From Lachnospiraceae bacterium (GTDB lineage Bacteria > Bacillota > Clostridia > Lachnospirales > Lachnospiraceae), in contig JAAUZM010000027.1 in NCBI GenBank assembly GCA_014804605.1, forward strand, positions 45,220 to 109,219: a stretch of 64,000 nt of DNA, read 5' to 3'. Each line of letters begins with the position of its first letter. Position 1 is the stretch's first letter. The notes below the pieces were generated by a model that was not told the DNA's origin, ran no database searches, and saw nothing but the letters and a program-made list of their open reading frames with translations. Below are positions 1 through 64,000 of the stretch, piece after piece. The position numbers were made by a program, and so were the translations under genes.

Positions 1-1754
1 CGTTTTTCTTCCTTATAGCGGCGCATTACATCCCGGTAAGCAGACCATGCATAATATACGCCGTGTTTTGCATCAGACAAATCAGCGCCATTTAAAAATC
101 CTGCATTCACCGCAATATCCGCATCCCCCTGATAGGAATCCCCACCATCTAAGAATACATTGCGGGTTGCCGTGATATAAGGGAAGAATGTGGAAAGCAT
201 TGAATGGAATTTCGGCAACGTACGCAAATCATTCTGGGTGTAGACCACATCTACCTTATTTTTTGCTACAGACACCAGCCCTTTTAAAAATACAGAGGCT
301 AAAAATCCCCACTGACAGACAACCGCCGGATCATTGTATGCATCAAATACATTCAGGATTTCATCTGCCGGCTGATCATCCCATTTTTCTGACGTATGAT
401 GGTTATACAGGATCAGACCATCCCAATCGTTCAGGCAGGCATATGCAATCGTCTGCAAAAATGCTGTTGAATGGAAAGGGTGCAGTCCGTATTCATTCCA
501 TTCACTGAGCATAAACGGTTTTCCGCCCACGATTGCAACAGACGCCAGACTAAGGAGCGTTGTTGCCATGGAGCCTACCCCCTTTTGCATGACCAGAGGA
601 TTGGCGGAAACATACTCTGTAGGACCCACTACCATATACGTATTTCCCTGAACCGGAAGAAGCGGATGGTTGAAATAGCTGTTATTCTCCATCATATCTC
701 CATCCGTATGACCATACACATCTGCCGCGCCCGCTATCAGATTGCTGGTAACGATCGGCACCTTCACACCAAGAGTGTGTAAATAATCCTTCATCATCTG
801 GTAGAATTTACGGTTCATGTATATGCCAAACTCCATGAAATCCGCATAACGTGCCGGACTGCAAGCCCCATCCCAGGCTCCATTCGGGTCATTTTCGGGC
901 TGGTAAAAACCTCCATCCACTCCCCTTACTGTTCCCTGCACCGGATCTTCCTCTTCTCCCAGTGCACAGATTCCTTCGTGTGTCCATGCTTCTTTCAGCC
1001 GGTCTCGTGTATCATACTTCATTAACAAATAGTTGTTAAAACGTCTCTGCACTTCATCTCGGTAAGGCTTCATCTGTTCACCGTCATCTGCACCCATCGG
1101 CCACTTGATTGCAGAATCCTCATTATTGATCTGAACGGTAACCACCGCCGGATCATCAATTAACGCCAGCCCTGTATAGGGATTGACATGACACAGAAGT
1201 TCTTTTGCATATTCCTTCTGCAATTCAATCAGCCTTTCATTGTACATGGCATGTCTTTTGATACAGGAAGGCGCGCCGCCCGGATAATCCGGTTCATCCG
1301 CCGCCATAAATTCCCTTGCCACAATCAGGTCAATATGCAGGTAGATACCCTTTTCTTTCAGTTTCGCCGCAAAGTAATCGAAACGATCCAGTCCTTCTTT
1401 ATGAAACTTTCTGCTGCTGCCGCTTTCATAATCCAGAAGTGGGGCCTCCTTGCAACTGCTCCAGCTCCCCGGCTCATCTCCGATCGGGGCATCTGCTGCA
1501 TGAAGTCTGATCATATTGACTCCCATGCTTGCAAAACGCTCTGCCATTTTATCCGCCGTTTCATGATCCGGCGTATTGGATCTGGCCGCCACATTAAATC
1601 CTAAGAATCTGGCACGTGTTCCGTCCTCAAAATACAAATGCCCTTTTCTGCTCTCCACAAATCCATGTTTTCCCGCCGGTGCATCCAGTAGATGGGAATA
1701 ATCTAATACTCCTTTGTTCGGCTCTGCCTTGTGAATCCTGATTCTTTGTTTCAT
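1..1754 (-). CDS. glycoside hydrolase, clan GH-A TIM barrel (GH5-like); C-terminus lies outside the window
   Basis: Hand translation of the minus strand from ATG at 1754 (GGAGG 9 nt upstream) stays open to position 1: MKQRIRIHKAEPNKGVLDYSHLLDAPAGKHGFVESRKGHLYFEDGTRARFLGFNV...VQINNEDS...FMLSEWNEYG. It has NE acid/base-like and SEWNE nucleophile-like motifs. Absent from the ORF track because there is no stop inside the window. Confidence 0.6.
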   Translation of the reverse strand, partial: MKQRIRIHKAEPNKGVLDYSHLLDAPAGKHGFVESRKGHLYFEDGTRARFLGFNVAARSNTPDHETADKMAERFASMGVNMIRLHAADAPIGDEPGSWSSCKEAPLLDYESGSSRKFHKEGLDRFDYFAAKLKEKGIYLHIDLIVAREFMAADEPDYPGGAPSCIKRHAMYNERLIELQKEYAKELLCHVNPYTGLALIDDPAVVTVQINNEDSAIKWPMGADDGEQMKPYRDEVQRRFNNYLLMKYDTRDRLKEAWTHEGICALGEEEDPVQGTVRGVDGGFYQPENDPNGAWDGACSPARYADFMEFGIYMNRKFYQMMKDYLHTLGVKVPIVTSNLIAGAADVYGHTDGDMMENNSYFNHPLLPVQGNTYMVVGPTEYVSANPLVMQKGVGSMATTLLSLASVAIVGGKPFMLSEWNEYGLHPFHSTAFLQTIAYACLNDWDGLILYNHHTSEKWDDQPADEILNVFDAYNDPAVVCQWGFLASVFLKGLVSVAKNKVDVVYTQNDLRTLPKFHSMLSTFFPYITATRNVFLDGGDSYQGDADIAVNAGFLNGADLSDAKHGVYYAWSAYRDVMRRYKEEK

Positions 1755-1967
1755 GTTTCATTTCCTCCGTTTCTGCCAAATATCCATAAGAACCGTAAAT
1801 CATCCCGCTTTTTCTATGTCTGCATCGTATCACATAAGCCGCTATCGTTATTGTAAAATACTATTCAAATTTATAATATTCTATCTTGTCTTTTCTTTTT
1901 TTCATATTTATAATGAAACCAGATGATTGATGAAAGTTCAGATAAACTCTTGTAGAGGAAAAACAAA

Positions 1968-3158
1968 ATGGATTACATTTCTTTTTGTAGGAACTTCTTT
2001 GCCGCAACTAATATTCCAATCAGCCTTCTTAAGAACGAAAAACCTGTATATTCCGCTTTAGGGGAAATACTGTCCATAACCCCGCCGTCATCTCCACAAT
2101 GGGGGCTTTTTCCTCTGGAACGCAATCCTGTTTTTTGCGCCCTTTCCCCTGACATTGAATACGGACGGATAAATGTTGACGGTACGGGCTATGATGTAAT
2201 TGTAGGACCTGCCTTTAGTGTGCCTTTGACAGAACAACTTGTTCATCAATGTATGCGTGAATTTATGCTTACTCCCGATTACCGGGAACAGCTCGTAGAA
2301 TGCCTTGCTTCCATTCCGCGAACCAGTCAGCTTCAATTTGCCAAACACCTTGCTTTTTTATATCAGTGCCTGAACCATAAAGAGGTCAATCTGCATGATT
2401 TTTTTATTGAAAATGAAATAAAGACCATAGACCGAAGCCAGCGTCAGGTAGACCGCCGTATAGATGATGCGGAAAATGACATGCTTCACAATACCTATCA
2501 CTTTGAACGTGAGATATACCAGTATATAAAAGAGGGTAATGTGCAGCGCCTTAAAGATTTTTTAAATTCAAACATTAAACCCCTCAAAGAAGGGAAATTA
2601 GCCCATAACCCGGTACGCCATGCTAAAAATATTTTTATTGCCACTGCCACCAAGGCCGGATTTCTGGGCGCTATCCCCGGAGGTGTGGATGTTGAAAAAA
2701 CATATCAGCTTGTTGATTTTTATATTCAGGAGTGCGAACAGCTTCAGACGATAGAAGAGATTACAAACTTACAATATATGATGGTTCTGGATTTCTGCCA
2801 GAGAGCCGGTGATACACAGATACCGGAAGGCATTTCTTCTGAGGTGTACCAGTGCATGAATTATATCCGCAGCCATACCAACGAATCCATCAGCATTGAA
2901 GATGTTGCAAGACAGGTACATAGGAGCAGTTCCCATATGATGCGGCGTTTTAAAGAAGAATTAGGGATTCATATCGGTGCATTTATAACAAGATGTAAAC
3001 TGGAAGAAGCCAAAACGCTTCTGACCTACAGTGAAAAAAGTCTGTCTGAAATCAGCAATTATCTCTGTTTTTCCAGCCAGTCTTATTTCCAGAATGTTTT
3101 TAAAAAGCAATATGGAATCACACCTATGCAGCATCGGAAAAATACGCAAAAGAACTGA
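1968..3158 (+). CDS. AraC-family transcriptional regulator
   Basis: 396 aa; C-terminal double HTH typical of AraC/XylS (SIEDVARQVHRSSSHMMRRFKEELG ... SLSEISNYLCFSSQSYFQNVFKKQYGITPMQHR); divergent from the hydrolase gene. Confidence 0.85.
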   Translation: MDYISFCRNFFAATNIPISLLKNEKPVYSALGEILSITPPSSPQWGLFPLERNPVFCALSPDIEYGRINVDGTGYDVIVGPAFSVPLTEQLVHQCMREFMLTPDYREQLVECLASIPRTSQLQFAKHLAFLYQCLNHKEVNLHDFFIENEIKTIDRSQRQVDRRIDDAENDMLHNTYHFEREIYQYIKEGNVQRLKDFLNSNIKPLKEGKLAHNPVRHAKNIFIATATKAGFLGAIPGGVDVEKTYQLVDFYIQECEQLQTIEEITNLQYMMVLDFCQRAGDTQIPEGISSEVYQCMNYIRSHTNESISIEDVARQVHRSSSHMMRRFKEELGIHIGAFITRCKLEEAKTLLTYSEKSLSEISNYLCFSSQSYFQNVFKKQYGITPMQHRKNTQKN

Positions 3159-3179
3159 TAGTATTTTTGTGATTGGTTA

Positions 3180-3944
3180 CTATTTATCAGCTTCCTTTCT
3201 GTGCATACGGAACGCATCCCGATTATTGCAGTATGTAATATCGTTCCTGCCTGCCATTAGTTCGCAAAATCTTTCAAACTGATACCAATTGCATTGCTTT
3301 GTTCCAAAATCCAACTCATATCCATGCCCCCAGACATAAAATATCTGGTCTTCCTGCGCCTCTGACCTTAGAAATTTATCTGCAAGATTAAATAAATCTT
3401 TCTCAATGAACCACACTGTTGGATTATATTGCAATGGATTTTCCGGAAACTGAAAACTCTTGCTGGAAGTCACACACCGCGCATATTCTATCTGATGCTC
3501 CCTCAAGCAGGCTTCCGCTTCACTTGAATTTGCACCAGACGGATAAGCGTGCCCTACAATTTTGTATCCTGCAATCTCTGTCAATTTCTGTATATCCCGT
3601 CCAATTGCTTCTTCCAGCATATCTGCATCCAATTCTTTCAGATTTTCATGTCTGTATGCATGAGATGCTATTTCAAATCCCTGATATACCTGCCTGACTT
3701 CATCTTCCGGTATCCCGTTACAATAGCAGTACTTCATCCATAAAGATTTTTGGACTTCTTTCACATACTTTATTCCATAATTACCTATCCGTCCCATCAA
3801 CCCTTTTTCACCAAACAATCCGGCATTTAAGTTAAAAGTTGCAGATAATTGATATCTTTTTAAGATTTCTATGATGCGTTTATCCTGTTCCAAACCATCA
3901 TCAAAACTCATTGTGAAATATTTTTTAGCCATAACAACTGCCAC
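3180..3944 (-). CDS. polysaccharide deacetylase / carbohydrate esterase family 4 (NodB homology)
   Basis: 254 aa; NodB motif 1 FTMSFDDG, His motif ASHAYRH, HAYPSG; abuts the SGNH esterase gene. Confidence 0.75.
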   Translation of the reverse strand: MAVVMAKKYFTMSFDDGLEQDKRIIEILKRYQLSATFNLNAGLFGEKGLMGRIGNYGIKYVKEVQKSLWMKYCYCNGIPEDEVRQVYQGFEIASHAYRHENLKELDADMLEEAIGRDIQKLTEIAGYKIVGHAYPSGANSSEAEACLREHQIEYARCVTSSKSFQFPENPLQYNPTVWFIEKDLFNLADKFLRSEAQEDQIFYVWGHGYELDFGTKQCNWYQFERFCELMAGRNDITYCNNRDAFRMHRKEADK

Positions 3945-5102
3945 CTATATATTTTTCTCATATCTCATATCTATAATCCTTTTTAGTTCTTCTTTATCCA
4001 AATCCCTGACCATACACTCCCCTCCATACTCGGTCAAATGGACACCATCCACGGAATATCCTTCAAGGTATCCGATTTTTTCTGTATCCATCAATATAGC
4101 ATCCAAGTCTATGCAGGCATCAAATATCCCACTTTTTATTACCTGATTAAAATTCTGCCTTATATCTTCCTGCTCCTCACCCAGTTCTACCGGATAAATG
4201 GAAAATGCTGCCAGAACAATTCCTCTCTGATGCGCCTGTTCCTTTAAATGCATGCACCCTTTCTCAAACTCTTCCTTCGTCGGAAGAAAAGTTCCCTCTT
4301 CCCATTTTCCCTTCCCAATATCATTCACTCCCATTGCAAACAATATATGTGTGACTCCGTAGTCGGAAAAACAATCCCATTCCACTCTTTTTAATGCCGC
4401 TTTTCCAAACATTGGCATATCTTTTTCTGAATCTGAAAGAAACCTGTTTCCGCAAATACCATAGTTCGTAAGACAAATCTGTCCCGGATAGGCAGCATAG
4501 AGGTACTCCTGTAAAGGCTTAAACCATTTTGTCTGCATTGTAATACTGTCCCCAAGACAGGAAACTACTGCCACTTCATTTTCTGTCATAACATCCATCG
4601 CATGAAAATAAGGAACCTGCCACATCATAGGCTGATGATATTGCTCTTCAATCGAATGGTAATCATTTTCATCCGCAAAACTTTCTCGACAATAATTTCC
4701 CTTCGACACCGGCATCATTACATAACTTCCTATGCCTCCGACACTGACCGGTTCTTCTCTGCAATAAACAGAAACAGCCAAAAAGTCGCCCGGATGTACC
4801 TCAATCGGGATTTCCTCACTGGCAAGACTGCTATGGGAAGAAACCTTAATCGTGTGAGTTTCGGACAAAAAGGAGACAGTTTTTATGGTGTCTCTAGAAA
4901 TTTCCCCACTTTTATCACATCTTGCTATTGTCATTTCTTCTATAATTCCGGTTTTTGATTCAGAAGCATTTGATATTCGGATTCTAACCCGGTCACCACA
5001 CACATTGACCGGTACAATTAATCTCATTGTAGTCTCTCCACCACCATAACAAGGTTCATTTACATACTGTGGTAAAGCAAAAGCTGTAACCCATTTCTTC
5101 AT
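3945..5102 (-). CDS. SGNH/GDSL-type esterase with an extra N-terminal domain
   Basis: 385 aa; block I CLGDSIT, block III GVNDIG, block V DGVHLTEYG. Confidence 0.75.
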   Translation of the reverse strand: MKKWVTAFALPQYVNEPCYGGGETTMRLIVPVNVCGDRVRIRISNASESKTGIIEEMTIARCDKSGEISRDTIKTVSFLSETHTIKVSSHSSLASEEIPIEVHPGDFLAVSVYCREEPVSVGGIGSYVMMPVSKGNYCRESFADENDYHSIEEQYHQPMMWQVPYFHAMDVMTENEVAVVSCLGDSITMQTKWFKPLQEYLYAAYPGQICLTNYGICGNRFLSDSEKDMPMFGKAALKRVEWDCFSDYGVTHILFAMGVNDIGKGKWEEGTFLPTKEEFEKGCMHLKEQAHQRGIVLAAFSIYPVELGEEQEDIRQNFNQVIKSGIFDACIDLDAILMDTEKIGYLEGYSVDGVHLTEYGGECMVRDLDKEELKRIIDMRYEKNI

Positions 5103-5358
5103 AAATATTTTCTCCTTTAATTTGATTTAGAAATCATATCATATAGTTCACTCTTATTATTGCAGAATGCTATTAAAAATTACATTATTCTATTTTACAT
5201 TTACTGTTGCAGCAAAACCGATACATAAAAATAGTTCCCAAGAGTAGAAAACATAATCAAAAGGGATTCAGTAAAAGTGTATTACCAAATCCCTCTGTCT
5301 CTATTGTTTTATGATATGCGTCAGACTGCAAAAAATGGAGAATGTTACTTTCACATTA

Positions 5359-5589
5359 CTATCTCTCGAACAGTTTTCCCTCCGTTTCGCACAATATCTG
5401 AACGAGCACCTTAAAATCAAGATACTGCACACCTTCTATTCCAGAGTGTATCTTATCCGCCAGTGCGCTATGATAATAGATATCCATTGCCTTTTCCAAT
5501 GATATGCTCTTTATCTCAGCTAGGTAAGCAATTATTCTCTCTTCCAAATTCTCCTGATATACTTTTTCTAACGTTTCCCCATCCATCAA
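5359..5589 (-). CDS. DUF3791-like small protein
   Basis: 76 aa, helical; sits directly downstream of the DUF3990-like gene with no gap. Family recalled from memory. Confidence 0.5.
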   Translation of the reverse strand: MMDGETLEKVYQENLEERIIAYLAEIKSISLEKAMDIYYHSALADKIHSGIEGVQYLDFKVLVQILCETEGKLFER

Positions 5590-6069
5590 TCATGCCTCCT
5601 CAGAAGATTCAAATATCAATAATCTGTCTATCGCTTTTTGAGTAATAAAAGCAATCTGGTCATAAGAAGGATAAACCTTGATTTCTTTAAGAGCTCGTTC
5701 CTTATCCCAGATCCCAGTATGATACATATCTACTACCCGAAACACCTTATCATTTGCCACTTTTCCAAATATCAAATCATACTTCAGATAGTCCTTCTCA
5801 CCATCCCGACATTTACACACAAAATCAATCCATTCCACCAAATCTTCATCAAAAGATTTTACCACAAACTCACTGGCAACATCATTCATCCGATAAATAT
5901 TCAGAACCGCTTTATCTTTTCCAAGAATATCTGCCTTTCTCCTTGCCCATCTTTCCGCCTGCTCTCTGACCGTAGTTACATAGAAACCCATGCCAAAATC
6001 AAGCGACCGATAGGAATGTCGTATATCCGGATTTCTCACACTCTCTGTTGAGCCATGGTACACGATCAT
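5590..6069 (-). CDS. DUF3990-like protein
   Basis: 159 aa; N-terminal MIVYHGS...LDFGMGFYVTT signature that I associate with DUF3990; overlaps the upstream DUF3791 gene by 4 nt. Confidence 0.6.
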   Translation of the reverse strand: MIVYHGSTESVRNPDIRHSYRSLDFGMGFYVTTVREQAERWARRKADILGKDKAVLNIYRMNDVASEFVVKSFDEDLVEWIDFVCKCRDGEKDYLKYDLIFGKVANDKVFRVVDMYHTGIWDKERALKEIKVYPSYDQIAFITQKAIDRLLIFESSEEA

Positions 6070-6281
6070 ACTGCCTCACCCCGCACTTTCAGATATTTTT
6101 TTATATCATCCACAATATATCCGGTTCCTTGTGTATGCAGAATATCATAATGTGGTACAAGGAAACCATCAATGCACCCTACACTCTGTAATTTCCGATA
6201 AACCTCAGAGGGCATCATATTCCACTTATCGGCACAGGCATGAATCATATACACAACAAACGAAAAGGATTCTTTATTCAT
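6066..6281 (-). CDS. DUF3791-like small protein
   Basis: 71 aa; FVVYMIHACADKW...YDILHTQG pattern typical of DUF3791; first gene of a three-gene operon. Confidence 0.55.
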   Translation of the reverse strand: MNKESFSFVVYMIHACADKWNMMPSEVYRKLQSVGCIDGFLVPHYDILHTQGTGYIVDDIKKYLKVRGEAV

Positions 6282-6470
6282 ACGTAACCTCCCCGTACAG
6301 ATTACCTTTGTCTGACATTAAGTATACAAAAAAATCGGCATTTTAACAATGCAGTTTTTCAAACCGGCAAATGCTTCAATTTGATATGGAAAATGTACAT
6401 TCTATATGCTATACTGTCTCCAAACCGCCTTCAAGATCATTCTTGAAGCAATCATACGAGGAGGTAACTT

Positions 6471-6932
6471 ATGGGGGACGTACATAAGAAAGGCATGAAT
6501 GCAGATTTAATTGAAAACGATTTGGAAAACTGCTGCCGGGGCGAAGACCTGTGCCAGCAATGTCGGGGAAACGCATGTCTCATAGGTTTTGCGAAGCAAT
6601 GTGTCTCTGATTATAAGAAAGCACCAAAAAAGGAAGTTGACGGCGGCACAGACGGAATTCCCACCACCGATTTCCGCGTATTTAATGAAATCGAATTGGA
6701 AACAGCCATCGCGCATATCCTAAAAGAATGTAAAGACTGTAAAGAAGATCATACGGAGGACTGCATTATTAACGTGATCCGCAGCTGCTATGAAGTCGGT
6801 CTGCTTGGAGATACACACCCTTATGAGGGAAGCTCGCTTCAATACCTGATGTATCTGAAAGATAACTTCCCCGATAAGGCGGCGTATATTGCAGAAATAT
6901 ATACAAGTTTACCCTCAGCCAGCGAATTGTAA
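6471..6932 (+). CDS. hypothetical cysteine-rich protein
   Basis: 153 aa ORF with GGAGG upstream; CCRGEDLCQQCRGNAC and CKDCKEDHTEDC clusters; no family recognised. Confidence 0.5.
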   Translation: MGDVHKKGMNADLIENDLENCCRGEDLCQQCRGNACLIGFAKQCVSDYKKAPKKEVDGGTDGIPTTDFRVFNEIELETAIAHILKECKDCKEDHTEDCIINVIRSCYEVGLLGDTHPYEGSSLQYLMYLKDNFPDKAAYIAEIYTSLPSASEL

Positions 6933-6952
6933 TATAATTATACAGCAAAGGG

Positions 6953-7006
6953 AGCGTTGCCTCATAACTAACCAATGCAGTTATGAAGCAACGCTCTCTT
7001 ACTTTT
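6953..7006. terminator. bidirectional intrinsic terminator between convergent genes
   Basis: 17-bp stem AGCGTTGCCTCATAACT / AGTTATGAAGCAACGCT with one mismatch, followed by CTCTTACTTTTT. Confidence 0.55.
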
Positions 7007-7039
7007 TAAATAAAGCCACGCTGATGAAACCACGCTCAC

Positions 7040-8185
7040 CTATACCGTCTTAAACTTCTCAATATAAACTGGGAAAGTATCAGTACCTTTCATCTCTTTG
7101 CCCGCTGTGATGGTGACATTCTTGTCAGTGATGAGGTATTCCACGTTCGCACCGGCCTCCACCACTGTATCCTGCATCAGGATACAATTCTTGATCTTAG
7201 CGCCTTTGCCGACCTTAACGCCACGGAAGATCACGCTGTTCTCCACTTCGCCTTCAATCACACAGCCGTCTGCCATCATCGCGTTCTGAACCTTTGCGCC
7301 GTCCTTGTAATGAGTCGGGTTATCACCACGAATCTTCGTATAAATAGGAGCTCCCGAAAACAAAGCGTCCAGATTATAGTCATCCAGAAGTTTCATATTC
7401 TCTTCGAAGTAACTCTTCATACCGCTGATACGCGCTACATAACCGGTATACTTGTAAGCCTGTACATTCAGCTTGCCGAGCTGGGGCATGATAACATCAC
7501 GCATAAAGAAGGATCGTCCCTGCATATATGCACTGCTGACAAGCTCGATCAGCAATTCACGCTCCATGACAAAAATATTCATGGAAGTATTCTGCACACC
7601 GTCTGTCTTCGGATTAATGTAAACTTTACGGATACGTCCCTGTTCCACATCAAAGGTGTAATAGAAGACTCTGTCGCTGGTCTGATAATCTAGCAGTTCC
7701 TTCGGCAGTTCCTGTTCGTTGTATGCGATCGTGATATCCGCACCGCTGTCTGCATGTGCCTGAAGCATAGCATTGAAATCAAAGTTGACCACGACATTGG
7801 TATCTGACATAACCACATATTTTTCTTTCTGATTCTTTAAAAAATTCAGCAGATTCGCCAACGCGCCGGCACGTCCGACATAAGGCCCGTCTACTTTTTT
7901 CTCTGCAAATGGAGGGAAAATATGCAAACCGCCATTCTTTCGAACCAGATCCCACTCACGGCCGGAACCAAGGTGATCCATCAATGAATGATAGTTCTGG
8001 TTTACGATGACGGAAATATTGTCAATACCGGAATGCGTCATACTGGACAGGATAAAGTCAATGATACGATAACGGCTGGCAAAAGGGATAGAAGCCATCA
8101 AACGCACGCTGACCAGTTCCGGAACCAGAGCGTCATAACTGTTAGGGAAAATAATACCGATTACATTTGTGCTTGATTTTATCAT
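7040..8185 (-). CDS. glgD: glucose-1-phosphate adenylyltransferase subunit GlgD
   Basis: 381 aa; N-terminus [41 protein letters not shown] and C-terminal left-handed beta-helix repeats; 4-nt overlap with glgC. Confidence 0.85.
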
Positions 8186-9387
8186 TGTACTTCACCACCT
8201 TCTACATTATTATTCACCATAGCATTAGGGCCTACCACGACATTTTCGCCTATGATGACACCCGAAGCGATGATTGCTACGCCTTTTTCGTCTCCGGTGG
8301 GCATTGCACCTACTACGGCATTCTCACCGATCGTCACATTTTCTGCCACGATACAGTGCTTCACAACCGCTCCGGATTTGATCGTCGTGCCACCCATGAT
8401 GACAGCATCCTCCACTACCGCACCGGCTTCTACCTTTACGCCGGCAAAAAGAATGGAATGCTTTACCGTGCCCTTGACCCGGCACCCATCGGTGATCATG
8501 GCATTCTCTACAACTGCGCCTGCACTGATCTTGTGTCCTGTCATACCTGCATTGCGGCTGTAGATCTTCCAACCCTCGTCAAAAAGGTTAATACCGCTGT
8601 GCTCAGGGTCCAGAACTTCCATGTTCGCTTCCCACAGGGAAGAAATGGTCCCTACATCTTTCCAGTATCCGCCGAAATGATAAGCATACATCTGACGATT
8701 ATCACGGAGCAGATTCGGAATAATGTTCTTACCGAAGTCGTTGTCGGATTCCGGATCAGCCTCGTCCTCTTCCAGATATTTTTTCAGGATATCCCAGTTG
8801 AAAATGTAGATACCCATAGAAGCCAGATTGGACTTGGGATTTTTCGGCTTTTCCTGAAATTCCGTGATCTTGTCATTCTCGTCCACTACCATCAGACCGA
8901 GACGTGATGCCTCCTCCCACGGAACCTCCATAACGGCAACACTGAATTCCGCGTTTTTCGCTTTGTGGAATTCAAGGAAATCACTGTAATCCTGTTTACA
9001 GATCTGATCACCGGAAAGAATGATAACGTATTTCGGGTCATAGCGCTCGATAAACGATATATTCTGATAGATCGCATTTGCCGTGCCTTTATACCAGTCT
9101 GACCCATGTGCTTTCTGATAAGGCGGCAGTACATGCACACCGCCATAGAGACGATCCAGATCCCACGGCTGGCCGTTGCCGATATATTCGTTTAACTCCA
9201 GCGGCTGATACTGGGTCAGGATACCTACGGTATCAATACCTGAATTGACGCAGTTAGAAAGCGGGAAGTCGATGATACGATATTTGCCGCCAAAAGGAAC
9301 TGCAGGTTTTGCAAGTTTCTCTGTAAGTGCATAAAGGCGTGAACCTTGTCCGCCGGCAAGAAGCATTGCAATCATTTCTTTTGCCAT
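8182..9387 (-). CDS. glgC: glucose-1-phosphate adenylyltransferase GlgC
   Basis: [46 protein letters not shown]. Start trimmed to ATG at 9387, which has AGGAGG 8 nt upstream; the ORF-track start at 9441 has no SD. Confidence 0.9.
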
Positions 9388-9626
9388 AATACGATTCCTC
9401 CTATTTACCATGATAAATAAATTATATAACATACTGGACAATATTTACAGAAAAATTGTTAAATTTATGCAGAAAATTTATGAGCAGCAAAAAAATTATG
9501 TGTATTTTGTATATAACATGATTTGATTAAAATATCTTCCACATAATATCTCGTTAATCGAAGCGAGGCTGCGCACTAAGCAAGCTTAATGCACAGCCTC
9601 GTTCATAGAGTGTCGTTCGCAATCCT

Positions 9627-9779
9627 TTACTCCCCTGACACCTGCGTCCCGTCTGCCTTCATGTGATATTTGTCTTTGTAAATCAGCTGTGAGATCGGCA
9701 CCAGCTCATACCCTTTATCCTGCAGTCCGGTAATGACTGACTCCAGCGCATCCGCCGTATATTTTGCCCCGTTGGGTGC
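9627..9779 (-). pseudogene. displaced 3' fragment (last 50 codons) of the polysaccharide deacetylase gene split by the prophage
   Basis: Minus-strand reading APNGAKYTADALESVITGLQDKGYELVPISQLIYKDKYHMKADGTQVSGE* continues in frame from ...IILMHNGAP at 52118-52138. Confidence 0.8.
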
Positions 9780-9796
9780 TCCTTAGTTAGTATACC
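9766..9796. other. attL (host arm GCCCCGTTG, shared core GGTGC, phage arm TCCTTAGTTAGTATACC)
   Basis: The GGTGC core at 9775-9779 is shared with 52119-52123. The phage arm TAGTTAGTATACC is the exact reverse complement of GGTATACTAACTA at attR. Confidence 0.75.
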
Positions 9797-9838
9797 CTAT
9801 ATTTTGAGGTAAAATTACTGCAAGGGCGCTGCCCGTGC

Positions 9839-9925
9839 CTTAGCTCCGACAATTCCGTCTACAATTTAGGCCTTCGCTTTCCGGAATGCCCTAACTGCTA
9901 CCAGCGTCTTCTCTCCGAAGATTTC
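9839..9925 (-). pseudogene. decayed copy of the endolysin peptidoglycan-binding domain 3' end
   Basis: About 80 percent identical by eye to 12595-12681. The first 16 nt, CTTAGCTCCGACAATT, are identical. The reading frame has an in-frame stop (IFGEKTLVAVRAFRKAKA*IVDGIVGAK). Confidence 0.55.
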
Positions 9926-10001
9926 TTCTCCCTTCAGAATGAAAAGGAGAATCTCTTTTTCACTTCTTTTGATTCCCTAAGACGTATGATGTAAAAAAGG
10001 A

Positions 10002-10033
10002 AGAGCGACAGAATACTCTGTCGTTCTTTTTTT
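10002..10033. terminator. bidirectional intrinsic terminator
   Basis: Stem AGAGCGACAG / CTGTCGTTCT (one mismatch), loop AATACT, flanked by AAAAAA upstream and TTTTTTT downstream. Confidence 0.5.
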
Positions 10034-10159
10034 AATCCCCTGCTTTTTCCGTTATCGTCCCGCACCAAGCGCCAATCTGATTAAAATATAAAATTTGTTT
10101 TTTCATAATTGAAGGGGCACTCAAATGCCCCTTCAAAATTCAATAAAACTAACCTAATC

Positions 10160-10588
10160 CTATTTATCACTACTCATCCATAAGCATACCAGAAAAAGTA
10201 TTACTGCGACTACTTCTAAAAGTACCCAAAAATACGTTATTATATTTCTTTGTAGTACTATAATCAAAACAGTGGCTATCCAATTGATTACCAAGTATCC
10301 TAATGCAAACCTTCGAGAATATTCCCAAAAATCATCTACTACAAACCTTACAGTTACTCCAATCGACACTACAACCATCAATAATGTTGCTATTTTTGCA
10401 ATACCTCCAAAAATTAATGCTCCTAAATACTCTTTCGGATACTCTAGCAAAAAATGAATTGCCTCTTGTGTCGTAGCAGGCTTTATCAAATTTTCAGTAA
10501 CGTAAAAATATGCTATTGCAGAGATGGCAAATATTACTGCTATACTAACAGATATCTGCCATTTTATCATATGTCTTAAACGTTCCAT
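10160..10588 (-). CDS. prophage membrane protein (about 4 TM), function unknown
   Basis: 142 aa; GGAGG 7 nt upstream; four hydrophobic segments; AT-rich cargo next to attL. Confidence 0.6.
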   Translation of the reverse strand: MERLRHMIKWQISVSIAVIFAISAIAYFYVTENLIKPATTQEAIHFLLEYPKEYLGALIFGGIAKIATLLMVVVSIGVTVRFVVDDFWEYSRRFALGYLVINWIATVLIIVLQRNIITYFWVLLEVVAVILFLVCLWMSSDK

Positions 10589-10686
10589 AGCAATACCTCC
10601 TTCTAAAATTATTTTTTAATTAATTATAGAAAGAGCGAACCAACTGGCAAGAACGCTCATATTCTTAGTGACATAAACAATATATG

Positions 10687-10785
10687 CTATTTCTTGTCTA
10701 CCCAAATCTTAAAGGCCTTTTTACCGTAGTCTTTTGCGTAAATTCTTGTGCCTTTAACCGTTATCCATGCGCGAAAAATATACAT
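10687..10785 (-). CDS. small basic protein (32 aa)
   Basis: Hand-translated as MYIFRAWITVKGTRIYAKDYGKKAFKIWVDKK*; GGAGGG 7 nt upstream; too short for the ORF track. Confidence 0.35.
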   Translation of the reverse strand: MYIFRAWITVKGTRIYAKDYGKKAFKIWVDKK

Positions 10786-10902
10786 AAACACGCCCTCCTT
10801 TCACAATTACTGCTTGCGAAAGTCGAACAGCGATGTTATAATTATTCTTGCCAGGAATAATTACATACCAGTTGAATCGCTGTATGGCCTTTCAACAAAC
10901 AG

Positions 10903-10929
10903 CCAAGCATCTCGTGTGCTTGGTTTTTT
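10903..10929. terminator. intrinsic terminator downstream of the ImmA-like gene
   Basis: CCAAGCA-TCTCGTG-TGCTTGG followed by TTTTTT on the plus strand; the minus-strand side has CTGTTTGTTG. Confidence 0.5.
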
Positions 10930-10952
10930 CTATGTAATGAAGTTGTACTCCC

Positions 10953-11462
10953 TTACATCGCTTTATGGTATTCATTGTACTGTATCTGCGCTGCCATAAG
11001 TGACATCCCGCATTTATTTGCTATATCCTGTACTGTCATGCCGCGCACTAATTCGCATGGAGCCAATAACTCGCCCGCAAAAACATTGGCCTGCCATTCA
11101 GGATTCATATATGCTGGTACTTCTCCTCTGGCAAAGCTGACTCTATCTGGCGTATGAAGGAGAAAATGCCCCAATTCATGAGCTAATGTAAATCGATGTC
11201 TGGGGTTACCCTCTACAGCCTTATCATATACATCCTCTCTGATTTTCATAACTCTCATCCCAGTATGAGTAACCCCATAGGCATTTCCCATCTCATTCAC
11301 TGATACAATTTCATAGTCAAATCCCAGCATTGGCAATATCCATTCAATAAATCTAACAATTGGGAAATTTAGTTCATTTTCCAAGCCAAACATTTGTCTA
11401 AACCTCCGAACAAATTCTCTTAAATTCTTCCTCGACATTGGCGTTACAGATATTTTTTCCAT
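10953..11462 (-). CDS. ImmA/IrrE-family (COG2856) zinc metallopeptidase
   Basis: HEXXH motif in FTLAHELGHFLLH. Start trimmed to MEKISV (ATG 11462, GGAGGG 8 nt upstream). Immediately downstream of the XRE gene. Confidence 0.8.
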   Translation of the reverse strand: MEKISVTPMSRKNLREFVRRFRQMFGLENELNFPIVRFIEWILPMLGFDYEIVSVNEMGNAYGVTHTGMRVMKIREDVYDKAVEGNPRHRFTLAHELGHFLLHTPDRVSFARGEVPAYMNPEWQANVFAGELLAPCELVRGMTVQDIANKCGMSLMAAQIQYNEYHKAM

Positions 11463-11479
11463 AATGTTCTCCCTCCATA

Positions 11480-11827
11480 TCACATTTTCAGTAGCTTTCG
11501 CCACTTATCTTTTTCATCATCACCTAGCCCATTTAATTGCCTTGCAAAGGCAAACATCATATCCTTATCACCCTGCGATAAGGAATCTACTCTTATCACA
11601 TTTTCTCTGGCTTCGCTCATATACTTCTCTAATTCCAGTGCCTGCTCCTTATTTAGTTGATATTCTGAAATAATGATTTTCTTCCACTCCATCGGCGGCT
11701 TTGCCTTGCCATTTTCAACCCTAGATAAAAACGCAGATGACACTCCTAACTTCTCTGCCATATCATATAATAAATCGCCATGATCCATCCTTATGTTACG
11801 GCAAAACTTTCCAAATTTCGTTACCAT
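11480..11827 (-). CDS. XRE-family HTH transcriptional regulator
   Basis: FGKFCRNIRMDHGDLLYDMAEKLGVSSAFLSRVENGK. Start trimmed to MVTKFGKF (ATG 11827, GGAGG 8 nt upstream). Confidence 0.8.
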   Translation of the reverse strand: MVTKFGKFCRNIRMDHGDLLYDMAEKLGVSSAFLSRVENGKAKPPMEWKKIIISEYQLNKEQALELEKYMSEARENVIRVDSLSQGDKDMMFAFARQLNGLGDDEKDKWRKLLKM

Positions 11828-12238
11828 AGTGTTCGCCTCCATTTGTATTCGCACTCCTACTAATTTCAACTTTACCATATTGAGGTTTATTTGTAAATAC
11901 TTTTTAATTATTTTATTAATTTATTTTTGATTAATTCAGAGTAGGCATAATCTCCCTTTAACAAACTTGCGATCATATTAAGCAAAGTCCCATAGCTTTT
12001 ATAAAGTCGGGGAACAAAAGATATATTAAGAAAAACAAAATTAAGAAATAAAGAAGAAGTTGAAATTTGTAGTCGAAAACTGTTGCTATTTGTAATTGGA
12101 TTACAGCTATGCAGTTTTTCAACTAATGTTATAATTAAAAAAGATGGCGGCAGTTGATAAGTTACATTAATGGATAATCAGTATTCTAAATCATCGTACA
12201 TCACGTTGTTGTAGCAACGTTCATCCTTAGTAAATTAT

Positions 12239-12388
12239 CTACCGTCTGGTAGCTTTATCATTGAAGCAGACAATCCAGCTTTTATATAGGGTAATTGCAA
12301 CACTGACAAATGTATACAGCGTACTGAAGTCAATGCCATAACATGCATACCCAATCATGGAGATGACTAATCCAATGATGGCTTCCAT
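12239..12388 (-). CDS. small hydrophobic peptide (49 aa)
   Basis: Hand-translated as MEAIIGLVISMIGYACYGIDFSTLYTFVSVAITLYKSWIVCFNDKATRR*; AAGGAG 7 nt upstream; lies in an otherwise non-coding AT-rich 690-bp gap. Confidence 0.4.
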   Translation of the reverse strand: MEAIIGLVISMIGYACYGIDFSTLYTFVSVAITLYKSWIVCFNDKATRR

Positions 12389-12570
12389 AGAACCACTCCT
12401 TTCGGAAGTATGTCCGCCATCATATTTTTATAATATCAGAACACATTCCAACTATCAACTGATTATTAGATTCTTATTGCTCAAACTAATAGCTGAACCT
12501 AGACTGATAATCTGAATGTCTCCTCTTGTACGTGAGTTGTAACACTCTCTTATTTATTGTGTATATGAAA

Positions 12571-13239
12571 TTATGAAGATAACTTCTCCCACGTCTTAGC
12601 TCCGACAATTGCGTCTACAGTTAAGCCATTAGCTTTCTGGAATACCTTGACTGCTGCCAGTGTCTTGTATCCGAAGATTCCGTCTATAGCACCAACTTCA
12701 TAACCTTTAGCTTTCAATATCTGCTGCAGTTCCTTGACTGACGATCCCTCACTTCCTTTTTTCAGAATCGGGTGTGCCTTAGACAATACTGCTGCCGTCT
12801 CATTGTCCCCAGAAACATTGGCACTCAGAAACAATGCTCTTTCTTCCTGCCGGCGCCGTGTCAGCCCAGAAAGACCCTTGCCTGCTGCCTTGTTATACAG
12901 CAGCATCTTCTCCGCAATGACTTCCCTGCTTCTGGTGCCTCCGGCGGTGAGCTGATCGATGCTCCCAAGGTTAAACGCAAAGGATACAAGCGCATCGAAC
13001 TCATGCTGGGTCCATCTGTACCTACTGTAAAAGTTATTTACTTTCTTTTCAAACTTTTCCAGATCTGCGATCAGGATTGCTTCCGCCTGTGCCTGCGTGA
13101 TCTTTTGTCCGGACTTCACATCTCCCGTATGTCCGTAACCGATGGTCCAGACTCCAGCCAGACATTTATAAGCATCCAGCCGGCAGCCTTCATATCTTTT
13201 GATCAGGTCTATGCCTGCCTGTCCTGTCTTTAACCCCAT
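12571..13239 (-). CDS. endolysin: GH24 (T4-type) lysozyme plus C-terminal PG_binding_1 domain
   Basis: IDLIKRYEGCRLDAYKCLAGVWTIGYGHTG catalytic region; C-terminal VKELQQILKAKGYEVGAIDGIFGYKTLAAVKVFQKANGLTVDAIVGAKTWEKL. Confidence 0.9.
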   Translation of the reverse strand: MGLKTGQAGIDLIKRYEGCRLDAYKCLAGVWTIGYGHTGDVKSGQKITQAQAEAILIADLEKFEKKVNNFYSRYRWTQHEFDALVSFAFNLGSIDQLTAGGTRSREVIAEKMLLYNKAAGKGLSGLTRRRQEERALFLSANVSGDNETAAVLSKAHPILKKGSEGSSVKELQQILKAKGYEVGAIDGIFGYKTLAAVKVFQKANGLTVDAIVGAKTWEKLSS

Positions 13240-13544
13240 TACTTGATACCTCCAATCTGTGCGATGGCCTGCTTAACTTTATCATATCCGAGCATACTTC
13301 CCAGCCAGTTGGCCACTCCCATCAAGGCAAGATATACGCTGTTAAGGGCATTAAAAGGTACCTGATAATTTACATAGTAGAGAGCCGTTGCCCCGCATCC
13401 TACGATCATCGCCACGATCAGCACTAAGATATTCGTCGCGTATGAAACATTCTGTTCATCCAGAAGTCTCTTGATTCCCTCTGTAAGCAGCGAAGTCACC
13501 GCCGCACACACTGTCAATATGATTAAAAACATCGTTACTGTCAT
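13239..13544 (-). CDS. holin (three predicted TM segments)
   Basis: 101 aa; three hydrophobic helices and a charged C-terminus; abuts the endolysin start. Confidence 0.75.
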   Translation of the reverse strand: MTVTMFLIILTVCAAVTSLLTEGIKRLLDEQNVSYATNILVLIVAMIVGCGATALYYVNYQVPFNALNSVYLALMGVANWLGSMLGYDKVKQAIAQIGGIK

Positions 13545-13858
13545 AATTCATCCTCACTTTCCGGTTGCACCGGTGCAACCTCTTCACTTTCTGTTTCGTT
13601 ATACATATACTGCTCCTTTAACCGCACCCGCTGCTCTTCCTTTGTCTCGAAATAGGATTTTACACTGTAAACAAGGAATGCACCTACGATCTCCGTCACA
13701 ATTAGCCCGCCCATCGTCTCCGCGATCTGATCCCGCCCCAGCAGCGCGAGCAGAAACGGAAACTGCATATCAACCAGCGCCACATTGATGATCCGGGTCA
13801 TCATCTTTTTGGTGTATGTATGATACCGGCGTGGTCTGGTCTGTCCGCTCTCTTCCAT
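13541..13858 (-). CDS. lysis-cassette membrane protein with acidic tail
   Basis: Start trimmed to ATG 13858 because the longer ORF overlaps the XhlA-like gene. The C-terminus ...SEEVAPVQPESEDEL carries palindrome copy 1. Confidence 0.5.
   Translation of the reverse strand: MEESGQTRPRRYHTYTKKMMTRIINVALVDMQFPFLLALLGRDQIAETMGGLIVTEIVGAFLVYSVKSYFETKEEQRVRLKEQYMYNETESEEVAPVQPESEDEL
13564..13579. repeat. 16-bp perfect palindrome GTTGCACCGGTGCAAC, copy 1 of 7
   Basis: Exact match, preceded by CCG; read as VAPVQ in the 13541..13858 gene. Confidence 0.95.
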
Positions 13859-13884
13859 TGTCCTCAGTCCTTTCCCGCAATGAT

Positions 13885-14145
13885 CTACACGATCGCGACT
13901 ACCGCAGCAATCACCGCACTTATGACCGCGCCGATCGCTGCGCCGGCGCTTGTCCTGCTCAGCCATTTGTTCCTATCCTGCAGATCCGCAATATCCTCTG
14001 CCTGCTGCGCGTTCTGCTCCTGCAGTTTGATTATTTCCCGCTGGTTATCATAGATCTGTTTCTTACTGTTGTCCCAGCTCTCGATCTTTGATTCGATCTT
14101 GATCAGGCGGTCTAAGACTTCCCTCTCGAAACTATTCTCCGGCAT
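13885..14145 (-). CDS. XhlA-like lysis-associated protein (coiled coil plus C-terminal TM)
   Basis: 86 aa; N-terminal coiled coil and C-terminal AAIGAVISAVIAAVVAIV anchor; positioned like PBSX xhlA upstream of holin and lysin; GGAGGA SD. Confidence 0.6.
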   Translation of the reverse strand: MPENSFEREVLDRLIKIESKIESWDNSKKQIYDNQREIIKLQEQNAQQAEDIADLQDRNKWLSRTSAGAAIGAVISAVIAAVVAIV

Positions 14146-14163
14146 AATTTTCCTCCTTCCCTG

Positions 14164-14373
14164 TTACTGTATCATCTGCTCACTTTTTATCTGCTGTCGT
14201 ACCTGACTGATCTGATCCGTCGGCGGTCCATTCGCCGGAAACATTGTTGCAACAGCTATTGCAGCAACTGATGCCATAAAAATAATATAAATTGCTGTCA
14301 GTATCTTTTTATTCCCACTTTCCGTTCTCCGGCATAGCTCCTCATGCTCTTTTTTTGATATATAGTCTTCCAT
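14164..14373 (-). CDS. small single-pass membrane protein
   Basis: 69 aa ORF with one TM (ILTAIYIIFMASVAAIAVATMF); weak SD. Confidence 0.4.
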   Translation of the reverse strand: MEDYISKKEHEELCRRTESGNKKILTAIYIIFMASVAAIAVATMFPANGPPTDQISQVRQQIKSEQMIQ

Positions 14374-14400
14374 ATTATTTCACATCGCTTTTTCAAGTTG

Positions 14401-15714
14401 TTATTCAACAGATGAATCGATCAAATCTTCTGTAGTCTCCTGCCCCGCCTGTGCACCTTTAAGTGCATCCATTCTTTTCGTGAGATTATTGATCTGCTCT
14501 TGCAGTTGCTGTAGGCTGGATAGTAGACTGTTATATCTACCTTCCACTTCCATTTGCAGTCCAAACAGCGAAATCGTCCTATTATTAAATGCTGTCTGTA
14601 CATCTCCTTCAATCCATACATTTCCTTTAAGCTGTGCACCTCCCGCTATTGTTGCATTGCCATTCCAGTCAATTTCTACAATATTCTTTCTGTCTGTATC
14701 AGACGTTCCGCCGCCGATAATCACAGCGCCGCTTTTGGCGGAATTATACTTGCCTCCAGCATGTTGTGCCATATCCGCAGCCATTACTCCCAGCCCCTCT
14801 GCGTGAGAATATGGTGGTGCAGCTGTGGTATTGTATCCCTCGGCATGAGCGCAAGTCATATTTGCTACCGTACCGTATCCCTCTGCATGGGAATAATCTC
14901 CATTTGCAGTCGTCTCGTTCCCTTCTGCGTGACTTGACTGGCCTCTCGCATTCGTTTTATTTCCCTCTGCGTGGGAATAACTGCCGATTGCAGTCGTCTC
15001 ATTCCCCTCTGCATGGGCAGCGTATGTGCTGGGAGAATTGCCGGCAATTGTCTTATATCCTTCTGAGTGAGAATAATGTCCTCCTGCGCAGGTTTCAAAT
15101 CCTTCTGCATGTTGAGAATTTGTCGCAGCCGGATATTCTTCCAATCCTGCCACTGTGCCATGTCCTTCAGCATGAGACTGAATTCCTATCGCTTTCGTAC
15201 CGTATCCCTCTGCATGAGATTGATTCCCGATCGCATTCGCGGAATACCCTTCCGCATGAGAAGAATAACCTTCAGCCTTTGACAGCCTCCCTTCGGCGTG
15301 GCTATAATTTCCGGAAGCTACCGTATCACCACCTTCAGCATGTGAAGGACTCCCGGAAGCCGTCGTATCTGTTCCTGACGCGGCAGAAAAGTCTCCCGAT
15401 GCGGTTGTTCTACTTCCTTCCGCGCAGGAATTCGCACCACTTGCACTAGTCATAAATCCGTATGCACGTGCATTTCTACCGGATGCAATGCCGTTATCTC
15501 CCCACGCGATACTCTGATCTCCTTTTACACTCTCGTTTTGCCTCCCAAGATTAATCGAATCATCATCGTATATCTCTTTCAGAGCACGGTTGTCCTTCGC
15601 TTCCTTGATTCCGGATTCGATATGCTCCAAGTCATCTGCCAGAATCGGTGTTATGCTATTAGGCTTATCCATCCAGTCTTCGTGCACCTTTGTGTATGTA
15701 TCTCTGGTTGCCAT
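14401..15714 (-). CDS. tail fibre with YadA-head-like (Hep_Hag-type) repeats and C-terminal coiled coil
   Basis: 437 aa; roughly 18 tandem 14-residue units built on xSHAEGxxTxAxGx; C-terminal LLSSLQQLQEQINNLTKRMDALK. Confidence 0.7.
   Translation of the reverse strand: MATRDTYTKVHEDWMDKPNSITPILADDLEHIESGIKEAKDNRALKEIYDDDSINLGRQNESVKGDQSIAWGDNGIASGRNARAYGFMTSASGANSCAEGSRTTASGDFSAASGTDTTASGSPSHAEGGDTVASGNYSHAEGRLSKAEGYSSHAEGYSANAIGNQSHAEGYGTKAIGIQSHAEGHGTVAGLEEYPAATNSQHAEGFETCAGGHYSHSEGYKTIAGNSPSTYAAHAEGNETTAIGSYSHAEGNKTNARGQSSHAEGNETTANGDYSHAEGYGTVANMTCAHAEGYNTTAAPPYSHAEGLGVMAADMAQHAGGKYNSAKSGAVIIGGGTSDTDRKNIVEIDWNGNATIAGGAQLKGNVWIEGDVQTAFNNRTISLFGLQMEVEGRYNSLLSSLQQLQEQINNLTKRMDALKGAQAGQETTEDLIDSSVE
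14710..15490 (-). repeat. tandem 42-nt (14-aa) degenerate coding repeats in the fibre gene
   Basis: Recurring YSHAEGY/SSHAEGN/QSHAEGH units seen in the translation; boundaries approximate. Confidence 0.6.
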
Positions 15715-15724
15715 GATATCCCTC

Positions 15725-17008
15725 CTATTCTTTTTCTAGCTCATTTATTTCTCCTCGGATTATAAAAAAATTCCCAGAAGACTCCTTAAGATATACATTG
15801 TCAAAATATACTATTGCTTCTCTTTCATCATATTCTTCATCGTTGCTGTGAGTCATTCCGTAACCGCACAATCCGTTTATCTTTTTTGCTCCAAATTCTT
15901 TGTTTTTAAAATATATATCCGAATAATACGCAATACTGCAACCAACCGAATAGCCATCGGTGGGGGACGGAACATTGCCACCTACATAGATTTCTGCATA
16001 ACGATTCGTTCTGGCGTTTTTTATACTAACAGCGGAATTAAATGTTATAAAATTTTCTTCCTTAAATCCTGCGCTTGTTATCGAATAAATACCGATCGAT
16101 CTTTTATCGTTACCGTCTCGTAAATTATAAATAAAAATCACAACTTCCTTTTCATCAGCGTACAAAACCTTCATCGATACAACATCTGATAAAGTTATAT
16201 CTTCCATTCTTTTCAATGTAGTGAATTTACCTTGAACTGGATCGAATTTCTGTACGGTCATTACGTAACCTTGAAGGTCTTTTGCGCCGACACACCATAT
16301 TTCATCTTGGACGTTAAACAAATTTACGCGCGTATTCAGTTCATAATGTTCAATCTGTTTAAATGATTCTTCGACAACGCCGCTTGTATTAACTATATCT
16401 ATGCTCAAGTGACTACTGCCTTCACTACGCCAAAAAACATATTTCTTACCATATCCGTTTGCTATCGTGCGTGGTTCAGACACTCCCGATATTCCATATT
16501 CAGTCTCAATGCATTCCTGTATATCTCCATTAATGTCAAAATTCAAAATAAACCACTTCTGGCTTCCTGTGCTTTGGTTTCCGTATGTAATAGCGCACGA
16601 ATTATCGTTAATTACAACAATTTGATTGCCAGAAAATGGCTGCGAAAACGGTTCTAGGTTTATTTTTTTCCATTTGACAGCGTCCTTTGAATATGCATAG
16701 AAGTACATCTGATATCCATCAGATTTCATGCCTTCTGGGGAAAACTGCGCAACTAAAGCTTTTCCTACCAATGTTATGTACTGTATTCCTCCGTAATAAG
16801 GAATTTCGTCAATATATTTTTCTTTTACATCCGCAAGCGCAATTCCGCTATAATAATCTCTTTTTTCTACAAAAAACTCGTCCGGATATAATTTTTCCCA
16901 AACAAGTTCTGCGCCTTTATATAATTTGTCATGAAACTTCCCGTCATAAAATAAATCCTTATGATCTGTTCCTTGATAAATCAATCTTGAACTTTGCTTT
17001 CCCATCAC
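15725..17008 (-). CDS. tail-tip/receptor-binding-region structural protein (by position)
   Basis: 427 aa ORF between the tail-tip protein and the fibre; no family recognised. Confidence 0.45.
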   Translation of the reverse strand: MMGKQSSRLIYQGTDHKDLFYDGKFHDKLYKGAELVWEKLYPDEFFVEKRDYYSGIALADVKEKYIDEIPYYGGIQYITLVGKALVAQFSPEGMKSDGYQMYFYAYSKDAVKWKKINLEPFSQPFSGNQIVVINDNSCAITYGNQSTGSQKWFILNFDINGDIQECIETEYGISGVSEPRTIANGYGKKYVFWRSEGSSHLSIDIVNTSGVVEESFKQIEHYELNTRVNLFNVQDEIWCVGAKDLQGYVMTVQKFDPVQGKFTTLKRMEDITLSDVVSMKVLYADEKEVVIFIYNLRDGNDKRSIGIYSITSAGFKEENFITFNSAVSIKNARTNRYAEIYVGGNVPSPTDGYSVGCSIAYYSDIYFKNKEFGAKKINGLCGYGMTHSNDEEYDEREAIVYFDNVYLKESSGNFFIIRGEINELEKE

Positions 17009-18414
17009 TCTACCACCACAATTCCTTGCACTGCATATAACGTATTTTCGTCTGGTATTGCCGGGTAATCATCAATCGTCGGAAGAGACACCAGCTTTAA
17101 TCCTCCACCACCCTCAAAATTCTCAAACATCCCGTCTATCGTTTCCTTATCGTAGTAGTCGTCCAGATCCGGCATAGGTACATCACCGCCGGTATACTGC
17201 TTCTTTTTCAGGATGTCGATCTGTGTCTGCAGGTCTGTGATAAACTCTGTCTGGTACTCTTCCCCCTCCGCGCTGTATGTATCCCTCAACGCCTGTATGC
17301 CGCTTAAGTTTCTGTTCAGCACGGGAAATGATTTTTCCATGTAGATAATATCTCCGGACGTGTTTTCCTCTGAATAAGTCGCTTCATAATCAATCATCAT
17401 GTAATTGACTACATTTAAGCCACATTCCACGAACGGGAGTCCGTTGTTGTCTGATCTATACGGATAATAGGAAAATCCCTGTACACTGTTGTATACATTC
17501 ATAGCAATAGCCGATAAAACATCTTTTGAAAGTCCGTAAGAGAACATGTTTCCCTGAATAATATAGTTGTTCTCTCCCGTTCCGTAAGTGACGCCCTCAT
17601 CTTCTTCGGACTGGCGGATCGTAACGCGGTCAACAGGACGCACTTCAAATTCCTCATGTTTGACTTCCTTGTAAAATGGAAAGCCTGTCTGTGTAAGTTC
17701 CTGATTTCTTAACGCTGTGTTTGCTCCCGGGAATGTATCCGGTCCGGGAAAAAGCGTCGGACCCGGATATGTGCCGTTATCATACATTTCACTGAGTATC
17801 CTGTATTCAAATTTCCCTTCACGGTTAATGATCCCGAATGCACCGTTGATCTGGCAGAATGCCTTGATTACAGATAACGCCTGCAAAGTGTTTGGGGCGT
17901 ACTGCTTATTGATCGTAATGGCATCGTTCGGCAGGCTTGTTTCCACCTGTTCCAAACCGACGAAATCAAACAGACTGTCACGCAGGTCTTTCAAGCTGAT
18001 CGGGAAGGTAAGGGATTTATACCACGCTGCGACTTCGGTGTTGCCACGGGTATACAGGTCATCATAAGCGGTGATTTCCTTGATCCGCTTATTGCTCTGC
18101 TTCATCGCGCTGTCTACGATTCCATTAAACAGCGCCACCGGCTCTTCTTCCGTACCGTCCGTCCATATTCTTACAATAATCCTTTTCCCTTTTACATCTT
18201 CCTTCAGGTCCTGCACATTAATCTTGAATTTACTGGCAATACAGCCGACAAATTCTATGCTCTCCTTATCCACCAGACTCTCCGAAAGGCTCATGGACTC
18301 TGAATGTATCGGAGTTCCGCTGATTTCTTTGTCCAGTTCAGGAAAATATAAGGCAATATGTTTTGTTACCGAATCCTGCTTATACGCATTTTTTACATTG
18401 TCTGATACTTCCAT
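17005..18414 (-). CDS. tail-tip (Tal-like) structural protein
   Basis: 469 aa; second gene after the tape measure; 4-nt overlap with the next gene. Confidence 0.55.
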   Translation of the reverse strand: MEVSDNVKNAYKQDSVTKHIALYFPELDKEISGTPIHSESMSLSESLVDKESIEFVGCIASKFKINVQDLKEDVKGKRIIVRIWTDGTEEEPVALFNGIVDSAMKQSNKRIKEITAYDDLYTRGNTEVAAWYKSLTFPISLKDLRDSLFDFVGLEQVETSLPNDAITINKQYAPNTLQALSVIKAFCQINGAFGIINREGKFEYRILSEMYDNGTYPGPTLFPGPDTFPGANTALRNQELTQTGFPFYKEVKHEEFEVRPVDRVTIRQSEEDEGVTYGTGENNYIIQGNMFSYGLSKDVLSAIAMNVYNSVQGFSYYPYRSDNNGLPFVECGLNVVNYMMIDYEATYSEENTSGDIIYMEKSFPVLNRNLSGIQALRDTYSAEGEEYQTEFITDLQTQIDILKKKQYTGGDVPMPDLDDYYDKETIDGMFENFEGGGGLKLVSLPTIDDYPAIPDENTLYAVQGIVVVE

Positions 18415-18422
18415 GCCATCTC

Positions 18423-18824
18423 CTAATATTCAATAAACAGCCAGTCCATCTCATTGTACTTTGTCGGCACTCCGTTTTTGTCCACCTCGTCCCGTTTTGC
18501 TTGGAAACTCTTATCCAGATAAAACTCCCCGGTTTTAAATGTTCCGCTCTCGTCATCGTAATAAGTGCAGTTCGCATTCCGAAGTTTATAATCAATATAG
18601 TTGCTTACTATGCCGGACATAATCCCGCGGAACTCTGCACCGCTCATTGAAAGCGTCGTAAACTTTATCTCTGTCTTGGTATGGGGCATTCCGTTATCGT
18701 GGGTTACGCCGTACATATCCGTATAAGGATCGAGGCTCTGCCTCTGGTTCGGCTTTATATCGGGTGAACCCTTCTTTATTAATCTGTCCGGGAAGTCGTA
18801 GTTTCCGAATCTAAACTGTGCCAT
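18423..18824 (-). CDS. small distal-tail protein (by position)
   Basis: 133 aa, immediately downstream of the tape measure gene. Confidence 0.45.
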   Translation of the reverse strand: MAQFRFGNYDFPDRLIKKGSPDIKPNQRQSLDPYTDMYGVTHDNGMPHTKTEIKFTTLSMSGAEFRGIMSGIVSNYIDYKLRNANCTYYDDESGTFKTGEFYLDKSFQAKRDEVDKNGVPTKYNEMDWLFIEY

Positions 18825-18833
18825 ATGTAACCT

Positions 18834-21758
18834 CTATGCAAGTGCGTGTTTTCCATGCTGCTTATAATACTCTCTGTCCAGTTTCTGTATGATCTCCAAC
18901 AAACGGTACCCCTCACACTCAACCGTCAGGTGAAGGTTAATCTCCTGTCCGGCATTACCGCCGGTAAGTCCAAGTGTTGCTGCCTCTTCCCGTAATGCCT
19001 GTTTGATCGTCGAGATCGGTGACACGATCTCCGTCTCTCTATTGTTATCCCCGAGGATTGCGAGGTGCTGCTTCATTGTCCGCGGTATCACCTGCCCGGT
19101 GGCGTATGCCGGTATCTCTACTTTATTCAGCGATGCGATAGCGGCATTGGCTGTATAAGCCGACGGTGCTGACATGCGGGAAGACTTTTGCGAAGTTCCT
19201 CCGAACAATCCACCAACCTTGCTTCCGAAAGAGCCAAATTTATCACCTATACTGCCTACTTTTTGTGCGATCCAATCGAGGGCTTCCTTGACAGTATTTT
19301 TAATACTCCCTAGAATCGTTTTTACTTTATCTCTGAGACCGTTCCAAAGATTTGTCCATATTTGTCTAACGTTCGAATTAAAACTAGAAAATCCGGCTTT
19401 TATCTCATTGAATTTTCCAAGAATATTCTGCTTTACAAAATTAATTACAATCTCAACAGTTTTCTTTATTGACTGCAAAAATGCGTCTATAGAAGATTTT
19501 GTTGCTTCGACAAATACTTTTAAGATGTCTGATATTAACTGCAAACCGCCTTCTATAGTTCCTCTGATAGTTTCTGCAAATCCGCTAACAATATCTTGCA
19601 ATCCCTGAAACGCCTTTTCCCAATCACCTGAAAGGACTCCGGTAACGAAATCAATCAGGCCGCCAAGGATCGTAATTACGCCACTTATCATGTCCGCAAT
19701 ATATCCTGCAAGATTTTTCAACGTATTCCATACCGCTTGAATAACCGGAAGAATTTTAGGTAATACATTGGCGATGATCCACGCAATCATCGGCTGTAAA
19801 TAATTTTCCCAGACCACCTTAAGTAAATCAGCAATCTTCCCAAGAAATTCTGCGGCATTATCAAGCAATGGCTGTATATGGCTTTGCCACAACTCATCAA
19901 AATCTGCCGCCCACTGATCTAATATGGGCTGCACGTTTCCATTCCAGAACTCTAAAAATTGACCAACCAGATCGGACAATCCCTGCGCCACCGAATCAAA
20001 AAATGGCTTGAAGTGCTCATCGTATACTTCATTGAGCTTATCGAAGGTATCATCAATCCCCTGCTTAATAGTCCCTGCGACTTCTGCCAAAACACCGAGG
20101 AATCCTTCTAATGCCGCACGGAATGCTTCCTTATTGTCTACAAAAGGCTTTATGATAATCTGTGCTATATCGCGGAAGAACTTTGACGCAAGCTCTGTTA
20201 TTCCCATGAGGGTATCTGCGAAGATGCCAATAATATTTGCTGTAAGCTTCTGCCCCTGCTCGCTCGCAAAAGCTTCAAAAACATAGGCTATCGACTGAAA
20301 CAATTCAGCAAACATCTGATTTATTTCCGCCCATATATTAAACATGGATATCAGATGTTCTTTTATCCTGTCCTTGTTCTCTTCGAGATACTTTGCAATT
20401 CCACCCAGAATGTTTGTCGCAATCGTAAGACCGATGCTTGCCATAGCGCCGACAAGGCTGCCGAGCATATATGCTACTGACTGCGCCCAGCCATCAGCAG
20501 CCGCTAATACTGCCGGATCAGTAAAAATATCAATCAGACTCTCTTTAATAGATGCAAGGCTGTCTTTGATGGACTGCCACCGGTATTCCCAATCACCCAA
20601 TCCGTCCCAGAATCCCTGCATAAAGATGTCTTTCAATTTCTCTGCATAATCAATGATAGGTTTTAGCAAGTCCTTCAGCTTCTGTATAAAATCTAAGATT
20701 CCGCTGTTGATCGGAACTTCCTCAAACATTCCGGAAGTGTCCTCATCATCCTTGCCGGAATCCTTATCAGATGTTATGACATTTAACTTATCAAGACTGC
20801 TAACCTGCTTGTTCTGCTCTTTGTTTTGCTCCTTTATTGCCGCAGTCGTCTGCTTAACTGCTTTTTTGTATGTTTTCTGTCCGGAAATTGCCGCTATAAA
20901 CTGTCCTACGGTATCAATAAGTCTGGTCAACCATTCTACTGCCTTCTGTATATATGGGACGACCATCTGTACCAGTGGCGCAAAAGCAGCGGCGAGACTA
21001 TTTTTCAGCGTCAGCAGGCTTGCCTTAAGGCTGTCTATGGAATTTCTGAACTGTTCGTTCCCTTTATAAAAATTGTCAAATCCACCCTTTATGCCCTGTG
21101 TAAGCGCGCGGAAAGCTTTGCCTATCTGACTAACAATAAAGAATGAAATTGCGAGGCTCTTGAGCCTCGAACCAAAGTTTTTTAAAAGTCCGCATGATTT
21201 CTCTGCGTACTTATTTATCTTTTTGAATGCATTTCTTCCATTCTCTCCAAACTTCTTATACGCCTCGGTTGCATTCCTCTGCTTGGCAGTAAGAAGATCA
21301 TGCTTTTCAGTCAATACAGACAGCTCATTGCGCAGATACTGCACCTGCTGCGCCATCTTGGCATACTCTTCCGTATCCTGTCCCAGAGTAAAAGCCTTAC
21401 CGGTATCGACAAGATCCTGTAATTCTCCTTTGGCATATTTGATCTCGTTCTCTGTCTCTTCGATCTGGTGAATCAATCTATCCCATGCAACGCCGTTAGC
21501 TTTTCCTTCGCGCTGCATCTGTTCCTGCTTTTCAAGAAGCTTGTTAAGTTTCTGTTCTGCCTTCTCGATCTGCGTTGTGATTTCTTGATATTCCTGCGTC
21601 GGCAGCTTCGCGTCCTTCATTTCGCCCATTTTGGACATCAGAGACGCGATCTTATCAGCCTTCTTGGCAATCTGGTTTTCCAGTGCCATAAGCTGAACTT
21701 CTGCACCTTTTCTATCAATTTTTGTTCCGACTCTTATGGTGGTATCATAATTTGCCAT
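18834..21758 (-). CDS. tail tape measure protein
   Basis: 974 aa; N-terminal coiled coil, long helical glycine/alanine-rich core, hydrophobic central segments; canonical position. Confidence 0.85.
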   Translation of the reverse strand: MANYDTTIRVGTKIDRKGAEVQLMALENQIAKKADKIASLMSKMGEMKDAKLPTQEYQEITTQIEKAEQKLNKLLEKQEQMQREGKANGVAWDRLIHQIEETENEIKYAKGELQDLVDTGKAFTLGQDTEEYAKMAQQVQYLRNELSVLTEKHDLLTAKQRNATEAYKKFGENGRNAFKKINKYAEKSCGLLKNFGSRLKSLAISFFIVSQIGKAFRALTQGIKGGFDNFYKGNEQFRNSIDSLKASLLTLKNSLAAAFAPLVQMVVPYIQKAVEWLTRLIDTVGQFIAAISGQKTYKKAVKQTTAAIKEQNKEQNKQVSSLDKLNVITSDKDSGKDDEDTSGMFEEVPINSGILDFIQKLKDLLKPIIDYAEKLKDIFMQGFWDGLGDWEYRWQSIKDSLASIKESLIDIFTDPAVLAAADGWAQSVAYMLGSLVGAMASIGLTIATNILGGIAKYLEENKDRIKEHLISMFNIWAEINQMFAELFQSIAYVFEAFASEQGQKLTANIIGIFADTLMGITELASKFFRDIAQIIIKPFVDNKEAFRAALEGFLGVLAEVAGTIKQGIDDTFDKLNEVYDEHFKPFFDSVAQGLSDLVGQFLEFWNGNVQPILDQWAADFDELWQSHIQPLLDNAAEFLGKIADLLKVVWENYLQPMIAWIIANVLPKILPVIQAVWNTLKNLAGYIADMISGVITILGGLIDFVTGVLSGDWEKAFQGLQDIVSGFAETIRGTIEGGLQLISDILKVFVEATKSSIDAFLQSIKKTVEIVINFVKQNILGKFNEIKAGFSSFNSNVRQIWTNLWNGLRDKVKTILGSIKNTVKEALDWIAQKVGSIGDKFGSFGSKVGGLFGGTSQKSSRMSAPSAYTANAAIASLNKVEIPAYATGQVIPRTMKQHLAILGDNNRETEIVSPISTIKQALREEAATLGLTGGNAGQEINLHLTVECEGYRLLEIIQKLDREYYKQHGKHALA

Positions 21759-21847
21759 TAAAAAAAGTCCTACCTTTAGCTTTTCAGGTTAGCGACACGC
21801 TCCTCTTGCGTGCCGGTATTAAATCTGTTGCGGAACTGAATGCCAAC

Positions 21848-22441
21848 TCAACCCAAATGCTCTTCCAGATATGAGTTGTATGCTTCCTCCTCCCGAAGCT
21901 CTTCCCGGCTCTTCGGTTTCCGTATATCCACCAGATCACGGTTGCGATTATAATATTCACTCTCATGGTCTGTCAGTTTCTTTCCTCTGTTCAGCTTGTC
22001 ACGGATACCGACTATATATGTCCACGTATCTTCCCCGATTTCGCTCATATAGCCCGTCAGCGTCCACCAGTGGATATATTCCGCCTCACGCACTTCCATG
22101 CCCGCTACGGCGTTCACAGCCGCGAATATCATCTGTTCATCCTGCTCCCAGTTAAAAACAGGTTTTTCAGTATCTTTTGCCCGATGCCGGCCTCCGGACA
22201 GGAACCAGCCGATCTGTGCTGCTGCCTCCTGTATGTCGAAACCGTCCTCTATCGCCGCATACACATCGTCCGCACAGGTAAAATCCTCAAATAACAGATA
22301 TATGGCCACGATCCATGCCTCGCCGGTTTCAAGTTCCGGATCATTGAACGCCTTGTATACCTGAAGAACGTTTCTGTAATCCGTCCGCATGGGATATTCT
22401 GCATCACCGACCGTCAACGTCTCCGGAAGATGCCCGATCAT
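21848..22441 (-). CDS. tail assembly chaperone, Gp15-like
   Basis: 197 aa directly upstream of the tape measure; the N-terminus LTVGDAEYPMRTDYRNVLQVYKAFND resembles the Phage_Gp15 family as I recall it. Confidence 0.5.
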   Translation of the reverse strand: MIGHLPETLTVGDAEYPMRTDYRNVLQVYKAFNDPELETGEAWIVAIYLLFEDFTCADDVYAAIEDGFDIQEAAAQIGWFLSGGRHRAKDTEKPVFNWEQDEQMIFAAVNAVAGMEVREAEYIHWWTLTGYMSEIGEDTWTYIVGIRDKLNRGKKLTDHESEYYNRNRDLVDIRKPKSREELREEEAYNSYLEEHLG

Positions 22442-22977
22442 TTTTTACTCCCTTTTCTTCTATTGCCCGATTTCTTGTGATCCTGCGGCTGATACTTCCC
22501 CATGCGCTGTTCCCGCGCCAGTTCATCCTTCTTGAACTTTCTGCCGAATGTCTTTTCCATGATCGGGGTAATCTTCTCAAAAAAATCAGTAATGCATCCC
22601 GCGTCCGGCAGGAAGTCCGGAATCTCGTCGTAGACATCGCTGAAGTATTTCCGGACTGTTCCTTCCCCGAACATATTGTCAATAGTCTGCACTGCCAGAT
22701 TTGAAAATTCCACGTTTACCTTGGAGATCTCAGTAACTTTATCCCTAACAGACTGCATATCCTTTTTGCCTTCGTATTGCTTCTCGATCTGTTTGATCCG
22801 TCCTGCAACCGCGTCCGCTTCGTCCATGATCCGTCCATAGCCTGCGACAAATTTGTCGTAAGTCTCCGCATTATCACCAGAGATCGCTATGTAATCGCCT
22901 TCCTCGTTCAATTCAATCTTGTGAATGCTTATACTGCTTTCTACTATGCTTGATTTTTCTACAAGTCTTTTTCCCAT
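22438..22977 (-). CDS. tail assembly chaperone-like protein
   Basis: Start trimmed to MGKRLVEK (ATG 22977, AGGAGG upstream); lies between the major tail gene and the Gp15-like gene. Confidence 0.45.
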   Translation of the reverse strand: MGKRLVEKSSIVESSISIHKIELNEEGDYIAISGDNAETYDKFVAGYGRIMDEADAVAGRIKQIEKQYEGKKDMQSVRDKVTEISKVNVEFSNLAVQTIDNMFGEGTVRKYFSDVYDEIPDFLPDAGCITDFFEKITPIMEKTFGRKFKKDELAREQRMGKYQPQDHKKSGNRRKGSKK

Positions 22978-23052
22978 CCTAATATCCTCCTGTAATCCGG
23001 AATGCGAACAGGAGGTACGCACTCCGGATATATTAAGTTTTTACTTAATACC

Positions 23053-23613
23053 TTAACTCTCGGCTTTCTTTGCCGTGCTGTTTGCCGTGCCTGCCGTCTG
23101 GTTTATCGTCTGTGTCTCCACCGCCGCACCTTCCGTAAACGTAGGCACCCGCTTGGTAACAGACACGCTGCCTTCAGTTCTTCCGCCGTTCATGCTGATA
23201 TTGAACGGAATCGCAAACCCTGTCGTATCTCCACCGTATGACTGTGGTACCACTACCACATTCTCCATCCATGCCTGACCTGTCAGCGTGACAGTATCGG
23301 ACTTCTTGACCTCATCCGTCAGGATTGCTTCCAGCAGATACGCACCGGTGGACTCCTCATCCGATTTCCTGTTCATTGCAAGATCCTTAATATGTTCGTA
23401 AATCGCATCTTCTGTTCTGGCGAAATAATTATCCAGTGCCAGCTCCGGTTTAAATCCGCTGTGATCCACGATGGTCTCACCCAGAACATTCTGTTTGGTC
23501 TCTACTTCGGGATTTAACTCCAAGGATACATTGTCTGTATCCTTTCCAATCAGCGTCCATTTCTCCTTGTCAAATGACAGCCATGTTGCATATACGGCTC
23601 TCGGTAATTTCAT
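23053..23613 (-). CDS. major tail protein
   Basis: Start trimmed to MKLPRAVYATW (ATG 23613, AAGGAGG upstream); 186 aa; position and size typical. Confidence 0.6.
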   Translation of the reverse strand: MKLPRAVYATWLSFDKEKWTLIGKDTDNVSLELNPEVETKQNVLGETIVDHSGFKPELALDNYFARTEDAIYEHIKDLAMNRKSDEESTGAYLLEAILTDEVKKSDTVTLTGQAWMENVVVVPQSYGGDTTGFAIPFNISMNGGRTEGSVSVTKRVPTFTEGAAVETQTINQTAGTANSTAKKAES

Positions 23614-23626
23614 CTTGTTTCCTCCT

Positions 23627-24037
23627 TTACTTTTCATAAACGATTGATATCGTCATCTGATATATACTGTTATCCTGTTCGGTGCTTCCCACGTAAAACG
23701 GGGTTGTGATCGCAATCGCCGTCACCGTAGCATTGGGAATATCCGGGTACTCTTTCCTGTCCTCGCACTCTTCCACCCACTGTTCCAGTGCTTCCATGAA
23801 TTCACTGCTTTCCACGCTGTCCGTATTGGTGATGGTTGGAAGTCTTGCCTGCAGCGTATAGTGTTCCGTGATGGTCTGATCCCCAGTCACGCTCTTCTTC
23901 ACATTCCGTACCGGCTCTTTCACGAGTGCATAATCCACATTCCCATGCATCAGATCCGTATCAATACGCTTCATTGCTCCGCTTCCCTGCGGATCAAATG
24001 TTTTCAGCCAGTTAATAACTGCCCCTGATACCGTCAC
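23627..24037 (-). CDS. tail completion / head-tail joining protein
   Basis: 136 aa in the connector block; assigned by synteny only. Confidence 0.45.
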   Translation of the reverse strand: MTVSGAVINWLKTFDPQGSGAMKRIDTDLMHGNVDYALVKEPVRNVKKSVTGDQTITEHYTLQARLPTITNTDSVESSEFMEALEQWVEECEDRKEYPDIPNATVTAIAITTPFYVGSTEQDNSIYQMTISIVYEK

Positions 24038-24477
24038 TTTCCTGCCTCCTCTCTGGCCGCCGCCTCAATTCTTTCCAGTCCTCCGTTCTGCAGCATCCTC
24101 GGTACCCAGTATGGACCTCTCTCCGGAGCTCCCTGATATTCCAGCAGTCTGTTCGTAGGTACTTTCTGCACACCCTTTCTGGAACGCCATCCGCCGTCCT
24201 TCACCTCGAAGCCAGCGCAGTGCAGAAGCGGATCTTCGTATACGATCCCGTTCCATACATAGTGTGCATACTTAATGGCTCCGCCGCCCCAGACAACATC
24301 CGTCCCTTCAATATGTCCGCTATCCCTTAAGGCACCCTCATCAAACGGAATAAAATCGTCAGACAGCCTGAGTACTGCGTTGGACACTGCCTGCTGGACC
24401 CTGCCGCCTTCCTCCAGACCGAATGCATTAATACAGTCTTTCAGATTAAACGTACACTGATAATCCCTACCACCCAT
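24034..24477 (-). CDS. head-tail joining (minor capsid-type) protein
   Basis: 147 aa; 4-nt overlaps on both sides; synteny. Confidence 0.45.
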   Translation of the reverse strand: MGGRDYQCTFNLKDCINAFGLEEGGRVQQAVSNAVLRLSDDFIPFDEGALRDSGHIEGTDVVWGGGAIKYAHYVWNGIVYEDPLLHCAGFEVKDGGWRSRKGVQKVPTNRLLEYQGAPERGPYWVPRMLQNGGLERIEAAAREEAGK

Positions 24478-24914
24478 TACTTACCGACCACCTTTATATT
24501 CTTCAGCCGCATCCTGTTCCTGTTGTCGGATACCGCCGTAACAGTAACCGCATACTGGAAATCCTTTTTTAATGCCGATAACCTGTATTCCCGGCCGATC
24601 TCCTGTGCTATTTCCCCGAGAACAATCACGTCCTGTCCGCTCTTTGCGTCCAGCGTCCAGAACTCACCGCATTGTTCCGGCGGCAGTTTCCGGTATTCAT
24701 CCGGCGGCAGATATGGTTTATTTCCATAATTCCTCTGAAAATCGACCGTGATCTTCTCAACCTTCGCTTCGGTCTGCACTCCGCCCGACACCGTCACTTC
24801 TGTCTTGTTATGGGACCACTGTACACCGTGTATTACGCTGCGGCTCCACCTTTCCGTATCACCGCTTCCGCAATAGTTGTACACGGTCATGACATCCGTA
24901 AATAATACATTCAT
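24477..24914 (-). CDS. head closure / adaptor protein
   Basis: 145 aa; synteny. Confidence 0.45.
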   Translation of the reverse strand: MNVLFTDVMTVYNYCGSGDTERWSRSVIHGVQWSHNKTEVTVSGGVQTEAKVEKITVDFQRNYGNKPYLPPDEYRKLPPEQCGEFWTLDAKSGQDVIVLGEIAQEIGREYRLSALKKDFQYAVTVTAVSDNRNRMRLKNIKVVGK

Positions 24915-25297
24915 AACACACCTGCCAGTCCGGTGCCTCTTAAACCATTCAGGATGATCTCCCTCTGCTGCTCATTTTTCTGTGCTGCCGTGGTGACCGT
25001 ATAGCTCTCCGAATACCCGTCGTTTGATACGGAAGAAATACCCGTACCCATGCCCGACATATCCTGCGCATATAGTAAATTAGCCAGTTCGCAGGCCGTG
25101 TCCTGAATCTGTGCATACACCTGCTTCTGAAAATCCGTGGCGGTAGTCTTCCTATGGCTTCCGACAAACCGCGATACCCGCATATGGGTAATAGCATCCA
25201 TTTTTGTCTTCGCCTGCTTTATGAGCTTGTTAAATGTCTCTTCATCCGGTATCTCGGAATAAAGGGAGCTGTAATACTCCCATGTGATAAAGTTCAT
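24911..25297 (-). CDS. head-tail connector (gp6-like)
   Basis: 128 aa; first gene after the capsid block; N-terminus FITWEYYSSLYSEIPDEETFNKL typical of gp6-like connectors. Confidence 0.5.
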   Translation of the reverse strand: MNFITWEYYSSLYSEIPDEETFNKLIKQAKTKMDAITHMRVSRFVGSHRKTTATDFQKQVYAQIQDTACELANLLYAQDMSGMGTGISSVSNDGYSESYTVTTAAQKNEQQREIILNGLRGTGLAGVL

Positions 25298-25312
25298 ACA
25301 GCCCCCTCCCTT

Positions 25313-25549
25313 CTACTTCGCTCCATCCTGTTGCACCGGTGCAACTCCGTCATTCACCGCTCCTGACAATGCGTCCAGCTCTGTCTCCAGCGCCGTATTC
25401 TCCACAGTAAGATCCTCTACCGTCTTCTTCAGCGCCGTATTCTCCGCAGTAAGTTCTTTTACGGACTTCTTCAGTTCCTTATTTTCCTTCTTCAATGCAG
25501 AATCCGGCGTCTTATCGTCCTTACTCGTTCCCATTCCTACTGTTCTCAT
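25313..25549 (-). CDS. small coiled-coil head-module protein
   Basis: 78 aa; internal duplication ENTALKKTVEDLTVENTALETELD; the C-terminus DGVAPVQQDGAK carries palindrome copy 2. Confidence 0.45.
   Translation of the reverse strand: MRTVGMGTSKDDKTPDSALKKENKELKKSVKELTAENTALKKTVEDLTVENTALETELDALSGAVNDGVAPVQQDGAK
25330..25345. repeat. 16-bp perfect palindrome GTTGCACCGGTGCAAC, copy 2 of 7
   Basis: Exact match; read as VAPVQ. Confidence 0.95.
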
Positions 25550-25559
25550 AACGCGCCTC

Positions 25560-26432
25560 CTATTCCTTATGACTCAGGTAAATACCCGCCTTCTTATTCT
25601 GATAAATATCCACAATTCCATATTTGCGGTACTTCACAATGTCGGCATCCGCATTCGGATTCGCCGATGCCGGAATGACGTTCGAAACCACGTGTTTGTC
25701 ATGCTTGATGACTGCCGGTTTATGAATAATCATGAAATTGATTTCTTTCGCTTCTTCCGCTTTTTTGTAATGCCCAGCTTCCTCTCCGGCGCTCTTACCG
25801 TCAAGCAAATTAATCGCTGTATAAAATCTGCTCTGAGGCACCGGCTTCTTAATGGTAAAATGGGACAAAATTTCCTTAGACTTATAGGTGTCCAGCATCA
25901 TAAGTCCGTTCAGGAGCACAGGCGTTGCGTAAAGGATACGTCCATCCTCCGGTACTTCATCATTGTCCATCGTATTCTTTGCTTCCAGCAGGGCATTCAT
26001 GAATGCTGCGGCATCCGCAAACGTCTTCGCCTCTCCCTTAGAGATGCCTTCGATACCCGCCAACGTTGCAAATGTAAACGCATCCGCCTCCGGCGCCACC
26101 TTGGTACGCATCATCTCCGCACCTGCCATGCCGAACGCAAGGTTATAAGTCTCCTGATTATCCATCGCATCTACAGACAGCTTCGCGCCACGGTCATAGT
26201 TGTACTCCGTGGATACCCACTTAAAGTCAACCGTTCCCTGCGTGTAACCGCTGTTTCTGCTATAATCCCCAAGACCGGTTACGGCAATCTGGGGATATAC
26301 GATCTCCTTGGCATTGGCTCCCGCTCTTGCCATCGCAGGATCTCCGGTGAGATCGCTGGTTACTGACTCTCTCTGGTATACTTCGTCCAGAAGAGGCACA
26401 TAATTTTTCGCTAATACAATCGTGTTAGGCAT
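25560..26432 (-). CDS. major capsid protein
   Basis: 290 aa directly after the scaffold gene; strong SD; highly expressed-looking composition. Confidence 0.75.
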   Translation of the reverse strand: MPNTIVLAKNYVPLLDEVYQRESVTSDLTGDPAMARAGANAKEIVYPQIAVTGLGDYSRNSGYTQGTVDFKWVSTEYNYDRGAKLSVDAMDNQETYNLAFGMAGAEMMRTKVAPEADAFTFATLAGIEGISKGEAKTFADAAAFMNALLEAKNTMDNDEVPEDGRILYATPVLLNGLMMLDTYKSKEILSHFTIKKPVPQSRFYTAINLLDGKSAGEEAGHYKKAEEAKEINFMIIHKPAVIKHDKHVVSNVIPASANPNADADIVKYRKYGIVDIYQNKKAGIYLSHKE

Positions 26433-26448
26433 TTAGTTCTCCTCCTTC

Positions 26449-27021
26449 TTATTTCTGCTCTGCAACCGGCGGAAGTCCCATTGCCGCTCTCAGCGCAGCG
26501 TCATCCGTAACTCCGGAAGACTTTGTTACCGTCCCGATCAGATTACCTGTTCCTGCCGGGCCGGCTTCCGGATCGCCGAACAGCATTTTACTGTCTTCTG
26601 CTTCTGCGAGCTGTTTCAATGCTGCTGCCATGTCTTCTTTCTGGTTCTTGGAAGCCTTTAACGTCTCCATGTCCAGCAGTGCTGCGATCGCTTTCGCATT
26701 CCTGCCCTTGGCAGACGTGATGGAATCCTTCAGCAGCGCATCAAAATCTCTGTTGGCAAGTTCTGCCGTATGCTCCTCATCCTTTTTCTTAAGATCAGCC
26801 TTCAGATCATCGATCTGTTTCTTAAGCGCTTCTGCATCCACGCCTTCAAACTTCTTAAGCGCTTCTTCCGTGGTCGCTACCTTGTCCTGTTCCGCCTTCA
26901 GATCAGCCTTTAACTTCTCCAGATCACTCTTTAAGGGCTGGACATCTGCATTGTTCAGATCACATACCTTGTCGATCTGCTCCTTGGTGAGCCCAAGTTT
27001 TTCAAGTTCTTCTCTCTTCAT
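26449..27021 (-). CDS. scaffolding protein (Phage_GP20-like)
   Basis: Start trimmed to MKREELEKLGLTKEQIDKV (ATG 27021, AAGGAG upstream); K/E/A-rich coiled coil. Confidence 0.7.
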   Translation of the reverse strand: MKREELEKLGLTKEQIDKVCDLNNADVQPLKSDLEKLKADLKAEQDKVATTEEALKKFEGVDAEALKKQIDDLKADLKKKDEEHTAELANRDFDALLKDSITSAKGRNAKAIAALLDMETLKASKNQKEDMAAALKQLAEAEDSKMLFGDPEAGPAGTGNLIGTVTKSSGVTDDAALRAAMGLPPVAEQK

Positions 27022-27122
27022 GTTCTCTTCTCCTTTTAACGATTTTTTTAACGAGGTCAATCAACCTCTGGATGCTGCGGAATATCCCGCTGTAAAAAAA
27101 AGAACCGATACAATCAATCCAT

Positions 27123-27281
27123 TTAAGGATTCACTGTTTCGGCTCTAGGCTCTATGTTTACCAATATTTCGTTTTTACATCGCTTGCAATATGCAGGATA
27201 TCTGATGATCACCGTGTCCGGTCTAATTTTGATGAAATGTTCGTTACCGCATACGGGACATCTGTACCATTCGAACTTCAT
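27123..27281 (-). CDS. cysteine-rich KTR-type zinc-ribbon protein (52 aa)
   Basis: Hand-translated as MKFEWYRCPVCGNEHFIKIRPDTVIIRYPAYCKRCKNEILVNIEPRAETVNP*; CPxCG...CxxC layout matches the Cys_rich_KTR family. Confidence 0.6.
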   Translation of the reverse strand: MKFEWYRCPVCGNEHFIKIRPDTVIIRYPAYCKRCKNEILVNIEPRAETVNP

Positions 27282-27364
27282 GTGACCACCGCTTTTATAA
27301 TTTCACATTATATGTTATGCGTTTATCATAACATTAGTTTATATATTGTGCAAGAGAAAAATCT

Positions 27365-27574
27365 TTAAATTTCATCCGACGACTTCATGACCGATTGGAT
27401 CATGGGTGTATACTTTTTATCCAATGCCGCCATTGCCCACGTCTGTGGACCGTCAAAATGCTTTCCGTCAGCAGGAGGAAGGTTTTTTTCTATTTCTTCG
27501 ATTTCCTTTTTCCACATATCGATAATCTCATTTATTTTCTTGTTCTGTTCTTCCGTCAACTGCCTTCCGCCCAT
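27365..27574 (-). CDS. small hypothetical protein downstream of the MuF gene
   Basis: 69 aa; GAGGA 10 nt upstream; overlaps the MuF 3' end by 47 nt. An internal start at MWKK is an alternative. Confidence 0.45.
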   Translation of the reverse strand: MGGRQLTEEQNKKINEIIDMWKKEIEEIEKNLPPADGKHFDGPQTWAMAALDKKYTPMIQSVMKSSDEI

Positions 27575-29405
27575 ATCTTATATATCCTCGCTTTGCCAGA
27601 CTCTCCATGATTCTGTGCTGCAAATCTTCATTGACATTCACAGTCAGTAAGTCATCAATAGACCATCTCCATGCCTGATTATATGTAACTTTGTCTATCG
27701 GCTTTATAACTTCGGCATAATAATCGTACCGCTCATTCACCAGCCTAAAAGATGCTGTCGGATATCTGCGCATCATTTCATAGTCATCTTTACCAAAAGA
27801 TACAATATCATTCGTTTTTGGATGGTTATGCAGAACTACGCAGTCACTTAAGTCCAGCGAACCAATACTTACATTATCATCTACACCTTTATTGTAATAT
27901 ACATTTCCCGATTTATCAATAACGACCAGCTTTTCAATATCACTATCCCTTATCTGCTCTCCAAAATATTTGACTGCTTCCTCCTTTTTCGCAACATCAA
28001 TCCGTCCAACCTTCGCGGGCTCGCTTCCATTACCTATTTTATCAGAAACACCGAGTGTCTTTTCCTTAAGTCCATTTTTGAAACTGCATCGTTCATACTC
28101 CTTCCACGCCTTGGTCTTCCGCAGATCAGACGTTCCACACTCATACCGCAGGCGCTCGGTCTTTGCTTTGATCTTGTAGCTCTCGCAAAACTCCTTATAC
28201 GCTGCCGTTCTCCGCCTTATTCTGGTGTCTATTTCCTTCGTATCCATGCCTAACCTGTCAAGTGCTTCTTTCTCCCTCTTCAGAGCCCTCACAGCACGCT
28301 CCATGGACCTCATTTTCTGGGTCATGGCATAATAATCATATGTCTTCCCGTCGATTGTGACGGGCTTCGGTGTTTTCAGCTCAGGCGGCAGAATATCTAT
28401 GCCTTCAAACCATACATAATACCGGTGCCGGCAGTTATATCCGTACAGACCTCTCGGATCGTTCTCATGAGCCCCGTCCACACTGTAGCCGGTCTCCTCC
28501 CACAGATCCCTGATCTGATCCTGTCCGATCCGTGCCGCTTCTGCGGAGTAATCCGTGCCGGCTTTGATATAATATACCTTTCCCTGCCACTGTTCATGGT
28601 TAGCGATGCCCTCACCGACATTCCGGGCACCCTGATGTCTTGACACATATACCAGGTTCTCCCCGGTATTTTCCATATTCCTGTCCATGATCCGGCCGGA
28701 TATCTGATGGCAGCCCGTCCGTACTGCCAGACGTACCGCCGTGTCGAGCTGCATGGAATATCCTGATTCAAAATTAATGGACCGCAGACCACTCTGCGCA
28801 AGCTCATGTACAGTATCAGCTATTACCTTGTCTTTACTGAACGTACCGGTGCAGACCTTGATCAATGCCTTATCGAGTTCCTTCTGGTACAGACTTTCTA
28901 TAGGCTCATAGCCGGACATGGTCTTAAAACCTGTTGTCCGCGTCAGATTCTTCAGCTCATCCCGCGTCTGTCTGGCAAATGCCTCTACAAGTTGCGGCAG
29001 GAAGGAATCGTCCGTAAGCTCCCGCCCGGCCTCTTTCCATATGGCAAGGTCTACCGCCCACGAAGTGTCTGCCGCCCTTTTCAGAATCTCATTGCTCCCC
29101 TCGTAAGCCTCCCGGCTGATCTCGTTCAGGAGCTTTCGCACCTCCCGCTTATGCTCGATCGTATTCTTGGCCACATTCTTTCTGAACGCAGGATTAGAGC
29201 GGAGCAGCTTCATCTCCTCATGTCTGATCTTCGCCGGGCTGTAGCCCAGTTCACGCATAGCAATCGCTTCCAGTTCCGCTGTTCTGGTATAACTTAAAGA
29301 TTCTGCTATACGCTCCGCCACATCAGCAATGACCTCGGATTCCAGATATTGAAACAGCGGCGTCAGTGCTTCACTTATGATCTCCTGTTGCTCTTCCGAT
29401 AACAT
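27528..29405 (-). CDS. minor head protein, SPP1 gp7 / Mu F family, with about 170-aa C-terminal extension
   Basis: 625 aa; MuF core (HQGARNVGEGIANHEQWQGKVYY ... YGYNCRHRYYVWFEG), coiled coil, then an extra domain containing VVLHNHPKTNDIVSFGKDD. Confidence 0.8.
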   Translation of the reverse strand: MLSEEQQEIISEALTPLFQYLESEVIADVAERIAESLSYTRTAELEAIAMRELGYSPAKIRHEEMKLLRSNPAFRKNVAKNTIEHKREVRKLLNEISREAYEGSNEILKRAADTSWAVDLAIWKEAGRELTDDSFLPQLVEAFARQTRDELKNLTRTTGFKTMSGYEPIESLYQKELDKALIKVCTGTFSKDKVIADTVHELAQSGLRSINFESGYSMQLDTAVRLAVRTGCHQISGRIMDRNMENTGENLVYVSRHQGARNVGEGIANHEQWQGKVYYIKAGTDYSAEAARIGQDQIRDLWEETGYSVDGAHENDPRGLYGYNCRHRYYVWFEGIDILPPELKTPKPVTIDGKTYDYYAMTQKMRSMERAVRALKREKEALDRLGMDTKEIDTRIRRRTAAYKEFCESYKIKAKTERLRYECGTSDLRKTKAWKEYERCSFKNGLKEKTLGVSDKIGNGSEPAKVGRIDVAKKEEAVKYFGEQIRDSDIEKLVVIDKSGNVYYNKGVDDNVSIGSLDLSDCVVLHNHPKTNDIVSFGKDDYEMMRRYPTASFRLVNERYDYYAEVIKPIDKVTYNQAWRWSIDDLLTVNVNEDLQHRIMESLAKRGYIRYGRKAVDGRTEQENK

Positions 29406-29408
29406 AGC

Positions 29409-30839
29409 TTAATCCTCTTCTTCGTCGGAATCCTGTTCTTCTTCCTCATTCCTTTTTGATACAAGATTCTCGGCTTCTTTCGGCTTAAGGTTATATGCAC
29501 TTTCTAAATACCACTGCAACAATTCCGGAATGTCGAAGTTCAACGCGTCATTCCGTACACGTTCAAGTTCTGCTTCCTTATCCGTAATCAGACTATCGTC
29601 AAATTCAACCTTTATCTCTTCATCAACATTAAAAGAAGTTCCGTGAAATGTGTTTGAAAACCACATAACTGCATGACAAATATCCTGTATGTACCGCGTA
29701 GCCTCCTGTCTCTGCCGATTTAACTCCTGCATCTGGTCTTGTCTGCTCAAAACAAATTCTGTCGCCGTAGTGATCTGCCCGTTTTCAAAACTGTACTTCT
29801 TTGTCCCGTATCCGAACATCATAGACAGAAGAGATAGATTTAGTTCGAAAGCTTTCGTGATACCCTCGATCCTTATTTCCGGATTGTACTCTGTTACCAG
29901 CTCCTTCGCGTCCGGAAGTTTATCCTGCCCGATCAGCACAAACAGTTTTTTTGCCTGTTCATTCGGCGTAATGGGTTCCCCGTTATCATCGAACTTACAC
30001 ATGAGATCATTGACGATCAGCAGCTTATCCGCCTTGTCCAGATCACCGTACAAGACGTTGTAGCACAGGTCGAGTGCTTTCAGCATAGGAATGGCATTAT
30101 GTATCTTGGGAAGGCCGTACCCGGTCATATTGTCCAGATTGTTGACTTCTGCATTGCGCATTACCGCAAACGGCTTGACATCCCCAAGGTGCACTATTGT
30201 CTCCAGATCCTTTTTCTCTGTTCCATGCTCATCAAATACGTGTGTCTCCGCGGTGTATTGGTTCTCCTTTTTTGTGAACAGTACAAGGGTCGTTTCCTTC
30301 TTCCCCTGCTTCATCGCACTGCCGGCAAACGCCGCCTCTGTCACGATGTCATTCTCAACTGTCAGCGGTATAAAGCTGTCCGCTTCCACATAATTCAGTC
30401 TGATATCTCCCTTTGTGGCTTTACCATTGGTCAGAATCGTCGCATTGTCCAGCCGGATATAGCAGGCGGTTGTCCCCTCTGCCGAAGTCTTTTCGAGCTG
30501 CTTCCTGTACTGGGTATTAAACTCACTTGCCTGCAGAATTGCATTGATGAATTTTGACTGTTCGTCCGGACCTTCCTGCTTGGTTTCATCGGACTCCTTA
30601 TGGGAATTGCCCGCATTAATCTCCAGTACCTCACATAGATTGGCATCATCAGAGCAGCAACGCTTTGCAAAGTTCAATCTGTTCAGTTCATACGGTGCTC
30701 CCTGTACCGTTACCCTGTTGTGAAATCCATCTATCCGACGATTCCCGTACCAGTCTCCGCATTCCCTGATGACGTCCAAGGCGTCCTCATTTACCGTATA
30801 TCCTTTTTTATGTAACATGTTTTTGATATAACTTTCCAT
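29409..30839 (-). CDS. portal protein
   Basis: 476 aa between the terminase large subunit and MuF; acidic C-terminal tail EEEQDSDEEED. Confidence 0.85.
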   Translation of the reverse strand: MESYIKNMLHKKGYTVNEDALDVIRECGDWYGNRRIDGFHNRVTVQGAPYELNRLNFAKRCCSDDANLCEVLEINAGNSHKESDETKQEGPDEQSKFINAILQASEFNTQYRKQLEKTSAEGTTACYIRLDNATILTNGKATKGDIRLNYVEADSFIPLTVENDIVTEAAFAGSAMKQGKKETTLVLFTKKENQYTAETHVFDEHGTEKKDLETIVHLGDVKPFAVMRNAEVNNLDNMTGYGLPKIHNAIPMLKALDLCYNVLYGDLDKADKLLIVNDLMCKFDDNGEPITPNEQAKKLFVLIGQDKLPDAKELVTEYNPEIRIEGITKAFELNLSLLSMMFGYGTKKYSFENGQITTATEFVLSRQDQMQELNRQRQEATRYIQDICHAVMWFSNTFHGTSFNVDEEIKVEFDDSLITDKEAELERVRNDALNFDIPELLQWYLESAYNLKPKEAENLVSKRNEEEEQDSDEEED

Positions 30840-30849
30840 CCTGTTCTCC

Positions 30850-32199
30850 TTATCTGTCCAGTCCGATCAGTTCCACGAAATCCAGCATTGTATAGCAGAA
30901 TCCGTCCCACCAGTCATTGCAGTTACCTATATTCTTATCTTCCGGCCTGTCCGGATGATCTTCGTCCCACTTAAGCGTCCCTATCGCCTTGCGGAGTTTT
31001 GTGCAGCGCCGGTTGATCTTAAGCCGTCCGGTATTAAAAAGCAGATCAACCATCTTCGGCCGTTCCTCCACCTCATTCTTACGGCAGCCCGCTATGTTCC
31101 TATACGGCAGTCCCACCTTTTTTGCTGCGCTCTTCATGCTATTGATCATGGTCGTCGCCGCACTGTCCGGAAACACCCAGTCCACCCGGCCATATTTCTT
31201 GATGACCATAGCATAAAATCTTACAAACGTTTCGCATATCTTATCTGCGTCGATATCCGGTGACAGCGGTATACATTCCTCTTCCAGTGCACGCAGATCA
31301 TGATATTTATTGAAATATGCAGTCGCAACGAAAGTCGTCATAGACCCGTTGCCGCCCAGATCGGAACCGATCACGATCTTATACGGTCTTTGCAGGAGCC
31401 GTTGTTTCTTTATCCCGTTCTCTTCATACTCCTCGAACAATTCAGCGTCGTCGTACAGGTAAGGATCATTGTTATCTGCAAACCGACGGAAGATGATTCC
31501 TTTCGCCACTGCTCTTTCTCCCCTGATATCCCGCTTATACCATACGGTATCCTTATCATATGTTTTCAACCGTGCACGCAGTTCTTCATCGCTCACGCTG
31601 TAATTGTCAACGATGGTGAAATGACCGTAATTATATCCATATTCCGGTTCTGCTGCCTGCTGCCGTTCATGGAAGTTCAGAATCTCCTCATAATACCAGT
31701 GTTCTTCTTCCTTCGGGTTCAGATCATGAAATACTTTCCGGTCTGAGCTGGAAAGCGTACGGTCAAATACCTCTTTCAGAAACTTGGGATGGCATTCGTT
31801 TGCCTCTGTTATATACGCCATCCCGTAGGTATTTCCCTTGATCAGCTTCTCATCGCCGTCTTTCCCGCCTCCAGAGATTAACACGATCTTCTGTTCACGG
31901 CCTGTATTTACATAGACGCAGTCTCTGTTTTGATACTTTCCTTCGTGGCAACGCCCTTCAAAATAATTGAGCAATCCATATCCGTCGCAGTCCAGAATGT
32001 TCAGTCTTGCCGTAGCGGACGACACGCCGCCAATCAGAAATATCCGATTCTTATGCTGTTCGATCATCATGCAGAATATAAGAGTTTGCAGGACGTTCTT
32101 TCCGCCTCGCTTGCCACCTTCCGCGACATTGAACCAGCTATCAAAGCAGCGGTACATATATTCTTCCTGACGTTTGCTGAACGGAGCGGGCATGTTCAT
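30850..32199 (-). CDS. terminase large subunit
   Basis: 449 aa; N-terminal P-loop-like EGGKRGGKN, downstream acidic ATPase and nuclease motifs; position after the small terminase. Confidence 0.88.
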   Translation of the reverse strand: MNMPAPFSKRQEEYMYRCFDSWFNVAEGGKRGGKNVLQTLIFCMMIEQHKNRIFLIGGVSSATARLNILDCDGYGLLNYFEGRCHEGKYQNRDCVYVNTGREQKIVLISGGGKDGDEKLIKGNTYGMAYITEANECHPKFLKEVFDRTLSSSDRKVFHDLNPKEEEHWYYEEILNFHERQQAAEPEYGYNYGHFTIVDNYSVSDEELRARLKTYDKDTVWYKRDIRGERAVAKGIIFRRFADNNDPYLYDDAELFEEYEENGIKKQRLLQRPYKIVIGSDLGGNGSMTTFVATAYFNKYHDLRALEEECIPLSPDIDADKICETFVRFYAMVIKKYGRVDWVFPDSAATTMINSMKSAAKKVGLPYRNIAGCRKNEVEERPKMVDLLFNTGRLKINRRCTKLRKAIGTLKWDEDHPDRPEDKNIGNCNDWWDGFCYTMLDFVELIGLDR

Positions 32200-32214
32200 G
32201 CAATCACCCCTATT

Positions 32215-32988
32215 CTATTCATAATCTTCCAGCCTGCGGTTCTCCCTACTGTTTAGGACGATCTCCGCTAATGTCTGCATATTGTCGGCTGCTTGCCCGC
32301 TGGTTTCATCCGGAAGGTTGTTCTTCAGGAACTCGATCGCTTTCTGTTTATCGTACAGTTTGATACTGATTCCCTCCTTCGTCTCCTTGATCTCCTTCAC
32401 CAGTGTGCCGTCCATGTCCTGCCTCACGCATACGCTCCCGCTGCTTATATCTACAAAATCATTGATGTCTGCCCTCGCGATATCAATCTGCTGCTGGATC
32501 AGATCCTTGATGTCTATCCGGATGTCCTGATGGAGCTCATCAAGCACTCGGTCTATCTCTTTTTGGACTTCCCTATTTTTCCCTAGAGTGTACGCATTCC
32601 TACAGGCATTTTCATAACTACATTGAAAAGCTTTCTGATATGCTTTAACCTGATTGCGATATTTGATGTAGTAGAGACAGAAAAGCCGCTGTTTTTCTGA
32701 TAGTTGTCCATCTAGTTCGACCCCCGGCACCTCTTCGATTTCCGTATCCGGTTGCACCGGTGCAACTCTCTGATTTTGTGTGCACACTTTTTGCTTTTTG
32801 TGTGCACACTTTTTCTCTTTTTGTGCGCACCCCTCTTTTCCACCCCCGCGATCCTTTCTTGACCATCCATACCGCTGTTTCCAGCTCTTAACCGTGTTGA
32901 TGGTGACGCCGTACTTCGCTGCGATGTCTTTATACTTCATTCCGAGCATATAGTCGTTCTCGGCCGCATCTATATTCCTCTCATCCAC
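32215..32988 (-). CDS. terminase small subunit (N-terminal HTH plus Terminase_2-like domain)
   Basis: [27 protein letters not shown]; [26 protein letters not shown] core. The lysine-rich linker holds palindrome copy 3 and tandem GTGTGCACAC repeats. Confidence 0.75.
32751..32766. repeat. 16-bp perfect palindrome GTTGCACCGGTGCAAC, copy 3 of 7
   Basis: Exact match preceded by CCG; read as VAPVQ in the small terminase linker. Confidence 0.95.
32774..32830. repeat. three direct repeats (about 22-bp period) of TTTTTGTG(T/C)GCAC, two containing the 10-bp palindrome GTGTGCACAC
   Basis: GTGTGCACAC at 32778-32787 and 32800-32809; GTGCGCAC at 32823-32830; all inside the small terminase linker. Confidence 0.8.
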
Positions 32989-33147
32989 CTCCGCGTCACC
33001 ACCTTCTCATACTGCACTCCCTAACAAATAAAAACAGAGCCGCGTATGAAATTCACATTCATATTCGGCTCTGGGCTCTCTTGTTATATTTATATGGTTT
33101 ATTATAAGTTTAAGTTATATCTTGTGTCAAATAAAAATATTACTGAT

Positions 33148-33249
33148 TTATTTATTCTTAATCAACGCCTTGACCACTGCTATAAAGATGGCCACTAATA
33201 CTATCAAAGCTATGCCCGCTAACACGATCTTACAACTCATTCCCAACAT
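33148..33249 (-). CDS. possible 33-aa single-TM peptide
   Basis: Hand-translated as MLGMSCKIVLAGIALIVLVAIFIAVVKALIKNK*; weak SD; starts 2 nt after the upstream stop. Confidence 0.3.
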   Translation of the reverse strand: MLGMSCKIVLAGIALIVLVAIFIAVVKALIKNK

Positions 33250-33250
33250 T

Positions 33251-33547
33251 TTAAGAATCCATTCCATTTTCTCCATCCTGTTTCTCTCCCTCTTGCAAAT
33301 TATATTTTGCAATGACGTCTGCTGCCGCCCGGTAACACTCTGCCCATTCGTTTATTTTATTGTTAAGCACCTTTGCCGCTTCTACCGTTGCCGCTGTAAC
33401 TCGTTCTATTACTGTTTTTACCCACTCATGGTACTCCTCTGCTGCGACATAAATCTCCTCCTGATGCCCCTGCAACCATTTCTTATATTGAATCGGATTC
33501 ATCCCGTATACTTTTTTAAACTGCTTTTTCTTCTGCCGTCTGTTCAC
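33251..33547 (-). CDS. hypothetical phage protein
   Basis: 98 aa helical ORF with basic N-terminus MNRRQKKKQFKK. Confidence 0.5.
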   Translation of the reverse strand: MNRRQKKKQFKKVYGMNPIQYKKWLQGHQEEIYVAAEEYHEWVKTVIERVTAATVEAAKVLNNKINEWAECYRAAADVIAKYNLQEGEKQDGENGMDS

Positions 33548-33640
33548 ATGCTCCGTCCCCCTTCTGATATCTCTAAAGGCTCTAAAATATTCCGTACAGA
33601 ATATTGATATTCTAAATTAGAATATTTTAAGTGACTCCAT

Positions 33641-33781
33641 TTACACATCCGTGTGTTTCAAAAATGCCTGCCGGATAGGTTCCTGCTTAAGTGCCTGATC
33701 TACTGTGATCTTATGATTCGCACAGTAATTATCAACGTATTCCCGGAATCTCCGGTTATGTCTGTACTCATTTTCTATCAT
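33641..33781 (-). CDS. small hypothetical protein (46 aa)
   Basis: Hand-translated as MIENEYRHNRRFREYVDNYCANHKITVDQALKQEPIRQAFLKHTDV*; AAGGAG 6 nt upstream. Confidence 0.4.
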   Translation of the reverse strand: MIENEYRHNRRFREYVDNYCANHKITVDQALKQEPIRQAFLKHTDV

Positions 33782-33875
33782 CTTTCGCTCCTTTCCGGCG
33801 AGGACTGCTGCCCGCTGGCTTGATACAGTCCCCGCCTGCTGCCGTGTCTATGGTTATTGTGATATACTAATTACC

Positions 33876-34610
33876 TTATCCTTTACTCCCCATTTCTCCT
33901 TCCGGCTTCTCACACCGTTCAAACTCTATTACCCATACCCATGGATTAGCTAACCACCCATACTGAGCAAGGTCTGGCTTCTTGATGGTGTAATCCCATA
34001 TCATCGCAAAACGTTCTTTATATGACTCATCCGTCCATTCACCGCACAAATGGGCTATCTCAGGTCGTATCTTTATTTTTTTGTCAGTCGGGTATGTCCC
34101 ATCATCATATATACCCTCGCGCTTTATCTTTTCTTTGGTGACCTCTTGCAGACGTTCCACCCTGACATCTGTAACCTTTAACCAGATACGGGCAGCTTCT
34201 TTCGGCATATGTATGGATGGATACCAAACACCAACAGAAGGATACTCATTATCTTCAACTGATGCCTTATATAAATAACACCCACATTCTCCTTTGTCAT
34301 GATTAAAAACCTTATGTGCAGTTTCGTCACAACAATTATGCTCTTCCATATCCATTCCACAATCCCAGCACGGCTCCCAGCTCCACGTTTCCCGTACATA
34401 CAGAATATCTCCCAAATGATAAGGTGCTTTATACACTGGACTTTCAAGTGTATCTGTTTTTTTATTCAGACAATTTATTACCTTTCCTCCTTCACATACG
34501 AAATTTTCCCACACTGATTGTTTTACAACTCTTCTTGTAACCCTTTTTCTGTCATCCAGTATCGCCCGTACCATCTCGATGTTAAATAATATTGGTAATA
34601 CTCTGCTCAA
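33876..34610 (-). CDS. hypothetical phage protein (possible ASCH/PUA-like N-terminus)
   Basis: 244 aa; the LPILFNIEMVRAILDDRKRVTRRV motif recalls ASCH-like phage proteins, from memory only; cysteine cluster CWDCGMDMEEHNCC. Confidence 0.45.
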   Translation of the reverse strand: MSRVLPILFNIEMVRAILDDRKRVTRRVVKQSVWENFVCEGGKVINCLNKKTDTLESPVYKAPYHLGDILYVRETWSWEPCWDCGMDMEEHNCCDETAHKVFNHDKGECGCYLYKASVEDNEYPSVGVWYPSIHMPKEAARIWLKVTDVRVERLQEVTKEKIKREGIYDDGTYPTDKKIKIRPEIAHLCGEWTDESYKERFAMIWDYTIKKPDLAQYGWLANPWVWVIEFERCEKPEGEMGSKG

Positions 34611-34921
34611 TTTGCTCCACTCCTTCCTTCTCCCGTCTCTATACTTTCAAAAAGCTCCTGCAAAGCATTGATATGCCCGTAAATCTTATCAGCCGTTTCT
34701 CTGTCCAGATCTTTTCTAACTGTAGAAAACTCCTCGTTTAGTCTTCCTACAAGCTCACCCAGCCCAGCAGAAACATTATATTTTCTCAATACTATTTCAT
34801 TGTTATGGGTGAAAATCTCAATCTGATCTCCTCCTTTTATTCCGAATGTTTTTCTAATCTCCCTCGGAATAACAATTCTTCCGACTTCGTCAATCCTGCG
34901 GGATATGCCTGTAGTTTTCAT
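34607..34921 (-). CDS. AbrB/MazE/SpoVT-family DNA-binding protein
   Basis: RRIDEVGRIVIPREIRKTFGIKGGDQIEIF swapped-hairpin signature. Confidence 0.8.
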   Translation of the reverse strand: MKTTGISRRIDEVGRIVIPREIRKTFGIKGGDQIEIFTHNNEIVLRKYNVSAGLGELVGRLNEEFSTVRKDLDRETADKIYGHINALQELFESIETGEGRSGAN

Positions 34922-34997
34922 GCAGCCTTTATACCTCTTTCTTAATTCATAAATTTAAGCTTGACGTATAGTATCTGCATTGACAGCGGTATAAATA

Positions 34998-35432
34998 CTA
35001 GATTCTAACTTGCAGTTTGACGCAGAGGAATTCTATGGTATTGGCAGCTTCGTTAATTACTTCCTGCAAATACTCTTGTGGATAGCAGCAACCTTCTGGA
35101 TCTTCTCCGATTTCTCTTAATGTTGTTATCTGTTCACTGATCATGCTTCCTATAGATTCTTTGTGCCAAAAATTGATAAACTCATCCGTCAGCCGGCTCT
35201 TGTAATCTTCCAGTGGAATCAATATCTGATAGAAGAACACACGTCCCTGCCGGTAATGCTTTACATATCCTTTGCTTACGAGACGCGCCAGAAATGTAGA
35301 TACTGTCTGCGGCTTCCATTCCTTATGGTACTTATCATTCACTCTCTGCATGATTTCCATAAGGCCCAGTTCTTCTCCTGCGTCCCATACTGTTTTCATA
35401 ACCAGCTCTTCACAATCTGTCAGTTTCTCCAT
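34998..35432 (-). CDS. BlaI/MecI/CopY-family winged-helix repressor
   Basis: LTDCEELVMKTVWDAGEELGLMEIMQRVNDKYHKEWKPQTVSTFLARLVSKGYVKHYRQGRVFFY. Start trimmed to MEKLTD (ATG 35432). Confidence 0.75.
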   Translation of the reverse strand: MEKLTDCEELVMKTVWDAGEELGLMEIMQRVNDKYHKEWKPQTVSTFLARLVSKGYVKHYRQGRVFFYQILIPLEDYKSRLTDEFINFWHKESIGSMISEQITTLREIGEDPEGCCYPQEYLQEVINEAANTIEFLCVKLQVRI

Positions 35433-35778
35433 TGTTTTCACCCCTCTCTTCCGACATTCCCCATTCAAGTCTTGTGCCGCATTCATCGCAGAATTTCTGA
35501 TAACTGCGCACTATGTTCCCGCATTTACATTCCCCGCTACTACACCCGATTGCCGTATTTTCGCCGAGATATTTGGGTGTACAATACTTTGCGTTCTGCT
35601 TGGCCAGATCATATACCCTCTCCGGTTCCATGCCTGTGTCCTCATATTGCATAAGCCTGAACAGACAGCCGTACAGCTTTTCCCATATCTTATCTGTAAT
35701 GGTCTGTCCTATGCTCAGTTCTTTCCAGGGAAGACCTTTTATGCCCCAGTTTCCCTGTTTATCCTTTTGTGTCAGCAT
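35410..35778 (-). CDS. hypothetical phage protein with C-terminal zinc-ribbon-like motif
   Basis: 122 aa; CKCGNIVRSYQKFCDECG. Confidence 0.5.
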   Translation of the reverse strand: MLTQKDKQGNWGIKGLPWKELSIGQTITDKIWEKLYGCLFRLMQYEDTGMEPERVYDLAKQNAKYCTPKYLGENTAIGCSSGECKCGNIVRSYQKFCDECGTRLEWGMSEERGENNGETDRL

Positions 35779-35824
35779 CCTATATTCTCCCTTCCAGTCT
35801 AAAGATCATTATTTCTAATGTTTA

Positions 35825-35852
35825 TTGCTTTTCTTGTCCATAGTGCTATAAT
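35825..35852 (+). promoter_or_regulatory. sigma-A type promoter for the prophage tRNA
   Basis: TTGCTT, 16-nt spacer, extended -10 TGcTATAAT ending 9 nt before the tRNA 5' end. Confidence 0.6.
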
Positions 35853-35861
35853 AATAGCTAT

Positions 35862-35935
35862 GGAAGCATAGCTCAGCCGGGATGAGCGTTCGCCTCACAC
35901 GCGAGAGGTCATGGGTTCGAGCCCCATTGCTTCCA
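35862..35935 (+). tRNA. tRNA-Val (anticodon CAC), prophage-encoded, no encoded CCA
   Basis: Hand fold: acceptor GGAAGCA/TGCTTCC, D stem GCTC/GAGC, anticodon stem TTCGC/GCGAG with loop CTCACAC, T stem ATGGG/CCCAT with loop TTCGAGC, discriminator A, followed by a T run. Confidence 0.85.
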
Positions 35936-36075
35936 TTTTTTGTGTTTGTAACTCTTTTAATGCGGCTTCTGCTGCTTCTTTGGTGAGAAATATCATTTTA
36001 GTTTTGTATTCAACTTCTTTTTAAGTTTGTATTGTGTTATAATTCTTTCAATACTACTAATGAAAGGGTTACATA

Positions 36076-36807
36076 ATGAATAAAAAATTTCCCAATTCCT
36101 TCAAACTCAAAAAGGCTTTTTTTACTTCCTTGTTTGGTGCATTTTTGGCATTTATTATTGGAAAAGTATTTGATCCATTATTTGAATATCTATATACATT
36201 TTTCCTAACGTTTGGCGGCTCCTTTGTTTCGTACATATCTGATTCTACGTATCAAAAAATATCTGACGGATTTTCAGAACAAGCATCGATGTCACTTTTT
36301 TATATCGCGTATGTCGCTTGTATATACTTTTTATCTATGCAGTTTTCTTCTATTAAACCTTTACGTCATTACACAGATTCTCTGGAAGATATATCCCAAT
36401 TAGATCACCTTTTAGATGAATCCGTCGATGATACATCAGCCTCCATAGATCAACTGGAAAAAGCTGCTGAAAAACTCAAAATGCAAATAGAAAATAATAA
36501 GCGTCAAATAGACGAATTAATCTCCCCCCGGAAACGCATCGATACTTTGATGGTTATATTTGTAAAGATATGGATAATTCTACTTATAGTTGTATTATTC
36601 TTCGTTTATTCCAGAAGTGTCTTTGTCAATGAAAAAATAGTAGCAATGACAAATAATATTGAAATTGTTTCGCCTTATATATCTGACATCGAATACAAGC
36701 AGCTTAAATCAGATTTTCATACCATTAAATGTAGCTACGACTATGATGAATTAATGCAAAAATTACAACACATTGCAGAAATGCACTCAATCACTCTAAA
36801 AAAATAA
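36076..36807 (+). CDS. AT-rich membrane protein on the opposite strand to the phage operons (moron)
   Basis: 243 aa; N-terminal TM segments, central coiled coil (DQLEKAAEKLKMQIENNKRQIDEL), another TM (IWIILLIVVLFFVY). Confidence 0.6.
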   Translation: MNKKFPNSFKLKKAFFTSLFGAFLAFIIGKVFDPLFEYLYTFFLTFGGSFVSYISDSTYQKISDGFSEQASMSLFYIAYVACIYFLSMQFSSIKPLRHYTDSLEDISQLDHLLDESVDDTSASIDQLEKAAEKLKMQIENNKRQIDELISPRKRIDTLMVIFVKIWIILLIVVLFFVYSRSVFVNEKIVAMTNNIEIVSPYISDIEYKQLKSDFHTIKCSYDYDELMQKLQHIAEMHSITLKK

Positions 36808-36906
36808 CCACTTTCCAACCTCCCATCCAACTATCACAAGAACATAGCGGCATATAGTATCAATTATGTCACTATGCGTTCTTTTGATTTTCTTTATAAA
36901 TAGCAT
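36796..36906 (-). CDS. possible 36-aa peptide
   Basis: MLFIKKIKRTHSDIIDTICRYVLVIVGWEVGKWLFF*; GGAGGTG 6 nt upstream; overlaps the 3' end of the convergent plus-strand gene. Confidence 0.25.
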   Translation of the reverse strand: MLFIKKIKRTHSDIIDTICRYVLVIVGWEVGKWLFF

Positions 36907-36930
36907 TCCTTTCACCTCCACAAAATTTAA

Positions 36931-37071
36931 TTACCTGCCTGTGGTCTCTTTCACATTCTTTAATGCATTCTTCTCTGATACTTTTATATAGACAGGTTTA
37001 TGGTCGCCTTCTGCTCTTGGTACCGCGATCTTCTCTATCCTGTCCTGCGTTTCCCGTCTCTGGATCTCCAC
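36931..37071 (-). CDS. possible 46-aa protein with GTG start
   Basis: (M)EIQRRETQDRIEKIAVPRAEGDHKPVYIKVSEKNALKNVKETTGR*; AAGGAG 8 nt upstream of the GTG. Confidence 0.3.
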   Translation of the reverse strand: MEIQRRETQDRIEKIAVPRAEGDHKPVYIKVSEKNALKNVKETTGR

Positions 37072-37162
37072 AAATGTCACTCCTTTCTGGGCGGCTTTAC
37101 TGTTTTAAATGCCGTAAGGGTAGTATCTGTCTGTTTTCTTCCCATCGTTATTCTCCTTCCGT

Positions 37163-37519
37163 TTAAAAAAAATCATACTTCCTGTACACCAGCTTCTCCC
37201 GGTCCCATTCCGGATAATGTGCCCGCAGGTATGTCTCAAACATTGCCAGCATCTCCTGTCTCAGTCCTTTATTTCCATTGTCCAGAAGTTCATGATGTTC
37301 CCGGCATCCCAGTGCGCCATTCTGTTCGATCCCCAGACCCATCTGTGATCTGGGGATGAAATGCATGATATCCTTTTCCGGGATCATGCCTGATATGTAT
37401 TCCATGTGGTAGCCCATAACGCAGAAGATACATTCCCCGTGATCCCTTTCGTGGATACGCTTTCGGGTCTTCTGATCAAATTGGAGCTTTCTGGTGTACT
37501 TATGCGGTCTCTTTGCCAT
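37163..37519 (-). CDS. HNH endonuclease
   Basis: 118 aa; HERDHGECIFC ... MHFIPRSQ ... CREHHELLDNG (HNH with a Cys pair). Confidence 0.8.
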   Translation of the reverse strand: MAKRPHKYTRKLQFDQKTRKRIHERDHGECIFCVMGYHMEYISGMIPEKDIMHFIPRSQMGLGIEQNGALGCREHHELLDNGNKGLRQEMLAMFETYLRAHYPEWDREKLVYRKYDFF

Positions 37520-37521
37520 GG

Positions 37522-39087
37522 CTACTCCTCCGGTGCTTCGTCTATGGCTGCTGCCACGGGATTGTCTGCAACATCCAATTCCTGTATCTTATGTATTGTG
37601 CCTCTAACAGCTTCCAGCCACTTCTCCGCGTTCTGATACTCTCCCCGCTCCGTCAGAATGTAGACCTTGTCCAGATTATCCTTCAAGGCAATGAGGTAAC
37701 CACCAACGGCATCCAGCTTCTGTTCTACCGCCGTGTTATCCGGCATACACTGCGGCACATCTCCAATGCTTATCTGTCCATCAACGTCTTGCATGAGGAC
37801 TGCTGCCGGCGGCTCGGTTGCAGTACCCGCAGCGCTTCCCATAACTGCCTCTGTGTTTCCGCTTCCGGCTCCAGATGCAGCGTCTGCCGATTCAGGATCA
37901 TTGCCGTCGATGTTAGGCGGTACACAGTCCGTGCCGTCCGTTTCTTCCGGAATCCTGCTGCCGGCGTCAGGTTCATAAATATCACTTCCCATGCCAGACG
38001 TACCGTCCTGCCGATTTTCTGTGTTATTTTCCGGTTGCACCGGTGCAACTTCCATATTTTCATCACGGCTCTGATCCTCTTCCTTCTGTTCTGTGGTTTC
38101 CTGTGCCTGCACATTATCGTTGACCTTCGTAAGACTGTTGTCTTCCTTGGTCTTCTCGGGCGTTTGCGGCTTCGATACGGTCACGCGGCCGGGCTTTTTC
38201 TGTGCCTGTTTCGCTTCCCGGTCCGGTTGCACCGGTGCAACTTCCTTCTTTTCCTCCGGGAACTCCTCTCCGTATAGTATTTTCCAGCTTTCTTTCGCAT
38301 CATTCCCTTCACACAGAGACTCCATGTCAGCGATAAATTCATCCCATGTGCAGGTTTCTTTTTCTCCCGACCTTACATTGACTACCGTCGGATCAGCGCC
38401 GGCGCCTTTAATGCTCAGCAGCATTTTTCCTTCTCCCGGAATCCTCACGCTGACCATCCCTTCACCGGCGGGCGCGAGGGCATCCACCAGTTTATTTACC
38501 ACGGGCGCGTTCGATCCGTCATATACCGTATTCGCAACGGCATCGTACAGCTGCAGGTACAGCTCCGGCCGGTCGCGTCCGATCTGGTAGAGGACTTTTC
38601 CGAACAGCGTGTACTCCTGCTGCCGCTCATCCTGCTTCTCCAGCATGACTTCTATGTCCGTGCGTTTCTGCTCTTCATCGATCTCTGCCCTTATCGTCTG
38701 TATTTCTGACTTGCTGTAATCCGCGGTCAGTTCCTCATTGACTGCTGCCGGCAGTGTAAGCATGATCGCCAGCTTCGCATATCCAAAATTCCTGTATTTC
38801 TCCTGCAGGCTGTCGGAATACCCGCCCTCGGAGTATTCGTCATTGATCCGGATGAATCTCGATACCTGTGACTTGTCCAGATCGTACTCCGCTTCTGCAA
38901 ACTCATTGACGCTCCCATAACCGGATTCTTTTAATATATCCGTGTCCCTTGCGACCTTGAGCAGATACCCGATCCGCACGAAGCTCTCCGCGGATTTCTG
39001 CAGCTCCGTGTCTACTGCTGCCTTATACTCCTGATAACTGCCGTATTCATTGTTGATATTTAATACTTCTCCCGTTAATGGTTCCAT
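37522..39087 (-). CDS. early protein: DUF3102-like HTH N-domain, long acidic disordered region, helical C-domain
   Basis: Start trimmed to MEPLTGEV (ATG 39087, AAGGAG 5 nt upstream). SFVRIGYLLKVARDTDILKESGYGSVNEFAEAEYDLDKSQVSRFIRINDEY. Contains palindrome copies 4 and 5. Confidence 0.6.
   Translation of the reverse strand: MEPLTGEVLNINNEYGSYQEYKAAVDTELQKSAESFVRIGYLLKVARDTDILKESGYGSVNEFAEAEYDLDKSQVSRFIRINDEYSEGGYSDSLQEKYRNFGYAKLAIMLTLPAAVNEELTADYSKSEIQTIRAEIDEEQKRTDIEVMLEKQDERQQEYTLFGKVLYQIGRDRPELYLQLYDAVANTVYDGSNAPVVNKLVDALAPAGEGMVSVRIPGEGKMLLSIKGAGADPTVVNVRSGEKETCTWDEFIADMESLCEGNDAKESWKILYGEEFPEEKKEVAPVQPDREAKQAQKKPGRVTVSKPQTPEKTKEDNSLTKVNDNVQAQETTEQKEEDQSRDENMEVAPVQPENNTENRQDGTSGMGSDIYEPDAGSRIPEETDGTDCVPPNIDGNDPESADAASGAGSGNTEAVMGSAAGTATEPPAAVLMQDVDGQISIGDVPQCMPDNTAVEQKLDAVGGYLIALKDNLDKVYILTERGEYQNAEKWLEAVRGTIHKIQELDVADNPVAAAIDEAPEE
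38034..38049. repeat. 16-bp perfect palindrome GTTGCACCGGTGCAAC, copy 4 of 7
   Basis: Exact match; the extended CCGGTTGCACCGGTGCAACTTCC is shared with copy 5; read as VAPVQ. Confidence 0.95.
38226..38241. repeat. 16-bp perfect palindrome GTTGCACCGGTGCAAC, copy 5 of 7
   Basis: Exact match, 192 bp from copy 4; read as VAPVQ. Confidence 0.95.
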
Positions 39088-39103
39088 ATGTTCTCCTTTC
39101 TGC

Positions 39104-41311
39104 TCAGAATGCTGCTGCCATGAAATCAGCTTCCAGCACATCCGCCAGCAGCTTGCCGGCCAGCGGTCCGCGCCATATCTTATTGCCGTCCTTACGCAGT
39201 TTTGCATATTCCGCGATCCGTGCTTGGTTTGCCTTTTCCCCGAGTTTCTTTTCCTCTGCCGTCAGCCGCTTCACAAAAACCTTCTGCCATTTCTTTAAAA
39301 ACTTCACTGCCACTTCGAGATCGCTGTTTTGTCTGTCGCCGGTGGTGCGCTTCTGGCGGATATTGCCATTAGGTTCTACTTCCAACGTGTACCACGGGAT
39401 ATCCTTGTGGGCTGCCCTCCGCAGGAAGAACAGATAGGATTCATCCTTCCCGATCCGGTCAAAGTAAAACTCGCAGGTATGTACACAATGCTGCAGTATC
39501 CTTCCTTCCCTCACAATGTCTAAAATGCTTTCCGGTGCCAGAATCGCGAAATCCTTATCCTCATACTCAAATTTTTTAAGTTTGGGAAGATTGCCGTTTA
39601 CCTTCGGCCATTCCTTTTCCAGATTTTTTGCCTCTTTCTCCATTTCGCCTTTCTGCAGGATCATGACTACTTCATCATGGGCGGCTGTCAGGTCCTTCGG
39701 TTTCCATATTCTTTCATTGTGCGTATCCATCTTCGCTCTTTCCGCCATGTTGATGTAGTCGGCCCAGGTATTTTTCATCTCCAACATGGTTCTGTCCGCC
39801 ATCACGGACTGTTTTTTCAGATAGTTCCTGATTTTTACCGGGCTTGTATATGCATATACGGGCGGCGGCAGGAAATTAAATTCCGCCGTATGGAATCTGC
39901 TGTCTGCAAAATCTCCAATCACATCATCCGGCCATATGGTGTCTGACCGCTTTTCAAACTGATACCATTCGAGATGTATGATTCCTCCGTCCACTGCCCG
40001 GAGCCTTTGCAGTCTCGCCCTGTCAATTTCCAGTATTTTTGCCAGTTCCGTCTCATCGTTCTTCAATCTGGTCAGCTTACCGATGTTGCAAAGCAGATCC
40101 TTTGCAAGCCGGAACATCCCGATCTTTGCAAGTTTCTCAATTACGGGATAGTGCCTTTCTATGGACAGATATCTTTCCGTTGAAATCGGAAGATCCTCCC
40201 ACAGATCCACTGCGCTGTTTTTAAGTATTGTCTTTTTGAGCGCTGTAAGATTCCTTGTATACAGTTTCGTCATCAGGCTCTCGTATATGGTCCCGCCCTG
40301 CATCCAGTAATCCTGCTCCGGCATGAATCTTTCATACTTGTTTTTATACAATTGCCAGACATATCTCCTGACGCTGCCATCATCCATGGTCAGTGTGCGT
40401 GCCTGCTCGTGCGTGTGTATCTCCGGATTTCTGTAATCTCCCTTACGGTAGACCTTCCGCTGCCTGAAAGTTCTGATAACAATCCCGCCGCAGATCCGCT
40501 GTATGGCCTGCCCGGTATACGGCCGCGTCCTGATTGTGCCTGCTTTTCCTTCTGCTTTATATTGGACCTGTACACCGCACCGCCTGCAGAATCCCTCTTT
40601 ATTGTGCCGCGGCTTTGTAACCGGCACCATCCTGCCACAGTATGTACAATACCCCTCGTCAGTTCCGTTTCTGTCATACTGGTAGAATATAAAGTGCTCC
40701 CTGGCCGCTTCTTTCTTCATCCAGCTGACAAATGACGGGAATATCTCCGGTACCAGCGCCATGTCTGCATCCCATGGTGCCTGCTCCCGCTTCTCCTTTT
40801 CCTCAATCTTTTTCCGCTTCACATTCCGCTGCCAGTCCACCAGCCCCCAGATACCTCTCTCCTGTGTTCCCAGAAAACGCTTTATGGTATCCATCCCTTC
40901 CCGGTTCTGCCATACCCGTTTTTCCATTCCTTTATACCAGCGTCTGTCGTTCATGAACGAAGGCATTAATTCAAGGTTGTCCGCCATGGCAATGCTCCAT
41001 CCTTTCTCTTTCCCTTTCCGAAGCACTCTGGTGATGTATTCATTTCCTTCCGGATTGCAATAGATCTCGTAGGCCGGCGTCTTCTCCCCCTTTGCAATGT
41101 CCCACGGAAAGAATATGCATACCATCAGATACGGGCCTCTGGTCTGGCACCTCACAAATATGTCGTACAGGCTGCTCATCCTTTTTTTATGGCCCCTCTC
41201 CCATCCAAGCATTGCCTCATATGCCACCGCTTGTTTATTCTCTTTTGCCATCCGGACCATCTTGGGAGTCGCATAGATCCGTTTTAAGTTCCTCAGCTCT
41301 TCTTTCCGCAT
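39104..41311 (-). CDS. PcfJ-like large early protein
   Basis: 735 aa; zinc ribbon CTYCGRMVPVTKPRHNKEGFCRRCG; C-terminal ILQHCVHTCEFYFDRIGKDESYLFFLRR...PWYTLEV resembles the PcfJ-like domain as I recall it. Confidence 0.55.
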   Translation of the reverse strand: MRKEELRNLKRIYATPKMVRMAKENKQAVAYEAMLGWERGHKKRMSSLYDIFVRCQTRGPYLMVCIFFPWDIAKGEKTPAYEIYCNPEGNEYITRVLRKGKEKGWSIAMADNLELMPSFMNDRRWYKGMEKRVWQNREGMDTIKRFLGTQERGIWGLVDWQRNVKRKKIEEKEKREQAPWDADMALVPEIFPSFVSWMKKEAAREHFIFYQYDRNGTDEGYCTYCGRMVPVTKPRHNKEGFCRRCGVQVQYKAEGKAGTIRTRPYTGQAIQRICGGIVIRTFRQRKVYRKGDYRNPEIHTHEQARTLTMDDGSVRRYVWQLYKNKYERFMPEQDYWMQGGTIYESLMTKLYTRNLTALKKTILKNSAVDLWEDLPISTERYLSIERHYPVIEKLAKIGMFRLAKDLLCNIGKLTRLKNDETELAKILEIDRARLQRLRAVDGGIIHLEWYQFEKRSDTIWPDDVIGDFADSRFHTAEFNFLPPPVYAYTSPVKIRNYLKKQSVMADRTMLEMKNTWADYINMAERAKMDTHNERIWKPKDLTAAHDEVVMILQKGEMEKEAKNLEKEWPKVNGNLPKLKKFEYEDKDFAILAPESILDIVREGRILQHCVHTCEFYFDRIGKDESYLFFLRRAAHKDIPWYTLEVEPNGNIRQKRTTGDRQNSDLEVAVKFLKKWQKVFVKRLTAEEKKLGEKANQARIAEYAKLRKDGNKIWRGPLAGKLLADVLEADFMAAAF

Positions 41312-41865
41312 ATCTTTCCTCCCCTGATCCCGTACCAGGCACCCGCCTTATATTCCTCACCGTCGATAAATACCGGGTAAACCGCTTCAATCGCCCCCGA
41401 TCCTTTTGCTTCTTTCAGCAGGAAGATCCATGATCCTTTTACGCCTGCTGCCTGCGGATTTTTTCCGCGGACGATCACAAAGTCTCCCTCCTGTCCGCAT
41501 TCACCTTTATCCCTTGTCGCATAACCGGAGTTCTCCATTTTCCGCTCCGGATATTTCTGCATATACAGGCAGGCATGTGCGGCCAGTTTGATCCGATCGA
41601 TCTCGCGAAGCAGCGTCAGCTTTGTGCAGGATATCCTCGATCCCTCGCCATCCTGATTGATATCGCCTGCTGCCTCCACGATAAAAAACCGCGCATCCAT
41701 TGCCCAGTAATAGCCCAGCGCGCAGAGAGGGTTTTCCGCGCAGTGGAATCCGTTATGGGCGCATTTACACTCTGACTCCTCATAGGTCTGCCCCGGCTCA
41801 AACTGGAAAACGCCGTTTCCCATGGTCGCCTGCAGCTTACTGTTAAATCCTTTGTATGCCAGCAT
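41293..41865 (-). CDS. hypothetical early protein
   Basis: Start trimmed to MLAYKGFNSKLQ (ATG 41865, AGGAGGTG upstream); cysteine/histidine-rich core ESECKCAHNGFHCAENP. Confidence 0.5.
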   Translation of the reverse strand: MLAYKGFNSKLQATMGNGVFQFEPGQTYEESECKCAHNGFHCAENPLCALGYYWAMDARFFIVEAAGDINQDGEGSRISCTKLTLLREIDRIKLAAHACLYMQKYPERKMENSGYATRDKGECGQEGDFVIVRGKNPQAAGVKGSWIFLLKEAKGSGAIEAVYPVFIDGEEYKAGAWYGIRGGKICGKKS

Positions 41866-41878
41866 TGCCTGCACCTCC

Positions 41879-42385
41879 TTACTTCGTGTAATAATTACGG
41901 ATGATCTGCTTTGCCCTGGCATTGGTGAGCCCGTCCAGATACAGCGGTCCGCGCAGCGTCTCCAGTTTTCCGTTATGTCTTACCATGGTCACGTTGACGA
42001 TCTTATCGCTGACCTGCGTTTTTGTTCCGAACGAATCGCTGATCATGGCGCTTATGCATGCACAAAGGCTTTTCCCTTTCCTCCTGACACCATCGCAAAC
42101 CCGTCTGTCTTCTGCACACAGGCAAAGTACCAGGTTCTTCCAGTCTATAAGTTTTCCTTCCAGCTGCAGATCCCTGCCCTCGACGAGCAGCTTGCCCGTT
42201 GCCGCCATGAGCGGAGTTGCCAGACATTCCTCCTCGCCTGTGATATATGCATCTGCGTCCTCTGTGTCTATACCGTTTTCCGCTGCAAGTGTGAGGATTC
42301 CATCTGTGTCTGCTGCTTCCAGCAGTTCTTTCGCTTTTTTGTTTATCTCATCTGCTGAATCAAATTCTCCAAATCTTTCAAACAT
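41879..42385 (-). CDS. PcfK-like protein (the family that includes AcrIIA9-type Cas9 inhibitors)
   Basis: 168 aa; N-terminus FDSADEINKKAKELLEAADTDGILTLAAENGIDTEDADAYITGE; neighbour of the PcfJ-like gene. Assignment from memory. Confidence 0.45.
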   Translation of the reverse strand: MFERFGEFDSADEINKKAKELLEAADTDGILTLAAENGIDTEDADAYITGEEECLATPLMAATGKLLVEGRDLQLEGKLIDWKNLVLCLCAEDRRVCDGVRRKGKSLCACISAMISDSFGTKTQVSDKIVNVTMVRHNGKLETLRGPLYLDGLTNARAKQIIRNYYTK

Positions 42386-42404
42386 ATCATGATCTCCTTT
42401 CTTT

Positions 42405-42902
42405 TCATGTCTGTGTATTCCATTCCGGTGTTTCTATCTCTACATAGCCTGCTGCCGGCATCCCGTGTTCCCTCTCCAGTTCTTTCCTGAGCCTGTCCTG
42501 CATGCACTGCCGGTATTCGTGCGGCCTGTCCGTCCACTCCTCCATGTGATGTTCCAGAAGCAGGGCACACCGGTTCCATGCTTCCGCGTTCCTGATCGGA
42601 TTCCCCTTTGCGTTGGTCCATCCGTTCTTCTGCCACTGTGCAAGCCAGTGGTTCTGCATGGTCCGCAGAACGTGTCCGCATTCAGTAAATACTACAGCGC
42701 AGCATGTTTTCGTCAGGATGGAAAAAGCCTTTTCGATCAGGCACAGTGCTAAATCGTTCTCAGTGGTGCAGTCCGAATAAATGATGCCGCCCCTTGTGAC
42801 GGGTTTACCAGTGGATATGATATATTCCACGATCCACGCGCCTGCCGCGCGTCTGGTGGCGGGTCCTTTAAAAGATGTCTCTATGTAGATGTTCACATTC
42901 AT
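42405..42902 (-). CDS. RNase H-like domain protein
   Basis: 165 aa; IYIETSFKG...TENDLALCLIEKA...WQKNGWTNAKGNPIRNAEAW layout of RNase HI. The first acidic residue is not a canonical D. Confidence 0.55.
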   Translation of the reverse strand: MNVNIYIETSFKGPATRRAAGAWIVEYIISTGKPVTRGGIIYSDCTTENDLALCLIEKAFSILTKTCCAVVFTECGHVLRTMQNHWLAQWQKNGWTNAKGNPIRNAEAWNRCALLLEHHMEEWTDRPHEYRQCMQDRLRKELEREHGMPAAGYVEIETPEWNTQT

Positions 42903-43729
42903 CCGCTGTCACCTTCCTTCCCGTCCGTCATCACCCCTGCTCCCGACATATGTGTCGCGACCAATGCATGCTTTAATCCTCCCTGCCCGGTAGTTATCAG
43001 CTTTTTCAGGGTGTAGTGCTGTACGGGCTGTCCGGTCACCGGATTCTCGCCGTTCCAGATACTGTCCTTGACCACGTACCAGCCTTTTGGCGCCACAGGC
43101 GGATTGCGCCACCGCCTGTGATGTTTGATCTCCACCTTTGGCTTCGGCATAACCAGATTGCCCCGGCTCCTTGAATAGGTGCACCATCCGCATTCATCCT
43201 TGGTCTCCGCCTTGACTATGTATTCCGCCAGATCTTCATACTCGCCGTCCTCGTACAGTGAGGAAAAGAACTGTCCTCCGTGGGTCCACAGCTTTTTTAC
43301 CAGCTCCGTGGTCCTGATCCCGTTACGGTCTATGTCCTCGATGATCAGATGGTGGTGCAGGACCTGTTTTTTCTTTCCCCGCTCGGTAACGGCGATCCAT
43401 TTAAAAGTGAGCCCTGCCTTTTTGTATGCCTCCCTCATTAGGGCCAGAAACCGCGCCCGCTGCTTCACTGCTTCTTTGTAGGTCTCCGGCCGGCTGTCCT
43501 TTGCGTACTTCAGGATCAGATGCCAGTCGCCCAGATGGAAGTTGCCGAGGATCAGAAGCTGCACCTTCCGGCAGCGGTTCCTGTGGTTCTGTTTTTTGAT
43601 ATCCTCCGGTGTCCTCTTCTGCCTGCCGTTCCTCTTCTGCCCCGGGGCTCCATAGTTACCCGGAATGCATTTCCTTATTATCCTTATGACACCCATGTCA
43701 TATGTTGTCTGTCTATAGATCGATACCAT
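42899..43729 (-). CDS. HUH-type rolling-circle replication initiator-like protein
   Basis: WHLILKY (motif 1-like), VLHHHLII (HUH), LAEYIVKA (Tyr motif). Start uncertain: AAGGAG abuts the ATG. Confidence 0.45.
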   Translation of the reverse strand: MVSIYRQTTYDMGVIRIIRKCIPGNYGAPGQKRNGRQKRTPEDIKKQNHRNRCRKVQLLILGNFHLGDWHLILKYAKDSRPETYKEAVKQRARFLALMREAYKKAGLTFKWIAVTERGKKKQVLHHHLIIEDIDRNGIRTTELVKKLWTHGGQFFSSLYEDGEYEDLAEYIVKAETKDECGWCTYSRSRGNLVMPKPKVEIKHHRRWRNPPVAPKGWYVVKDSIWNGENPVTGQPVQHYTLKKLITTGQGGLKHALVATHMSGAGVMTDGKEGDSG

Positions 43730-43807
43730 CTCCTTATATTTGTAATATTATGGCTAACTTTAATATCTTAATTGCCACTGAAAACCGCAGAAAATCACGG
43801 TTTTTTC

Positions 43808-43836
43808 TTGACTTCTGCGGTCCCGGATGGTATCAT
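43808..43836 (+). promoter_or_regulatory. strong sigma-A consensus-like promoter antisense to the early operon
   Basis: TTGACT, 17-nt spacer, TGgTATCAT (extended -10). Confidence 0.45.
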
Positions 43837-43880
43837 ATTTTTAGGTGAATATGTTCCATTCGGAACCGGAAATCGCTCTG

Positions 43881-44153
43881 CTATGCAGGGCTTTTTCTAT
43901 GCACTTTTTTCTTTTTCCCACCGCCGGCATCTGCCAGCCGGAGTTCGATATCGATACGGCCCTCCTGACTTCCCTTTCCGTCCCGGATCATCCGTACTTC
44001 CCTCCGCAGGTATTCTTCCGGTATCTGCCTGCTCATTCCGCTGTACAGATCCCGGTATTGGACAGACAGCATGTCTTCCCTGCCTCCGTTTGGCACTTCC
44101 TCGTACAGAGTCGCTTCCCCGCTCAGTACACTCTGCAGTTCTCCTACTGTCAT
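43881..44153 (-). CDS. hypothetical early protein
   Basis: Start trimmed to MTVGELQS (ATG 44153, GGAAAGGAGGAG upstream); 90 aa. Confidence 0.5.
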   Translation of the reverse strand: MTVGELQSVLSGEATLYEEVPNGGREDMLSVQYRDLYSGMSRQIPEEYLRREVRMIRDGKGSQEGRIDIELRLADAGGGKKKKVHRKSPA

Positions 44154-44168
44154 AGGCTCCTCCTTTCC

Positions 44169-44184
44169 GTTGCACCGGTGCAAC
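44169..44184. repeat. 16-bp perfect palindrome GTTGCACCGGTGCAAC, copy 6 of 7 (intergenic)
   Basis: Exact match; spans from the last base of the upstream TAG stop to 3 nt before the next SD. Confidence 0.95.
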
Positions 44185-44579
44185 TACGCTCCATTACCGT
44201 AAATCTCATACGGAGAATGTGCCGCGCCCGACCTGTCCTGTCTTGTCCAGACATCGGAATCATAATCCTGCGTGGTGTTCGGGTTCCCAGGATATGGTTG
44301 TACTTCAAATGACTGGTTCGCCCGGATACACTCACCGTAGGCACGGCTCACAAGCTCTTCATCAAACAGTCCCCTCTCTATGGGCTCCTCATCGTTTTTG
44401 TATGGCCTGTTGCCAAAAAGCACCGCCATGTCAGATTCCGGAAGCTCCATAAACACCGCCATATGGCTGGCGCTGTCGTATGCATATTTTGCCTGCGGCC
44501 ACTTCTTTTCCCGGAAGTACCGCTTAAAATCTTCCGCCCTTGCGAATATCTTTTCCCTAATCTGCTCCGCTGTCAGCAT
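44184..44579 (-). CDS. hypothetical early protein
   Basis: 131 aa; GGAGGAGGAA SD. Confidence 0.55.
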   Translation of the reverse strand: MLTAEQIREKIFARAEDFKRYFREKKWPQAKYAYDSASHMAVFMELPESDMAVLFGNRPYKNDEEPIERGLFDEELVSRAYGECIRANQSFEVQPYPGNPNTTQDYDSDVWTRQDRSGAAHSPYEIYGNGA

Positions 44580-44793
44580 GGTCTATTCCTCCTCTCCCGG
44601 ATGCTTGTCCATCTTCATCACACAAATCTGCACCGTCTTCTGCTTCTTCTCTCCGCTTCGCCAAGGCCATGGCTATAATGCCGCCGATGGTAATTACTGC
44701 CGCGTCTACAAGTCCCGTCATATTTTCCGTTTCAATCCCTCCGGCCACGCCTGCCATACCGAACAGAAGCGCAACAAATGATATGTATGCCAT
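44557..44793 (-). CDS. small membrane protein
   Basis: 78 aa; two hydrophobic segments; GAGAGGA SD. Confidence 0.45.
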   Translation of the reverse strand: MAYISFVALLFGMAGVAGGIETENMTGLVDAAVITIGGIIAMALAKRREEAEDGADLCDEDGQASGRGGIDHADSGAD

Positions 44794-44814
44794 GGCTTGT
44801 CCTCTCTGACCGGC

Positions 44815-44955
44815 TTACGCCGGTGCCTCTGTTTCAGGTTTCTTTTCCTTTGGCCGAAGAATATACTCTACTTGTACACCTTCCTGTTTTGCGTAAAGAT
44901 CGATCAGGCTGCGATACACCTTATCTGTCAACCGTTCACGACTTGCTTCATCCAT
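44815..44955 (-). CDS. small early protein (46 aa), first gene of the leftward early operon
   Basis: Hand-translated as MDEASRERLTDKVYRSLIDLYAKQEGVQVEYILRPKEKKPETEAPA*; AAAGGAGGTG 9 nt upstream. Confidence 0.4.
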   Translation of the reverse strand: MDEASRERLTDKVYRSLIDLYAKQEGVQVEYILRPKEKKPETEAPA

Positions 44956-45028
44956 ATATGCAGCCACCTCCTTTATTCACAATCTATGTGGCACTGGTTG
45001 TACAACTTGCTTGCTAATCTTCATTATG

Positions 45029-45048
45029 TCCTATCGATGTGGTACAAT
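45029..45048 (+). promoter_or_regulatory. promoter/operator box TCCTATCGATGTGGTACAAT (extended -10 TGgTACAAT)
   Basis: 19 of 20 nt identical to 45630-45649; 50 nt upstream of the 45099 start. A third, partial copy ATGTGGCAC lies at 44986-44994. Confidence 0.5.
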
Positions 45049-45098
45049 CTCCTTACAGGCTCCCGCCAGAGCCAAGTACAAAAGAAAGGAGATTCCAT

Positions 45099-45260
45099 AT
45101 GAGTAGCAATACTTATGTAATTGAAAAAACCGTCGAAATTACCGTCGCACGAATGGCAAATACTAATCTCACCATCAGCGAAGCCGGTGGAAAGGATGTT
45201 GCCGCCTTTATGCAGGCAATCTATGACAAGTTGTCTGAATTAGTCACGAAAGAACATTAG
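45099..45260 (+). CDS. small switch-region protein (53 aa)
   Basis: Start trimmed to MSSNTYVIEK (ATG 45099, AAGGAG upstream). Confidence 0.45.
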   Translation: MSSNTYVIEKTVEITVARMANTNLTISEAGGKDVAAFMQAIYDKLSELVTKEH

Positions 45261-45400
45261 TTCATTGCGGCTCTTGCTGATATCAAATTAGCGAAAGCCG
45301 TACTCTTTTCTGCGACCTCATGTTGAAACTCATCTTCACTCTTTAAAATGTTGATGATGTGATCTGTCAAGTCATTAATAAGCTGATCTACTTTCTCCAT
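45257..45400 (-). CDS. small switch-region protein (47 aa)
   Basis: Start trimmed to MEKVDQLINDL (ATG 45400, GGGGAGGTGAGAAGG upstream). Confidence 0.4.
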   Translation of the reverse strand: MEKVDQLINDLTDHIINILKSEDEFQHEVAEKSTAFANLISARAAMN

Positions 45401-45440
45401 CCTTCTCACCTCCCCTCGCATTCCCGTACATGATCCCACG

Positions 45441-45602
45441 CTAGATCCCGACCACGACGTCAGCTGTGGGTTCTTTATGCTCCATCTGATCTCGCGCCAA
45501 CAGAACATCTGCCGCAAATATCAAAGTACGGATGCTCTGTGGCTCCATCTTTACCACTTTCTCTGCAAGGCTCTTTACTTCTTTCTCTTTGCTTGCTAAC
45601 AT
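45441..45602 (-). CDS. small switch-region protein (53 aa)
   Basis: Start trimmed to MLASKEKEVK (ATG 45602, AGAGGTG upstream). Confidence 0.4.
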   Translation of the reverse strand: MLASKEKEVKSLAEKVVKMEPQSIRTLIFAADVLLARDQMEHKEPTADVVVGI

Positions 45603-45629
45603 TTTGTTCACCTCTTTTCTTTCCCTATA

Positions 45630-45649
45630 TCCTATCCATGTGGTACAAT
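45630..45649 (+). promoter_or_regulatory. promoter/operator box TCCTATCCATGTGGTACAAT (second copy)
   Basis: Near-identical to 45029-45048; 28 nt upstream of the 45678 start. Confidence 0.5.
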
Positions 45650-45677
45650 TCACTTATCAAATACAAAGGAGAAAATT

Positions 45678-45986
45678 ATGCTTCATAAAATTGAAAGAAA
45701 AATCTTGAAAATTATTTCAAAGCAACCCTCTGAGTTTATATTGGAAATCGAACAATTAACTCCATATTCTGGAAATGATATTCAGTTAGCAATGAACTCA
45801 CTAAAAGAAAAAGGTTATTTCATAGAAACAAGTGCAAGTATTGATTGCTCGCATTTTACCTATGAATTGTCCACACAAGGACGATTTTACAGAGAATACT
45901 GTTTACAATGTTTCATGAGCGATATCTTTATACCGTCTGTCGTTTCAATGGTTACATCATTGATTACATACTTTTTGTGTGGCTAA
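45678..45986 (+). CDS. winged-helix-like protein with C-terminal TM anchor
   Basis: 102 aa; AAGGAG SD; KILKIISKQPSEFILEIEQLTPYSGNDIQLAMNSLKEKGYF plus hydrophobic tail IPSVVSMVTSLITYFL. Confidence 0.5.
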   Translation: MLHKIERKILKIISKQPSEFILEIEQLTPYSGNDIQLAMNSLKEKGYFIETSASIDCSHFTYELSTQGRFYREYCLQCFMSDIFIPSVVSMVTSLITYFLCG

Positions 45987-46174
45987 CCGAAAAAGTATTT
46001 ACATAACAGTGTGGTAATCACAGCTACCACGATACTGGCAAGTATTGATGCCGGTTTTGCATTCTTTATTTTCCTCACCTCCTTGTCGCTTTCTTGATCT
46101 ACAAAACAAATTAATGTATAACTCAAATATTGCTTTTGTGATACTATAATACTTCCATAGAAATTTTTTGTCAA
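45983..46174 (-). CDS. possible small membrane protein (TTG start)
   Basis: 63 aa ORF, no ATG start and no clear SD; C-terminal TM ILASIVVAVITTLL. Confidence 0.25.
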   Translation of the reverse strand: MTKNFYGSIIVSQKQYLSYTLICFVDQESDKEVRKIKNAKPASILASIVVAVITTLLCKYFFG

Positions 46175-46183
46175 TATTTTTTA

Positions 46184-46212
46184 TTGCAAGAGTAATATTT
46201 TTGTGTTAATTT
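46184..46212 (+). promoter_or_regulatory. candidate promoter of the repressor-like gene
   Basis: TTGCAA, 17-nt spacer, TGtTAATTT. Confidence 0.4.
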
Positions 46213-46233
46213 AATGATGGAGGTGAATCTAAG

Positions 46234-46668
46234 ATGGATAAATACGATATTGATTTATGCTACAGAATTCGTGAATTGCGAAAGGCTGTCCAGATGAATC
46301 AAACAGATTTTGGTACTAAAATCGATGTTGCACAAAGCTATTTAACAAATATTGAGACCGCTAAAAGACCCGTTACTGATAAGATTTTTAAACTAGTTTG
46401 TTTACAGCCATGGAATGGTAAATTTGTCAACGAGACGTGGCTCCGTACTGGTAAAGGAGACATGTTTCAAGAGCTTCCTCCTGAAGATGAGACGGCTGCT
46501 GCCATTTCCAACGTATTGGAGGATATCAACTGCAAAAATTCTATTTATACGCTGGTAAAAGAATTGCTTTTGAAATATGACCGTCTGGATCCCAGATCTA
46601 AGAAAGTCATCGACGAATATGCTGATGACGTAATCAAAGGCTATATAGAAAAGAGAGAAGAAACTTAA
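46234..46668 (+). CDS. XRE-family repressor-like protein (candidate CI analogue)
   Basis: 144 aa; IRELRKAVQMNQTDFGTKIDVAQSYLTNIETAKR HTH; GGAGGTG SD; located in the switch region near the integrase. Confidence 0.75.
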   Translation: MDKYDIDLCYRIRELRKAVQMNQTDFGTKIDVAQSYLTNIETAKRPVTDKIFKLVCLQPWNGKFVNETWLRTGKGDMFQELPPEDETAAAISNVLEDINCKNSIYTLVKELLLKYDRLDPRSKKVIDEYADDVIKGYIEKREET

Positions 46669-46682
46669 TTCTTCTCTTTTTT
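46654..46682 (+). terminator. intrinsic terminator of the repressor-like gene
   Basis: AGAGAAGAA-ACTTAA-TTCTTCTCT followed by TTTTT. Confidence 0.6.
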
Positions 46683-47124
46683 AATACTGTAGTTTCAATA
46701 AATATTATTCTACATTCTTCTGGCTATCACCATCGCCACCTACTTTCTCCTTATGCCTCTTCACTAATGTATATATATGCTGGAGGAATATAACATCATC
46801 TTCCCTGATTTCTGTGAGCATTGCTATTATCAATCTTTTGTATTCCATATGTATAACCCACCTTTCTTTTGTGATTTGAACAACCCTTATGCCGCACGCC
46901 CTCTGGAATTGTTATTCTACCACATTTATAATTCTTATTTATAACCCTTTGTCAATCAACTTCTTATAATGATTTTAAACTACAAACATGCATTTCTAAT
47001 CGGTAATTTTTGGAAATTATTTCTTTTATTGTTATTTTTAGGTAAATATAGTTGAATTATGTTGTAGTTTAACTACTTTTATACTATATTATTTTTATGG
47101 TTGTATTCCAAATTTTATTAAAGG

Positions 47125-48078
47125 ATGGGAAAATCCATGGATTGTGTAAATAACAATAGGGCTAATTATGATGACAGCTTAACAGATGAAAATGTTCCTT
47201 ATAGATCACAAAGATTAATTATCAAAGGTCTACACATATACTTCATTGATGTAGCTAGGGAAATTGTAGAGCACAACTCTCTTGATATCATACCTCTCAT
47301 GCGCGAGTATCATCTTACAGAATCCGAAGTAAATCAAATTATTGCAGACATTAGAGAGGCTAAGATCTTAGATTCAAGCCAAAACGTAACTATGACTGTT
47401 GATGAATTTGAAAAGTTTATTGATATTTACGAACCAAGCATATTTGAATGTACCAATTCTGTTTTTGATAAAGAAATATTTATGTGCCTTGGCGAAATCA
47501 TTTTTGATAAGGGTGTAAAAGACACCTATAATAGTCTTCCTGCTGATGAAGTCATTGATTACTTAAATATTATGGAACGGCTAAAAATCATAGCATATGA
47601 TGACTATAGAAACGAGTATGATATTTTAACCGAAAAAACGGATTATGAACGAATATGCAAATGTATTCCCAACTTTTTTAGAAGCAAAAAATATGATGAT
47701 TCTGAATCAAACTATGACAATGCTGATTTTGACAATATGAGCGGGCTTGAGTTCGAAAAGTATTGTGCACATATTCTTCTACAAAATGGCTTTTGTGAAA
47801 TAAAACTCACTCCTCCAAGTGGCGACCATGGAATAGACATTTTAGCTTCAAAAAATGATGTATCTTATGCTATCCAATGCAAATGCTATTCATCCAACGT
47901 TGGTAATGATGCAATACAGCAAGCCCATACTGGAAAGAGCCTATACCATAGAGATATAGCTGTAGTGATAACTAATCGATATTTCACTCCACAGGCTGCT
48001 GAGGAAGCTGATGCATTGGGCGTGAAATTATGGGACAGGGATAAACTCAATGAAATGATAAACGGTGGTTTTCAATAA
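47125..48078 (+). CDS. Mrr-type (Mrr_cat) restriction endonuclease-domain protein with novel N-terminal region
   Basis: C-terminal GLEFEKYCAHILLQNGF...GDHGIDILA...AIQCKCY...VVITNRYFTPQAAEEA...KLWDRDKL. The N-terminal 200 aa include a winged-helix-like stretch. Start may be ATG 47137. Confidence 0.7.
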   Translation: MGKSMDCVNNNRANYDDSLTDENVPYRSQRLIIKGLHIYFIDVAREIVEHNSLDIIPLMREYHLTESEVNQIIADIREAKILDSSQNVTMTVDEFEKFIDIYEPSIFECTNSVFDKEIFMCLGEIIFDKGVKDTYNSLPADEVIDYLNIMERLKIIAYDDYRNEYDILTEKTDYERICKCIPNFFRSKKYDDSESNYDNADFDNMSGLEFEKYCAHILLQNGFCEIKLTPPSGDHGIDILASKNDVSYAIQCKCYSSNVGNDAIQQAHTGKSLYHRDIAVVITNRYFTPQAAEEADALGVKLWDRDKLNEMINGGFQ

Positions 48079-48158
48079 AACCTTGGAAAGATTCTATGAA
48101 AGCTATTTTTGGCATCGATAACTGACACCTATAAGCAAACTTGTTAGGAGGATTTACT

Positions 48159-48824
48159 ATGGCACTGATCAACTGTCCTGAATGTGGAAAAGAAATCTCA
48201 GACAAGGCTTCTGCATGTCCTAAATGCGGTTGTCCTATTGACAACATTGCTCTTTCAACCCATATTGAGCCAAAACAGGCTTATCCCATTAGTTGTACCA
48301 GAAAAATCGGGCCTGTACAAATTGATGAGCGCAATAAAATGTTTAGAATAAACGGCTCCATTCCAGTCAATGGTAAAAAAGATGGCGTTGGAAAAACAGT
48401 CTTTAAAGGAATGATGGCTCTCAGCACGATGGGAATGTCCGTTGCTGCAGAAAAAATGGTCGGTGGCGGAAATAAGCAAAAGGTTGGCAATAAAATGTGG
48501 TGCAACTTTAGCGATCTGATCAACTATGATCTGCTTGAAGATGATAGCGTTATAACTAGTGGCGGCGTTGGTCAAGCCCTAGTAGGTGGTGCGCTATTTG
48601 GTGCAGTCGGTGCTATTACTGGCGGCATAACTGCAACTCGCAAATCAAAAAAGAAAGTTGAATCACTTATCATTAAAGTAACCCTTAACAATTTTAACTG
48701 CCCCTGTTTAATGATTCCGCTGATAACGAAATCTACCAAAACAAACAGCAAAGAATATTCAAATGCCTTTAACCTTGCCCATCAGATTCTATCTGCACTT
48801 GATGTGATAACACACAATCAATAA
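48159..48824 (+). CDS. zinc-ribbon protein with glycine-zipper hydrophobic segment
   Basis: Start trimmed to MALINCPECGKEISDKASACPKCGCPI (AGGAGG upstream); GGVGQALVGGALFGAVGAITGGITA segment. Confidence 0.6.
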   Translation: MALINCPECGKEISDKASACPKCGCPIDNIALSTHIEPKQAYPISCTRKIGPVQIDERNKMFRINGSIPVNGKKDGVGKTVFKGMMALSTMGMSVAAEKMVGGGNKQKVGNKMWCNFSDLINYDLLEDDSVITSGGVGQALVGGALFGAVGAITGGITATRKSKKKVESLIIKVTLNNFNCPCLMIPLITKSTKTNSKEYSNAFNLAHQILSALDVITHNQ

Positions 48825-48875
48825 ATAACGATGAGTATTTCTATGTAAATGCAAAACCGATTGCTGACCAGTTCG

Positions 48876-48891
48876 GTTGTACCGGTGCAAC
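48876..48891. repeat. palindrome copy 7 of 7, one mismatch (GTTGTACCGGTGCAAC), intergenic
   Basis: 15 of 16 match; lies between the zinc-ribbon gene and the PanA-like gene. Confidence 0.85.
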
Positions 48892-49214
48892 TCGAATGAT
48901 TTTTGATACCGTCTTGCTCTTTCCGGACGTTCGGAAAAGCCTTACAATTTATTTTCAGGTTTTGGAATTGCAATTCACCTACTCTTGTATTATATTATTG
49001 GGTGAATGTAAACTTTATCCTAAAGCATAAAATATAACTGCTGTTATGCATCGAATACTATATCTAGTTTTTTTGTCGTTCTTTGTATACTATATATTGA
49101 TTTCTCTTTAGTATATGTTATAATTTAGATAGAAAAAGTAATTCTTTTAATAATTGAATCATATATCAAATTCTATTACATATACAGATATTACCTAAGA
49201 AAGGAGATCTGATT

Positions 49215-49652
49215 ATGCAAACCTACAGTGCTATGGAAATTGCTAACTTTATAATTGATACATGTACAAAAAATCATAATCCCGTAAGTAATTTAAGATT
49301 GCAAAAACTACTTTATTTTGTGTGGGTAGATTTTTATCGTGAAACCGGCAGATATATATTCCTAGATAATATGCAGGCTTGGCAGTTAGGTCCCGTTGTG
49401 CCGGACGTTTACTATGAATATTGTGCATATGGCGGTAAGCCCATAAATCTATGCTGCGAAACATTTATTTCCCCAGAAGATACGGCTATTTTGAAAGAGA
49501 TTATCGAAAAATATCTTCTAGTTCCGGTAAGTGTATTGGTGGAACGAACACACATGCCTGATACCGCATGGTACAAGGTATATAATAATGGTCAAGGAAA
49601 TCGAAATGTAATACCGTTCTGGTTAATCAGACAGACGGAGTTTGGAGAATAA
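49215..49652 (+). CDS. Panacea-domain (DUF4065, SocA/PanA-like) antitoxin
   Basis: LRLQKLLYFVWVDFYRETGRYIFLDNMQAWQLGPVVPDVYYEY is the hallmark core of DUF4065; AAGGAG SD. Confidence 0.75.
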   Translation: MQTYSAMEIANFIIDTCTKNHNPVSNLRLQKLLYFVWVDFYRETGRYIFLDNMQAWQLGPVVPDVYYEYCAYGGKPINLCCETFISPEDTAILKEIIEKYLLVPVSVLVERTHMPDTAWYKVYNNGQGNRNVIPFWLIRQTEFGE

Positions 49653-49653
49653 T

Positions 49654-50502
49654 ATGTTACCTGAAGAAAGCAGAGGCAGACAAGAACGTTTAAATCGAAT
49701 TGTACTAGAATTGTCAGAAACCATGTTGAGTGAAGATTCCTATGCGCAATATCTGAATCGCCTAAATGCACTATATCAAGACAATTTTAAACACCAGTAT
49801 TCCGATTTTTTTCCGATTATACTAAATATTCTTAAAGAAGATAACTCATATAATATTGACTATTTATCCAATAACCTCGATGCTTTGGGCACTTTTCTGG
49901 ATGCGCAGTCTGAACAAGGAATCACTACCTTTAATGACATGTATATTCCCTTTACAAAGCTGTGTGACCATTTGGATTTTCAAATTCGCCAAACAAATTA
50001 TTATCAGAGTATGCTTCAGAAAAGTAATGATTTGAGCCATGATTTACAAGATGCTCTTACCCAATTAAATGATGCTAATCAAAGAATCGAGGATGCAACT
50101 ACACGTGCAAATACAATGCAAACAGAACTGATATCTATTCTAAGTATTTTTGCTGCAATTGTCATAACCTTATCCGGAGGTTTTACATTTCTCGGTAATT
50201 CATTGACTGCTATAAGCAATGCAAAATATTATGAAAGTATTGTTCTGGTAGCTATCATTTGCGGGATTGCTCTATTTAACACAATCTTCCTTATGATGTA
50301 TTTTGTTGCCAAGCTCACTGGTCGAAACATTTATTCGCCATGTATTACAACTGATTGTTTCAGTTGTTCAAAAAAATGCAATTTTTTAAAAAGGATACGT
50401 CATAGATTACCTTATGTATTCTATTTTAACCTGATCGGAATCGTGGGCATCATACTCGATTTGATTGTTTGGCTCTTAGATATAGAAGGATTTATTCTAT
50501 AA
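49654..50502 (+). CDS. coiled-coil protein with three C-terminal TM helices; candidate PanA-partnered toxin/effector
   Basis: ATG 49654 is 1 nt after the PanA stop (GGAGA SD inside the PanA 3' end). TM segments LISILSIFAAIVITLSGGFTFL, IVLVAIICGIALFNTIFLMMYFV, VFYFNLIGIVGIILDLIVWLL. Confidence 0.6.
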   Translation: MLPEESRGRQERLNRIVLELSETMLSEDSYAQYLNRLNALYQDNFKHQYSDFFPIILNILKEDNSYNIDYLSNNLDALGTFLDAQSEQGITTFNDMYIPFTKLCDHLDFQIRQTNYYQSMLQKSNDLSHDLQDALTQLNDANQRIEDATTRANTMQTELISILSIFAAIVITLSGGFTFLGNSLTAISNAKYYESIVLVAIICGIALFNTIFLMMYFVAKLTGRNIYSPCITTDCFSCSKKCNFLKRIRHRLPYVFYFNLIGIVGIILDLIVWLLDIEGFIL

Positions 50503-50520
50503 TTATTATCTTATGATATT

Positions 50521-50555
50521 AGAGAGAATGCTGCAAAGGCTTTCTCTCTTTTTAT
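50521..50555 (+). terminator. intrinsic terminator
   Basis: AGAGAGAA ... TTCTCTCT followed by TTTTTATTT. Confidence 0.6.
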
Positions 50556-50704
50556 TTGTTGAATCCTATATATAAGTTTATAATGTACGTCCATTGACAC
50601 ACGCATTCTAAACATGTTACATTGATCCAAAAGGTTGGTGCAAGGCTCTAGTTGTCGGTACTTTTATGCCCTGCTTTCGATATGCTATAGAAGGAGGAAT
50701 TTAA

Positions 50705-52102
50705 ATGTCTAAAATATTACGATGTGCAATCTATATCCGTGTTTCTTCCGCCGAGCAGGTTATGCACGGCAAGAGCCTTGAAGCTCAGCTCAGCTTTTTG
50801 ACCGAATACGCGGAGCGCCAGGGCTGGAAAGTGGTCGGACACTTTGCCGATGAGGGAAAGACTGCCCGCAAAGAACTGAAGCGCAGGAAAGCTATCAAAG
50901 AGCTTCTGGAACATGTGAAAAATGATGAAATAGATGTGGTGCTCTTCTGGAAGATGGACCGCTGGTTTAGGAATGTCTCCGACTTCTACAAGGTGCAGGA
51001 TATCCTTGACGCTCATCACTGCAAATGGGTTGCTGCCGCCGAGCCCAGCATGAACCTTGAGACCCGTGAGGGCCGGCTAAATGTCAATATCATGCTGTCG
51101 ATCAACCAGAACGAAACAGATACGACCAGTGAACGTATCAAATTTGTGAATGAGTCTTCCATCCGTCAGGGAAAAGCTATTTTCGGGGACGCTGCACTGC
51201 CTTTCGGTTATACAGTCCAGACTGTTGACGGGGTGAAAAGACTCGTCAAGGATCCTGATAAAGAAGCTCTGGTCAATGAAATCTTTGAATACTACTTTGC
51301 GCATCAAAGCAAGCAGGGGACAGTAAAATATATCAACCGGAAATATGGCGATGTATTTACAATCAATTCCATGCTGACTATGTGCAGAAGCACCTTCTAT
51401 TACGGGGCATATCGTGATAATGAAAACTACTGTCCCGCATATATCACGAAGGAACAATATGACGCCATGCAGATCATCAATATGAAGAATATTAAAATAA
51501 AAGCAAACCAATCAAAACAGGATCCCTATTTATTCTCCGGACTCTTCGTATGCCCGCTATGCGGCCGTAGACTTGGATGTGCGCGCCGGATCAGAGGTAA
51601 GCAGCCTCGGTACTATAGATATTACAGATGTATTAATCATTATATGAATAGCCGGTGTGATTACTCAAAAGTATTGAATGAAGCCGTGTGTGAAGATTAT
51701 CTGCTGAACAACATAGAACGGCTTATCGCCGAGCAGGAAGTGGCGATCCGTAATGTGCATGAACCCAAACAGGCTGCCAAAACAGTGAATATCAATGAAT
51801 ACCGTAAAGAACTCGATCGATTAAATAATATGTATCAAAAAGGCCGCATCGCGGAAGATAAATATGATTCTGAATATGAGAGAATTACAAATATCATCAA
51901 GGATTATGAAAGTAGCATAGTATCTTTCCCGACTTCTCAGAAGTCATTTGATAAAATAAAAAGCACCCTGTCCGGAGACTGGATTGAAATCTACCAATCC
52001 CTTGACAGGGAAAACAAGCGCGCATTCTGGCGTGAAATCATAGAAAGCATTGAATGTAACATTGATACGGGGACGATAAAGAATGTTAATTTTTTGATTT
52101 GA
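50705..52102 (+). CDS. large serine recombinase (phage integrase)
   Basis: 465 aa; resolvase catalytic N-terminus CAIYIRVSSAEQ, recombinase domain, zinc ribbon CPLCGRRL...YYRC, C-terminal coiled coil. The stop is 3 nt from attR. Confidence 0.9.
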   Translation: MSKILRCAIYIRVSSAEQVMHGKSLEAQLSFLTEYAERQGWKVVGHFADEGKTARKELKRRKAIKELLEHVKNDEIDVVLFWKMDRWFRNVSDFYKVQDILDAHHCKWVAAAEPSMNLETREGRLNVNIMLSINQNETDTTSERIKFVNESSIRQGKAIFGDAALPFGYTVQTVDGVKRLVKDPDKEALVNEIFEYYFAHQSKQGTVKYINRKYGDVFTINSMLTMCRSTFYYGAYRDNENYCPAYITKEQYDAMQIINMKNIKIKANQSKQDPYLFSGLFVCPLCGRRLGCARRIRGKQPRYYRYYRCINHYMNSRCDYSKVLNEAVCEDYLLNNIERLIAEQEVAIRNVHEPKQAAKTVNINEYRKELDRLNNMYQKGRIAEDKYDSEYERITNIIKDYESSIVSFPTSQKSFDKIKSTLSGDWIEIYQSLDRENKRAFWREIIESIECNIDTGTIKNVNFLI

Positions 52103-52104
52103 AT

Positions 52105-52128
52105 GGTATACTAACTATGGTGCGCCGT
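52105..52128. other. attR (phage arm GGTATACTAACTAT, shared core GGTGC, host arm GCCGT)
   Basis: Core at 52119-52123. The phage arm is the reverse complement of the attL phage arm. Joining the two phage arms gives a palindromic attP, GGTATACTAACTA-TGGTGCTCCT-TAGTTAGTATACC. Confidence 0.75.
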
Positions 52129-53017
52129 TATGCATAAGGATAATCGATCCGTTATTCAGCTTATCGGACTCCACCACGCGCTTGACGATGTCGTCCACTC
52201 CATAGTCCTTCCAATCGAGAGAATCGATCGACCATTGAATCGGATAATAACCGCATTTATGCGCATTCGTTATGACATGATTGTCATAATCTCCATAAGG
52301 CGGTCTGAAAAGGCACATCTCATAGCCGGTAAGCTCCTGCACCTTAGTATGTACTTTCATCAGCTCTTCCTGACACTGCTCGTCGGAAAGCTGGGACATA
52401 TTTTTATGATTCTCGCTGTGGTTGCCCAGGTCGTGCCCGTCCGCCAGAATCGCCTTCACGTCATCGGGGTAGCTCTCCACCCATCCGCCGGTCATGAAGA
52501 ATGTCACTTTCACATTATGCTTCTTAAGAATCTCCAGAATCCGGCTTGTATCCTCATTGCCCCAAGCAGCATCGAAGCTGAGAGCCACCTGCTTTTTATC
52601 CGTCTCCACACAGTAGATCGGCAGTTCCCGACCGCCCACGGAGCTGCTGACCGTAATGGAATCCGGCAGTACCTTAACCACTCCCTGTATCAGCGCAACG
52701 GTTGCCAGCGCAAATGCCGCCGACTTCGCCACCTGCATTAATACATTCTGCACAAATCCCTTTCGTTTCTGCTCCTCCTTTGTCCGATATTCGGAGGGTA
52801 CACTGCTGCCACAGTGCTGACTGCCGCAATACCGGCCGCTGCTTCTCTCTCTCTGCCGCTGTGCTGTCCATGCTTCTACCTGATCCGGTGCCGGCCATAC
52901 CCGCTCATTCCCGCCTGTCGCGAAATCCTTCTGCATTTTTCCCTCTAATTCACACATCGCAAGTTTAATCTTATCGTTCCAATGTGTCTTCTTTTTACGC
53001 ATAATAATACCCTGCAT
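52115..53017 (-). CDS. PdaB-like polysaccharide deacetylase, truncated at the prophage junction (5' 299 codons)
   Basis: TM anchor then NodB motifs SFDAAWG, HSENH, RPPYG, DSLDW, IILMH. The TAG stop at 52115-52117 is supplied by phage DNA. Confidence 0.8.
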   Translation of the reverse strand: MQGIIMRKKKTHWNDKIKLAMCELEGKMQKDFATGGNERVWPAPDQVEAWTAQRQRERSSGRYCGSQHCGSSVPSEYRTKEEQKRKGFVQNVLMQVAKSAAFALATVALIQGVVKVLPDSITVSSSVGGRELPIYCVETDKKQVALSFDAAWGNEDTSRILEILKKHNVKVTFFMTGGWVESYPDDVKAILADGHDLGNHSENHKNMSQLSDEQCQEELMKVHTKVQELTGYEMCLFRPPYGDYDNHVITNAHKCGYYPIQWSIDSLDWKDYGVDDIVKRVVESDKLNNGSIILMHNGAP

Positions 53018-53059
53018 ACTATTGTTATTACAAGTATATGCAGGGTATCATATTTTATA

Positions 53060-53548
53060 TTATCTCTTCTCCCTTTTCATACGCTCCAGTTCATCCTCGA
53101 TCGCGTCAACTCTGGATTTCGTCTCCTCGATCTGACGCCCGTGATCATCCTGTCGCCTATCGTCCGATATGGGCCTTGCCCTGAAAAGAATCCTCGCAAG
53201 CAATCCTGCGCCACCGAAGATTAGCACCAAGATCACTACCCACTCGTACAGAGTAACACGTACCAGGGAAATATGTGTAGTCATGATGACCGCCATGACA
53301 ACGATAAATACCCCCACCACCGTAAACAGCTTCGACGCGATACTCCCCTCGGAGGCAAACATCCAGACTACCCCGATGATAAAAGGCACCATAATCAGAC
53401 CGTTGCCCATATGAAAACCGCCAAGTCTGAGTCCGGATCCGAAGAACCCGGAAGATACCATGACTTTCTGTGAAAAAATAAACAGCCCGGCGATCAGCAT
53501 TGCCAACCCCGCCAGGAACTGCAGTAATTCGTTTCTCGCTTTCTTCAT
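53060..53548 (-). CDS. membrane protein with C-terminal coiled coil
   Basis: Start trimmed to MKKARNELLQF (ATG 53548, GGAGG 6 nt upstream); four hydrophobic segments. Confidence 0.55.
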   Translation of the reverse strand: MKKARNELLQFLAGLAMLIAGLFIFSQKVMVSSGFFGSGLRLGGFHMGNGLIMVPFIIGVVWMFASEGSIASKLFTVVGVFIVVMAVIMTTHISLVRVTLYEWVVILVLIFGGAGLLARILFRARPISDDRRQDDHGRQIEETKSRVDAIEDELERMKREKR

Positions 53549-53734
53549 CGCATACCTCCATAGCTTATGTCTTCCTGTGTCTATACTCAGTATATCTGAT
53601 TTTGCACATTGTGTAAATCCCCTTGACATTCCCCCACATTCCATTACAATATGATGTAATACAACTGACAAGACACAAGACTTTACATCTGTCTCGTCAA
53701 TCATTTATGTTTTTCCGGAAAGGAATCAACCATC

Positions 53735-54781
53735 ATGAAAGAATTTCTCAAACGCAAGAACATTATCTTCTCTATGAAGCGATACGGAGTAGATTGTCTG
53801 GGCGCCATGGCGCAGGGTCTGTTCTGCTCCCTGCTGATCGGTACGATCATTAAGACGCTGGGACAGCAGACCGATATGGAGTATCTGGTGACTATCGGCA
53901 CCTACGCCACCAATATGGCCGGTCCGGCTATGGCGATCTCCATCGGATTCGCCCTGCAGGCTCCGCCGCTTGTACTCTTCTCCCTTGCTGCAGTGGGCGG
54001 CGCCGCTAACGAACTGGGCGGTGCGGGCGGCCCTCTCGCGGTTCTGATCATAGCGATTCTGGCTGCGGAATGCGGCAAACTGGTCTCCAAGGAGACCAAG
54101 GTCGATATTCTCGTCACGCCTTTTGTAACAATTTTCGTCGGTGTGGCTTTTTCCACCCTGCTGGCCCCGGGCATCGGCACTGTGGCGAGCTCTCTCGGAC
54201 GTCTGATCATGTGGGCGACGGATTTACAGCCCTTCCTTATGGGCATCATCGTATCCGTGGTAGTCGGTATCGCGCTGACTCTGCCGATCTCCTCCGCCGC
54301 GATCTGTGCCGCGCTGTCTCTCACCGGTCTGGCCGGCGGTGCTGCCGTGGCCGGCTGCTGCGCTAATATGATAGGTTTCGCGGTGATGAGTTTCAAAGAA
54401 AATAAATGGAGCGGTCTGGTTTCTCAGGGACTGGGCACTTCCATGCTCCAGATGGGCAATATCATTAAGAACCCCAGAATCTGGATTCCGCCGATCATTG
54501 CTTCCGCCGCCACCGGCCCTCTCGCAACCTGTGTATTTAAATTGCAGATGAACGGCACTCCCGTCGCTTCCGGTATGGGCACCTGCGGTCTGGTAGGGCA
54601 GATCGGTGTCTACACGGGATGGCTAAACGACATGGCGCTGGGCAATAAAATATCTATCACTGCCATGGACTGGATCAGTCTGATCATGATCAGTTTTATC
54701 CTGCCCGCGCTTATCTCTCTATTTGTAGGCAATTTCCTGCGCAAGATCGGCTGGATCAAAGAAAACGACTTAAAATTATAG
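53735..54781 (+). CDS. multi-pass permease, PTS EIIC-like
   Basis: 348 aa; about 10 hydrophobic helices rich in G/A; the N-terminus resembles proteins I recall annotated as PTS transporter subunit IIC. Confidence 0.5.
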   Translation: MKEFLKRKNIIFSMKRYGVDCLGAMAQGLFCSLLIGTIIKTLGQQTDMEYLVTIGTYATNMAGPAMAISIGFALQAPPLVLFSLAAVGGAANELGGAGGPLAVLIIAILAAECGKLVSKETKVDILVTPFVTIFVGVAFSTLLAPGIGTVASSLGRLIMWATDLQPFLMGIIVSVVVGIALTLPISSAAICAALSLTGLAGGAAVAGCCANMIGFAVMSFKENKWSGLVSQGLGTSMLQMGNIIKNPRIWIPPIIASAATGPLATCVFKLQMNGTPVASGMGTCGLVGQIGVYTGWLNDMALGNKISITAMDWISLIMISFILPALISLFVGNFLRKIGWIKENDLKL

Positions 54782-54797
54782 TAAACAACATAACAAA

Positions 54798-54858
54798 TTG
54801 CTCTTTTCGGCTCTTGCAAAATCCATATACGCAAGTTTTTGCAAGTCCGAAAAGGCAA
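54798..54858 (+). terminator. long hairpin downstream of the permease gene
   Basis: TTGC/GCAA, CTTTTCGG/CCGAAAAG and CTTGCAAAA/TTTTGCAAG pair around a 14-nt loop; only a short T run follows. Confidence 0.4.
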
Positions 54859-55138
54859 TTTCTAATGTCGTTAACTATAGAAAATTAGATAAACGGACAT
54901 CTTCTTTCCTGCCCGCAAAAATATACCGTTTCACGTAATGTTGTGAGGCGGCATATTTTTGTCATAAAAATCTTAAATTTTTTCGATTTTCCTCTTTACA
55001 AATTCAAAGAAATGCCGAGATAATATATGTAAGATTATCTATGTCTTCATGCCGTCGTTATCGGCATAACAGAACACATTAACGTAATAATAGGACACGG
55101 ATGTCACTATTTTATTTCACAACATGGAGGGAAATCAT

Positions 55139-56362
55139 ATGGGTATTGGATTAAACGGTTTAGGTTCCGGTCTCACAGACACTTATTCCAGTCTGCTGGG
55201 CGGGGGATCAAGTTCAGGTTCATCAGACATGTCTTCCTTATTGTCAGACTACGCTTCCATCAAGAACGGCAGCTACGGCAAGATGATGAAATCTTATTAT
55301 GCTAAGGTGGAGGAGGAAGATGAAACCTCTTCTAAGAAGAGCTCCAAGACAAAGGAGACAGACGCTGCATCTGCCAGCGCAGCAAGGAAATTCTATGAAA
55401 CCGCATCAAGTATGAGCGGTCTCGACTACAGTGCAGATAACATCGACAATCTGTATGACAGTGTATCCGCATTTGTCAAGGATTACAACGCTATGATGAA
55501 GAGCGCTTCTAATAGCAAGAACGCTAAAGTACAGGCGCAGGCTGATGCACTCAACGACTATACTTATCAGAATTATAAATTGTTTGCTAAAGTCGGAATC
55601 ACGATGAATTCAGACCGTACATTATCAATTGATGAAGACACTTTCAAGAAAGTAAACGAGAAGACGGGTGCAACCACCGTGCCTACGCTGACGACTTTGT
55701 TTAAAGGCATCGGTTCTTTCGCAGATAAGGCGGCTGACAGAGCGAGCAAGATCTACCGCGAGGCAGGAGAAGGCGAAGCAGTTACCTCTTCCAAGGCAAA
55801 ATATGCCGGCACAATGGGTAGTGTTTCTTCAAGTGACAAAGCGGACAGCACTTCTTCCAACGTAGGAACTTCCAAGACTGCCAAGGACGCTGCTTCGGCC
55901 AAACTGGCAAGCGCACTTTACAAGTCCATAGAGAACTTGGGCAACATGACAATCAATAATGATAATAAAGACAATATATTTGATGCTCTGTCCGGTCTCG
56001 TGAAAGACTACAATGAACTGATTAAGAAGGGTTCCGAGAGCGAGAACTCCAATGTCATCAAGCAGACTGACTATTTGAAGGAGCTGGTAGCCGACAACAA
56101 GAGCGCTTTGTCCAAATTAGGCATCACGATAGGTTCCGACAAGTCATTATCCATTGATGAAGAGAAATTTATGGAAGCCGATATGAGCAATGTGAAGAAT
56201 CTATTCTCCGGCGCGTATTCTTTCTCAGAGAAGATGACAGACCGTATCAACCAGATCTACCGCTATGCTACTCAGGGTGAATCCCTGAATAATCAGACCT
56301 ACACGAGCCAAGGCAGCTATAATGCCGCAAGTGCCGGTTCTGTATTAGATACGACTATGTAA
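55139..56362 (+). CDS. serine-rich protein with an internal duplication (FliD-C-terminus-like segments)
   Basis: Start trimmed to MGIGLNGLGSG (GGAGGG 7 nt upstream). Repeated block ...VKDYNxxxKxxSxSxNxxV ... GITxxSDxxLSIDEExF. Confidence 0.55.
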   Translation: MGIGLNGLGSGLTDTYSSLLGGGSSSGSSDMSSLLSDYASIKNGSYGKMMKSYYAKVEEEDETSSKKSSKTKETDAASASAARKFYETASSMSGLDYSADNIDNLYDSVSAFVKDYNAMMKSASNSKNAKVQAQADALNDYTYQNYKLFAKVGITMNSDRTLSIDEDTFKKVNEKTGATTVPTLTTLFKGIGSFADKAADRASKIYREAGEGEAVTSSKAKYAGTMGSVSSSDKADSTSSNVGTSKTAKDAASAKLASALYKSIENLGNMTINNDNKDNIFDALSGLVKDYNELIKKGSESENSNVIKQTDYLKELVADNKSALSKLGITIGSDKSLSIDEEKFMEADMSNVKNLFSGAYSFSEKMTDRINQIYRYATQGESLNNQTYTSQGSYNAASAGSVLDTTM

Positions 56363-56460
56363 AAAATCGAGCAAACTCGAAATACGCCAAGAAATTAACT
56401 TTGCAAGATCCGCTTTGCGGACTCGAAATATGCTGAGGAATTTCTTGTAAATAACAACTA

Positions 56461-56504
56461 CCGCTTCAACGAATACATTTTCGTGAAGCGGCAGTTTTAT
56501 TTTA
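56461..56504. terminator. bidirectional intrinsic terminator between convergent genes
   Basis: CCGCTTCA(A)CGAA-TACATT-TTCGTGAAGCGG followed by CAGTTTTATTTT. Confidence 0.6.
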
Positions 56505-56518
56505 CGATTTCCTGTTAA

Positions 56519-58003
56519 TTATGCGAACGGGTTCTCGGTCGGGTAAGGGATGTTCTTCGGCTGATTATAGCCGATCTCACTCACGTCCACACCGATATAC
56601 TTGAATACCTCAAACAACGCCTTGCCATAGTGACCGAATGCAACGGCACCGTGATGAGGATAATTTTTCTCGATCAGCACGTGACGGTAAAACCTTCCCA
56701 TCTCCGGAATTGCGAATACGCCGATACCGCCAAATGATTTTGTAGCTACCGGCAGAACCTCACCTTCTGCCACATAAGCCCGCAGGATATTGTCGGCCGT
56801 GCTCTGCAGACGATAGAATGTGATATTGCCGGGAACGATATCGCCCTCCAGTGTGCCCTGTGTCACTTCTTCCGGAAGTGTTCTCGCCATAATCATCTGA
56901 TATTCCATGCTGCACTTGGACAGTTTCTTGGAGCAGGTATTACCACAGTGGAATCCCATGAAAGTATCGGTGAATTTATAATCAAACTTTCCTTCAATGG
57001 ATTCTTTATACATATCCTTCGGTACGGAGTTATTGATATCCAGAAGCGTTACGATATCATCGCTGACCGCCTCGCCGATAAACTCACTTAAGCAGCCGTA
57101 GATATCTACCTCACAGGATACCGGAATGCCTCTTCCCGTCAAGCGGCTGTTCACATAGCAAGGCACGAATCCGAACTGTGTCTGGAATGCAGGCCAGCAT
57201 TTTCCGGCAATCGCCACATATTCACGATATCCCTTGTGTTCCTCGATCCAGTCTAAAAGTGTCAGTTCGTACTGCGCCAGCTTCGGCAGAATGGTGGGCT
57301 TATTGTTGCCATCGCCGAGCTCCGCCTCCATATCTTTTACCACGTCAGGGATTCGCGGATCATTTTCATGTTTATTAAAGGCCTCAAACAGATCCAGCTC
57401 AGAGTTTTCCTCAATCTCAACACCCAGATTATAGAGCTGCTTGATCGGCGCATTACAAGCAAGGAAATTAAGCGGTCTGGGGCCGAAGGAAATGATTTTC
57501 AATCCTGCAAGTGCCACAACAGCGCGTGCAATCGGAATAAACTCATGGATCATATCCGCACAATCCTCTGCATCGCCTACCGGATATTCCGGGATATACG
57601 CTCTCACATTACGCAGCTTTAAGTTATAGCTTGCATTCAGCATACCGCAGTATGCGTCGCCACGTCCCTGAATCAAGTCTCCCTGAGATTCCTCCGCAGC
57701 TGCCACAAACATCTTCGGTCCTTCAAAGTGCCTCGCCAGCAATGTCTCCGAAATCTCCGGTCCGAAGTTACCCAGATATACGCACAGAGCATTACACCCG
57801 TTATCCTTAATATCCTTGAGAGCGTTCACCATGTCAATCTCGCTCTCGATAATGCAGACAGGACACTCATAGATGTCCGCCGCATCATATTTTGCCTTGT
57901 ATGCCTCCACAAGAGCTTTTCTTCTGCCTACTGCCAGCGATGCCGGAAAGCAGTCGCGGCTAACGGCTACGATACCGATTTTTACTTTGGGTAAATTGTT
58001 CAT
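56519..58003 (-). CDS. L-fucose/L-arabinose isomerase-family sugar isomerase
   Basis: Start trimmed to MNNLPKVKIGIVAV (GAAGGAGG upstream); 494 aa; N-terminal Rossmann-like KIGIVAVSRDCFP...CVYLGNFGPE. Confidence 0.75.
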   Translation of the reverse strand: MNNLPKVKIGIVAVSRDCFPASLAVGRRKALVEAYKAKYDAADIYECPVCIIESEIDMVNALKDIKDNGCNALCVYLGNFGPEISETLLARHFEGPKMFVAAAEESQGDLIQGRGDAYCGMLNASYNLKLRNVRAYIPEYPVGDAEDCADMIHEFIPIARAVVALAGLKIISFGPRPLNFLACNAPIKQLYNLGVEIEENSELDLFEAFNKHENDPRIPDVVKDMEAELGDGNNKPTILPKLAQYELTLLDWIEEHKGYREYVAIAGKCWPAFQTQFGFVPCYVNSRLTGRGIPVSCEVDIYGCLSEFIGEAVSDDIVTLLDINNSVPKDMYKESIEGKFDYKFTDTFMGFHCGNTCSKKLSKCSMEYQMIMARTLPEEVTQGTLEGDIVPGNITFYRLQSTADNILRAYVAEGEVLPVATKSFGGIGVFAIPEMGRFYRHVLIEKNYPHHGAVAFGHYGKALFEVFKYIGVDVSEIGYNQPKNIPYPTENPFA

Positions 58004-58096
58004 ATTATTTTCCTCCTTCATCCGGGTTGCCCGGTTTCATTACAATATTTCTGCCGTTTCAGGTTTGTTGTCTCATCTGTCTGTGCACTTCTCACA

Positions 58097-58720
58097 TCAC
58101 TCTCTGATATCAAGATTCTTTCCGATCAGTCCGATATGTGCTCCCGCATCCAGTCCGCCTTCCGCATGGCCGATCAGCCACTTATTCTTCGCCGTAAGCA
58201 GGGCATCCTCCCAATCTGCGTGCGCTTCGTCCAAGGGGTAGTTCGTGCCCGCAGGCAGTACGATTCCCACCTGAAATCCATCCTCGTTTGCACTGCAGGG
58301 TGCATAGTGAAGCGTCGTGGCATAAATCTCTACCGCTGTGCCCGCCGGTACCAGAAATGCCTCCATTAAGGATGTGTCATATGAAAAATCATCCGTAATA
58401 TCCTGCTGCATGCCGACAATTAAAATCGCATCCGTAGCCGCCACATTGATCTCAGAGTTTCTATGGTACTCTGCCGCGTTCAGCTTATAATTATGGCCGT
58501 TGCAATATCCCACCTCAATGGGCAGTTCTCCGTATGTTCTCTTCTGTAATTCTTTCGCCGCAGCCGTCTCCTCTAATACCTTAACCGAAGGTTCATAGGC
58601 AACGCCTTCCGGCAGCGGCGTTTCCTTCTTAATAGCCTCCACCAGATCGCTGAAGTCGATTCCCTGTACGACTCTGCCGTATTTACGAAATGCGGAATCT
58701 GTAATTTTTTTGATCTCCAT
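58097..58720 (-). CDS. DUF4867-like (cupin / ureidoglycolate-lyase-like) protein
   Basis: 207 aa; sits between the kinase and isomerase genes. Family recalled from memory. Confidence 0.45.
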   Translation of the reverse strand: MEIKKITDSAFRKYGRVVQGIDFSDLVEAIKKETPLPEGVAYEPSVKVLEETAAAKELQKRTYGELPIEVGYCNGHNYKLNAAEYHRNSEINVAATDAILIVGMQQDITDDFSYDTSLMEAFLVPAGTAVEIYATTLHYAPCSANEDGFQVGIVLPAGTNYPLDEAHADWEDALLTAKNKWLIGHAEGGLDAGAHIGLIGKNLDIRE

Positions 58721-58765
58721 TGGTAATACGCTCCTTTCTGAACAGTTACTATTTTTATAACGCTT

Positions 58766-60241
58766 TTACATGATAGCGCCGAACAGTTCCTTACACACCG
58801 GATATATCTTCTTGAATTTCTGATACCGCGCCTCATACTTCTCCACAAGTTCAGGCGTGGGTTCTACCGTATCCACTACTTTGACGATCTTCGCCGCCGC
58901 TTCTTCCACGCTTGCATACTCGCCGCAGGCAACTGCCGCAAGCATCGCGCCGCCCATAGCAGGTCCTTCCTCACTCTCGATCACATCCACCTTCAGGTTC
59001 ATGATGTTGGCAATCATCTTTTTCCACAGAGGACTTTTCGCGCCGCCGCCGCAGATCTTCGTCCGTTCTATCTTAATCCCCAGAGACTTTGCCACTTCCA
59101 GAGAATCCCGCAATGCATAAGCCACACCCTCCAGTACCGCCTGCGTCATGTCCGCTCTGGTGGTATCCATCGTCATACCGATAAAAGTACCCCGTGCATT
59201 AGGATCATTGTGCGGAGAACGCTCTCCCATCAGATAAGGCAGAAAATACACGTGATTCTCTCCCAGCTTATCATCGGTTATCGCTTTCTGCTCCGCCGCA
59301 TAATCCGTGGTGCCGATGATTTCATCCATCCACCATTTATTACAGGAGGCCGCACTTAACATACATCCCATCAGATGATAATGTCCGTCCGCATGGGCAA
59401 AAGCATGAAGCGCATTATACTTATCCACACCGAACTTTCCGGAAGAGATAAAGATCGTACCGCTGGTGCCCAGCGAAATATTACACATACCGTCACCCAC
59501 CGTACCGGTTCCCACGGCTGCCGCCGCATTGTCACCGCCTCCGGCCGCCACTTTTACTGTTGCCGGGATACCCAGTTCTTCCGCAATTTCGGGAAGCACC
59601 GTTCCCACCGTCTCATAGCTCTCATACACTTTCGCAAGCTGCTCTTCCTTTACCCCGCAGATCTCGCACATCTCCTTAGACCAGCAGCGGTTCTTCACAT
59701 CGAATAAGAGCATACCGGACGCATCGGACACATCAGTGCAATGGACTCCCGTAAGCTTATAGGCAATGTAGTCCTTGGGAAGCATGATCTTCCTGATTCT
59801 GGCAAAATTCTCCGGCTCCTTATTTTTCACCCAGAGTACCTTCGGCGCGGTAAATCCCGTAAAGGATATATTGGCGGTATACGCCGACAATTTGTCCTTG
59901 CCGATCACCTGATTCAGATAATCGCATTCCTCCGTAGTTCTCCCATCGTTCCACAGGATGGCCGGCCGGATTACTTCATCATTCTCGTCCAGAATGACAA
60001 GCCCATGCATCTGTCCGCCGAAACTGATTCCCGCAATCTGACTTCTGTCCACACCGGCAATCAATTCTTTGATTCCTGCCATGCTCTGCTCATACCAATC
60101 CTCCGGCTTCTGCTCCGACCACCCCGGATGCGGGAAATAGAGCGGATATTCCTTTGATACAATATTTACGATCTTACCGTTTCCCTCCATCAGCAGAAGC
60201 TTCACTGCGCTGGTTCCTAAGTCTACGCCAATATACAACAT
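58766..60241 (-). CDS. xylB: xylulokinase (FGGY family)
   Basis: MLYIGVDLGTSAVKLLLM...HPGWSEQKPEDWY...GGGDNAAAAVGTG...GGGAKSPLWKKMIANI. Confidence 0.85.
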   Translation of the reverse strand: MLYIGVDLGTSAVKLLLMEGNGKIVNIVSKEYPLYFPHPGWSEQKPEDWYEQSMAGIKELIAGVDRSQIAGISFGGQMHGLVILDENDEVIRPAILWNDGRTTEECDYLNQVIGKDKLSAYTANISFTGFTAPKVLWVKNKEPENFARIRKIMLPKDYIAYKLTGVHCTDVSDASGMLLFDVKNRCWSKEMCEICGVKEEQLAKVYESYETVGTVLPEIAEELGIPATVKVAAGGGDNAAAAVGTGTVGDGMCNISLGTSGTIFISSGKFGVDKYNALHAFAHADGHYHLMGCMLSAASCNKWWMDEIIGTTDYAAEQKAITDDKLGENHVYFLPYLMGERSPHNDPNARGTFIGMTMDTTRADMTQAVLEGVAYALRDSLEVAKSLGIKIERTKICGGGAKSPLWKKMIANIMNLKVDVIESEEGPAMGGAMLAAVACGEYASVEEAAAKIVKVVDTVEPTPELVEKYEARYQKFKKIYPVCKELFGAIM

Positions 60242-60437
60242 GGTAACCCTCCATTCTTACTCATCCTGCAAATTTATTCCCACGTGCCTTGACCGTGCAC
60301 GTGCACGCTACCTATTAATTTCATGATAGTCTTTGCCCGACACAAAATCAAGACCATAAAATTTTTTCGTAACATTATACAAAACGCCGCCCTCCGTATT
60401 GTCTATTTCGTTACTCCTCAAACATCGCCAATCCCCA

Positions 60438-60574
60438 GCGCAGATGGAAGTTAATATCTTAAGGAGCCCCTTAAAAACCGTCGGCACTTAGCGAGGTATT
60501 CCACGAGCTTAGTGTCCGCTACGGTTTTTACGGAGCGAGAGCGCGGCTCCGTAGATATTAACTTCCATCTGCGC
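60438..60574. repeat. 137-bp palindromic element with perfect 22-bp terminal inverted repeats
   Basis: GCGCAGATGGAAGTTAATATCT at 60438-60459 is the exact reverse complement of 60553-60574. The interior is also imperfectly self-complementary (AAAAACCGT...ACGGTTTTT). Confidence 0.85.
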
Positions 60575-60691
60575 GTCCGAGTTGCGGTGCGTCCGTTCTG
60601 GCCCACCCCCGCATTTGACTTCCCTCCCCCATTATGCTACTCTAAATGCAGCCAAAAAATCACACAAATGCTCTATAGAAAGGAACTCCCC

Positions 60692-61720
60692 ATGGCAACC
60701 ATCAAAGAGATCGCCGCCCTTGCAGGCGTATCCCGCGGCACGGTAGACCGCGTACTGAACCACCGTGGTTCCGTCAATGCACAGACGCGGCAGAAAGTGC
60801 TGGAAATCGCACAGGCACTGGACTATAAGCCCAATAAAGCCGGAATTGTTCTCGCTGCCCGCAAGAAGAATCTGAAACTCGGAGTCGTCCTGCTGGGACT
60901 GGGAACGGTCTTCTACGATGACATTCTGGCGGGTGTCAATGCCAAGGCTGAGGAACTTATAGACTATAACTGTTCCGTGCTGACCCGTCAGACTGACTAT
61001 AATCTGAAACAGCAGCTGCATGCCATCGACGAACTTGTCGCCGAAGGCATCAACGGTCTCGCACTCTCCCCCTATAACGATCCCGCAGTACGGGAGAAAA
61101 TCGACGAACTTCAAGCCCTCGGTATCCCCGTAGTTACTCTGAATACGGATATCGAGAACTCCAAGCGTATCGCTTATATCGGCTGTCATTTCTATCGTTC
61201 GGGAGAGACAGCCGGCGGTCTCATGCACCTGATGACCTGTAATCATATTCAGGGTGATGTCCGTGTAGGCATCATATCAGGTTCCCGTAATATCCTGTGC
61301 CACACCGAGCGTATCGCAGGCTTTCGCCATGCCACAGCTACCTACGGCAATATCAACATAGTGGATATCGTCAATAATAATGACAATGAATCGGAAAGCT
61401 ACGATCTCACTGCCTCGCTGCTGGCCCGGCATCCCGAGATCAATGCGCTCTATTTTACCGCCGGCGGCGTCTACGGCGGCTGCCGTGCCGTGAACGACTC
61501 AGGACGTCAGAGCGAGATTACCGTCATCACCAACGATATTGTCGATACTACAAGAGAATATATAGAAAAAGGACTGATCGCAGCTACTATCTGCCAACAG
61601 CCCTTCTTACAGGGTTCTAAGCCCCTTGCTATTCTGTTTACCTATCTGACCACCGGCGAACTTCCCACCGTCTGCAATGATTATGTGGACATCGATATCC
61701 GGATCAAAGAAAACTTGTAG
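60692..61720 (+). CDS. LacI-family transcriptional regulator
   Basis: Start trimmed to MATIKEIAALAGVSRGTVDRVLNHRG (ATG 60692). The upstream part of the ORF-track ORF runs through the palindromic element. Confidence 0.85.
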   Translation: MATIKEIAALAGVSRGTVDRVLNHRGSVNAQTRQKVLEIAQALDYKPNKAGIVLAARKKNLKLGVVLLGLGTVFYDDILAGVNAKAEELIDYNCSVLTRQTDYNLKQQLHAIDELVAEGINGLALSPYNDPAVREKIDELQALGIPVVTLNTDIENSKRIAYIGCHFYRSGETAGGLMHLMTCNHIQGDVRVGIISGSRNILCHTERIAGFRHATATYGNINIVDIVNNNDNESESYDLTASLLARHPEINALYFTAGGVYGGCRAVNDSGRQSEITVITNDIVDTTREYIEKGLIAATICQQPFLQGSKPLAILFTYLTTGELPTVCNDYVDIDIRIKENL

Positions 61721-63392
61721 TATGTAGGAACTGCTCCTCAAACTGGTCGGCAGGCGAGGGCTTTCCGAAGAAATATCCCTGTATCATGTCCGGCTTCGTC
61801 TCCATCATCTTCCTCAGTTCATCTTCCTCCTCTATGCCTTCCATACATACGGAAAATCCCAGACTGTGCACCATGTCAATAATATGATTGATAATATTAT
61901 AGTCATGATCGTTCTTAAGTGCCTGCACGACAAAACTTCTGTCGATCTTGACCGTAGTCGCTTCTATCTCCTTCAGATAACGCATATTGGAATAACCTGT
62001 CCCGAAATCATCCAGCGCCAGATCAATGTTTTTCTCCTTCAGATCTTTAAACAGGTTCTTGATCCTGCTGTCTGTCTCAATATAGCCGCTCTCCGTCAGC
62101 TCCAGCACCAGACTTTCCGGCGGAATACCTACTTCTTTGATACATTTCTCCACATCCTCGATCAGATCGCTCTTGTGCATCTGGACATAAGACAGATTCA
62201 CATTGACATGGAAGTGCGGGATGATCTCCCTCCATTTCCGGCATGTCCGAGCCGCCTGCCACATAACATATTTTCCGACCGGAATGATCAGACCGCTCTC
62301 CTCCAGAATCGGAATGAACACTGCAGGAGATACATTACCGTACTGCTCGCATCCCCACCTGAGTAATGCCTCCGCTCCGATCAGCGTATAGTCTTTCGTT
62401 GAAATAATCGGTTGGAAGAACACCTGAAACCCTCTGAAATTGTCGTTTATATCCTGTCTCATCAGTCTGCGTATATTCAGCCGGCGCAGATATCCGTCAT
62501 AGGCCTCACGGTCAAACAGCGCCATCTGGTTCTTGCCGTTACGCTTCGCCTGATTCAGCGCAAACTCCGTCAATTTCAGGATCTCCTCCGCGCTCCTGCT
62601 CTCGAATCCGTCCTGCATTACGCCGGCAGATACCGTATAAAAACAGCTGTATTCCTTATTACGTACCGTCTCCGCCACGTTGTTCCTGATTTCATTATAA
62701 ATTGCCTGTACATCCACCTCTGCGGTCGAAAAAGCATCCACTATAATAAATTCATCCGCCATCAGGCGATAGACATCTACCTTCGGGTCTACTGCCGCCA
62801 CGATACAGTCCGCAAGCTCCCGCAGCACATTATCCCCCGCCTCCGGGCCTTCCTTCTCGTTGATCTCTTTAAAATTATCGATGCCGATCCGCATCATGTA
62901 TCTGATCGTCTCCGGCCTGTCACGCAGGATCTCCTCCGCATCATACTGGAACCTGATCTCTCTGCGCAGTCCCGTAATATTATCCGCCTTCGCCTCTTTA
63001 CCAAGCTCTGTCACCCTTCCGACCAACAGCCGGTGCCCGCCGGCACCCCTGATCACCGTGCTTTTGCTGCTAATCCAGACGATCCGATTATCCCGATCCA
63101 TCCAGCGGTATTCTATGGCATGAAACTCCTGCTCTCCCGAGGTGCACCGCACAATATCTTCTCGCACTTTATTATAGTCAGAGGGATATATTACTTTCTG
63201 CAACGCGGCCGTAGCATTCCGGATAACATCTTCCTCGAAGGGAAACCGCACCTGCATTCTGCTCGTCATCATAAATGTATCCGTATCTAAATCAAATATA
63301 TAAATATACGAATCCGACGATTTCTGCAGTATTTCGACTACCGCACGAATCTCTTCCAATGACATATTCTGTAATATCTGTGCATACTCCAT
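61704..63392 (-). CDS. PAS - degenerate GGDEF - EAL cyclic-di-GMP phosphodiesterase-type protein
   Basis: 562 aa; the GGDEF site reads MADEF; EAL domain with EALLRW, ELTES, DDFGTGYS, EGIE. Confidence 0.85.
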   Translation of the reverse strand: MEYAQILQNMSLEEIRAVVEILQKSSDSYIYIFDLDTDTFMMTSRMQVRFPFEEDVIRNATAALQKVIYPSDYNKVREDIVRCTSGEQEFHAIEYRWMDRDNRIVWISSKSTVIRGAGGHRLLVGRVTELGKEAKADNITGLRREIRFQYDAEEILRDRPETIRYMMRIGIDNFKEINEKEGPEAGDNVLRELADCIVAAVDPKVDVYRLMADEFIIVDAFSTAEVDVQAIYNEIRNNVAETVRNKEYSCFYTVSAGVMQDGFESRSAEEILKLTEFALNQAKRNGKNQMALFDREAYDGYLRRLNIRRLMRQDINDNFRGFQVFFQPIISTKDYTLIGAEALLRWGCEQYGNVSPAVFIPILEESGLIIPVGKYVMWQAARTCRKWREIIPHFHVNVNLSYVQMHKSDLIEDVEKCIKEVGIPPESLVLELTESGYIETDSRIKNLFKDLKEKNIDLALDDFGTGYSNMRYLKEIEATTVKIDRSFVVQALKNDHDYNIINHIIDMVHSLGFSVCMEGIEEEDELRKMMETKPDMIQGYFFGKPSPADQFEEQFLHTTSFL

Positions 63393-63664
63393 GTTTTCAC
63401 GCCCTTCCCTCAGAACAAGTTGTATACTATTATACTCGTCCCCTTTTATAATGTCAAACGTTTGTTATTAATTTTGCATAAAATTTTCGTTCTTTTTCGT
63501 TCATTTTGCAGTACATTTGTTGAAATTTTTTCGTTTATTTTAGTAGTTTATTTGTTTTCTTTTTGACAAATACATCATCTATGCATACAAAATCTTTCCT
63601 ATACAAAATCTATGCTTTTTGGTATACTGTTTTCATAACATGAAATCGGAGGAAACAGAATCGT

Positions 63665-64000
63665 ATGAGCAGAAAAAGGGCAGTCGTATCACTCGGACAC
63701 GAGGCGCTTGGTTATACAATATTGGAACAATGGGACGCCGTAAAAGTTACCGCCAAAGCACTGGCAGATCTTGTGGAAGCCGACTATCAGCTTACCATCA
63801 CTCACAGTAACGGTCCGCAGGTCAGCATGATCCATAAGGCCATGACGGAACTGCGCCGCATCTATATCGATTACACACCCGCTCCCATGTGTGTGTGCTC
63901 CGCCATGAGTCAGGGGTATGTGGGTTATGATATCCAGAATGCTCTGCGGGCGGAACTGCTCAGCCGCGGCATCTCGAAAGCCGTCAGCACGATTCTGACG
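63665..64000 (+). CDS. carbamate kinase-family protein, N-terminal part (runs off the window)
   Basis: Hand-translated as MSRKRAVVSLGHEALGYTILEQWDAVKVTAKALADLVEADYQLTITHSNGPQVSMI...; open to position 64000; GGAGG upstream. Confidence 0.65.
   Translation, partial: MSRKRAVVSLGHEALGYTILEQWDAVKVTAKALADLVEADYQLTITHSNGPQVSMIHKAMTELRRIYIDYTPAPMCVCSAMSQGYVGYDIQNALRAELLSRGISKAVSTILT

Follow-up and report, generated by a model that had tools for sequence, protein, structure and literature searches.

A prophage splits a deacetylase gene

The window, i.e. the whole 64,000-nucleotide stretch of DNA that was analysed, contains an integrated prophage of 42,356 bp (9774..52129, one copy of the CCGTT core being counted). 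PHROG and Pfam annotation describe the insert as a complete siphovirus-like prophage with structural, lysis, replication, lysogeny and accessory genes (Table 1). The insertion point lies in the deacetylase gene at codon Asn-292 (H-N-G), directly after NodB motif 5, and leaves the promoterless 3' fragment 42 kb from the 5' fragment. The original prediction of a serine-integrase type prophage interrupting a PdaB-like NodB deacetylase gene is borne out by the PF01522 match, the recombinase domains and the phage annotation. Overall, a temperate siphovirus-like phage has integrated, by means of its own large serine recombinase, into the deacetylase gene of a rodent-gut Lachnospiraceae bacterium.

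The recombinase contains the PF00239 (Resolvase; 2.5e-28), PF07508 (Recombinase) and PF13408 (Zn_ribbon_recom) domains, all above Pfam cutoffs, and its N-terminus (...CAIYIRVSS...) carries the Y-x-R-x-S serine motif of a large serine recombinase. A housekeeping-like TTGACA promoter is found upstream of its gene, and comparison with the copy in L002 gives a dN/dS of 0.04. As had been noted, the gene ends beside the right att arm: the stop codon occupies 52100-52102 and the arm starts at 52105, with 2 nt between them.

Table 1 Features of the prophage and of the split deacetylase gene
Feature	Position	Strand	Basis
3' part of deacetylase (…AKYTADALESVITGLQDKGYELVPISQLIYKDKYHMKADGTQVSGE*): last helix, strand, C-terminal hairpin	9627..9768	-	Translation, homology, fold model
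Left common core CCGTT (AACGG on gene strand); exchange dinucleotide TT 9772-9773	9769..9773	.	Empty-site contig match ends 9773
Left-junction phage half-site GGGTGCTCCTTAGTTAGTATACC; includes GGTGC and 13-bp outer arm	9774..9796	.	19/23 symmetry with right half-site
ImmA/IrrE-like M78 peptidase and HTH partner, prophage end away from integrase	10953..11878	-	Annotation
ImmA/IrrE-like M78 peptidase	10953-11504	-	Annotation
HTH partner of M78 peptidase	11480-11878	-	Annotation
Late genes, whole block	12571..32199	-	Annotation
Endolysin	12571-13239	-	Annotation
Tape measure	18834-21758	-	Annotation
Major head	25560-26432	-	Annotation
Minor head	27528-29405	-	Annotation
Portal	29409-30839	-	Annotation
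Large terminase	30850-32199	-	Annotation
HTH_3 repressor-like gene, lysogeny switch	46234..46668	+	Annotation
Accessory genes adjoining integrase, whole block	47125..50502	+	Annotation
Mrr-type restriction endonuclease, integrase-side accessory block	47125-48078	+	Annotation
Zinc-ribbon protein, integrase-side accessory block	48141-48824	+	Annotation
SocA/Panacea antitoxin-like gene	49215-49652	+	Annotation
286-aa partner of SocA/Panacea antitoxin-like gene	49642-50502	+	Annotation
Large serine recombinase (integrase), 465 aa, N-terminus MSKILRCAIYIRVSS	50705..52102	+	Pfam PF00239, PF07508, PF13408
Right-junction phage half-site GGTATACTAACTATGGTGCGCCG; begins 2 nt past recombinase stop	52105..52127	.	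19/23 symmetry with left half-site
Right common core CCGTT; exchange dinucleotide TT 52128-52129	52125..52129	.	Empty-site contig resumes 52130
5' part of PdaB-like NodB deacetylase gene	52125..53002	-	Pfam, start-codon alignment
Conserved hairpin ATACCCTGCATA…TATGCAGGGTAT; promoter spacer and -10 region pair with ribosome-binding site	53007..53048	-	Covariation
GCATATACT, putative sigmaE/sigmaK-type -10-like box upstream of deacetylase gene	53033..53041	-	Invariant in orthologues

Attachment sites and exchange point

Recombination between attP and the gene took place at the TT/AA dinucleotide of a 5-bp common core, CCGTT. A 454-nt metagenome contig represents the empty attB. It matches 9541-9773 and 52130-52350 at ~99% identity, joined at 9773|52130, so that the two flanks, when joined, give the empty site. 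The register of the orthologues agrees: all of the ~40 intact ones read ...IILMHNGAKYTADALE... across the insertion point, and a join at CCGTT yields a 344-aa protein in the identical register (…ILMHNGAKYT…). The empty site in this ~99%-identical strain proves the reconstructed gene and the att sites. The 'AP*' that ends the 5' fragment and the 'AP' that opens the 3' fragment are phage DNA.

The attP is a 48-bp imperfect palindrome with a 23+2+23 layout, the half-sites being symmetric at 19/23 positions around TT. The halves of attB, which is centred on GCCCCGTTATGC, match at 5/23 positions only, and CCGTT is the core that attP and attB have in common. In related phages, contiguous attP sites likewise show the 23+2+23 layout, with a TT/AA centre. 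In addition, the AA exchange point is used in L002, L089-L093 and L097-L101 by recombinases that are 50-95% identical.

The att sites proposed earlier were therefore off by 6 bp on each side. The sequence readings behind them stand: the minus-strand ORF at 52115-53017 ends ...IILMHNGAP before a TAG (the interrupted 5' ORF reads on into phage DNA, with its stop at 52115-52117), 9627-9779 translates in frame as APNGAKYTADALES...GE*, and the 13-bp arms GGTATACTAACTA and TAGTTAGTATACC are exact reverse complements. GGTGC is indeed present at 9775-9779 and 52119-52123 but is not the crossover, which is CCGTT. On the other hand, the predicted attB GCCCCGTTGGGTGCGCCGTTATGC disagrees with the intact orthologues and the empty-site contig, the 36-bp attP has a half-site symmetry of 7/23 vs 19/23 for the 48-bp model, and the restored reading ...MHNGAPNGAKY... 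occurs neither in the intact orthologues nor in the CCGTT join. The idea that precise excision restores the gene holds, since the reverse reaction would rebuild the exact wild-type gene, but from att sites other than those proposed. No excised or free attP form of the phage was found in IMG/VR and JGI metagenomes. Sequencing runs contained 28% of the sequence words at most, and these as contigs only.

The interrupted enzyme

According to start-codon alignment, translation of the deacetylase probably starts at ATG 53002 (MRKKK...); another in-frame ATG lies upstream at 53017. The PF01522 match (Polysacc_deac_1; 127.6 bits) places the product among NodB-fold carbohydrate esterase 4 enzymes. PDB entries 6hm9, 6hpa and 7bkf match at E ~1e-40, aligned over residues 127-328, and the AF2 model of the deacetylase domain has pLDDT values of 85-97. 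Among NCBIfam models, PdaB (TIGR02764) scores highest, at 219.9 bits, which is below its equivalog cutoff of 237.4 bits; YlxY (166.9), PdaA (151.3) and PgdA (150.6) score lower. Like B. subtilis PdaB (SpoVIE/YbaN), the protein matches the full profile (positions 1-191 of 191) and has the FD-x-x-WG-x-E variant of motif 1. Unlike the B. subtilis PdaB model, it has a ~130-residue N-terminal extension outside the model, with a long helix predicted at residues 75-111. The deacetylase is classed as PdaB-like and is membrane-anchored. In B. subtilis, pdaB belongs to the sigmaE regulon and is required for efficient sporulation (PMC4703394), and in C. difficile three deacetylases are under sigmaE control (PMC3789822).

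The 45 residues absent from the truncated product are nearly invariant and lie within the alignments to solved NodB structures. Across 43 homologues, the residues past the break are conserved to 90% or more; in the fold model they form the final helix and strand of the NodB barrel, with pLDDT values of 95-97. The PdaB model and the solved NodB structures align ~30-35 residues beyond the break. Loss of this conserved C-terminal piece of the NodB barrel, which is modelled with confidence, probably leaves the truncated enzyme inactive, and the earlier suggestion that it remains functional is unlikely to be correct.

Expression signals

The -10-like box upstream of the deacetylase gene (GCATATAyT) is invariant in 31/31 motif-carrying orthologue upstream regions, in which the surroundings have diverged. 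It departs from the B. subtilis sigmaE consensus at one position, and the -35 that accompanies it is loosely conserved; the host consensus may differ. The sigmaE/K consensus description was taken from PMC3789822. We infer a putative sigmaE/K-type -10 box and hence expression of the gene from a mother-cell-class promoter. The hairpin overlapping this region has 79.6% of cells paired vs 33-55% in slid controls, with compensatory changes at 3 pairs (0/500 shuffles). Both promoter and hairpin are kept in the split alleles of L002, L035, L039 and L080. A second GCATATAYT match, at 10679-10687, has no -35 and lies upstream of a membrane protein gene.

In the prophage, sigmaE- or sigmaK-like promoters are not enriched (0 vs 0.17 expected; 4 vs 3.8), and in the mini-elements found in relatives (see below) they show no excess over chance. 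No directionality (excision) factor was identified in the phage; such factors carry no sequence signature, so that this absence is not proof. No sporulation genes were found in the host flanks within the window, which is part of a 449-kb metagenome contig.

An insertion hotspot under purifying selection

The deacetylase gene is an insertion hotspot. It is split in 14/80 species representatives, at four fixed sites (gene nt 454-464, 580-581, 793-804 and 897), by elements with unrelated serine recombinases. One near-identical species cluster includes an intact allele together with site-A, site-B and site-D alleles, and the copy in L101 is interrupted twice. The elements comprise full phages, an ICE-like element and minimal elements of 2.5-5 kb; the latter occur at sites A and D, with intact recombinases and no phage or transfer genes. 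A site-D mini-element encodes a stand-alone, receiver-less Spo0A_C (Spo0A DNA-binding) domain. In several genomes, orphan 3' fragments and cargo islands adjoin the gene, and in L042 and L050 its 5' half was not found within 6 kb.

The split halves are uninterrupted and evolve under strong purifying selection (dN/dS 0.01-0.10). The site-A 3' halves are full-length ORFs in 8/8 cases with dN/dS values of 0.01-0.05, equal to those of intact alleles, and the 5' halves in mini-element lineages have a dN/dS of ~0.1. For the recombinases of the elements, dN/dS ranges from 0.04 to 0.25. At site D, element and host divergence are similar. The site-A elements in L040, L041 and L043 are far younger than the host genes (dS 0.04-0.07 vs 0.2-0.5). 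Hence, some insertions are recent transfers, and in these three genomes the low dN/dS tells little about the split state.

Comparison with known intervening elements

The prophage is organised as an intervening element: its serine recombinase lies beside one junction, and excision restores the ORF. It resembles SPbeta in B. subtilis spsM, a spore-envelope polysaccharide gene (SprA integrase, SprB directionality factor), in being a complete prophage with a terminal large serine recombinase inside a coding sequence, whose precise excision rebuilds the ORF. SPbeta is inducible, with a constitutively expressed integrase (PMC4191935, PMC5595907, PMC5499854), and the integrase promoter of the Lachnospiraceae prophage looks constitutive as well. 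In contrast, this prophage interrupts a NodB deacetylase gene in an anaerobic member of the gut Lachnospiraceae, with a recombinase of another lineage; it yielded no SprB-like factor under a mother-cell promoter, and mother-cell excision is putative.

Serine-recombinase elements that are degenerate or non-phage occupy other mother-cell genes: skin in sigK (B. subtilis SpoIVCA/Skr; C. difficile CD1231/CD1234), vfbin (spoVFB), vrin (spoVR) and gin (gerE), and in sigK the Bacillus and Clostridioides lineages insert at differing positions of one gene (PMC6957869, PMC5025042, PMC5595907). The minimal elements of sites A and D, 2.5-5 kb in length, are similar to these, but the deacetylase gene is hit at four or more sites within one family, even within one species cluster. 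The yin element in Clostridium botulinum yabG is prophage-like, with a Resolvase + Recombinase + Zn-ribbon integrase, and its integrated and excised forms coexist (PMC10747680). Our prophage shares this integrase architecture, and the target of yin is a clostridial sporulation gene. Unlike yabG, hit by no other element and in a single strain, the deacetylase gene is a recurrent target. In phi10403S of Listeria, also a prophage inside a coding sequence, reversible excision from comK turns the gene on (active lysogeny; as cited in PMC6957869, PMC10747680). The intracellular environment, rather than a terminal cell type, is what this switch responds to. No deacetylase was found as a target of intervening elements in the literature searched.

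Possible gating of a sporulation gene

The explanation that we favour joins the integration as found to an SPbeta-like excision of an element lodged in a sporulation deacetylase gene; taken whole, its chances are about even. The deacetylase would be a sporulation gene transcribed from a sigmaE/K-class mother-cell promoter, and with such transcription the interruption would be costless during growth. The prophage would behave as SPbeta does in spsM: the recombinase and a putative directionality factor would excise it on phage induction, possibly also in the sporulating mother cell. The deacetylase would thus be made only when needed, and the prophage would be retained in the spore chromosome. 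Such gating would account for the family-wide accumulation of unrelated serine-recombinase elements at four fixed sites of this one gene. Judged from sequence, developmental excision in the mother cell is plausible, and the hotspot suggests that its elements may gate a spore-making gene.

Points counted for developmental excision are the conserved sigmaE/K-type -10 box, the hits at four sites, minimal elements included, and purifying selection. Counted against it are the lack of an enriched sporulation-type promoter, of an excised form and of an excision factor, the housekeeping-like recombinase promoter and the sub-cutoff PdaB score.

Extended to the family, this explanation would make the deacetylase gene a common insertion target of four or more unrelated recombinase lineages, whose elements would be kept since mother-cell excision rebuilds the gene, with elements gating spore maturation; we put this forward tentatively, with doubts somewhat outweighing confidence. 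If true, mobile elements would gate spore maturation, hence host-to-host transmission, in abundant gut Lachnospiraceae commensals, and the Spo0A DNA-binding domain encoded at site D would link the behaviour of the elements directly with the master regulon of sporulation.

The prophage could also be an ordinary lysogen, a serious possibility although rather less than probable. A conserved, dispensable gene would then serve as attachment site and stay off until the phage is induced or cured, with no sporulation-timed excision, and the host would tolerate the loss or compensate for it, e.g. via the second NodB deacetylase at 3180-3944. Serine integrases often target conserved coding sequences for non-developmental reasons. 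In line with this description, the prophage is complete, has an integrase promoter of housekeeping type and encodes both a repressor and an ImmA-like module. Equally fitting are the lack of an excision factor and of sporulation promoters above chance, the horizontal spread of site-A elements, the nearby NodB gene and the coexistence in nature of empty and occupied alleles, as expected of a free-living temperate phage. However, it leaves unexplained why selected, intact recombinases persist in 2.5-5 kb elements without phage or transfer genes, why split halves have not decayed even where the elements are as diverged as their hosts, and why recombinases of four unrelated lineages have come to target a single gene.

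It is improbable that the split alleles are decaying pseudogenes, sporulation having been lost and mobile elements having piled up in a gene no longer needed. Lachnospiraceae frequently lose sporulation (bioRxiv 10.1101/2022.02.25.481979), and the orphan 3' fragments, the cargo islands and the missing 5' halves of L042 and L050 would agree with decay; yet the eight site-A 3' halves are full-length and as constrained as intact alleles, the 5' halves of mini-element lineages are constrained as well, and promoter and hairpin are conserved in four split alleles. Slightly less probable still is an active truncated product (residues 1 to ~293 plus a phage-derived Ala-Pro) and a functionally neutral insertion: all five NodB motifs, including motif 5 (IILMH), precede the break and the PF01522 match stops ahead of the junction, but the PdaB model and NodB structures extend past it, over residues that are conserved, confidently modelled and under a dN/dS of 0.01-0.05.

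A prophage fills the gap in a deacetylase gene

A complete siphovirus-type prophage fills the gap between two pieces of a PdaB-like NodB deacetylase gene (see table). Among deposited phages, the best relatives share just 67-70% identity across about 10% of the query, and none is closer. The prophage ends in a large serine recombinase gene, and all the tested features of the large-serine-recombinase integration class were found in this system. XisF was the best NCBIfam match of the recombinase, yet the score of 133 against a cutoff of 375 allows no specific assignment. The accessory block adjoining the integrase has a low GC content (0.33-0.36), and its genes are probably 'morons' with defence and toxin-antitoxin functions. 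An ImmA/IrrE-type M78 peptidase gene and its HTH partner (10953-11878, minus strand) occupy the prophage end opposite the integrase, apart from the repressor-like HTH gene, so the phage may have two regulatory modules. The prophage also contains a tRNA-Val (CAC) gene (35861-35936, plus strand); the late and early genes around it are on the other strand.

Features of the split gene, the prophage, the insertion sites and related loci (window positions unless a relative locus, L, or a gene nucleotide, nt, is named)
Feature	Position	Strand	Remarks
Deacetylase 5' ORF	52115-53017	-	ends …IILMHNGAP, then TAG at 52115; ATG 53002 is the likelier start
Deacetylase 3' piece	9627-9779	-	reads APNGAKYTADALESVITGLQDKGYELVPISQLIYKDKYHMKADGTQVSGE then stop; 42 kb left of the 5' ORF, same strand
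Endolysin	12571-13239
Tape measure	18834-21758
Major head protein	25560-26432
Portal	29409-30839
Large terminase	30850-32199
Replication initiator	42899-43729
HTH repressor-like gene	46234-46668
Accessory block	47125-50502	+	Mrr-type restriction endonuclease, zinc-ribbon protein, SocA/Panacea antitoxin-like gene overlapping a 286-aa partner
Large serine recombinase	50705-52102		465 aa; PF00239, PF07508, PF13408
Site A	gene nt 454-464		between FDAAWGN and E, NodB motif 1; L040-43, L048, L050; inserts carry 538-612 aa YIRLSREDGDK-type recombinases, some in 3-5.4 kb elements
Site A, second arm type	gene nt 454-464		L047, L058; no visible recombinase
Site B	gene nt 580-581		between ILADG and H; L039; ICE-like element with actin-like ParM and DUF6017 genes
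Site C	gene nt 793-804		between QWSI and D; L035, L036, L038, L080; 499-508 aa recombinases
Site D	gene nt 897		between HN and G; window prophage; L002 with 95%-identical recombinase
Spo0A C-terminal domain gene	L097:1589-1912, L098:1682-2005		also in L099-L101
Orphan 3' fragments	L005:8117-8310, L006:8429-8883, L016:7107-7310, L018:10771-10976, L023:9190-9395, L033:12158-12304, L053:8515-8751

Position of the exchange point

The original prediction placed the crossover in a GGTGC core within a 36-bp attP. GGTGC is indeed found at each junction, and each 13-bp arm is the exact reverse complement of the other. A second repeat, CCGTT (AACGG on the gene strand), is also common to the two junctions, at 9769-9773 and 52125-52129. 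Joined at CCGTT, the pieces encode a protein of 344 aa that keeps the register of all orthologues, and the element measures 42,356 bp. The search for uninterrupted alleles in relatives returned about 40 orthologues, all reading …IILMHNGAKYTADALE…, and the extra APNG of the restored ...MHNGAPNGAKY... proposed earlier occurs in 0 of them. Hence the join as first written is matched by no intact allele, although the underlying idea survives.

On the gene strand, a 48-bp attP, GGTATACTAACTAAGGAGCACCC-AA-CGGCGCACCATAGTTAGTATACC, has 23-nt half-sites matched at 19/23 positions about the central dinucleotide, as compared to 7/23 for the 36-bp version; the corresponding attB is centred on GCCCCGTTATGC. 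In phage contigs with 44-49%-identical recombinases, a contiguous attP directly follows the stop codon, with a 23+2+23 layout and a TT/AA centre, and the motif TACTAACT occupies the same attP offset in contigs whose recombinases are 44-45% identical (L085/L086 type). In addition, a 454-nt contig from gut metagenome X1 runs through 9541-9773 (1 mismatch) and continues with 52130-52350 (3 mismatches). This contig carries the unoccupied attB of a ~99%-identical strain, in which …TATATTTTGCCCCGTT is joined to ATGCATAAGG…; the same join of 9773 to 52130 is also found in runs X2 to X4. Overall, the orthologues, the half-site symmetry, the attP layout of the family and the empty site rule out GGTGC as the crossover core, and with it the 36-bp attP. 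GGTGC belongs to the inverted half-sites of the phage, which also supplied the 'AP' codons of the two fragments. Thus, a short repeat present at both junctions need not be the crossover, and a plausible but wrong att reconstruction is corrected here. With these att sites, the split-gene finding is real. In practical terms, several recombinase/attP/attB sets are defined, with the strongest support for the 48-bp attP paired with an attB centred on GCCCCGTTATGC.

Family and expression signals of the interrupted gene

The restored protein contains one PF01522 NodB domain. Among NCBIfam models, the sporulation protein PdaB (TIGR02764) scores best, aligned over 191/191 positions with 219.9 bits, which misses the equivalog cutoff of 237.4 bits by 17.5 bits; YlxY, PdaA and PgdA score below PdaB. 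In B. subtilis, pdaB (spoVIE) belongs to the sigmaE regulon and its loss cuts sporulation to about 5% (PMC4703394). In C. difficile, three polysaccharide deacetylases are controlled by sigmaE and pdaA is under sigmaG; the sigmaE and sigmaK -10 elements of this species, described as near-identical, are compatible with the box found here, GCATATAyT (PMC3789822).

In 31/32 otherwise diverged orthologue upstream regions, this box occurs unchanged some 35 nt ahead of the start codon, and an A-rich block, TA[CG][AT]AAA, is located 15 nt upstream of it. The B. subtilis sigmaE -10 element is said by Helmann and Moran to be CATACAHT. The box agrees with it at 7/8 positions, a consensus match rather than a mapped promoter. 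The predicted transcription start lies about 7 nt past GCATATACT and would be used exclusively by sporulating cells. A conserved hairpin (53007-53048, minus strand) pairs the promoter spacer and the -10 region with the ribosome-binding (Shine-Dalgarno) site. Pairing is observed in 79.6% of cells versus 33-55% in slid controls, 0/500 shuffles reach the observed score, and compensatory changes occur at three pairs. We suggest that the hairpin would hide the ribosome-binding site in read-through transcripts and leave it free in transcripts started at the box, so that translation would be tied to the box promoter.

Consequences of the break for the enzyme

Solved NodB structures (6hm9, 6hpa, 7bkf and PdaA 1w17) align to residue ~325 of 339, well beyond the break, and post-break residues are at least 90% conserved among 43 homologues. 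An AlphaFold model built with the 43-homologue alignment (domain pLDDT 85-97, as compared to 38 from the single sequence) places the break after strand 286-290 (IILMH). Helix 297-310, a short strand and a C-terminal hairpin, modeled with pLDDT 95-97, would be taken away. From the structure alignments, residue conservation and this model, the truncated enzyme is probably non-functional.

Four insertion sites in one gene

Split alleles were found at 14 of the best 80 species-representative loci, with breaks at four fixed positions, named A to D. A single near-identical species cluster, whose deacetylase genes share 95-98% nt identity, comprises intact alleles (locus L061 and the X1 contig) and alleles split at site A (L040, L041), at site B (L039) and at site D (the window). 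In metagenome X2, a contig breaks at 52564 (gene nt 454) into a site-A arm. No site-A or site-C recombinase was detected by tblastn with the site-D recombinase at E below 1e-5, so these recombinases belong to separate lineages. Such multi-site use of one gene provides a natural experiment on why genes of this kind draw elements.

Contigs of metagenomes X2 (four contigs) and X9 follow the gene as far as 52270 (gene nt ~748) and continue into unrelated sequence, TCGCATAATATTCACAATCC…; this break could be a fifth insertion site. At L042 (2664-4280) and L050 (4179-6017), a site-A recombinase lies directly upstream of the 3' half, preceded by sugar-metabolism-like genes. No 5' half is present within 6 kb, which would fit either a large element or a lost 5' half. 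At seven loci, orphan deacetylase 3' fragments are located 0.1-5 kb downstream of an intact copy. Those mapped at the nucleotide level (L005, L006, L016, L018, L023) begin at sites B or C, and element-arm-like sequence precedes the fragments of L005, L018 and L023. The small cargo genes in between are, by sequence appearance, Abi-like, toxin-antitoxin-like, DUF3990 and GNAT-like. These fragments may be element relics, or elements carrying a replacement 3' end.

Spo0A-domain mini-elements at site D

Site D was widened by scanning metagenomes with the window recombinase. At L089-L093, recombinases with 64-66% identity lie directly beside a deacetylase 5' half that stops at residue 300. In the L097-L101 clade, which has a ~50%-identical recombinase, both gene halves are in view around a ~2.5 kb element, and the junction, …GCTCCC-AA-TGGTGCAAAATA, shows the same AA exchange as the window. 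Besides a 461-aa recombinase, this element encodes only a stand-alone Spo0A C-terminal DNA-binding domain (108 aa; PF08769, full length, E 6e-28 and 3e-29), without a receiver domain. The domain has a dN/dS of 0.06 between L097 and L098, and no homologue of it was found in the window prophage. The L101 copy of the deacetylase is cut twice (L101:860-1440 and 3906-4050), at site A by an arm joining TTTTCCGCATTTTACCTGCTCCA to TGGGG, beside a Dam-like methylase ORF, and at site D by the mini-element. Of special interest are these mini-elements and the fact that, in a major gut family, several lineages target one gene at multiple sites.

Selection on split alleles

The site-A 3' halves are uninterrupted 193-codon ORFs in 8/8 cases, with pairwise dN/dS of 0.01-0.05, which we regard as the same as the 0.005-0.035 of intact alleles. 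Recombinases are also under purifying selection (dN/dS 0.04-0.25). A low dN/dS reflects constraint in the split state only where the insertion predates divergence. For L040, L041 and L043 at site A, element dS (0.04-0.07) is far below host dS (0.2-0.5), which rules against vertical co-divergence and points to recent horizontal spread. At site D, the window and L002 show similar divergence in the recombinase (dS 0.65) and in the host 5' half (0.73). Between L097 and L098, dS is 0.25 for the recombinase, 0.77 for Spo0A_C and 0.47 for the host 5' half, with a host dN/dS of about 0.10. Judged from these sequence divergences, the site-D pattern fits long co-inheritance of the element within a still-needed gene; alternatively, co-diverged elements may have been acquired in parallel.

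Possible developmental excision

The window element has the structural features of the 'sporulation-gene intervening element' class. Like SPbeta in spsM, it is an intact prophage that carries a serine integrase at one end and sits in a probable spore-envelope polysaccharide gene; its minimal relatives are similar to skin, vfbin and gin. The likeliest reading of our analysis, to which we give an even chance, is that the phage carries a switch of the SPbeta/skin kind on a sporulation-type deacetylase. Its main rival, an ordinary lysogen merely exploiting a dispensable conserved gene, is possible but the less probable of the two. Some Lachnospiraceae form spores and other lineages of the family no longer do (bioRxiv 10.1101/2022.02.25.481979), and no sporulation gene was found in the host flanks within the window.

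Searches for regulatory signals gave the following picture. No directionality factor was identified in the window prophage, where regex matches to sigmaE- and sigmaK-type promoters are at chance (0 vs 0.17 expected and 4 vs 3.8, respectively); the same regex returned nothing consistent on the mini-elements. GCATATAYT has two matches in the window versus 1.29 expected. The one at 10679-10687 was rejected as an excision-factor promoter because it has no -35 block and the downstream ORF encodes a multi-pass membrane 'moron'. The recombinase promoter is housekeeping-like; this is compatible with, and no evidence for, the SPbeta arrangement, in which regulation acts on the directionality factor. 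Searching IMG/VR and JGI metagenome contigs for attP, in exact and degenerate form, revealed no excised phage or attP, and Logan metagenome contigs shared at most 28% of words with the window.

In the literature consulted, the described targets of sporulation-gene elements are sigK, spoVFB, spoVR, spsM, gerE, kamA and yabG, and we found no report of a deacetylase (pdaB) as the target of a prophage excised in sporulation. If the window element is of this kind, it would add a new target class, cortex or peptidoglycan deacetylases, and would extend the phenomenon to Lachnospiraceae, a dominant gut family whose host-to-host transmission is spore-dependent.

Host flanks

The split gene is flanked by glgC and glgD downstream and by an unknown 214-aa gene and a PTS EIIC gene upstream; the genomes nearest to the window are rodent-gut Lachnospiraceae MAGs. 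Close relatives, among them the strains of loci L008 and L059, are present in collections of Lachnospiraceae from mouse and vole guts. A second, shorter NodB deacetylase gene (3180-3944, minus strand; 254 aa, PF01522 1.4e-16) lies 6 kb from the split gene and could compensate for it. The host flank also contains a DUF3990 and DUF3791 gene pair (5590-6281, minus strand). Since DUF3990 is also cargo of site-A mini-elements (L041, L048) and of the L005 island, this pair may mark an element remnant.

Follow-up and report, generated by a model that had tools for sequence, protein, structure and literature searches.

The stretch of DNA analysed here, hereafter the window, comprises 64,000 nucleotides from a Lachnospiraceae bacterium and contains a prophage with chromosomal flanks. 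A 16-base palindrome, GTTGCACCGGTGCAAC, is present in the prophage in seven copies, six of them exact and one with 15/16 matching bases, at the same sites that a preceding sequence-only reading had reported, against a chance expectation of 0.01 by shuffling. A scan of the window allowing up to two mismatches revealed no site beyond these seven, which span the region from the endolysin (12.6 kb) to the serine recombinase (50.7-52.1 kb), and the approximately 24 kb of flanking chromosome in the window have none. As also previously noticed, four of the copies have in common the longer sequence CCGGTTGCACCGGTGCAAC.

Five copies lie in genes, where the minus strand reads VAPVQ in every case. The first (exact, 13564..13579) encodes this peptide near the C-terminus of a 141-aa protein with no family match (13541..13966, minus strand) and ends approximately 20 nt ahead of where the next gene starts (13544). 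The second (exact, 25330..25345) is found in the tail of a coiled-coil-like, 78-aa head-module protein (25313..25549, minus strand), about 33 nt from the next start codon (25297). The third (exact, 32751..32766) is located in the small terminase (32215..32988, minus strand), in the hypervariable linker between the HTH and the Terminase_2 domain; this linker also harbors two copies of a 10-bp palindrome, GTGTGCACAC. The fourth and fifth (exact, 38034..38049 and 38226..38241) belong to a 521-aa early protein (37522..39087, minus strand), made up of a conserved N-domain of approximately 280 aa and a hypervariable C-terminal part. Copy 5 directly follows the N-domain, at a position that is conserved across the protein family, and copy 4 is a second in-gene copy in the acidic linker. 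The other two are intergenic. Copy 6 (exact, 44169..44184) separates a 131-aa gene from a 90-aa ORF; its first base is the G of the TAG stop codon of the former, and its last base lies 3 nt ahead of the ribosome-binding site of the latter, GGAAAGGAGG. Copy 7, the 15/16 copy (GTTGTACCGGTGCAAC, 48876..48891), is found in the plus-strand accessory/lysogeny arm.

The gene for the 521-aa protein is part of an early module on the minus strand, which also comprises genes for a PcfJ-like 735-aa protein (39104..41311), a DUF7666 protein (41293..41922), a 168-aa protein with no family match (41879..42385), an RNase H (42405..42902) and an HUH-type rolling-circle replication initiator (42899..43729; PF23343, phrog_3584). 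No helicase, primase or polymerase was seen in the conserved module.

Among the gut phages of Lachnospiraceae, the palindrome is a nucleotide-level hallmark of a very large family. It was found in at least 120 stretches of viral contigs and at least 120 stretches of genomes, and the genome matches listed are nearly all prophage-like DNA of Lachnospiraceae, those in non-Lachnospiraceae genomes being single chance hits in other phyla. The claim that the motif is confined to the prophage thus holds with respect to the flanking chromosome, but the motif is not private to this element, and the listed matches do not show the similar density throughout the host chromosome that would have spoken against a phage signal. 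Protein-ascertained loci totalling 1.39 Mb contain 124 exact or one-mismatch copies, and each genome has two to six copies beyond the in-gene one; one related locus, L243, has four within 50 kb. More than 100 mutually unrelated sequence contexts were counted. We found no published description of the motif.

The motif is also linked to the 521-aa family. In a screen of 240 related loci, it co-occurs with a syntenic early module, in which the 521-aa and PcfJ-like genes are its most frequent companions. When 80 loci were picked by protein rather than by motif, the 521-family gene adjoined the PcfJ-like gene in every one, and about 65 had a copy that was exact or one mismatch away, in most cases in the linker of the 521 gene; of the 14 loci without the motif, 12 had their linker aligned, and in these a variant with two or three mismatches occupies the linker position. 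Two loci that have the PcfJ and DUF7666 genes and no detected 521 homologue (L242 and L244) are devoid of the motif, and two loci whose 521-family member has lost the in-gene copy (L326 and L327) keep two or three exact copies elsewhere. Of the 240 motif loci, only 13 have the XRE-type candidate repressor (46234-46668). The AbrB-like and BlaI-like proteins, which the sequence-only reading had also put forward, lack homologues in this set and are not supported as binders.

The 521-aa family, the commonest carrier of the motif, comprises 2172 clusters at 50% identity and has no Pfam assignment; its match to DUF3102 is below threshold (E=0.018), as is that to the Borrelia PF49 'replication/partitioning' family (E=0.006, 17 bits for a cutoff of 60). 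The N-domain is modelled as helical with an HTH-like helix pair (pLDDT 83), which favors a DNA-binding role, and comparison with the PDB by sequence and by fold gave no significant match to solved DNA-binding folds, which counts against it. Among 148 diverse representatives of the family, clustered at 50% identity, 128 (86%) have [VI]APVQ just behind the N-domain. The linker of the gene contains a single palindrome or two of them separated by 168-321 bp, and inheritance of the motif at homologous positions is stable. A distant homologue in the Clostridium scindens phage phiCs5676-1 (23% identity) is accompanied neither by the motif nor by another repeated palindrome, which counts against the motif being the binding site of a protein of this family.

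The recurrence of [VI]APVQ at one position in most representatives might suggest that the peptide VAPVQ(P), rather than the DNA, is the selected feature. Codon usage was examined in 71 unique coding sequences of the 521 family, with a median amino acid identity of 51%. The Gln codon of the motif is CAA in 69 of 69 cases, against the local preference, CAG being dominant elsewhere (55:4, 52:10 and 59:1), and the Ala codon is GCA in 68 of 69; at the Pro and Val positions, CCG outnumbers CCA (53 to 17) and GTG outnumbers GTA (55 to 10). Around the motif, the third positions of conserved four-fold sites are saturated, with an entropy of 1.3-1.9 bits. As judged from these coding sequences, selection acts on the DNA and not on the peptide, because the codons of the motif are near-fixed while neighbouring four-fold sites have diverged to saturation. 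This is what the sequence-only reading had supposed, and the freely varying synonymous sites that it named as the sign of a selected peptide are not seen. In addition, about half of all copies lie outside any ORF, and a second frame, SCTGAT, is also used, so that selection for the peptide can practically be discounted. The result is a case of overlapping constraints, in which a nucleic-acid signal runs through protein-coding linkers and fixes their codons (CAA, 69/69) in proteins that are only about 50% identical.

The placement of the copies is governed by tolerance. In-ORF copies are read as VAPVQ in 122 cases, as SCTGAT in 14 and as LHRCN in one, and the terS homologues examined lack copy 3 in their hypervariable linker; both facts fit a location of copies where they can be accommodated. 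The single VAPVQ frame described earlier is therefore true of all five in-gene copies of this prophage but not of the wider data. Tolerated insertion in frame would also be expected of a tiny palindromic mobile element, similar to the Rickettsia palindromic elements, which are mobile repeats of about 100-150 bp with insertion polymorphism. The more than 100 unrelated contexts, the length of EVAPVQ (18 nt, so that insertion would keep the reading frame) and the occasional occurrence of the same one-base variant at two sites of one genome are consistent with this idea, which the sequence-only reading had listed. However, close relatives do not provide clean filled/empty pairs, only decaying copies with point mutations or 1-bp deletions, and distant 'empty' junctions are without target duplication. 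The in-gene copy is vertically conserved in a family of 2172 clusters, and no transposase is linked to the motif. Thus, while the palindrome is tolerated in unrelated proteins as the Rickettsia elements are, its unit is only 16-18 bp and it shows site-specific purifying selection instead of filled/empty polymorphism; an element of this type or a MITE was rejected on the grounds of unit size, the lack of clean empty sites in close relatives and the lack of duplication, and mobility is highly improbable.

The conserved core of the motif is the 14-mer TTGCACCGGTGCAA, and the outer base pair differs by lineage. In clades whose N-domain has a distinct sequence (...GYLLKQGRD...), the outer positions are A/T rather than G/C, at several non-homologous sites per genome. 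The outer pair thus shifts with the clade of the N-domain, in few independent lineages, and the core is the same across proteins that are 40-50% identical. Such a near-fixed site is unusual for phage repressor/operator pairs and, in this respect, counts against a protein-binding site. The common variants are C-to-T or G-to-A changes at positions 8 and 9, within the CCGG core, and also at positions 5 and 12, which are of the type expected from deamination of 5-methylcytosine. With a perfect spacer-less palindrome that contains ACCGGT around CCGG, and with 31 of 80 loci having an HNH gene behind the 521 gene, they might suggest a methylation-, restriction- or nuclease-related recognition sequence, either an epigenetic mark or the target of the neighbouring HNH nuclease. 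Type II restriction-modification targets are short palindromes (4-8 bp) that come with a cognate methyltransferase or nuclease gene. The 14-16 specified bases here are far above that length; phages avoid such targets, whereas the motif is enriched; no methyltransferase is found in the conserved module or was seen in this prophage; and most related loci are without the HNH gene. A Type II target was rejected on these grounds, and a role in methylation, restriction or nuclease cleavage in general appears very improbable.

The flanks of the motif are polar relative to gene direction. Its usual form is A-GTTGCACCGGTGCAAC, with A at -1 in 88-92% of contexts and T at +1 in only 2-22%. Neither this asymmetry nor the membership of the motif in a phage family had been noticed in the sequence-only reading. 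A symmetric dimer site does not predict A at -1, so the asymmetry counts against a binding protein, and it leaves room for a strand-specific hairpin in single-stranded nucleic acid, either mRNA or displaced ssDNA. In mRNA, the hairpin would be an element for protein binding, processing or translation control just 5' of ribosome-binding sites; in ssDNA, the hairpins would be dispersed priming or initiation signals for the complementary strand in rolling-circle replication. Many copies abut a ribosome-binding site, the distance from motif to start codon peaks at 10-19 nt, and there is a 2.7-fold enrichment of intergenic copies immediately behind terminator-like hairpins (26/142 versus 26/385), which makes a role at the RNA level conceivable and again counts against a binding protein. 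The presence in the conserved module of an HUH Rep and an RNase H and symmetric double changes in 6 of 31 two-mismatch variants, for about 0.7 expected, also favor a hairpin.

The hairpin itself is weak, however, with 6 bp and a CCGG loop (-5.2 kcal/mol), and is no better than shuffles in context. What is conserved is the sequence, loop included, rather than the pairing; among intergenic single-base variants on the sense strand, 29 break a pair and 8 keep it, a skew that matches strand composition, and the symmetric variants stem from few lineages. Some copies lie deep within long ORFs with no ribosome-binding site nearby, and the motif matches no Rfam family, the sole match in the window at the gathering threshold being a tRNA (35862-35935). 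We thus regard a strand-specific hairpin as unlikely, with a chance that is nevertheless far from negligible. An intrinsic terminator was rejected, since the motif is followed in the sense direction by a ribosome-binding site or coding sequence instead of a T-run and its hairpin reaches only -5.2 kcal/mol; a simple terminator scan flags three copies, on the antisense strand only. A more specific proposal, which we consider rather improbable, is that the palindrome, instead of being a conventional operator, is a polar genome-wide signal on single-stranded nucleic acid in a phage family with an HUH rolling-circle initiator. Dispersed hairpins could possibly mark where synthesis of the complementary strand begins along 40 kb of displaced ssDNA, or a new class of phage RNA hairpin might be read by the DUF3102-like protein. 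If the proposal is true, the A(-1) flank and the Rep/RNase H module would be parts of one mechanism.

The location of copies at gene junctions and domain linkers raises a further question, namely whether they serve as short shared homology at module or domain boundaries, promoting recombination between related phages and thereby the mosaic swapping of gene cassettes and of the 521-aa protein's variable C-terminal part. In 47 pairs of context classes, homology is present on just one side of the motif, as in one example where an identical terminator flank is followed by terS-like or HNH genes. Megablast homology end-points are indeed enriched 3.6-fold within 15 bp of the motif, which agrees with the module-boundary role raised in the sequence-only reading, but the enrichment is not sharp, still being 2.7-fold at 200 bp, as would be expected for any variable linker or junction. 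Sixteen bp are short for homologous recombination, no dedicated recombinase is linked to the motif, and second-order selection for evolvability would hardly keep CAA at 69/69. Taken with stable inheritance at homologous positions, this makes a recombination function improbable.

Of the four explanations offered at the outset, sites for a phage-encoded DNA-binding protein are the best supported, and the 521-aa protein, already named then, is the best candidate binder, given the module linkage, the 128 of 148 representatives and the control loci L242, L244, L326 and L327. The motif would then be a set of dispersed double-stranded sites for such a protein, probably the 521-aa one, an interpretation to which we give a little less than an even chance. 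Co-occurrence, together with the covariation in few lineages, points to this protein, and we infer both a protein ligand of the duplex DNA and an effect of its binding, whereas the analysis shows the enrichment of the motif, its distribution across the family, its selection as DNA, its linkage to the 521 family and its placement by tolerance. In the proposed scheme, a large family of temperate Lachnospiraceae phages would maintain the motif as a DNA-level recognition site in several dispersed copies, bound as double-stranded DNA by a sequence-specific, probably dimeric, phage-encoded protein, for which the DUF3102-like 521-aa protein with its HTH-like helix pair is the best candidate. The most conserved copy resides in the candidate's own gene, at the boundary between N-domain and variable linker. 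In a tightly packed genome, the copies sit in the spacers between stop codon and ribosome-binding site or in disordered protein linkers, where VAPVQ, or less often SCTGAT, would be harmless. Together, they might function as an operator array or a centromere-like array spanning the genome, with a role in regulation, organisation or replication in lytic growth. Lachnospiraceae are dominant gut commensals, and to our knowledge their temperate phages are almost unstudied by experiment. An uncharacterised protein family of 2172 clusters is now tied to a precise candidate DNA ligand, which opens a first route to studying how a very abundant group of gut phages is regulated or replicates, and in metagenomes these prophages can be recognised by the motif as a simple sequence marker.

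Sites within the gene of a DNA-binding protein are known from replication origins located in initiator or replisome-organiser genes, such as lambda ori in O and SPP1 oriL in gene 38, with a distant oriR. Similarly, the motif lies in the DNA for a flexible linker behind an N-terminal domain, and, as with SPP1 oriR, a second site is found far off in the genome. In contrast to these origins, the motif neither forms an iteron cluster nor adjoins an AT-rich region for unwinding; 4-7 single sites are spread over the genome, and a separate HUH Rep is already part of the module. An origin inside the initiator gene was rejected, the 521 gene having one or two single palindromes, no iteron array that could be seen and a GC content of about 0.50 around 38 kb.

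The parS sites of Spo0J (ParB) in Bacillus subtilis and the KorB operators (OB) of plasmid RK2 are perfect palindromes of 13-16 bp in about 10 dispersed copies; some of the copies lie in coding sequence, one parS copy being within spo0J, and the site is strongly conserved over large evolutionary distances. The motif is likewise a dispersed palindrome, partly in coding sequence and with one copy in the gene of the candidate binder, a likeness that holds as analogy only, the in-gene copy being present in 86% of representatives. The half-site GTTGCAC resembles the parS half-site GTTNCAC, as had been pointed out, but the resemblance fails in register: half-sites are directly abutted in the parS consensus TGTTNCACGTGAAACA and separated by 2 extra central bp here (GTTGCAC-CG-GTGCAAC), and when the sites are aligned as 16-mers, agreement is limited to about 2 of 8 positions in the half-site. 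In Pfam and NCBIfam, the 521-aa family matches neither the ParB/Srx CTPase domain nor the ParB HTH, no ParA-like gene was seen among the prophage ORFs examined, and the element integrates as a prophage and is not a plasmid. A ParB-parS system was rejected on account of the register, the domains and the missing partner.

As with the phiC31 CIRs, the L5 stoperators and the P1 C1 operators, copies are present in numbers well above chance (7 versus 0.01). The stoperators of L5 and other Cluster A mycobacteriophages are asymmetric 13-mers bound by the monomeric immunity repressor gp71; tens of them are dispersed in small intergenic gaps, in a single orientation relative to transcription, and they differ between immunity groups. 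The motif would share with them dispersed sites and the genome-wide effect of one protein, and its polar A(-1) flank is comparable with their orientation, but it is a perfect palindromic core, nearly invariant across lineages, and about half of its copies are in genes. The CIRs of the Streptomyces phage phiC31, highly conserved palindromes of about 17 bp bound by the c repressor, are similarly present in many copies, mostly in short intergenic spaces. Here, in contrast, copies also lie in frame within protein linkers, the sequence is common to a very large and diverse phage family rather than to one immunity group, and the candidate binder is encoded in a lytic early operon and is no recognisable repressor. 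By analogy, then, the nearest relatives of this motif appear to be the phiC31 CIRs, the L5 stoperators, the KorB operators of RK2 and the parS site inside spo0J.

A mismatch-tolerant search of the 64-kb window placed exact copies of the 16-bp palindromic motif at 13564, 25330, 32751, 38034, 38226 and 44169 and a variant copy, GTTGTACCGGTGCAAC, at 48876; no further match with two or fewer mismatches occurs in the 64 kb, none lies in the flanks, and the chance expectation from shuffled sequence is 0.01. The motif can be extended to an 18-mer, AGTTGCACCGGTGCAACN. All copies are enclosed by the prophage, whose minus-strand lytic genes (approximately 12.6 to 45.5 kb) give way to a plus-strand accessory/lysogeny arm with a serine recombinase at its end. 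Read on the minus strand, five copies encode VAPVQ: one in a 141-aa protein, one in a 78-aa protein, one in the linker of the small terminase and two in the 521-aa early protein (37522-39087, minus strand). At 44169, the first G of the motif is also the last base of a TAG stop codon, and the motif ends 3 nt 5' of the ribosome-binding site that serves a 90-aa ORF. These searches bear out what the sequence-only reading had claimed of the positions of the copies, their improbability by chance, the motif-free chromosomal flanks, and the gene contexts and VAPVQ reading of five copies.

The accessory/lysogeny arm (45678-52102) encodes, on the plus strand, an XRE HTH protein (46234-46668), a protein with an Mrr_cat nuclease domain (47125-48078), a zinc-ribbon membrane-like protein (48141-48824), a SocA/Panacea antitoxin-domain protein (49215-49652) and the terminal serine recombinase (50705-52102). 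Such a gene content resembles defence or toxin-antitoxin cargo carried by a prophage.

Outside the window, an exact-match scan found the motif in at least 120 viral-contig stretches, mostly from contigs of 20-43 kb. Among the genome matches listed, most belong to Lachnospiraceae (e.g., Acetatifactor, Roseburia, Lachnospira and Alitiscatomonas) of human, mouse, ruminant and bird guts, and other phyla are represented by single matches, as chance predicts. By tblastx, the Lachnospiraceae stretches are akin to the viral loci and those of the stray phyla are not. A host-chromosomal motif of the Chi, DUS or parS-like kind was rejected, since the listed genome matches are either prophage-like or single chance ones and the window flanks lack the motif; the expectation that it does not occur at chromosome-wide density in hosts thus held. 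Two settings recur in the loci, namely the succession stop codon, motif, ribosome-binding site and start codon, and an in-frame (E/K)VAPVQ(P/Q) within linkers rich in Lys, Glu and Pro. The searchable literature yielded no match to the 16-mer and no description of the motif, the 12-mer core being found only in three apparently unrelated Drosophila papers, and the literature on DUF3102 and PcfJ was uninformative for the motif. The motif is a genuine feature specific to one phage family; its occurrence is not random, and selection acts on it at the nucleotide level.

Whether the DNA or the encoded peptide is selected was addressed by a codon test. It used 71 unique coding sequences, whose median amino acid identity is 51% in the N-domain, the conserved N-terminal part of approximately 280 residues of the 521-aa protein. 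At conserved four-fold sites, third positions are saturated (1.3-1.9 bits). The motif has GCA for Ala in 68 of 69 cases, CCG rather than CCA for Pro (53 vs 17), GTG rather than GTA for Val (55 vs 10) and CAA for Gln in 69 of 69, while conserved Gln codons elsewhere in the gene are CAG (55:4, 52:10 and 59:1). Selection for the VAPVQ peptide was ruled out by this test, which favours the nucleotides as the probable target. Free variation at synonymous sites had been named beforehand as the sign of a selected peptide, and synonymous sites in the motif are not free. The frame data agree with nucleotide-level selection. Roughly half of the copies, after de-duplication, do not lie inside any ORF, and those within long ORFs are read as VAPVQ (122), (S)CTGAT (14) or LHRCN (1), a ranking that matches the order of harmlessness of each peptide in a linker. 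The earlier impression of a single reading frame therefore stands as to the predominance of VAPVQ, but the two other frames also occur.

In homologues of the small terminase, the linker is hypervariable and lacks the motif; the copy in the small terminase is therefore a lineage-specific acquisition at a tolerant spot. In the same linker (window 32778-32809, minus sense), two exact copies of AAAAAGTGTGCACACAAAA, 22 bp apart, lie 11 nt before the motif copy at 32751; each contains the 10-bp palindrome GTGTGCACAC, and they are translated in two frames, as KCAHK and KVCTQ. Because similar peptides recur in small-terminase homologues, this suggests a second DNA signal running through the linker, possibly a pac/TerS recognition site.

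How the copies came to be dispersed could be explained by a mobile palindromic mini-element inserting in frame, as had been proposed by analogy with Rickettsia palindromic elements. This explanation was rejected: precise filled/empty pairs were not found among closely related loci, which show only decaying copies (e.g., GTTGCATCAG-GCAAC), and distant empty junctions have no target duplication. Recombination through the motif at module boundaries has some evidence in its favor, as end-points of homology are 3.6-fold enriched within 15 bp of it and cases of homology on one side only exist. However, the enrichment is still 2.7-fold within 200 bp, so that the effect is regional rather than sharp, and one-sided homology is expected at any module junction.

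The proteins of the window match the 240 related loci ascertained by the motif mainly over one syntenic early module, whose order is a 131-aa protein, an HUH rolling-circle Rep (PF23343), RNase H, a 168-aa protein, sometimes DUF7666, a PcfJ-like protein, the 521-aa protein and sometimes an HNH nuclease; structural modules differ from locus to locus. In the prophage, which is of siphovirus type and approximately 40 kb long, the Rep (42899-43729, minus strand), with HHHLII and YIVK motifs, and RNase H (42405-42902, minus strand) belong to an early module in which no helicase, primase or polymerase was seen. The Rep/RNase H module is kept in all related loci. The prophage also contains a tRNA-Val gene (anticodon CAC; 35861-35936, plus strand), which runs opposite to the phage genes.

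Loci were also ascertained by protein, with peptides from conserved parts of the 521-family N-domain as queries, and the best 80 of the 575 viral (IMG/VR) stretches that encode a relative were analysed. Approximately 65 of these 80 have an exact or one-mismatch motif, with 41 exact and 83 one-mismatch copies in total, most of which directly follow the part of the 521-family gene that encodes the N-domain. The remaining loci form one lineage, in which all 12 aligned linkers carry ATTGCACC[G/A]GTGCAA[C/T], and further variant copies, among them the perfect palindrome ATTGCACCGGTGCAAT, occur in most of the six genomes that were scanned. The constrained core is thus TTGCACCGGTGCAA. An exhaustive profile search extended the family to 2172 cluster representatives, and [VI]APVQ is present in 128 of the best 148, with near variants in several more.

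The best-supported reading is that the copies would be dispersed duplex sites bound by a protein of the phage, for which the DUF3102-like 521-aa protein is the likeliest candidate, and that they would go wherever a fixed 16-mer can be accommodated in a compact genome. No Pfam family covers the 521-aa protein, and its similarities to DUF3102 (E=0.018) and to the Borrelia PF49 'replication/partitioning protein' (E=0.006) are sub-threshold. The confident N-domain model (pLDDT 83) shows a helical fold in which residues 60-85 form an HTH-like helix pair, and which also has a small beta subdomain; no PDB entry matches the N-domain in sequence or fold, and its BFVD matches are only uncharacterised phage or DUF3102 proteins. 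The motif is absent from two loci with DUF7666 and PcfJ and no detected 521 homologue (n=2), and family members without an in-gene copy have two to three exact copies elsewhere in the locus. In clades with a distinct N-domain sequence, the outer base pair is shifted genome-wide, at non-homologous sites. These three comparisons, drawn from few independent lineages, suggest that the motif is linked to the 521 family rather than to its neighbors. A distant 521 homologue (23% identity) is present in the cultured C. scindens phage phiCs5676-1, which lacks the motif; in none of the distant relatives phiCs5676-1, MT835653 and L244 was another palindrome found to be repeated.

Within a single genome, two non-homologous sites often share a one-base variant (L258, L262, L245, L263, L250 and related loci), as A11 with A11, A1 with A1, or T5 at one site with the mirror A12 at another. 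Such pairs hint at concerted evolution of the sites or lineage-specific recognition; all frequent variants except A11 are transitions, and recurrent mutation is therefore also a possibility. The AbrB/MazE-like protein (34607-34921) and the BlaI/penicillinase-repressor-like protein (34998-35486), both encoded on the minus strand between the early and packaging modules, had been put forward as binders. They were dropped, as no homologues were detected among the 240 related loci screened.

In gene (purine-rich) orientation, 88-92% of independent contexts, coding and intergenic, have A at -1 and only 2-22% have T at the mirror position +1; G occupies +2 in approximately 60% of contexts in the window and loci L001-L324. 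Where strand composition is opposite or ambiguous (n=17), A(-1) and T(+1) are both common. Terminator-like hairpins precede 18% of intergenic copies by 75 nt or less, vs 7% of control junctions, a 2.7-fold enrichment of intergenic copies directly downstream of such hairpins. Neither the flank asymmetry nor the terminator enrichment is predicted by a simple symmetric dimer site. Both leave room for a strand-specific role, to which the rolling-circle Rep and RNase H add.

Formation of an RNA hairpin by the motif is a less likely reading. The over-representation of symmetric double variants (6/31) speaks for it, but these come from few lineages, the 16-mer folds at only -5.2 kcal/mol, unexceptional in its context, and Rfam has no match at the sites. 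Hairpin covariation was rejected, as sense-strand single-base variants mostly break pairs and their skew is explained by strand composition. A methylation or restriction site is opposed by the lack of a methyltransferase in the module or prophage, and by the enrichment, rather than avoidance, of the motif.

Compared with known systems, the motif does not qualify as a member of the ParB/parS, origin iteron, terminator, RPE-like element or restriction-modification site classes. A large phage family and a clean protein-site hypothesis make it of interest. By analogy, it would work in the manner of the phiC31 CIRs, the L5 stoperators, the RK2 KorB operators and the parS site inside spo0J.
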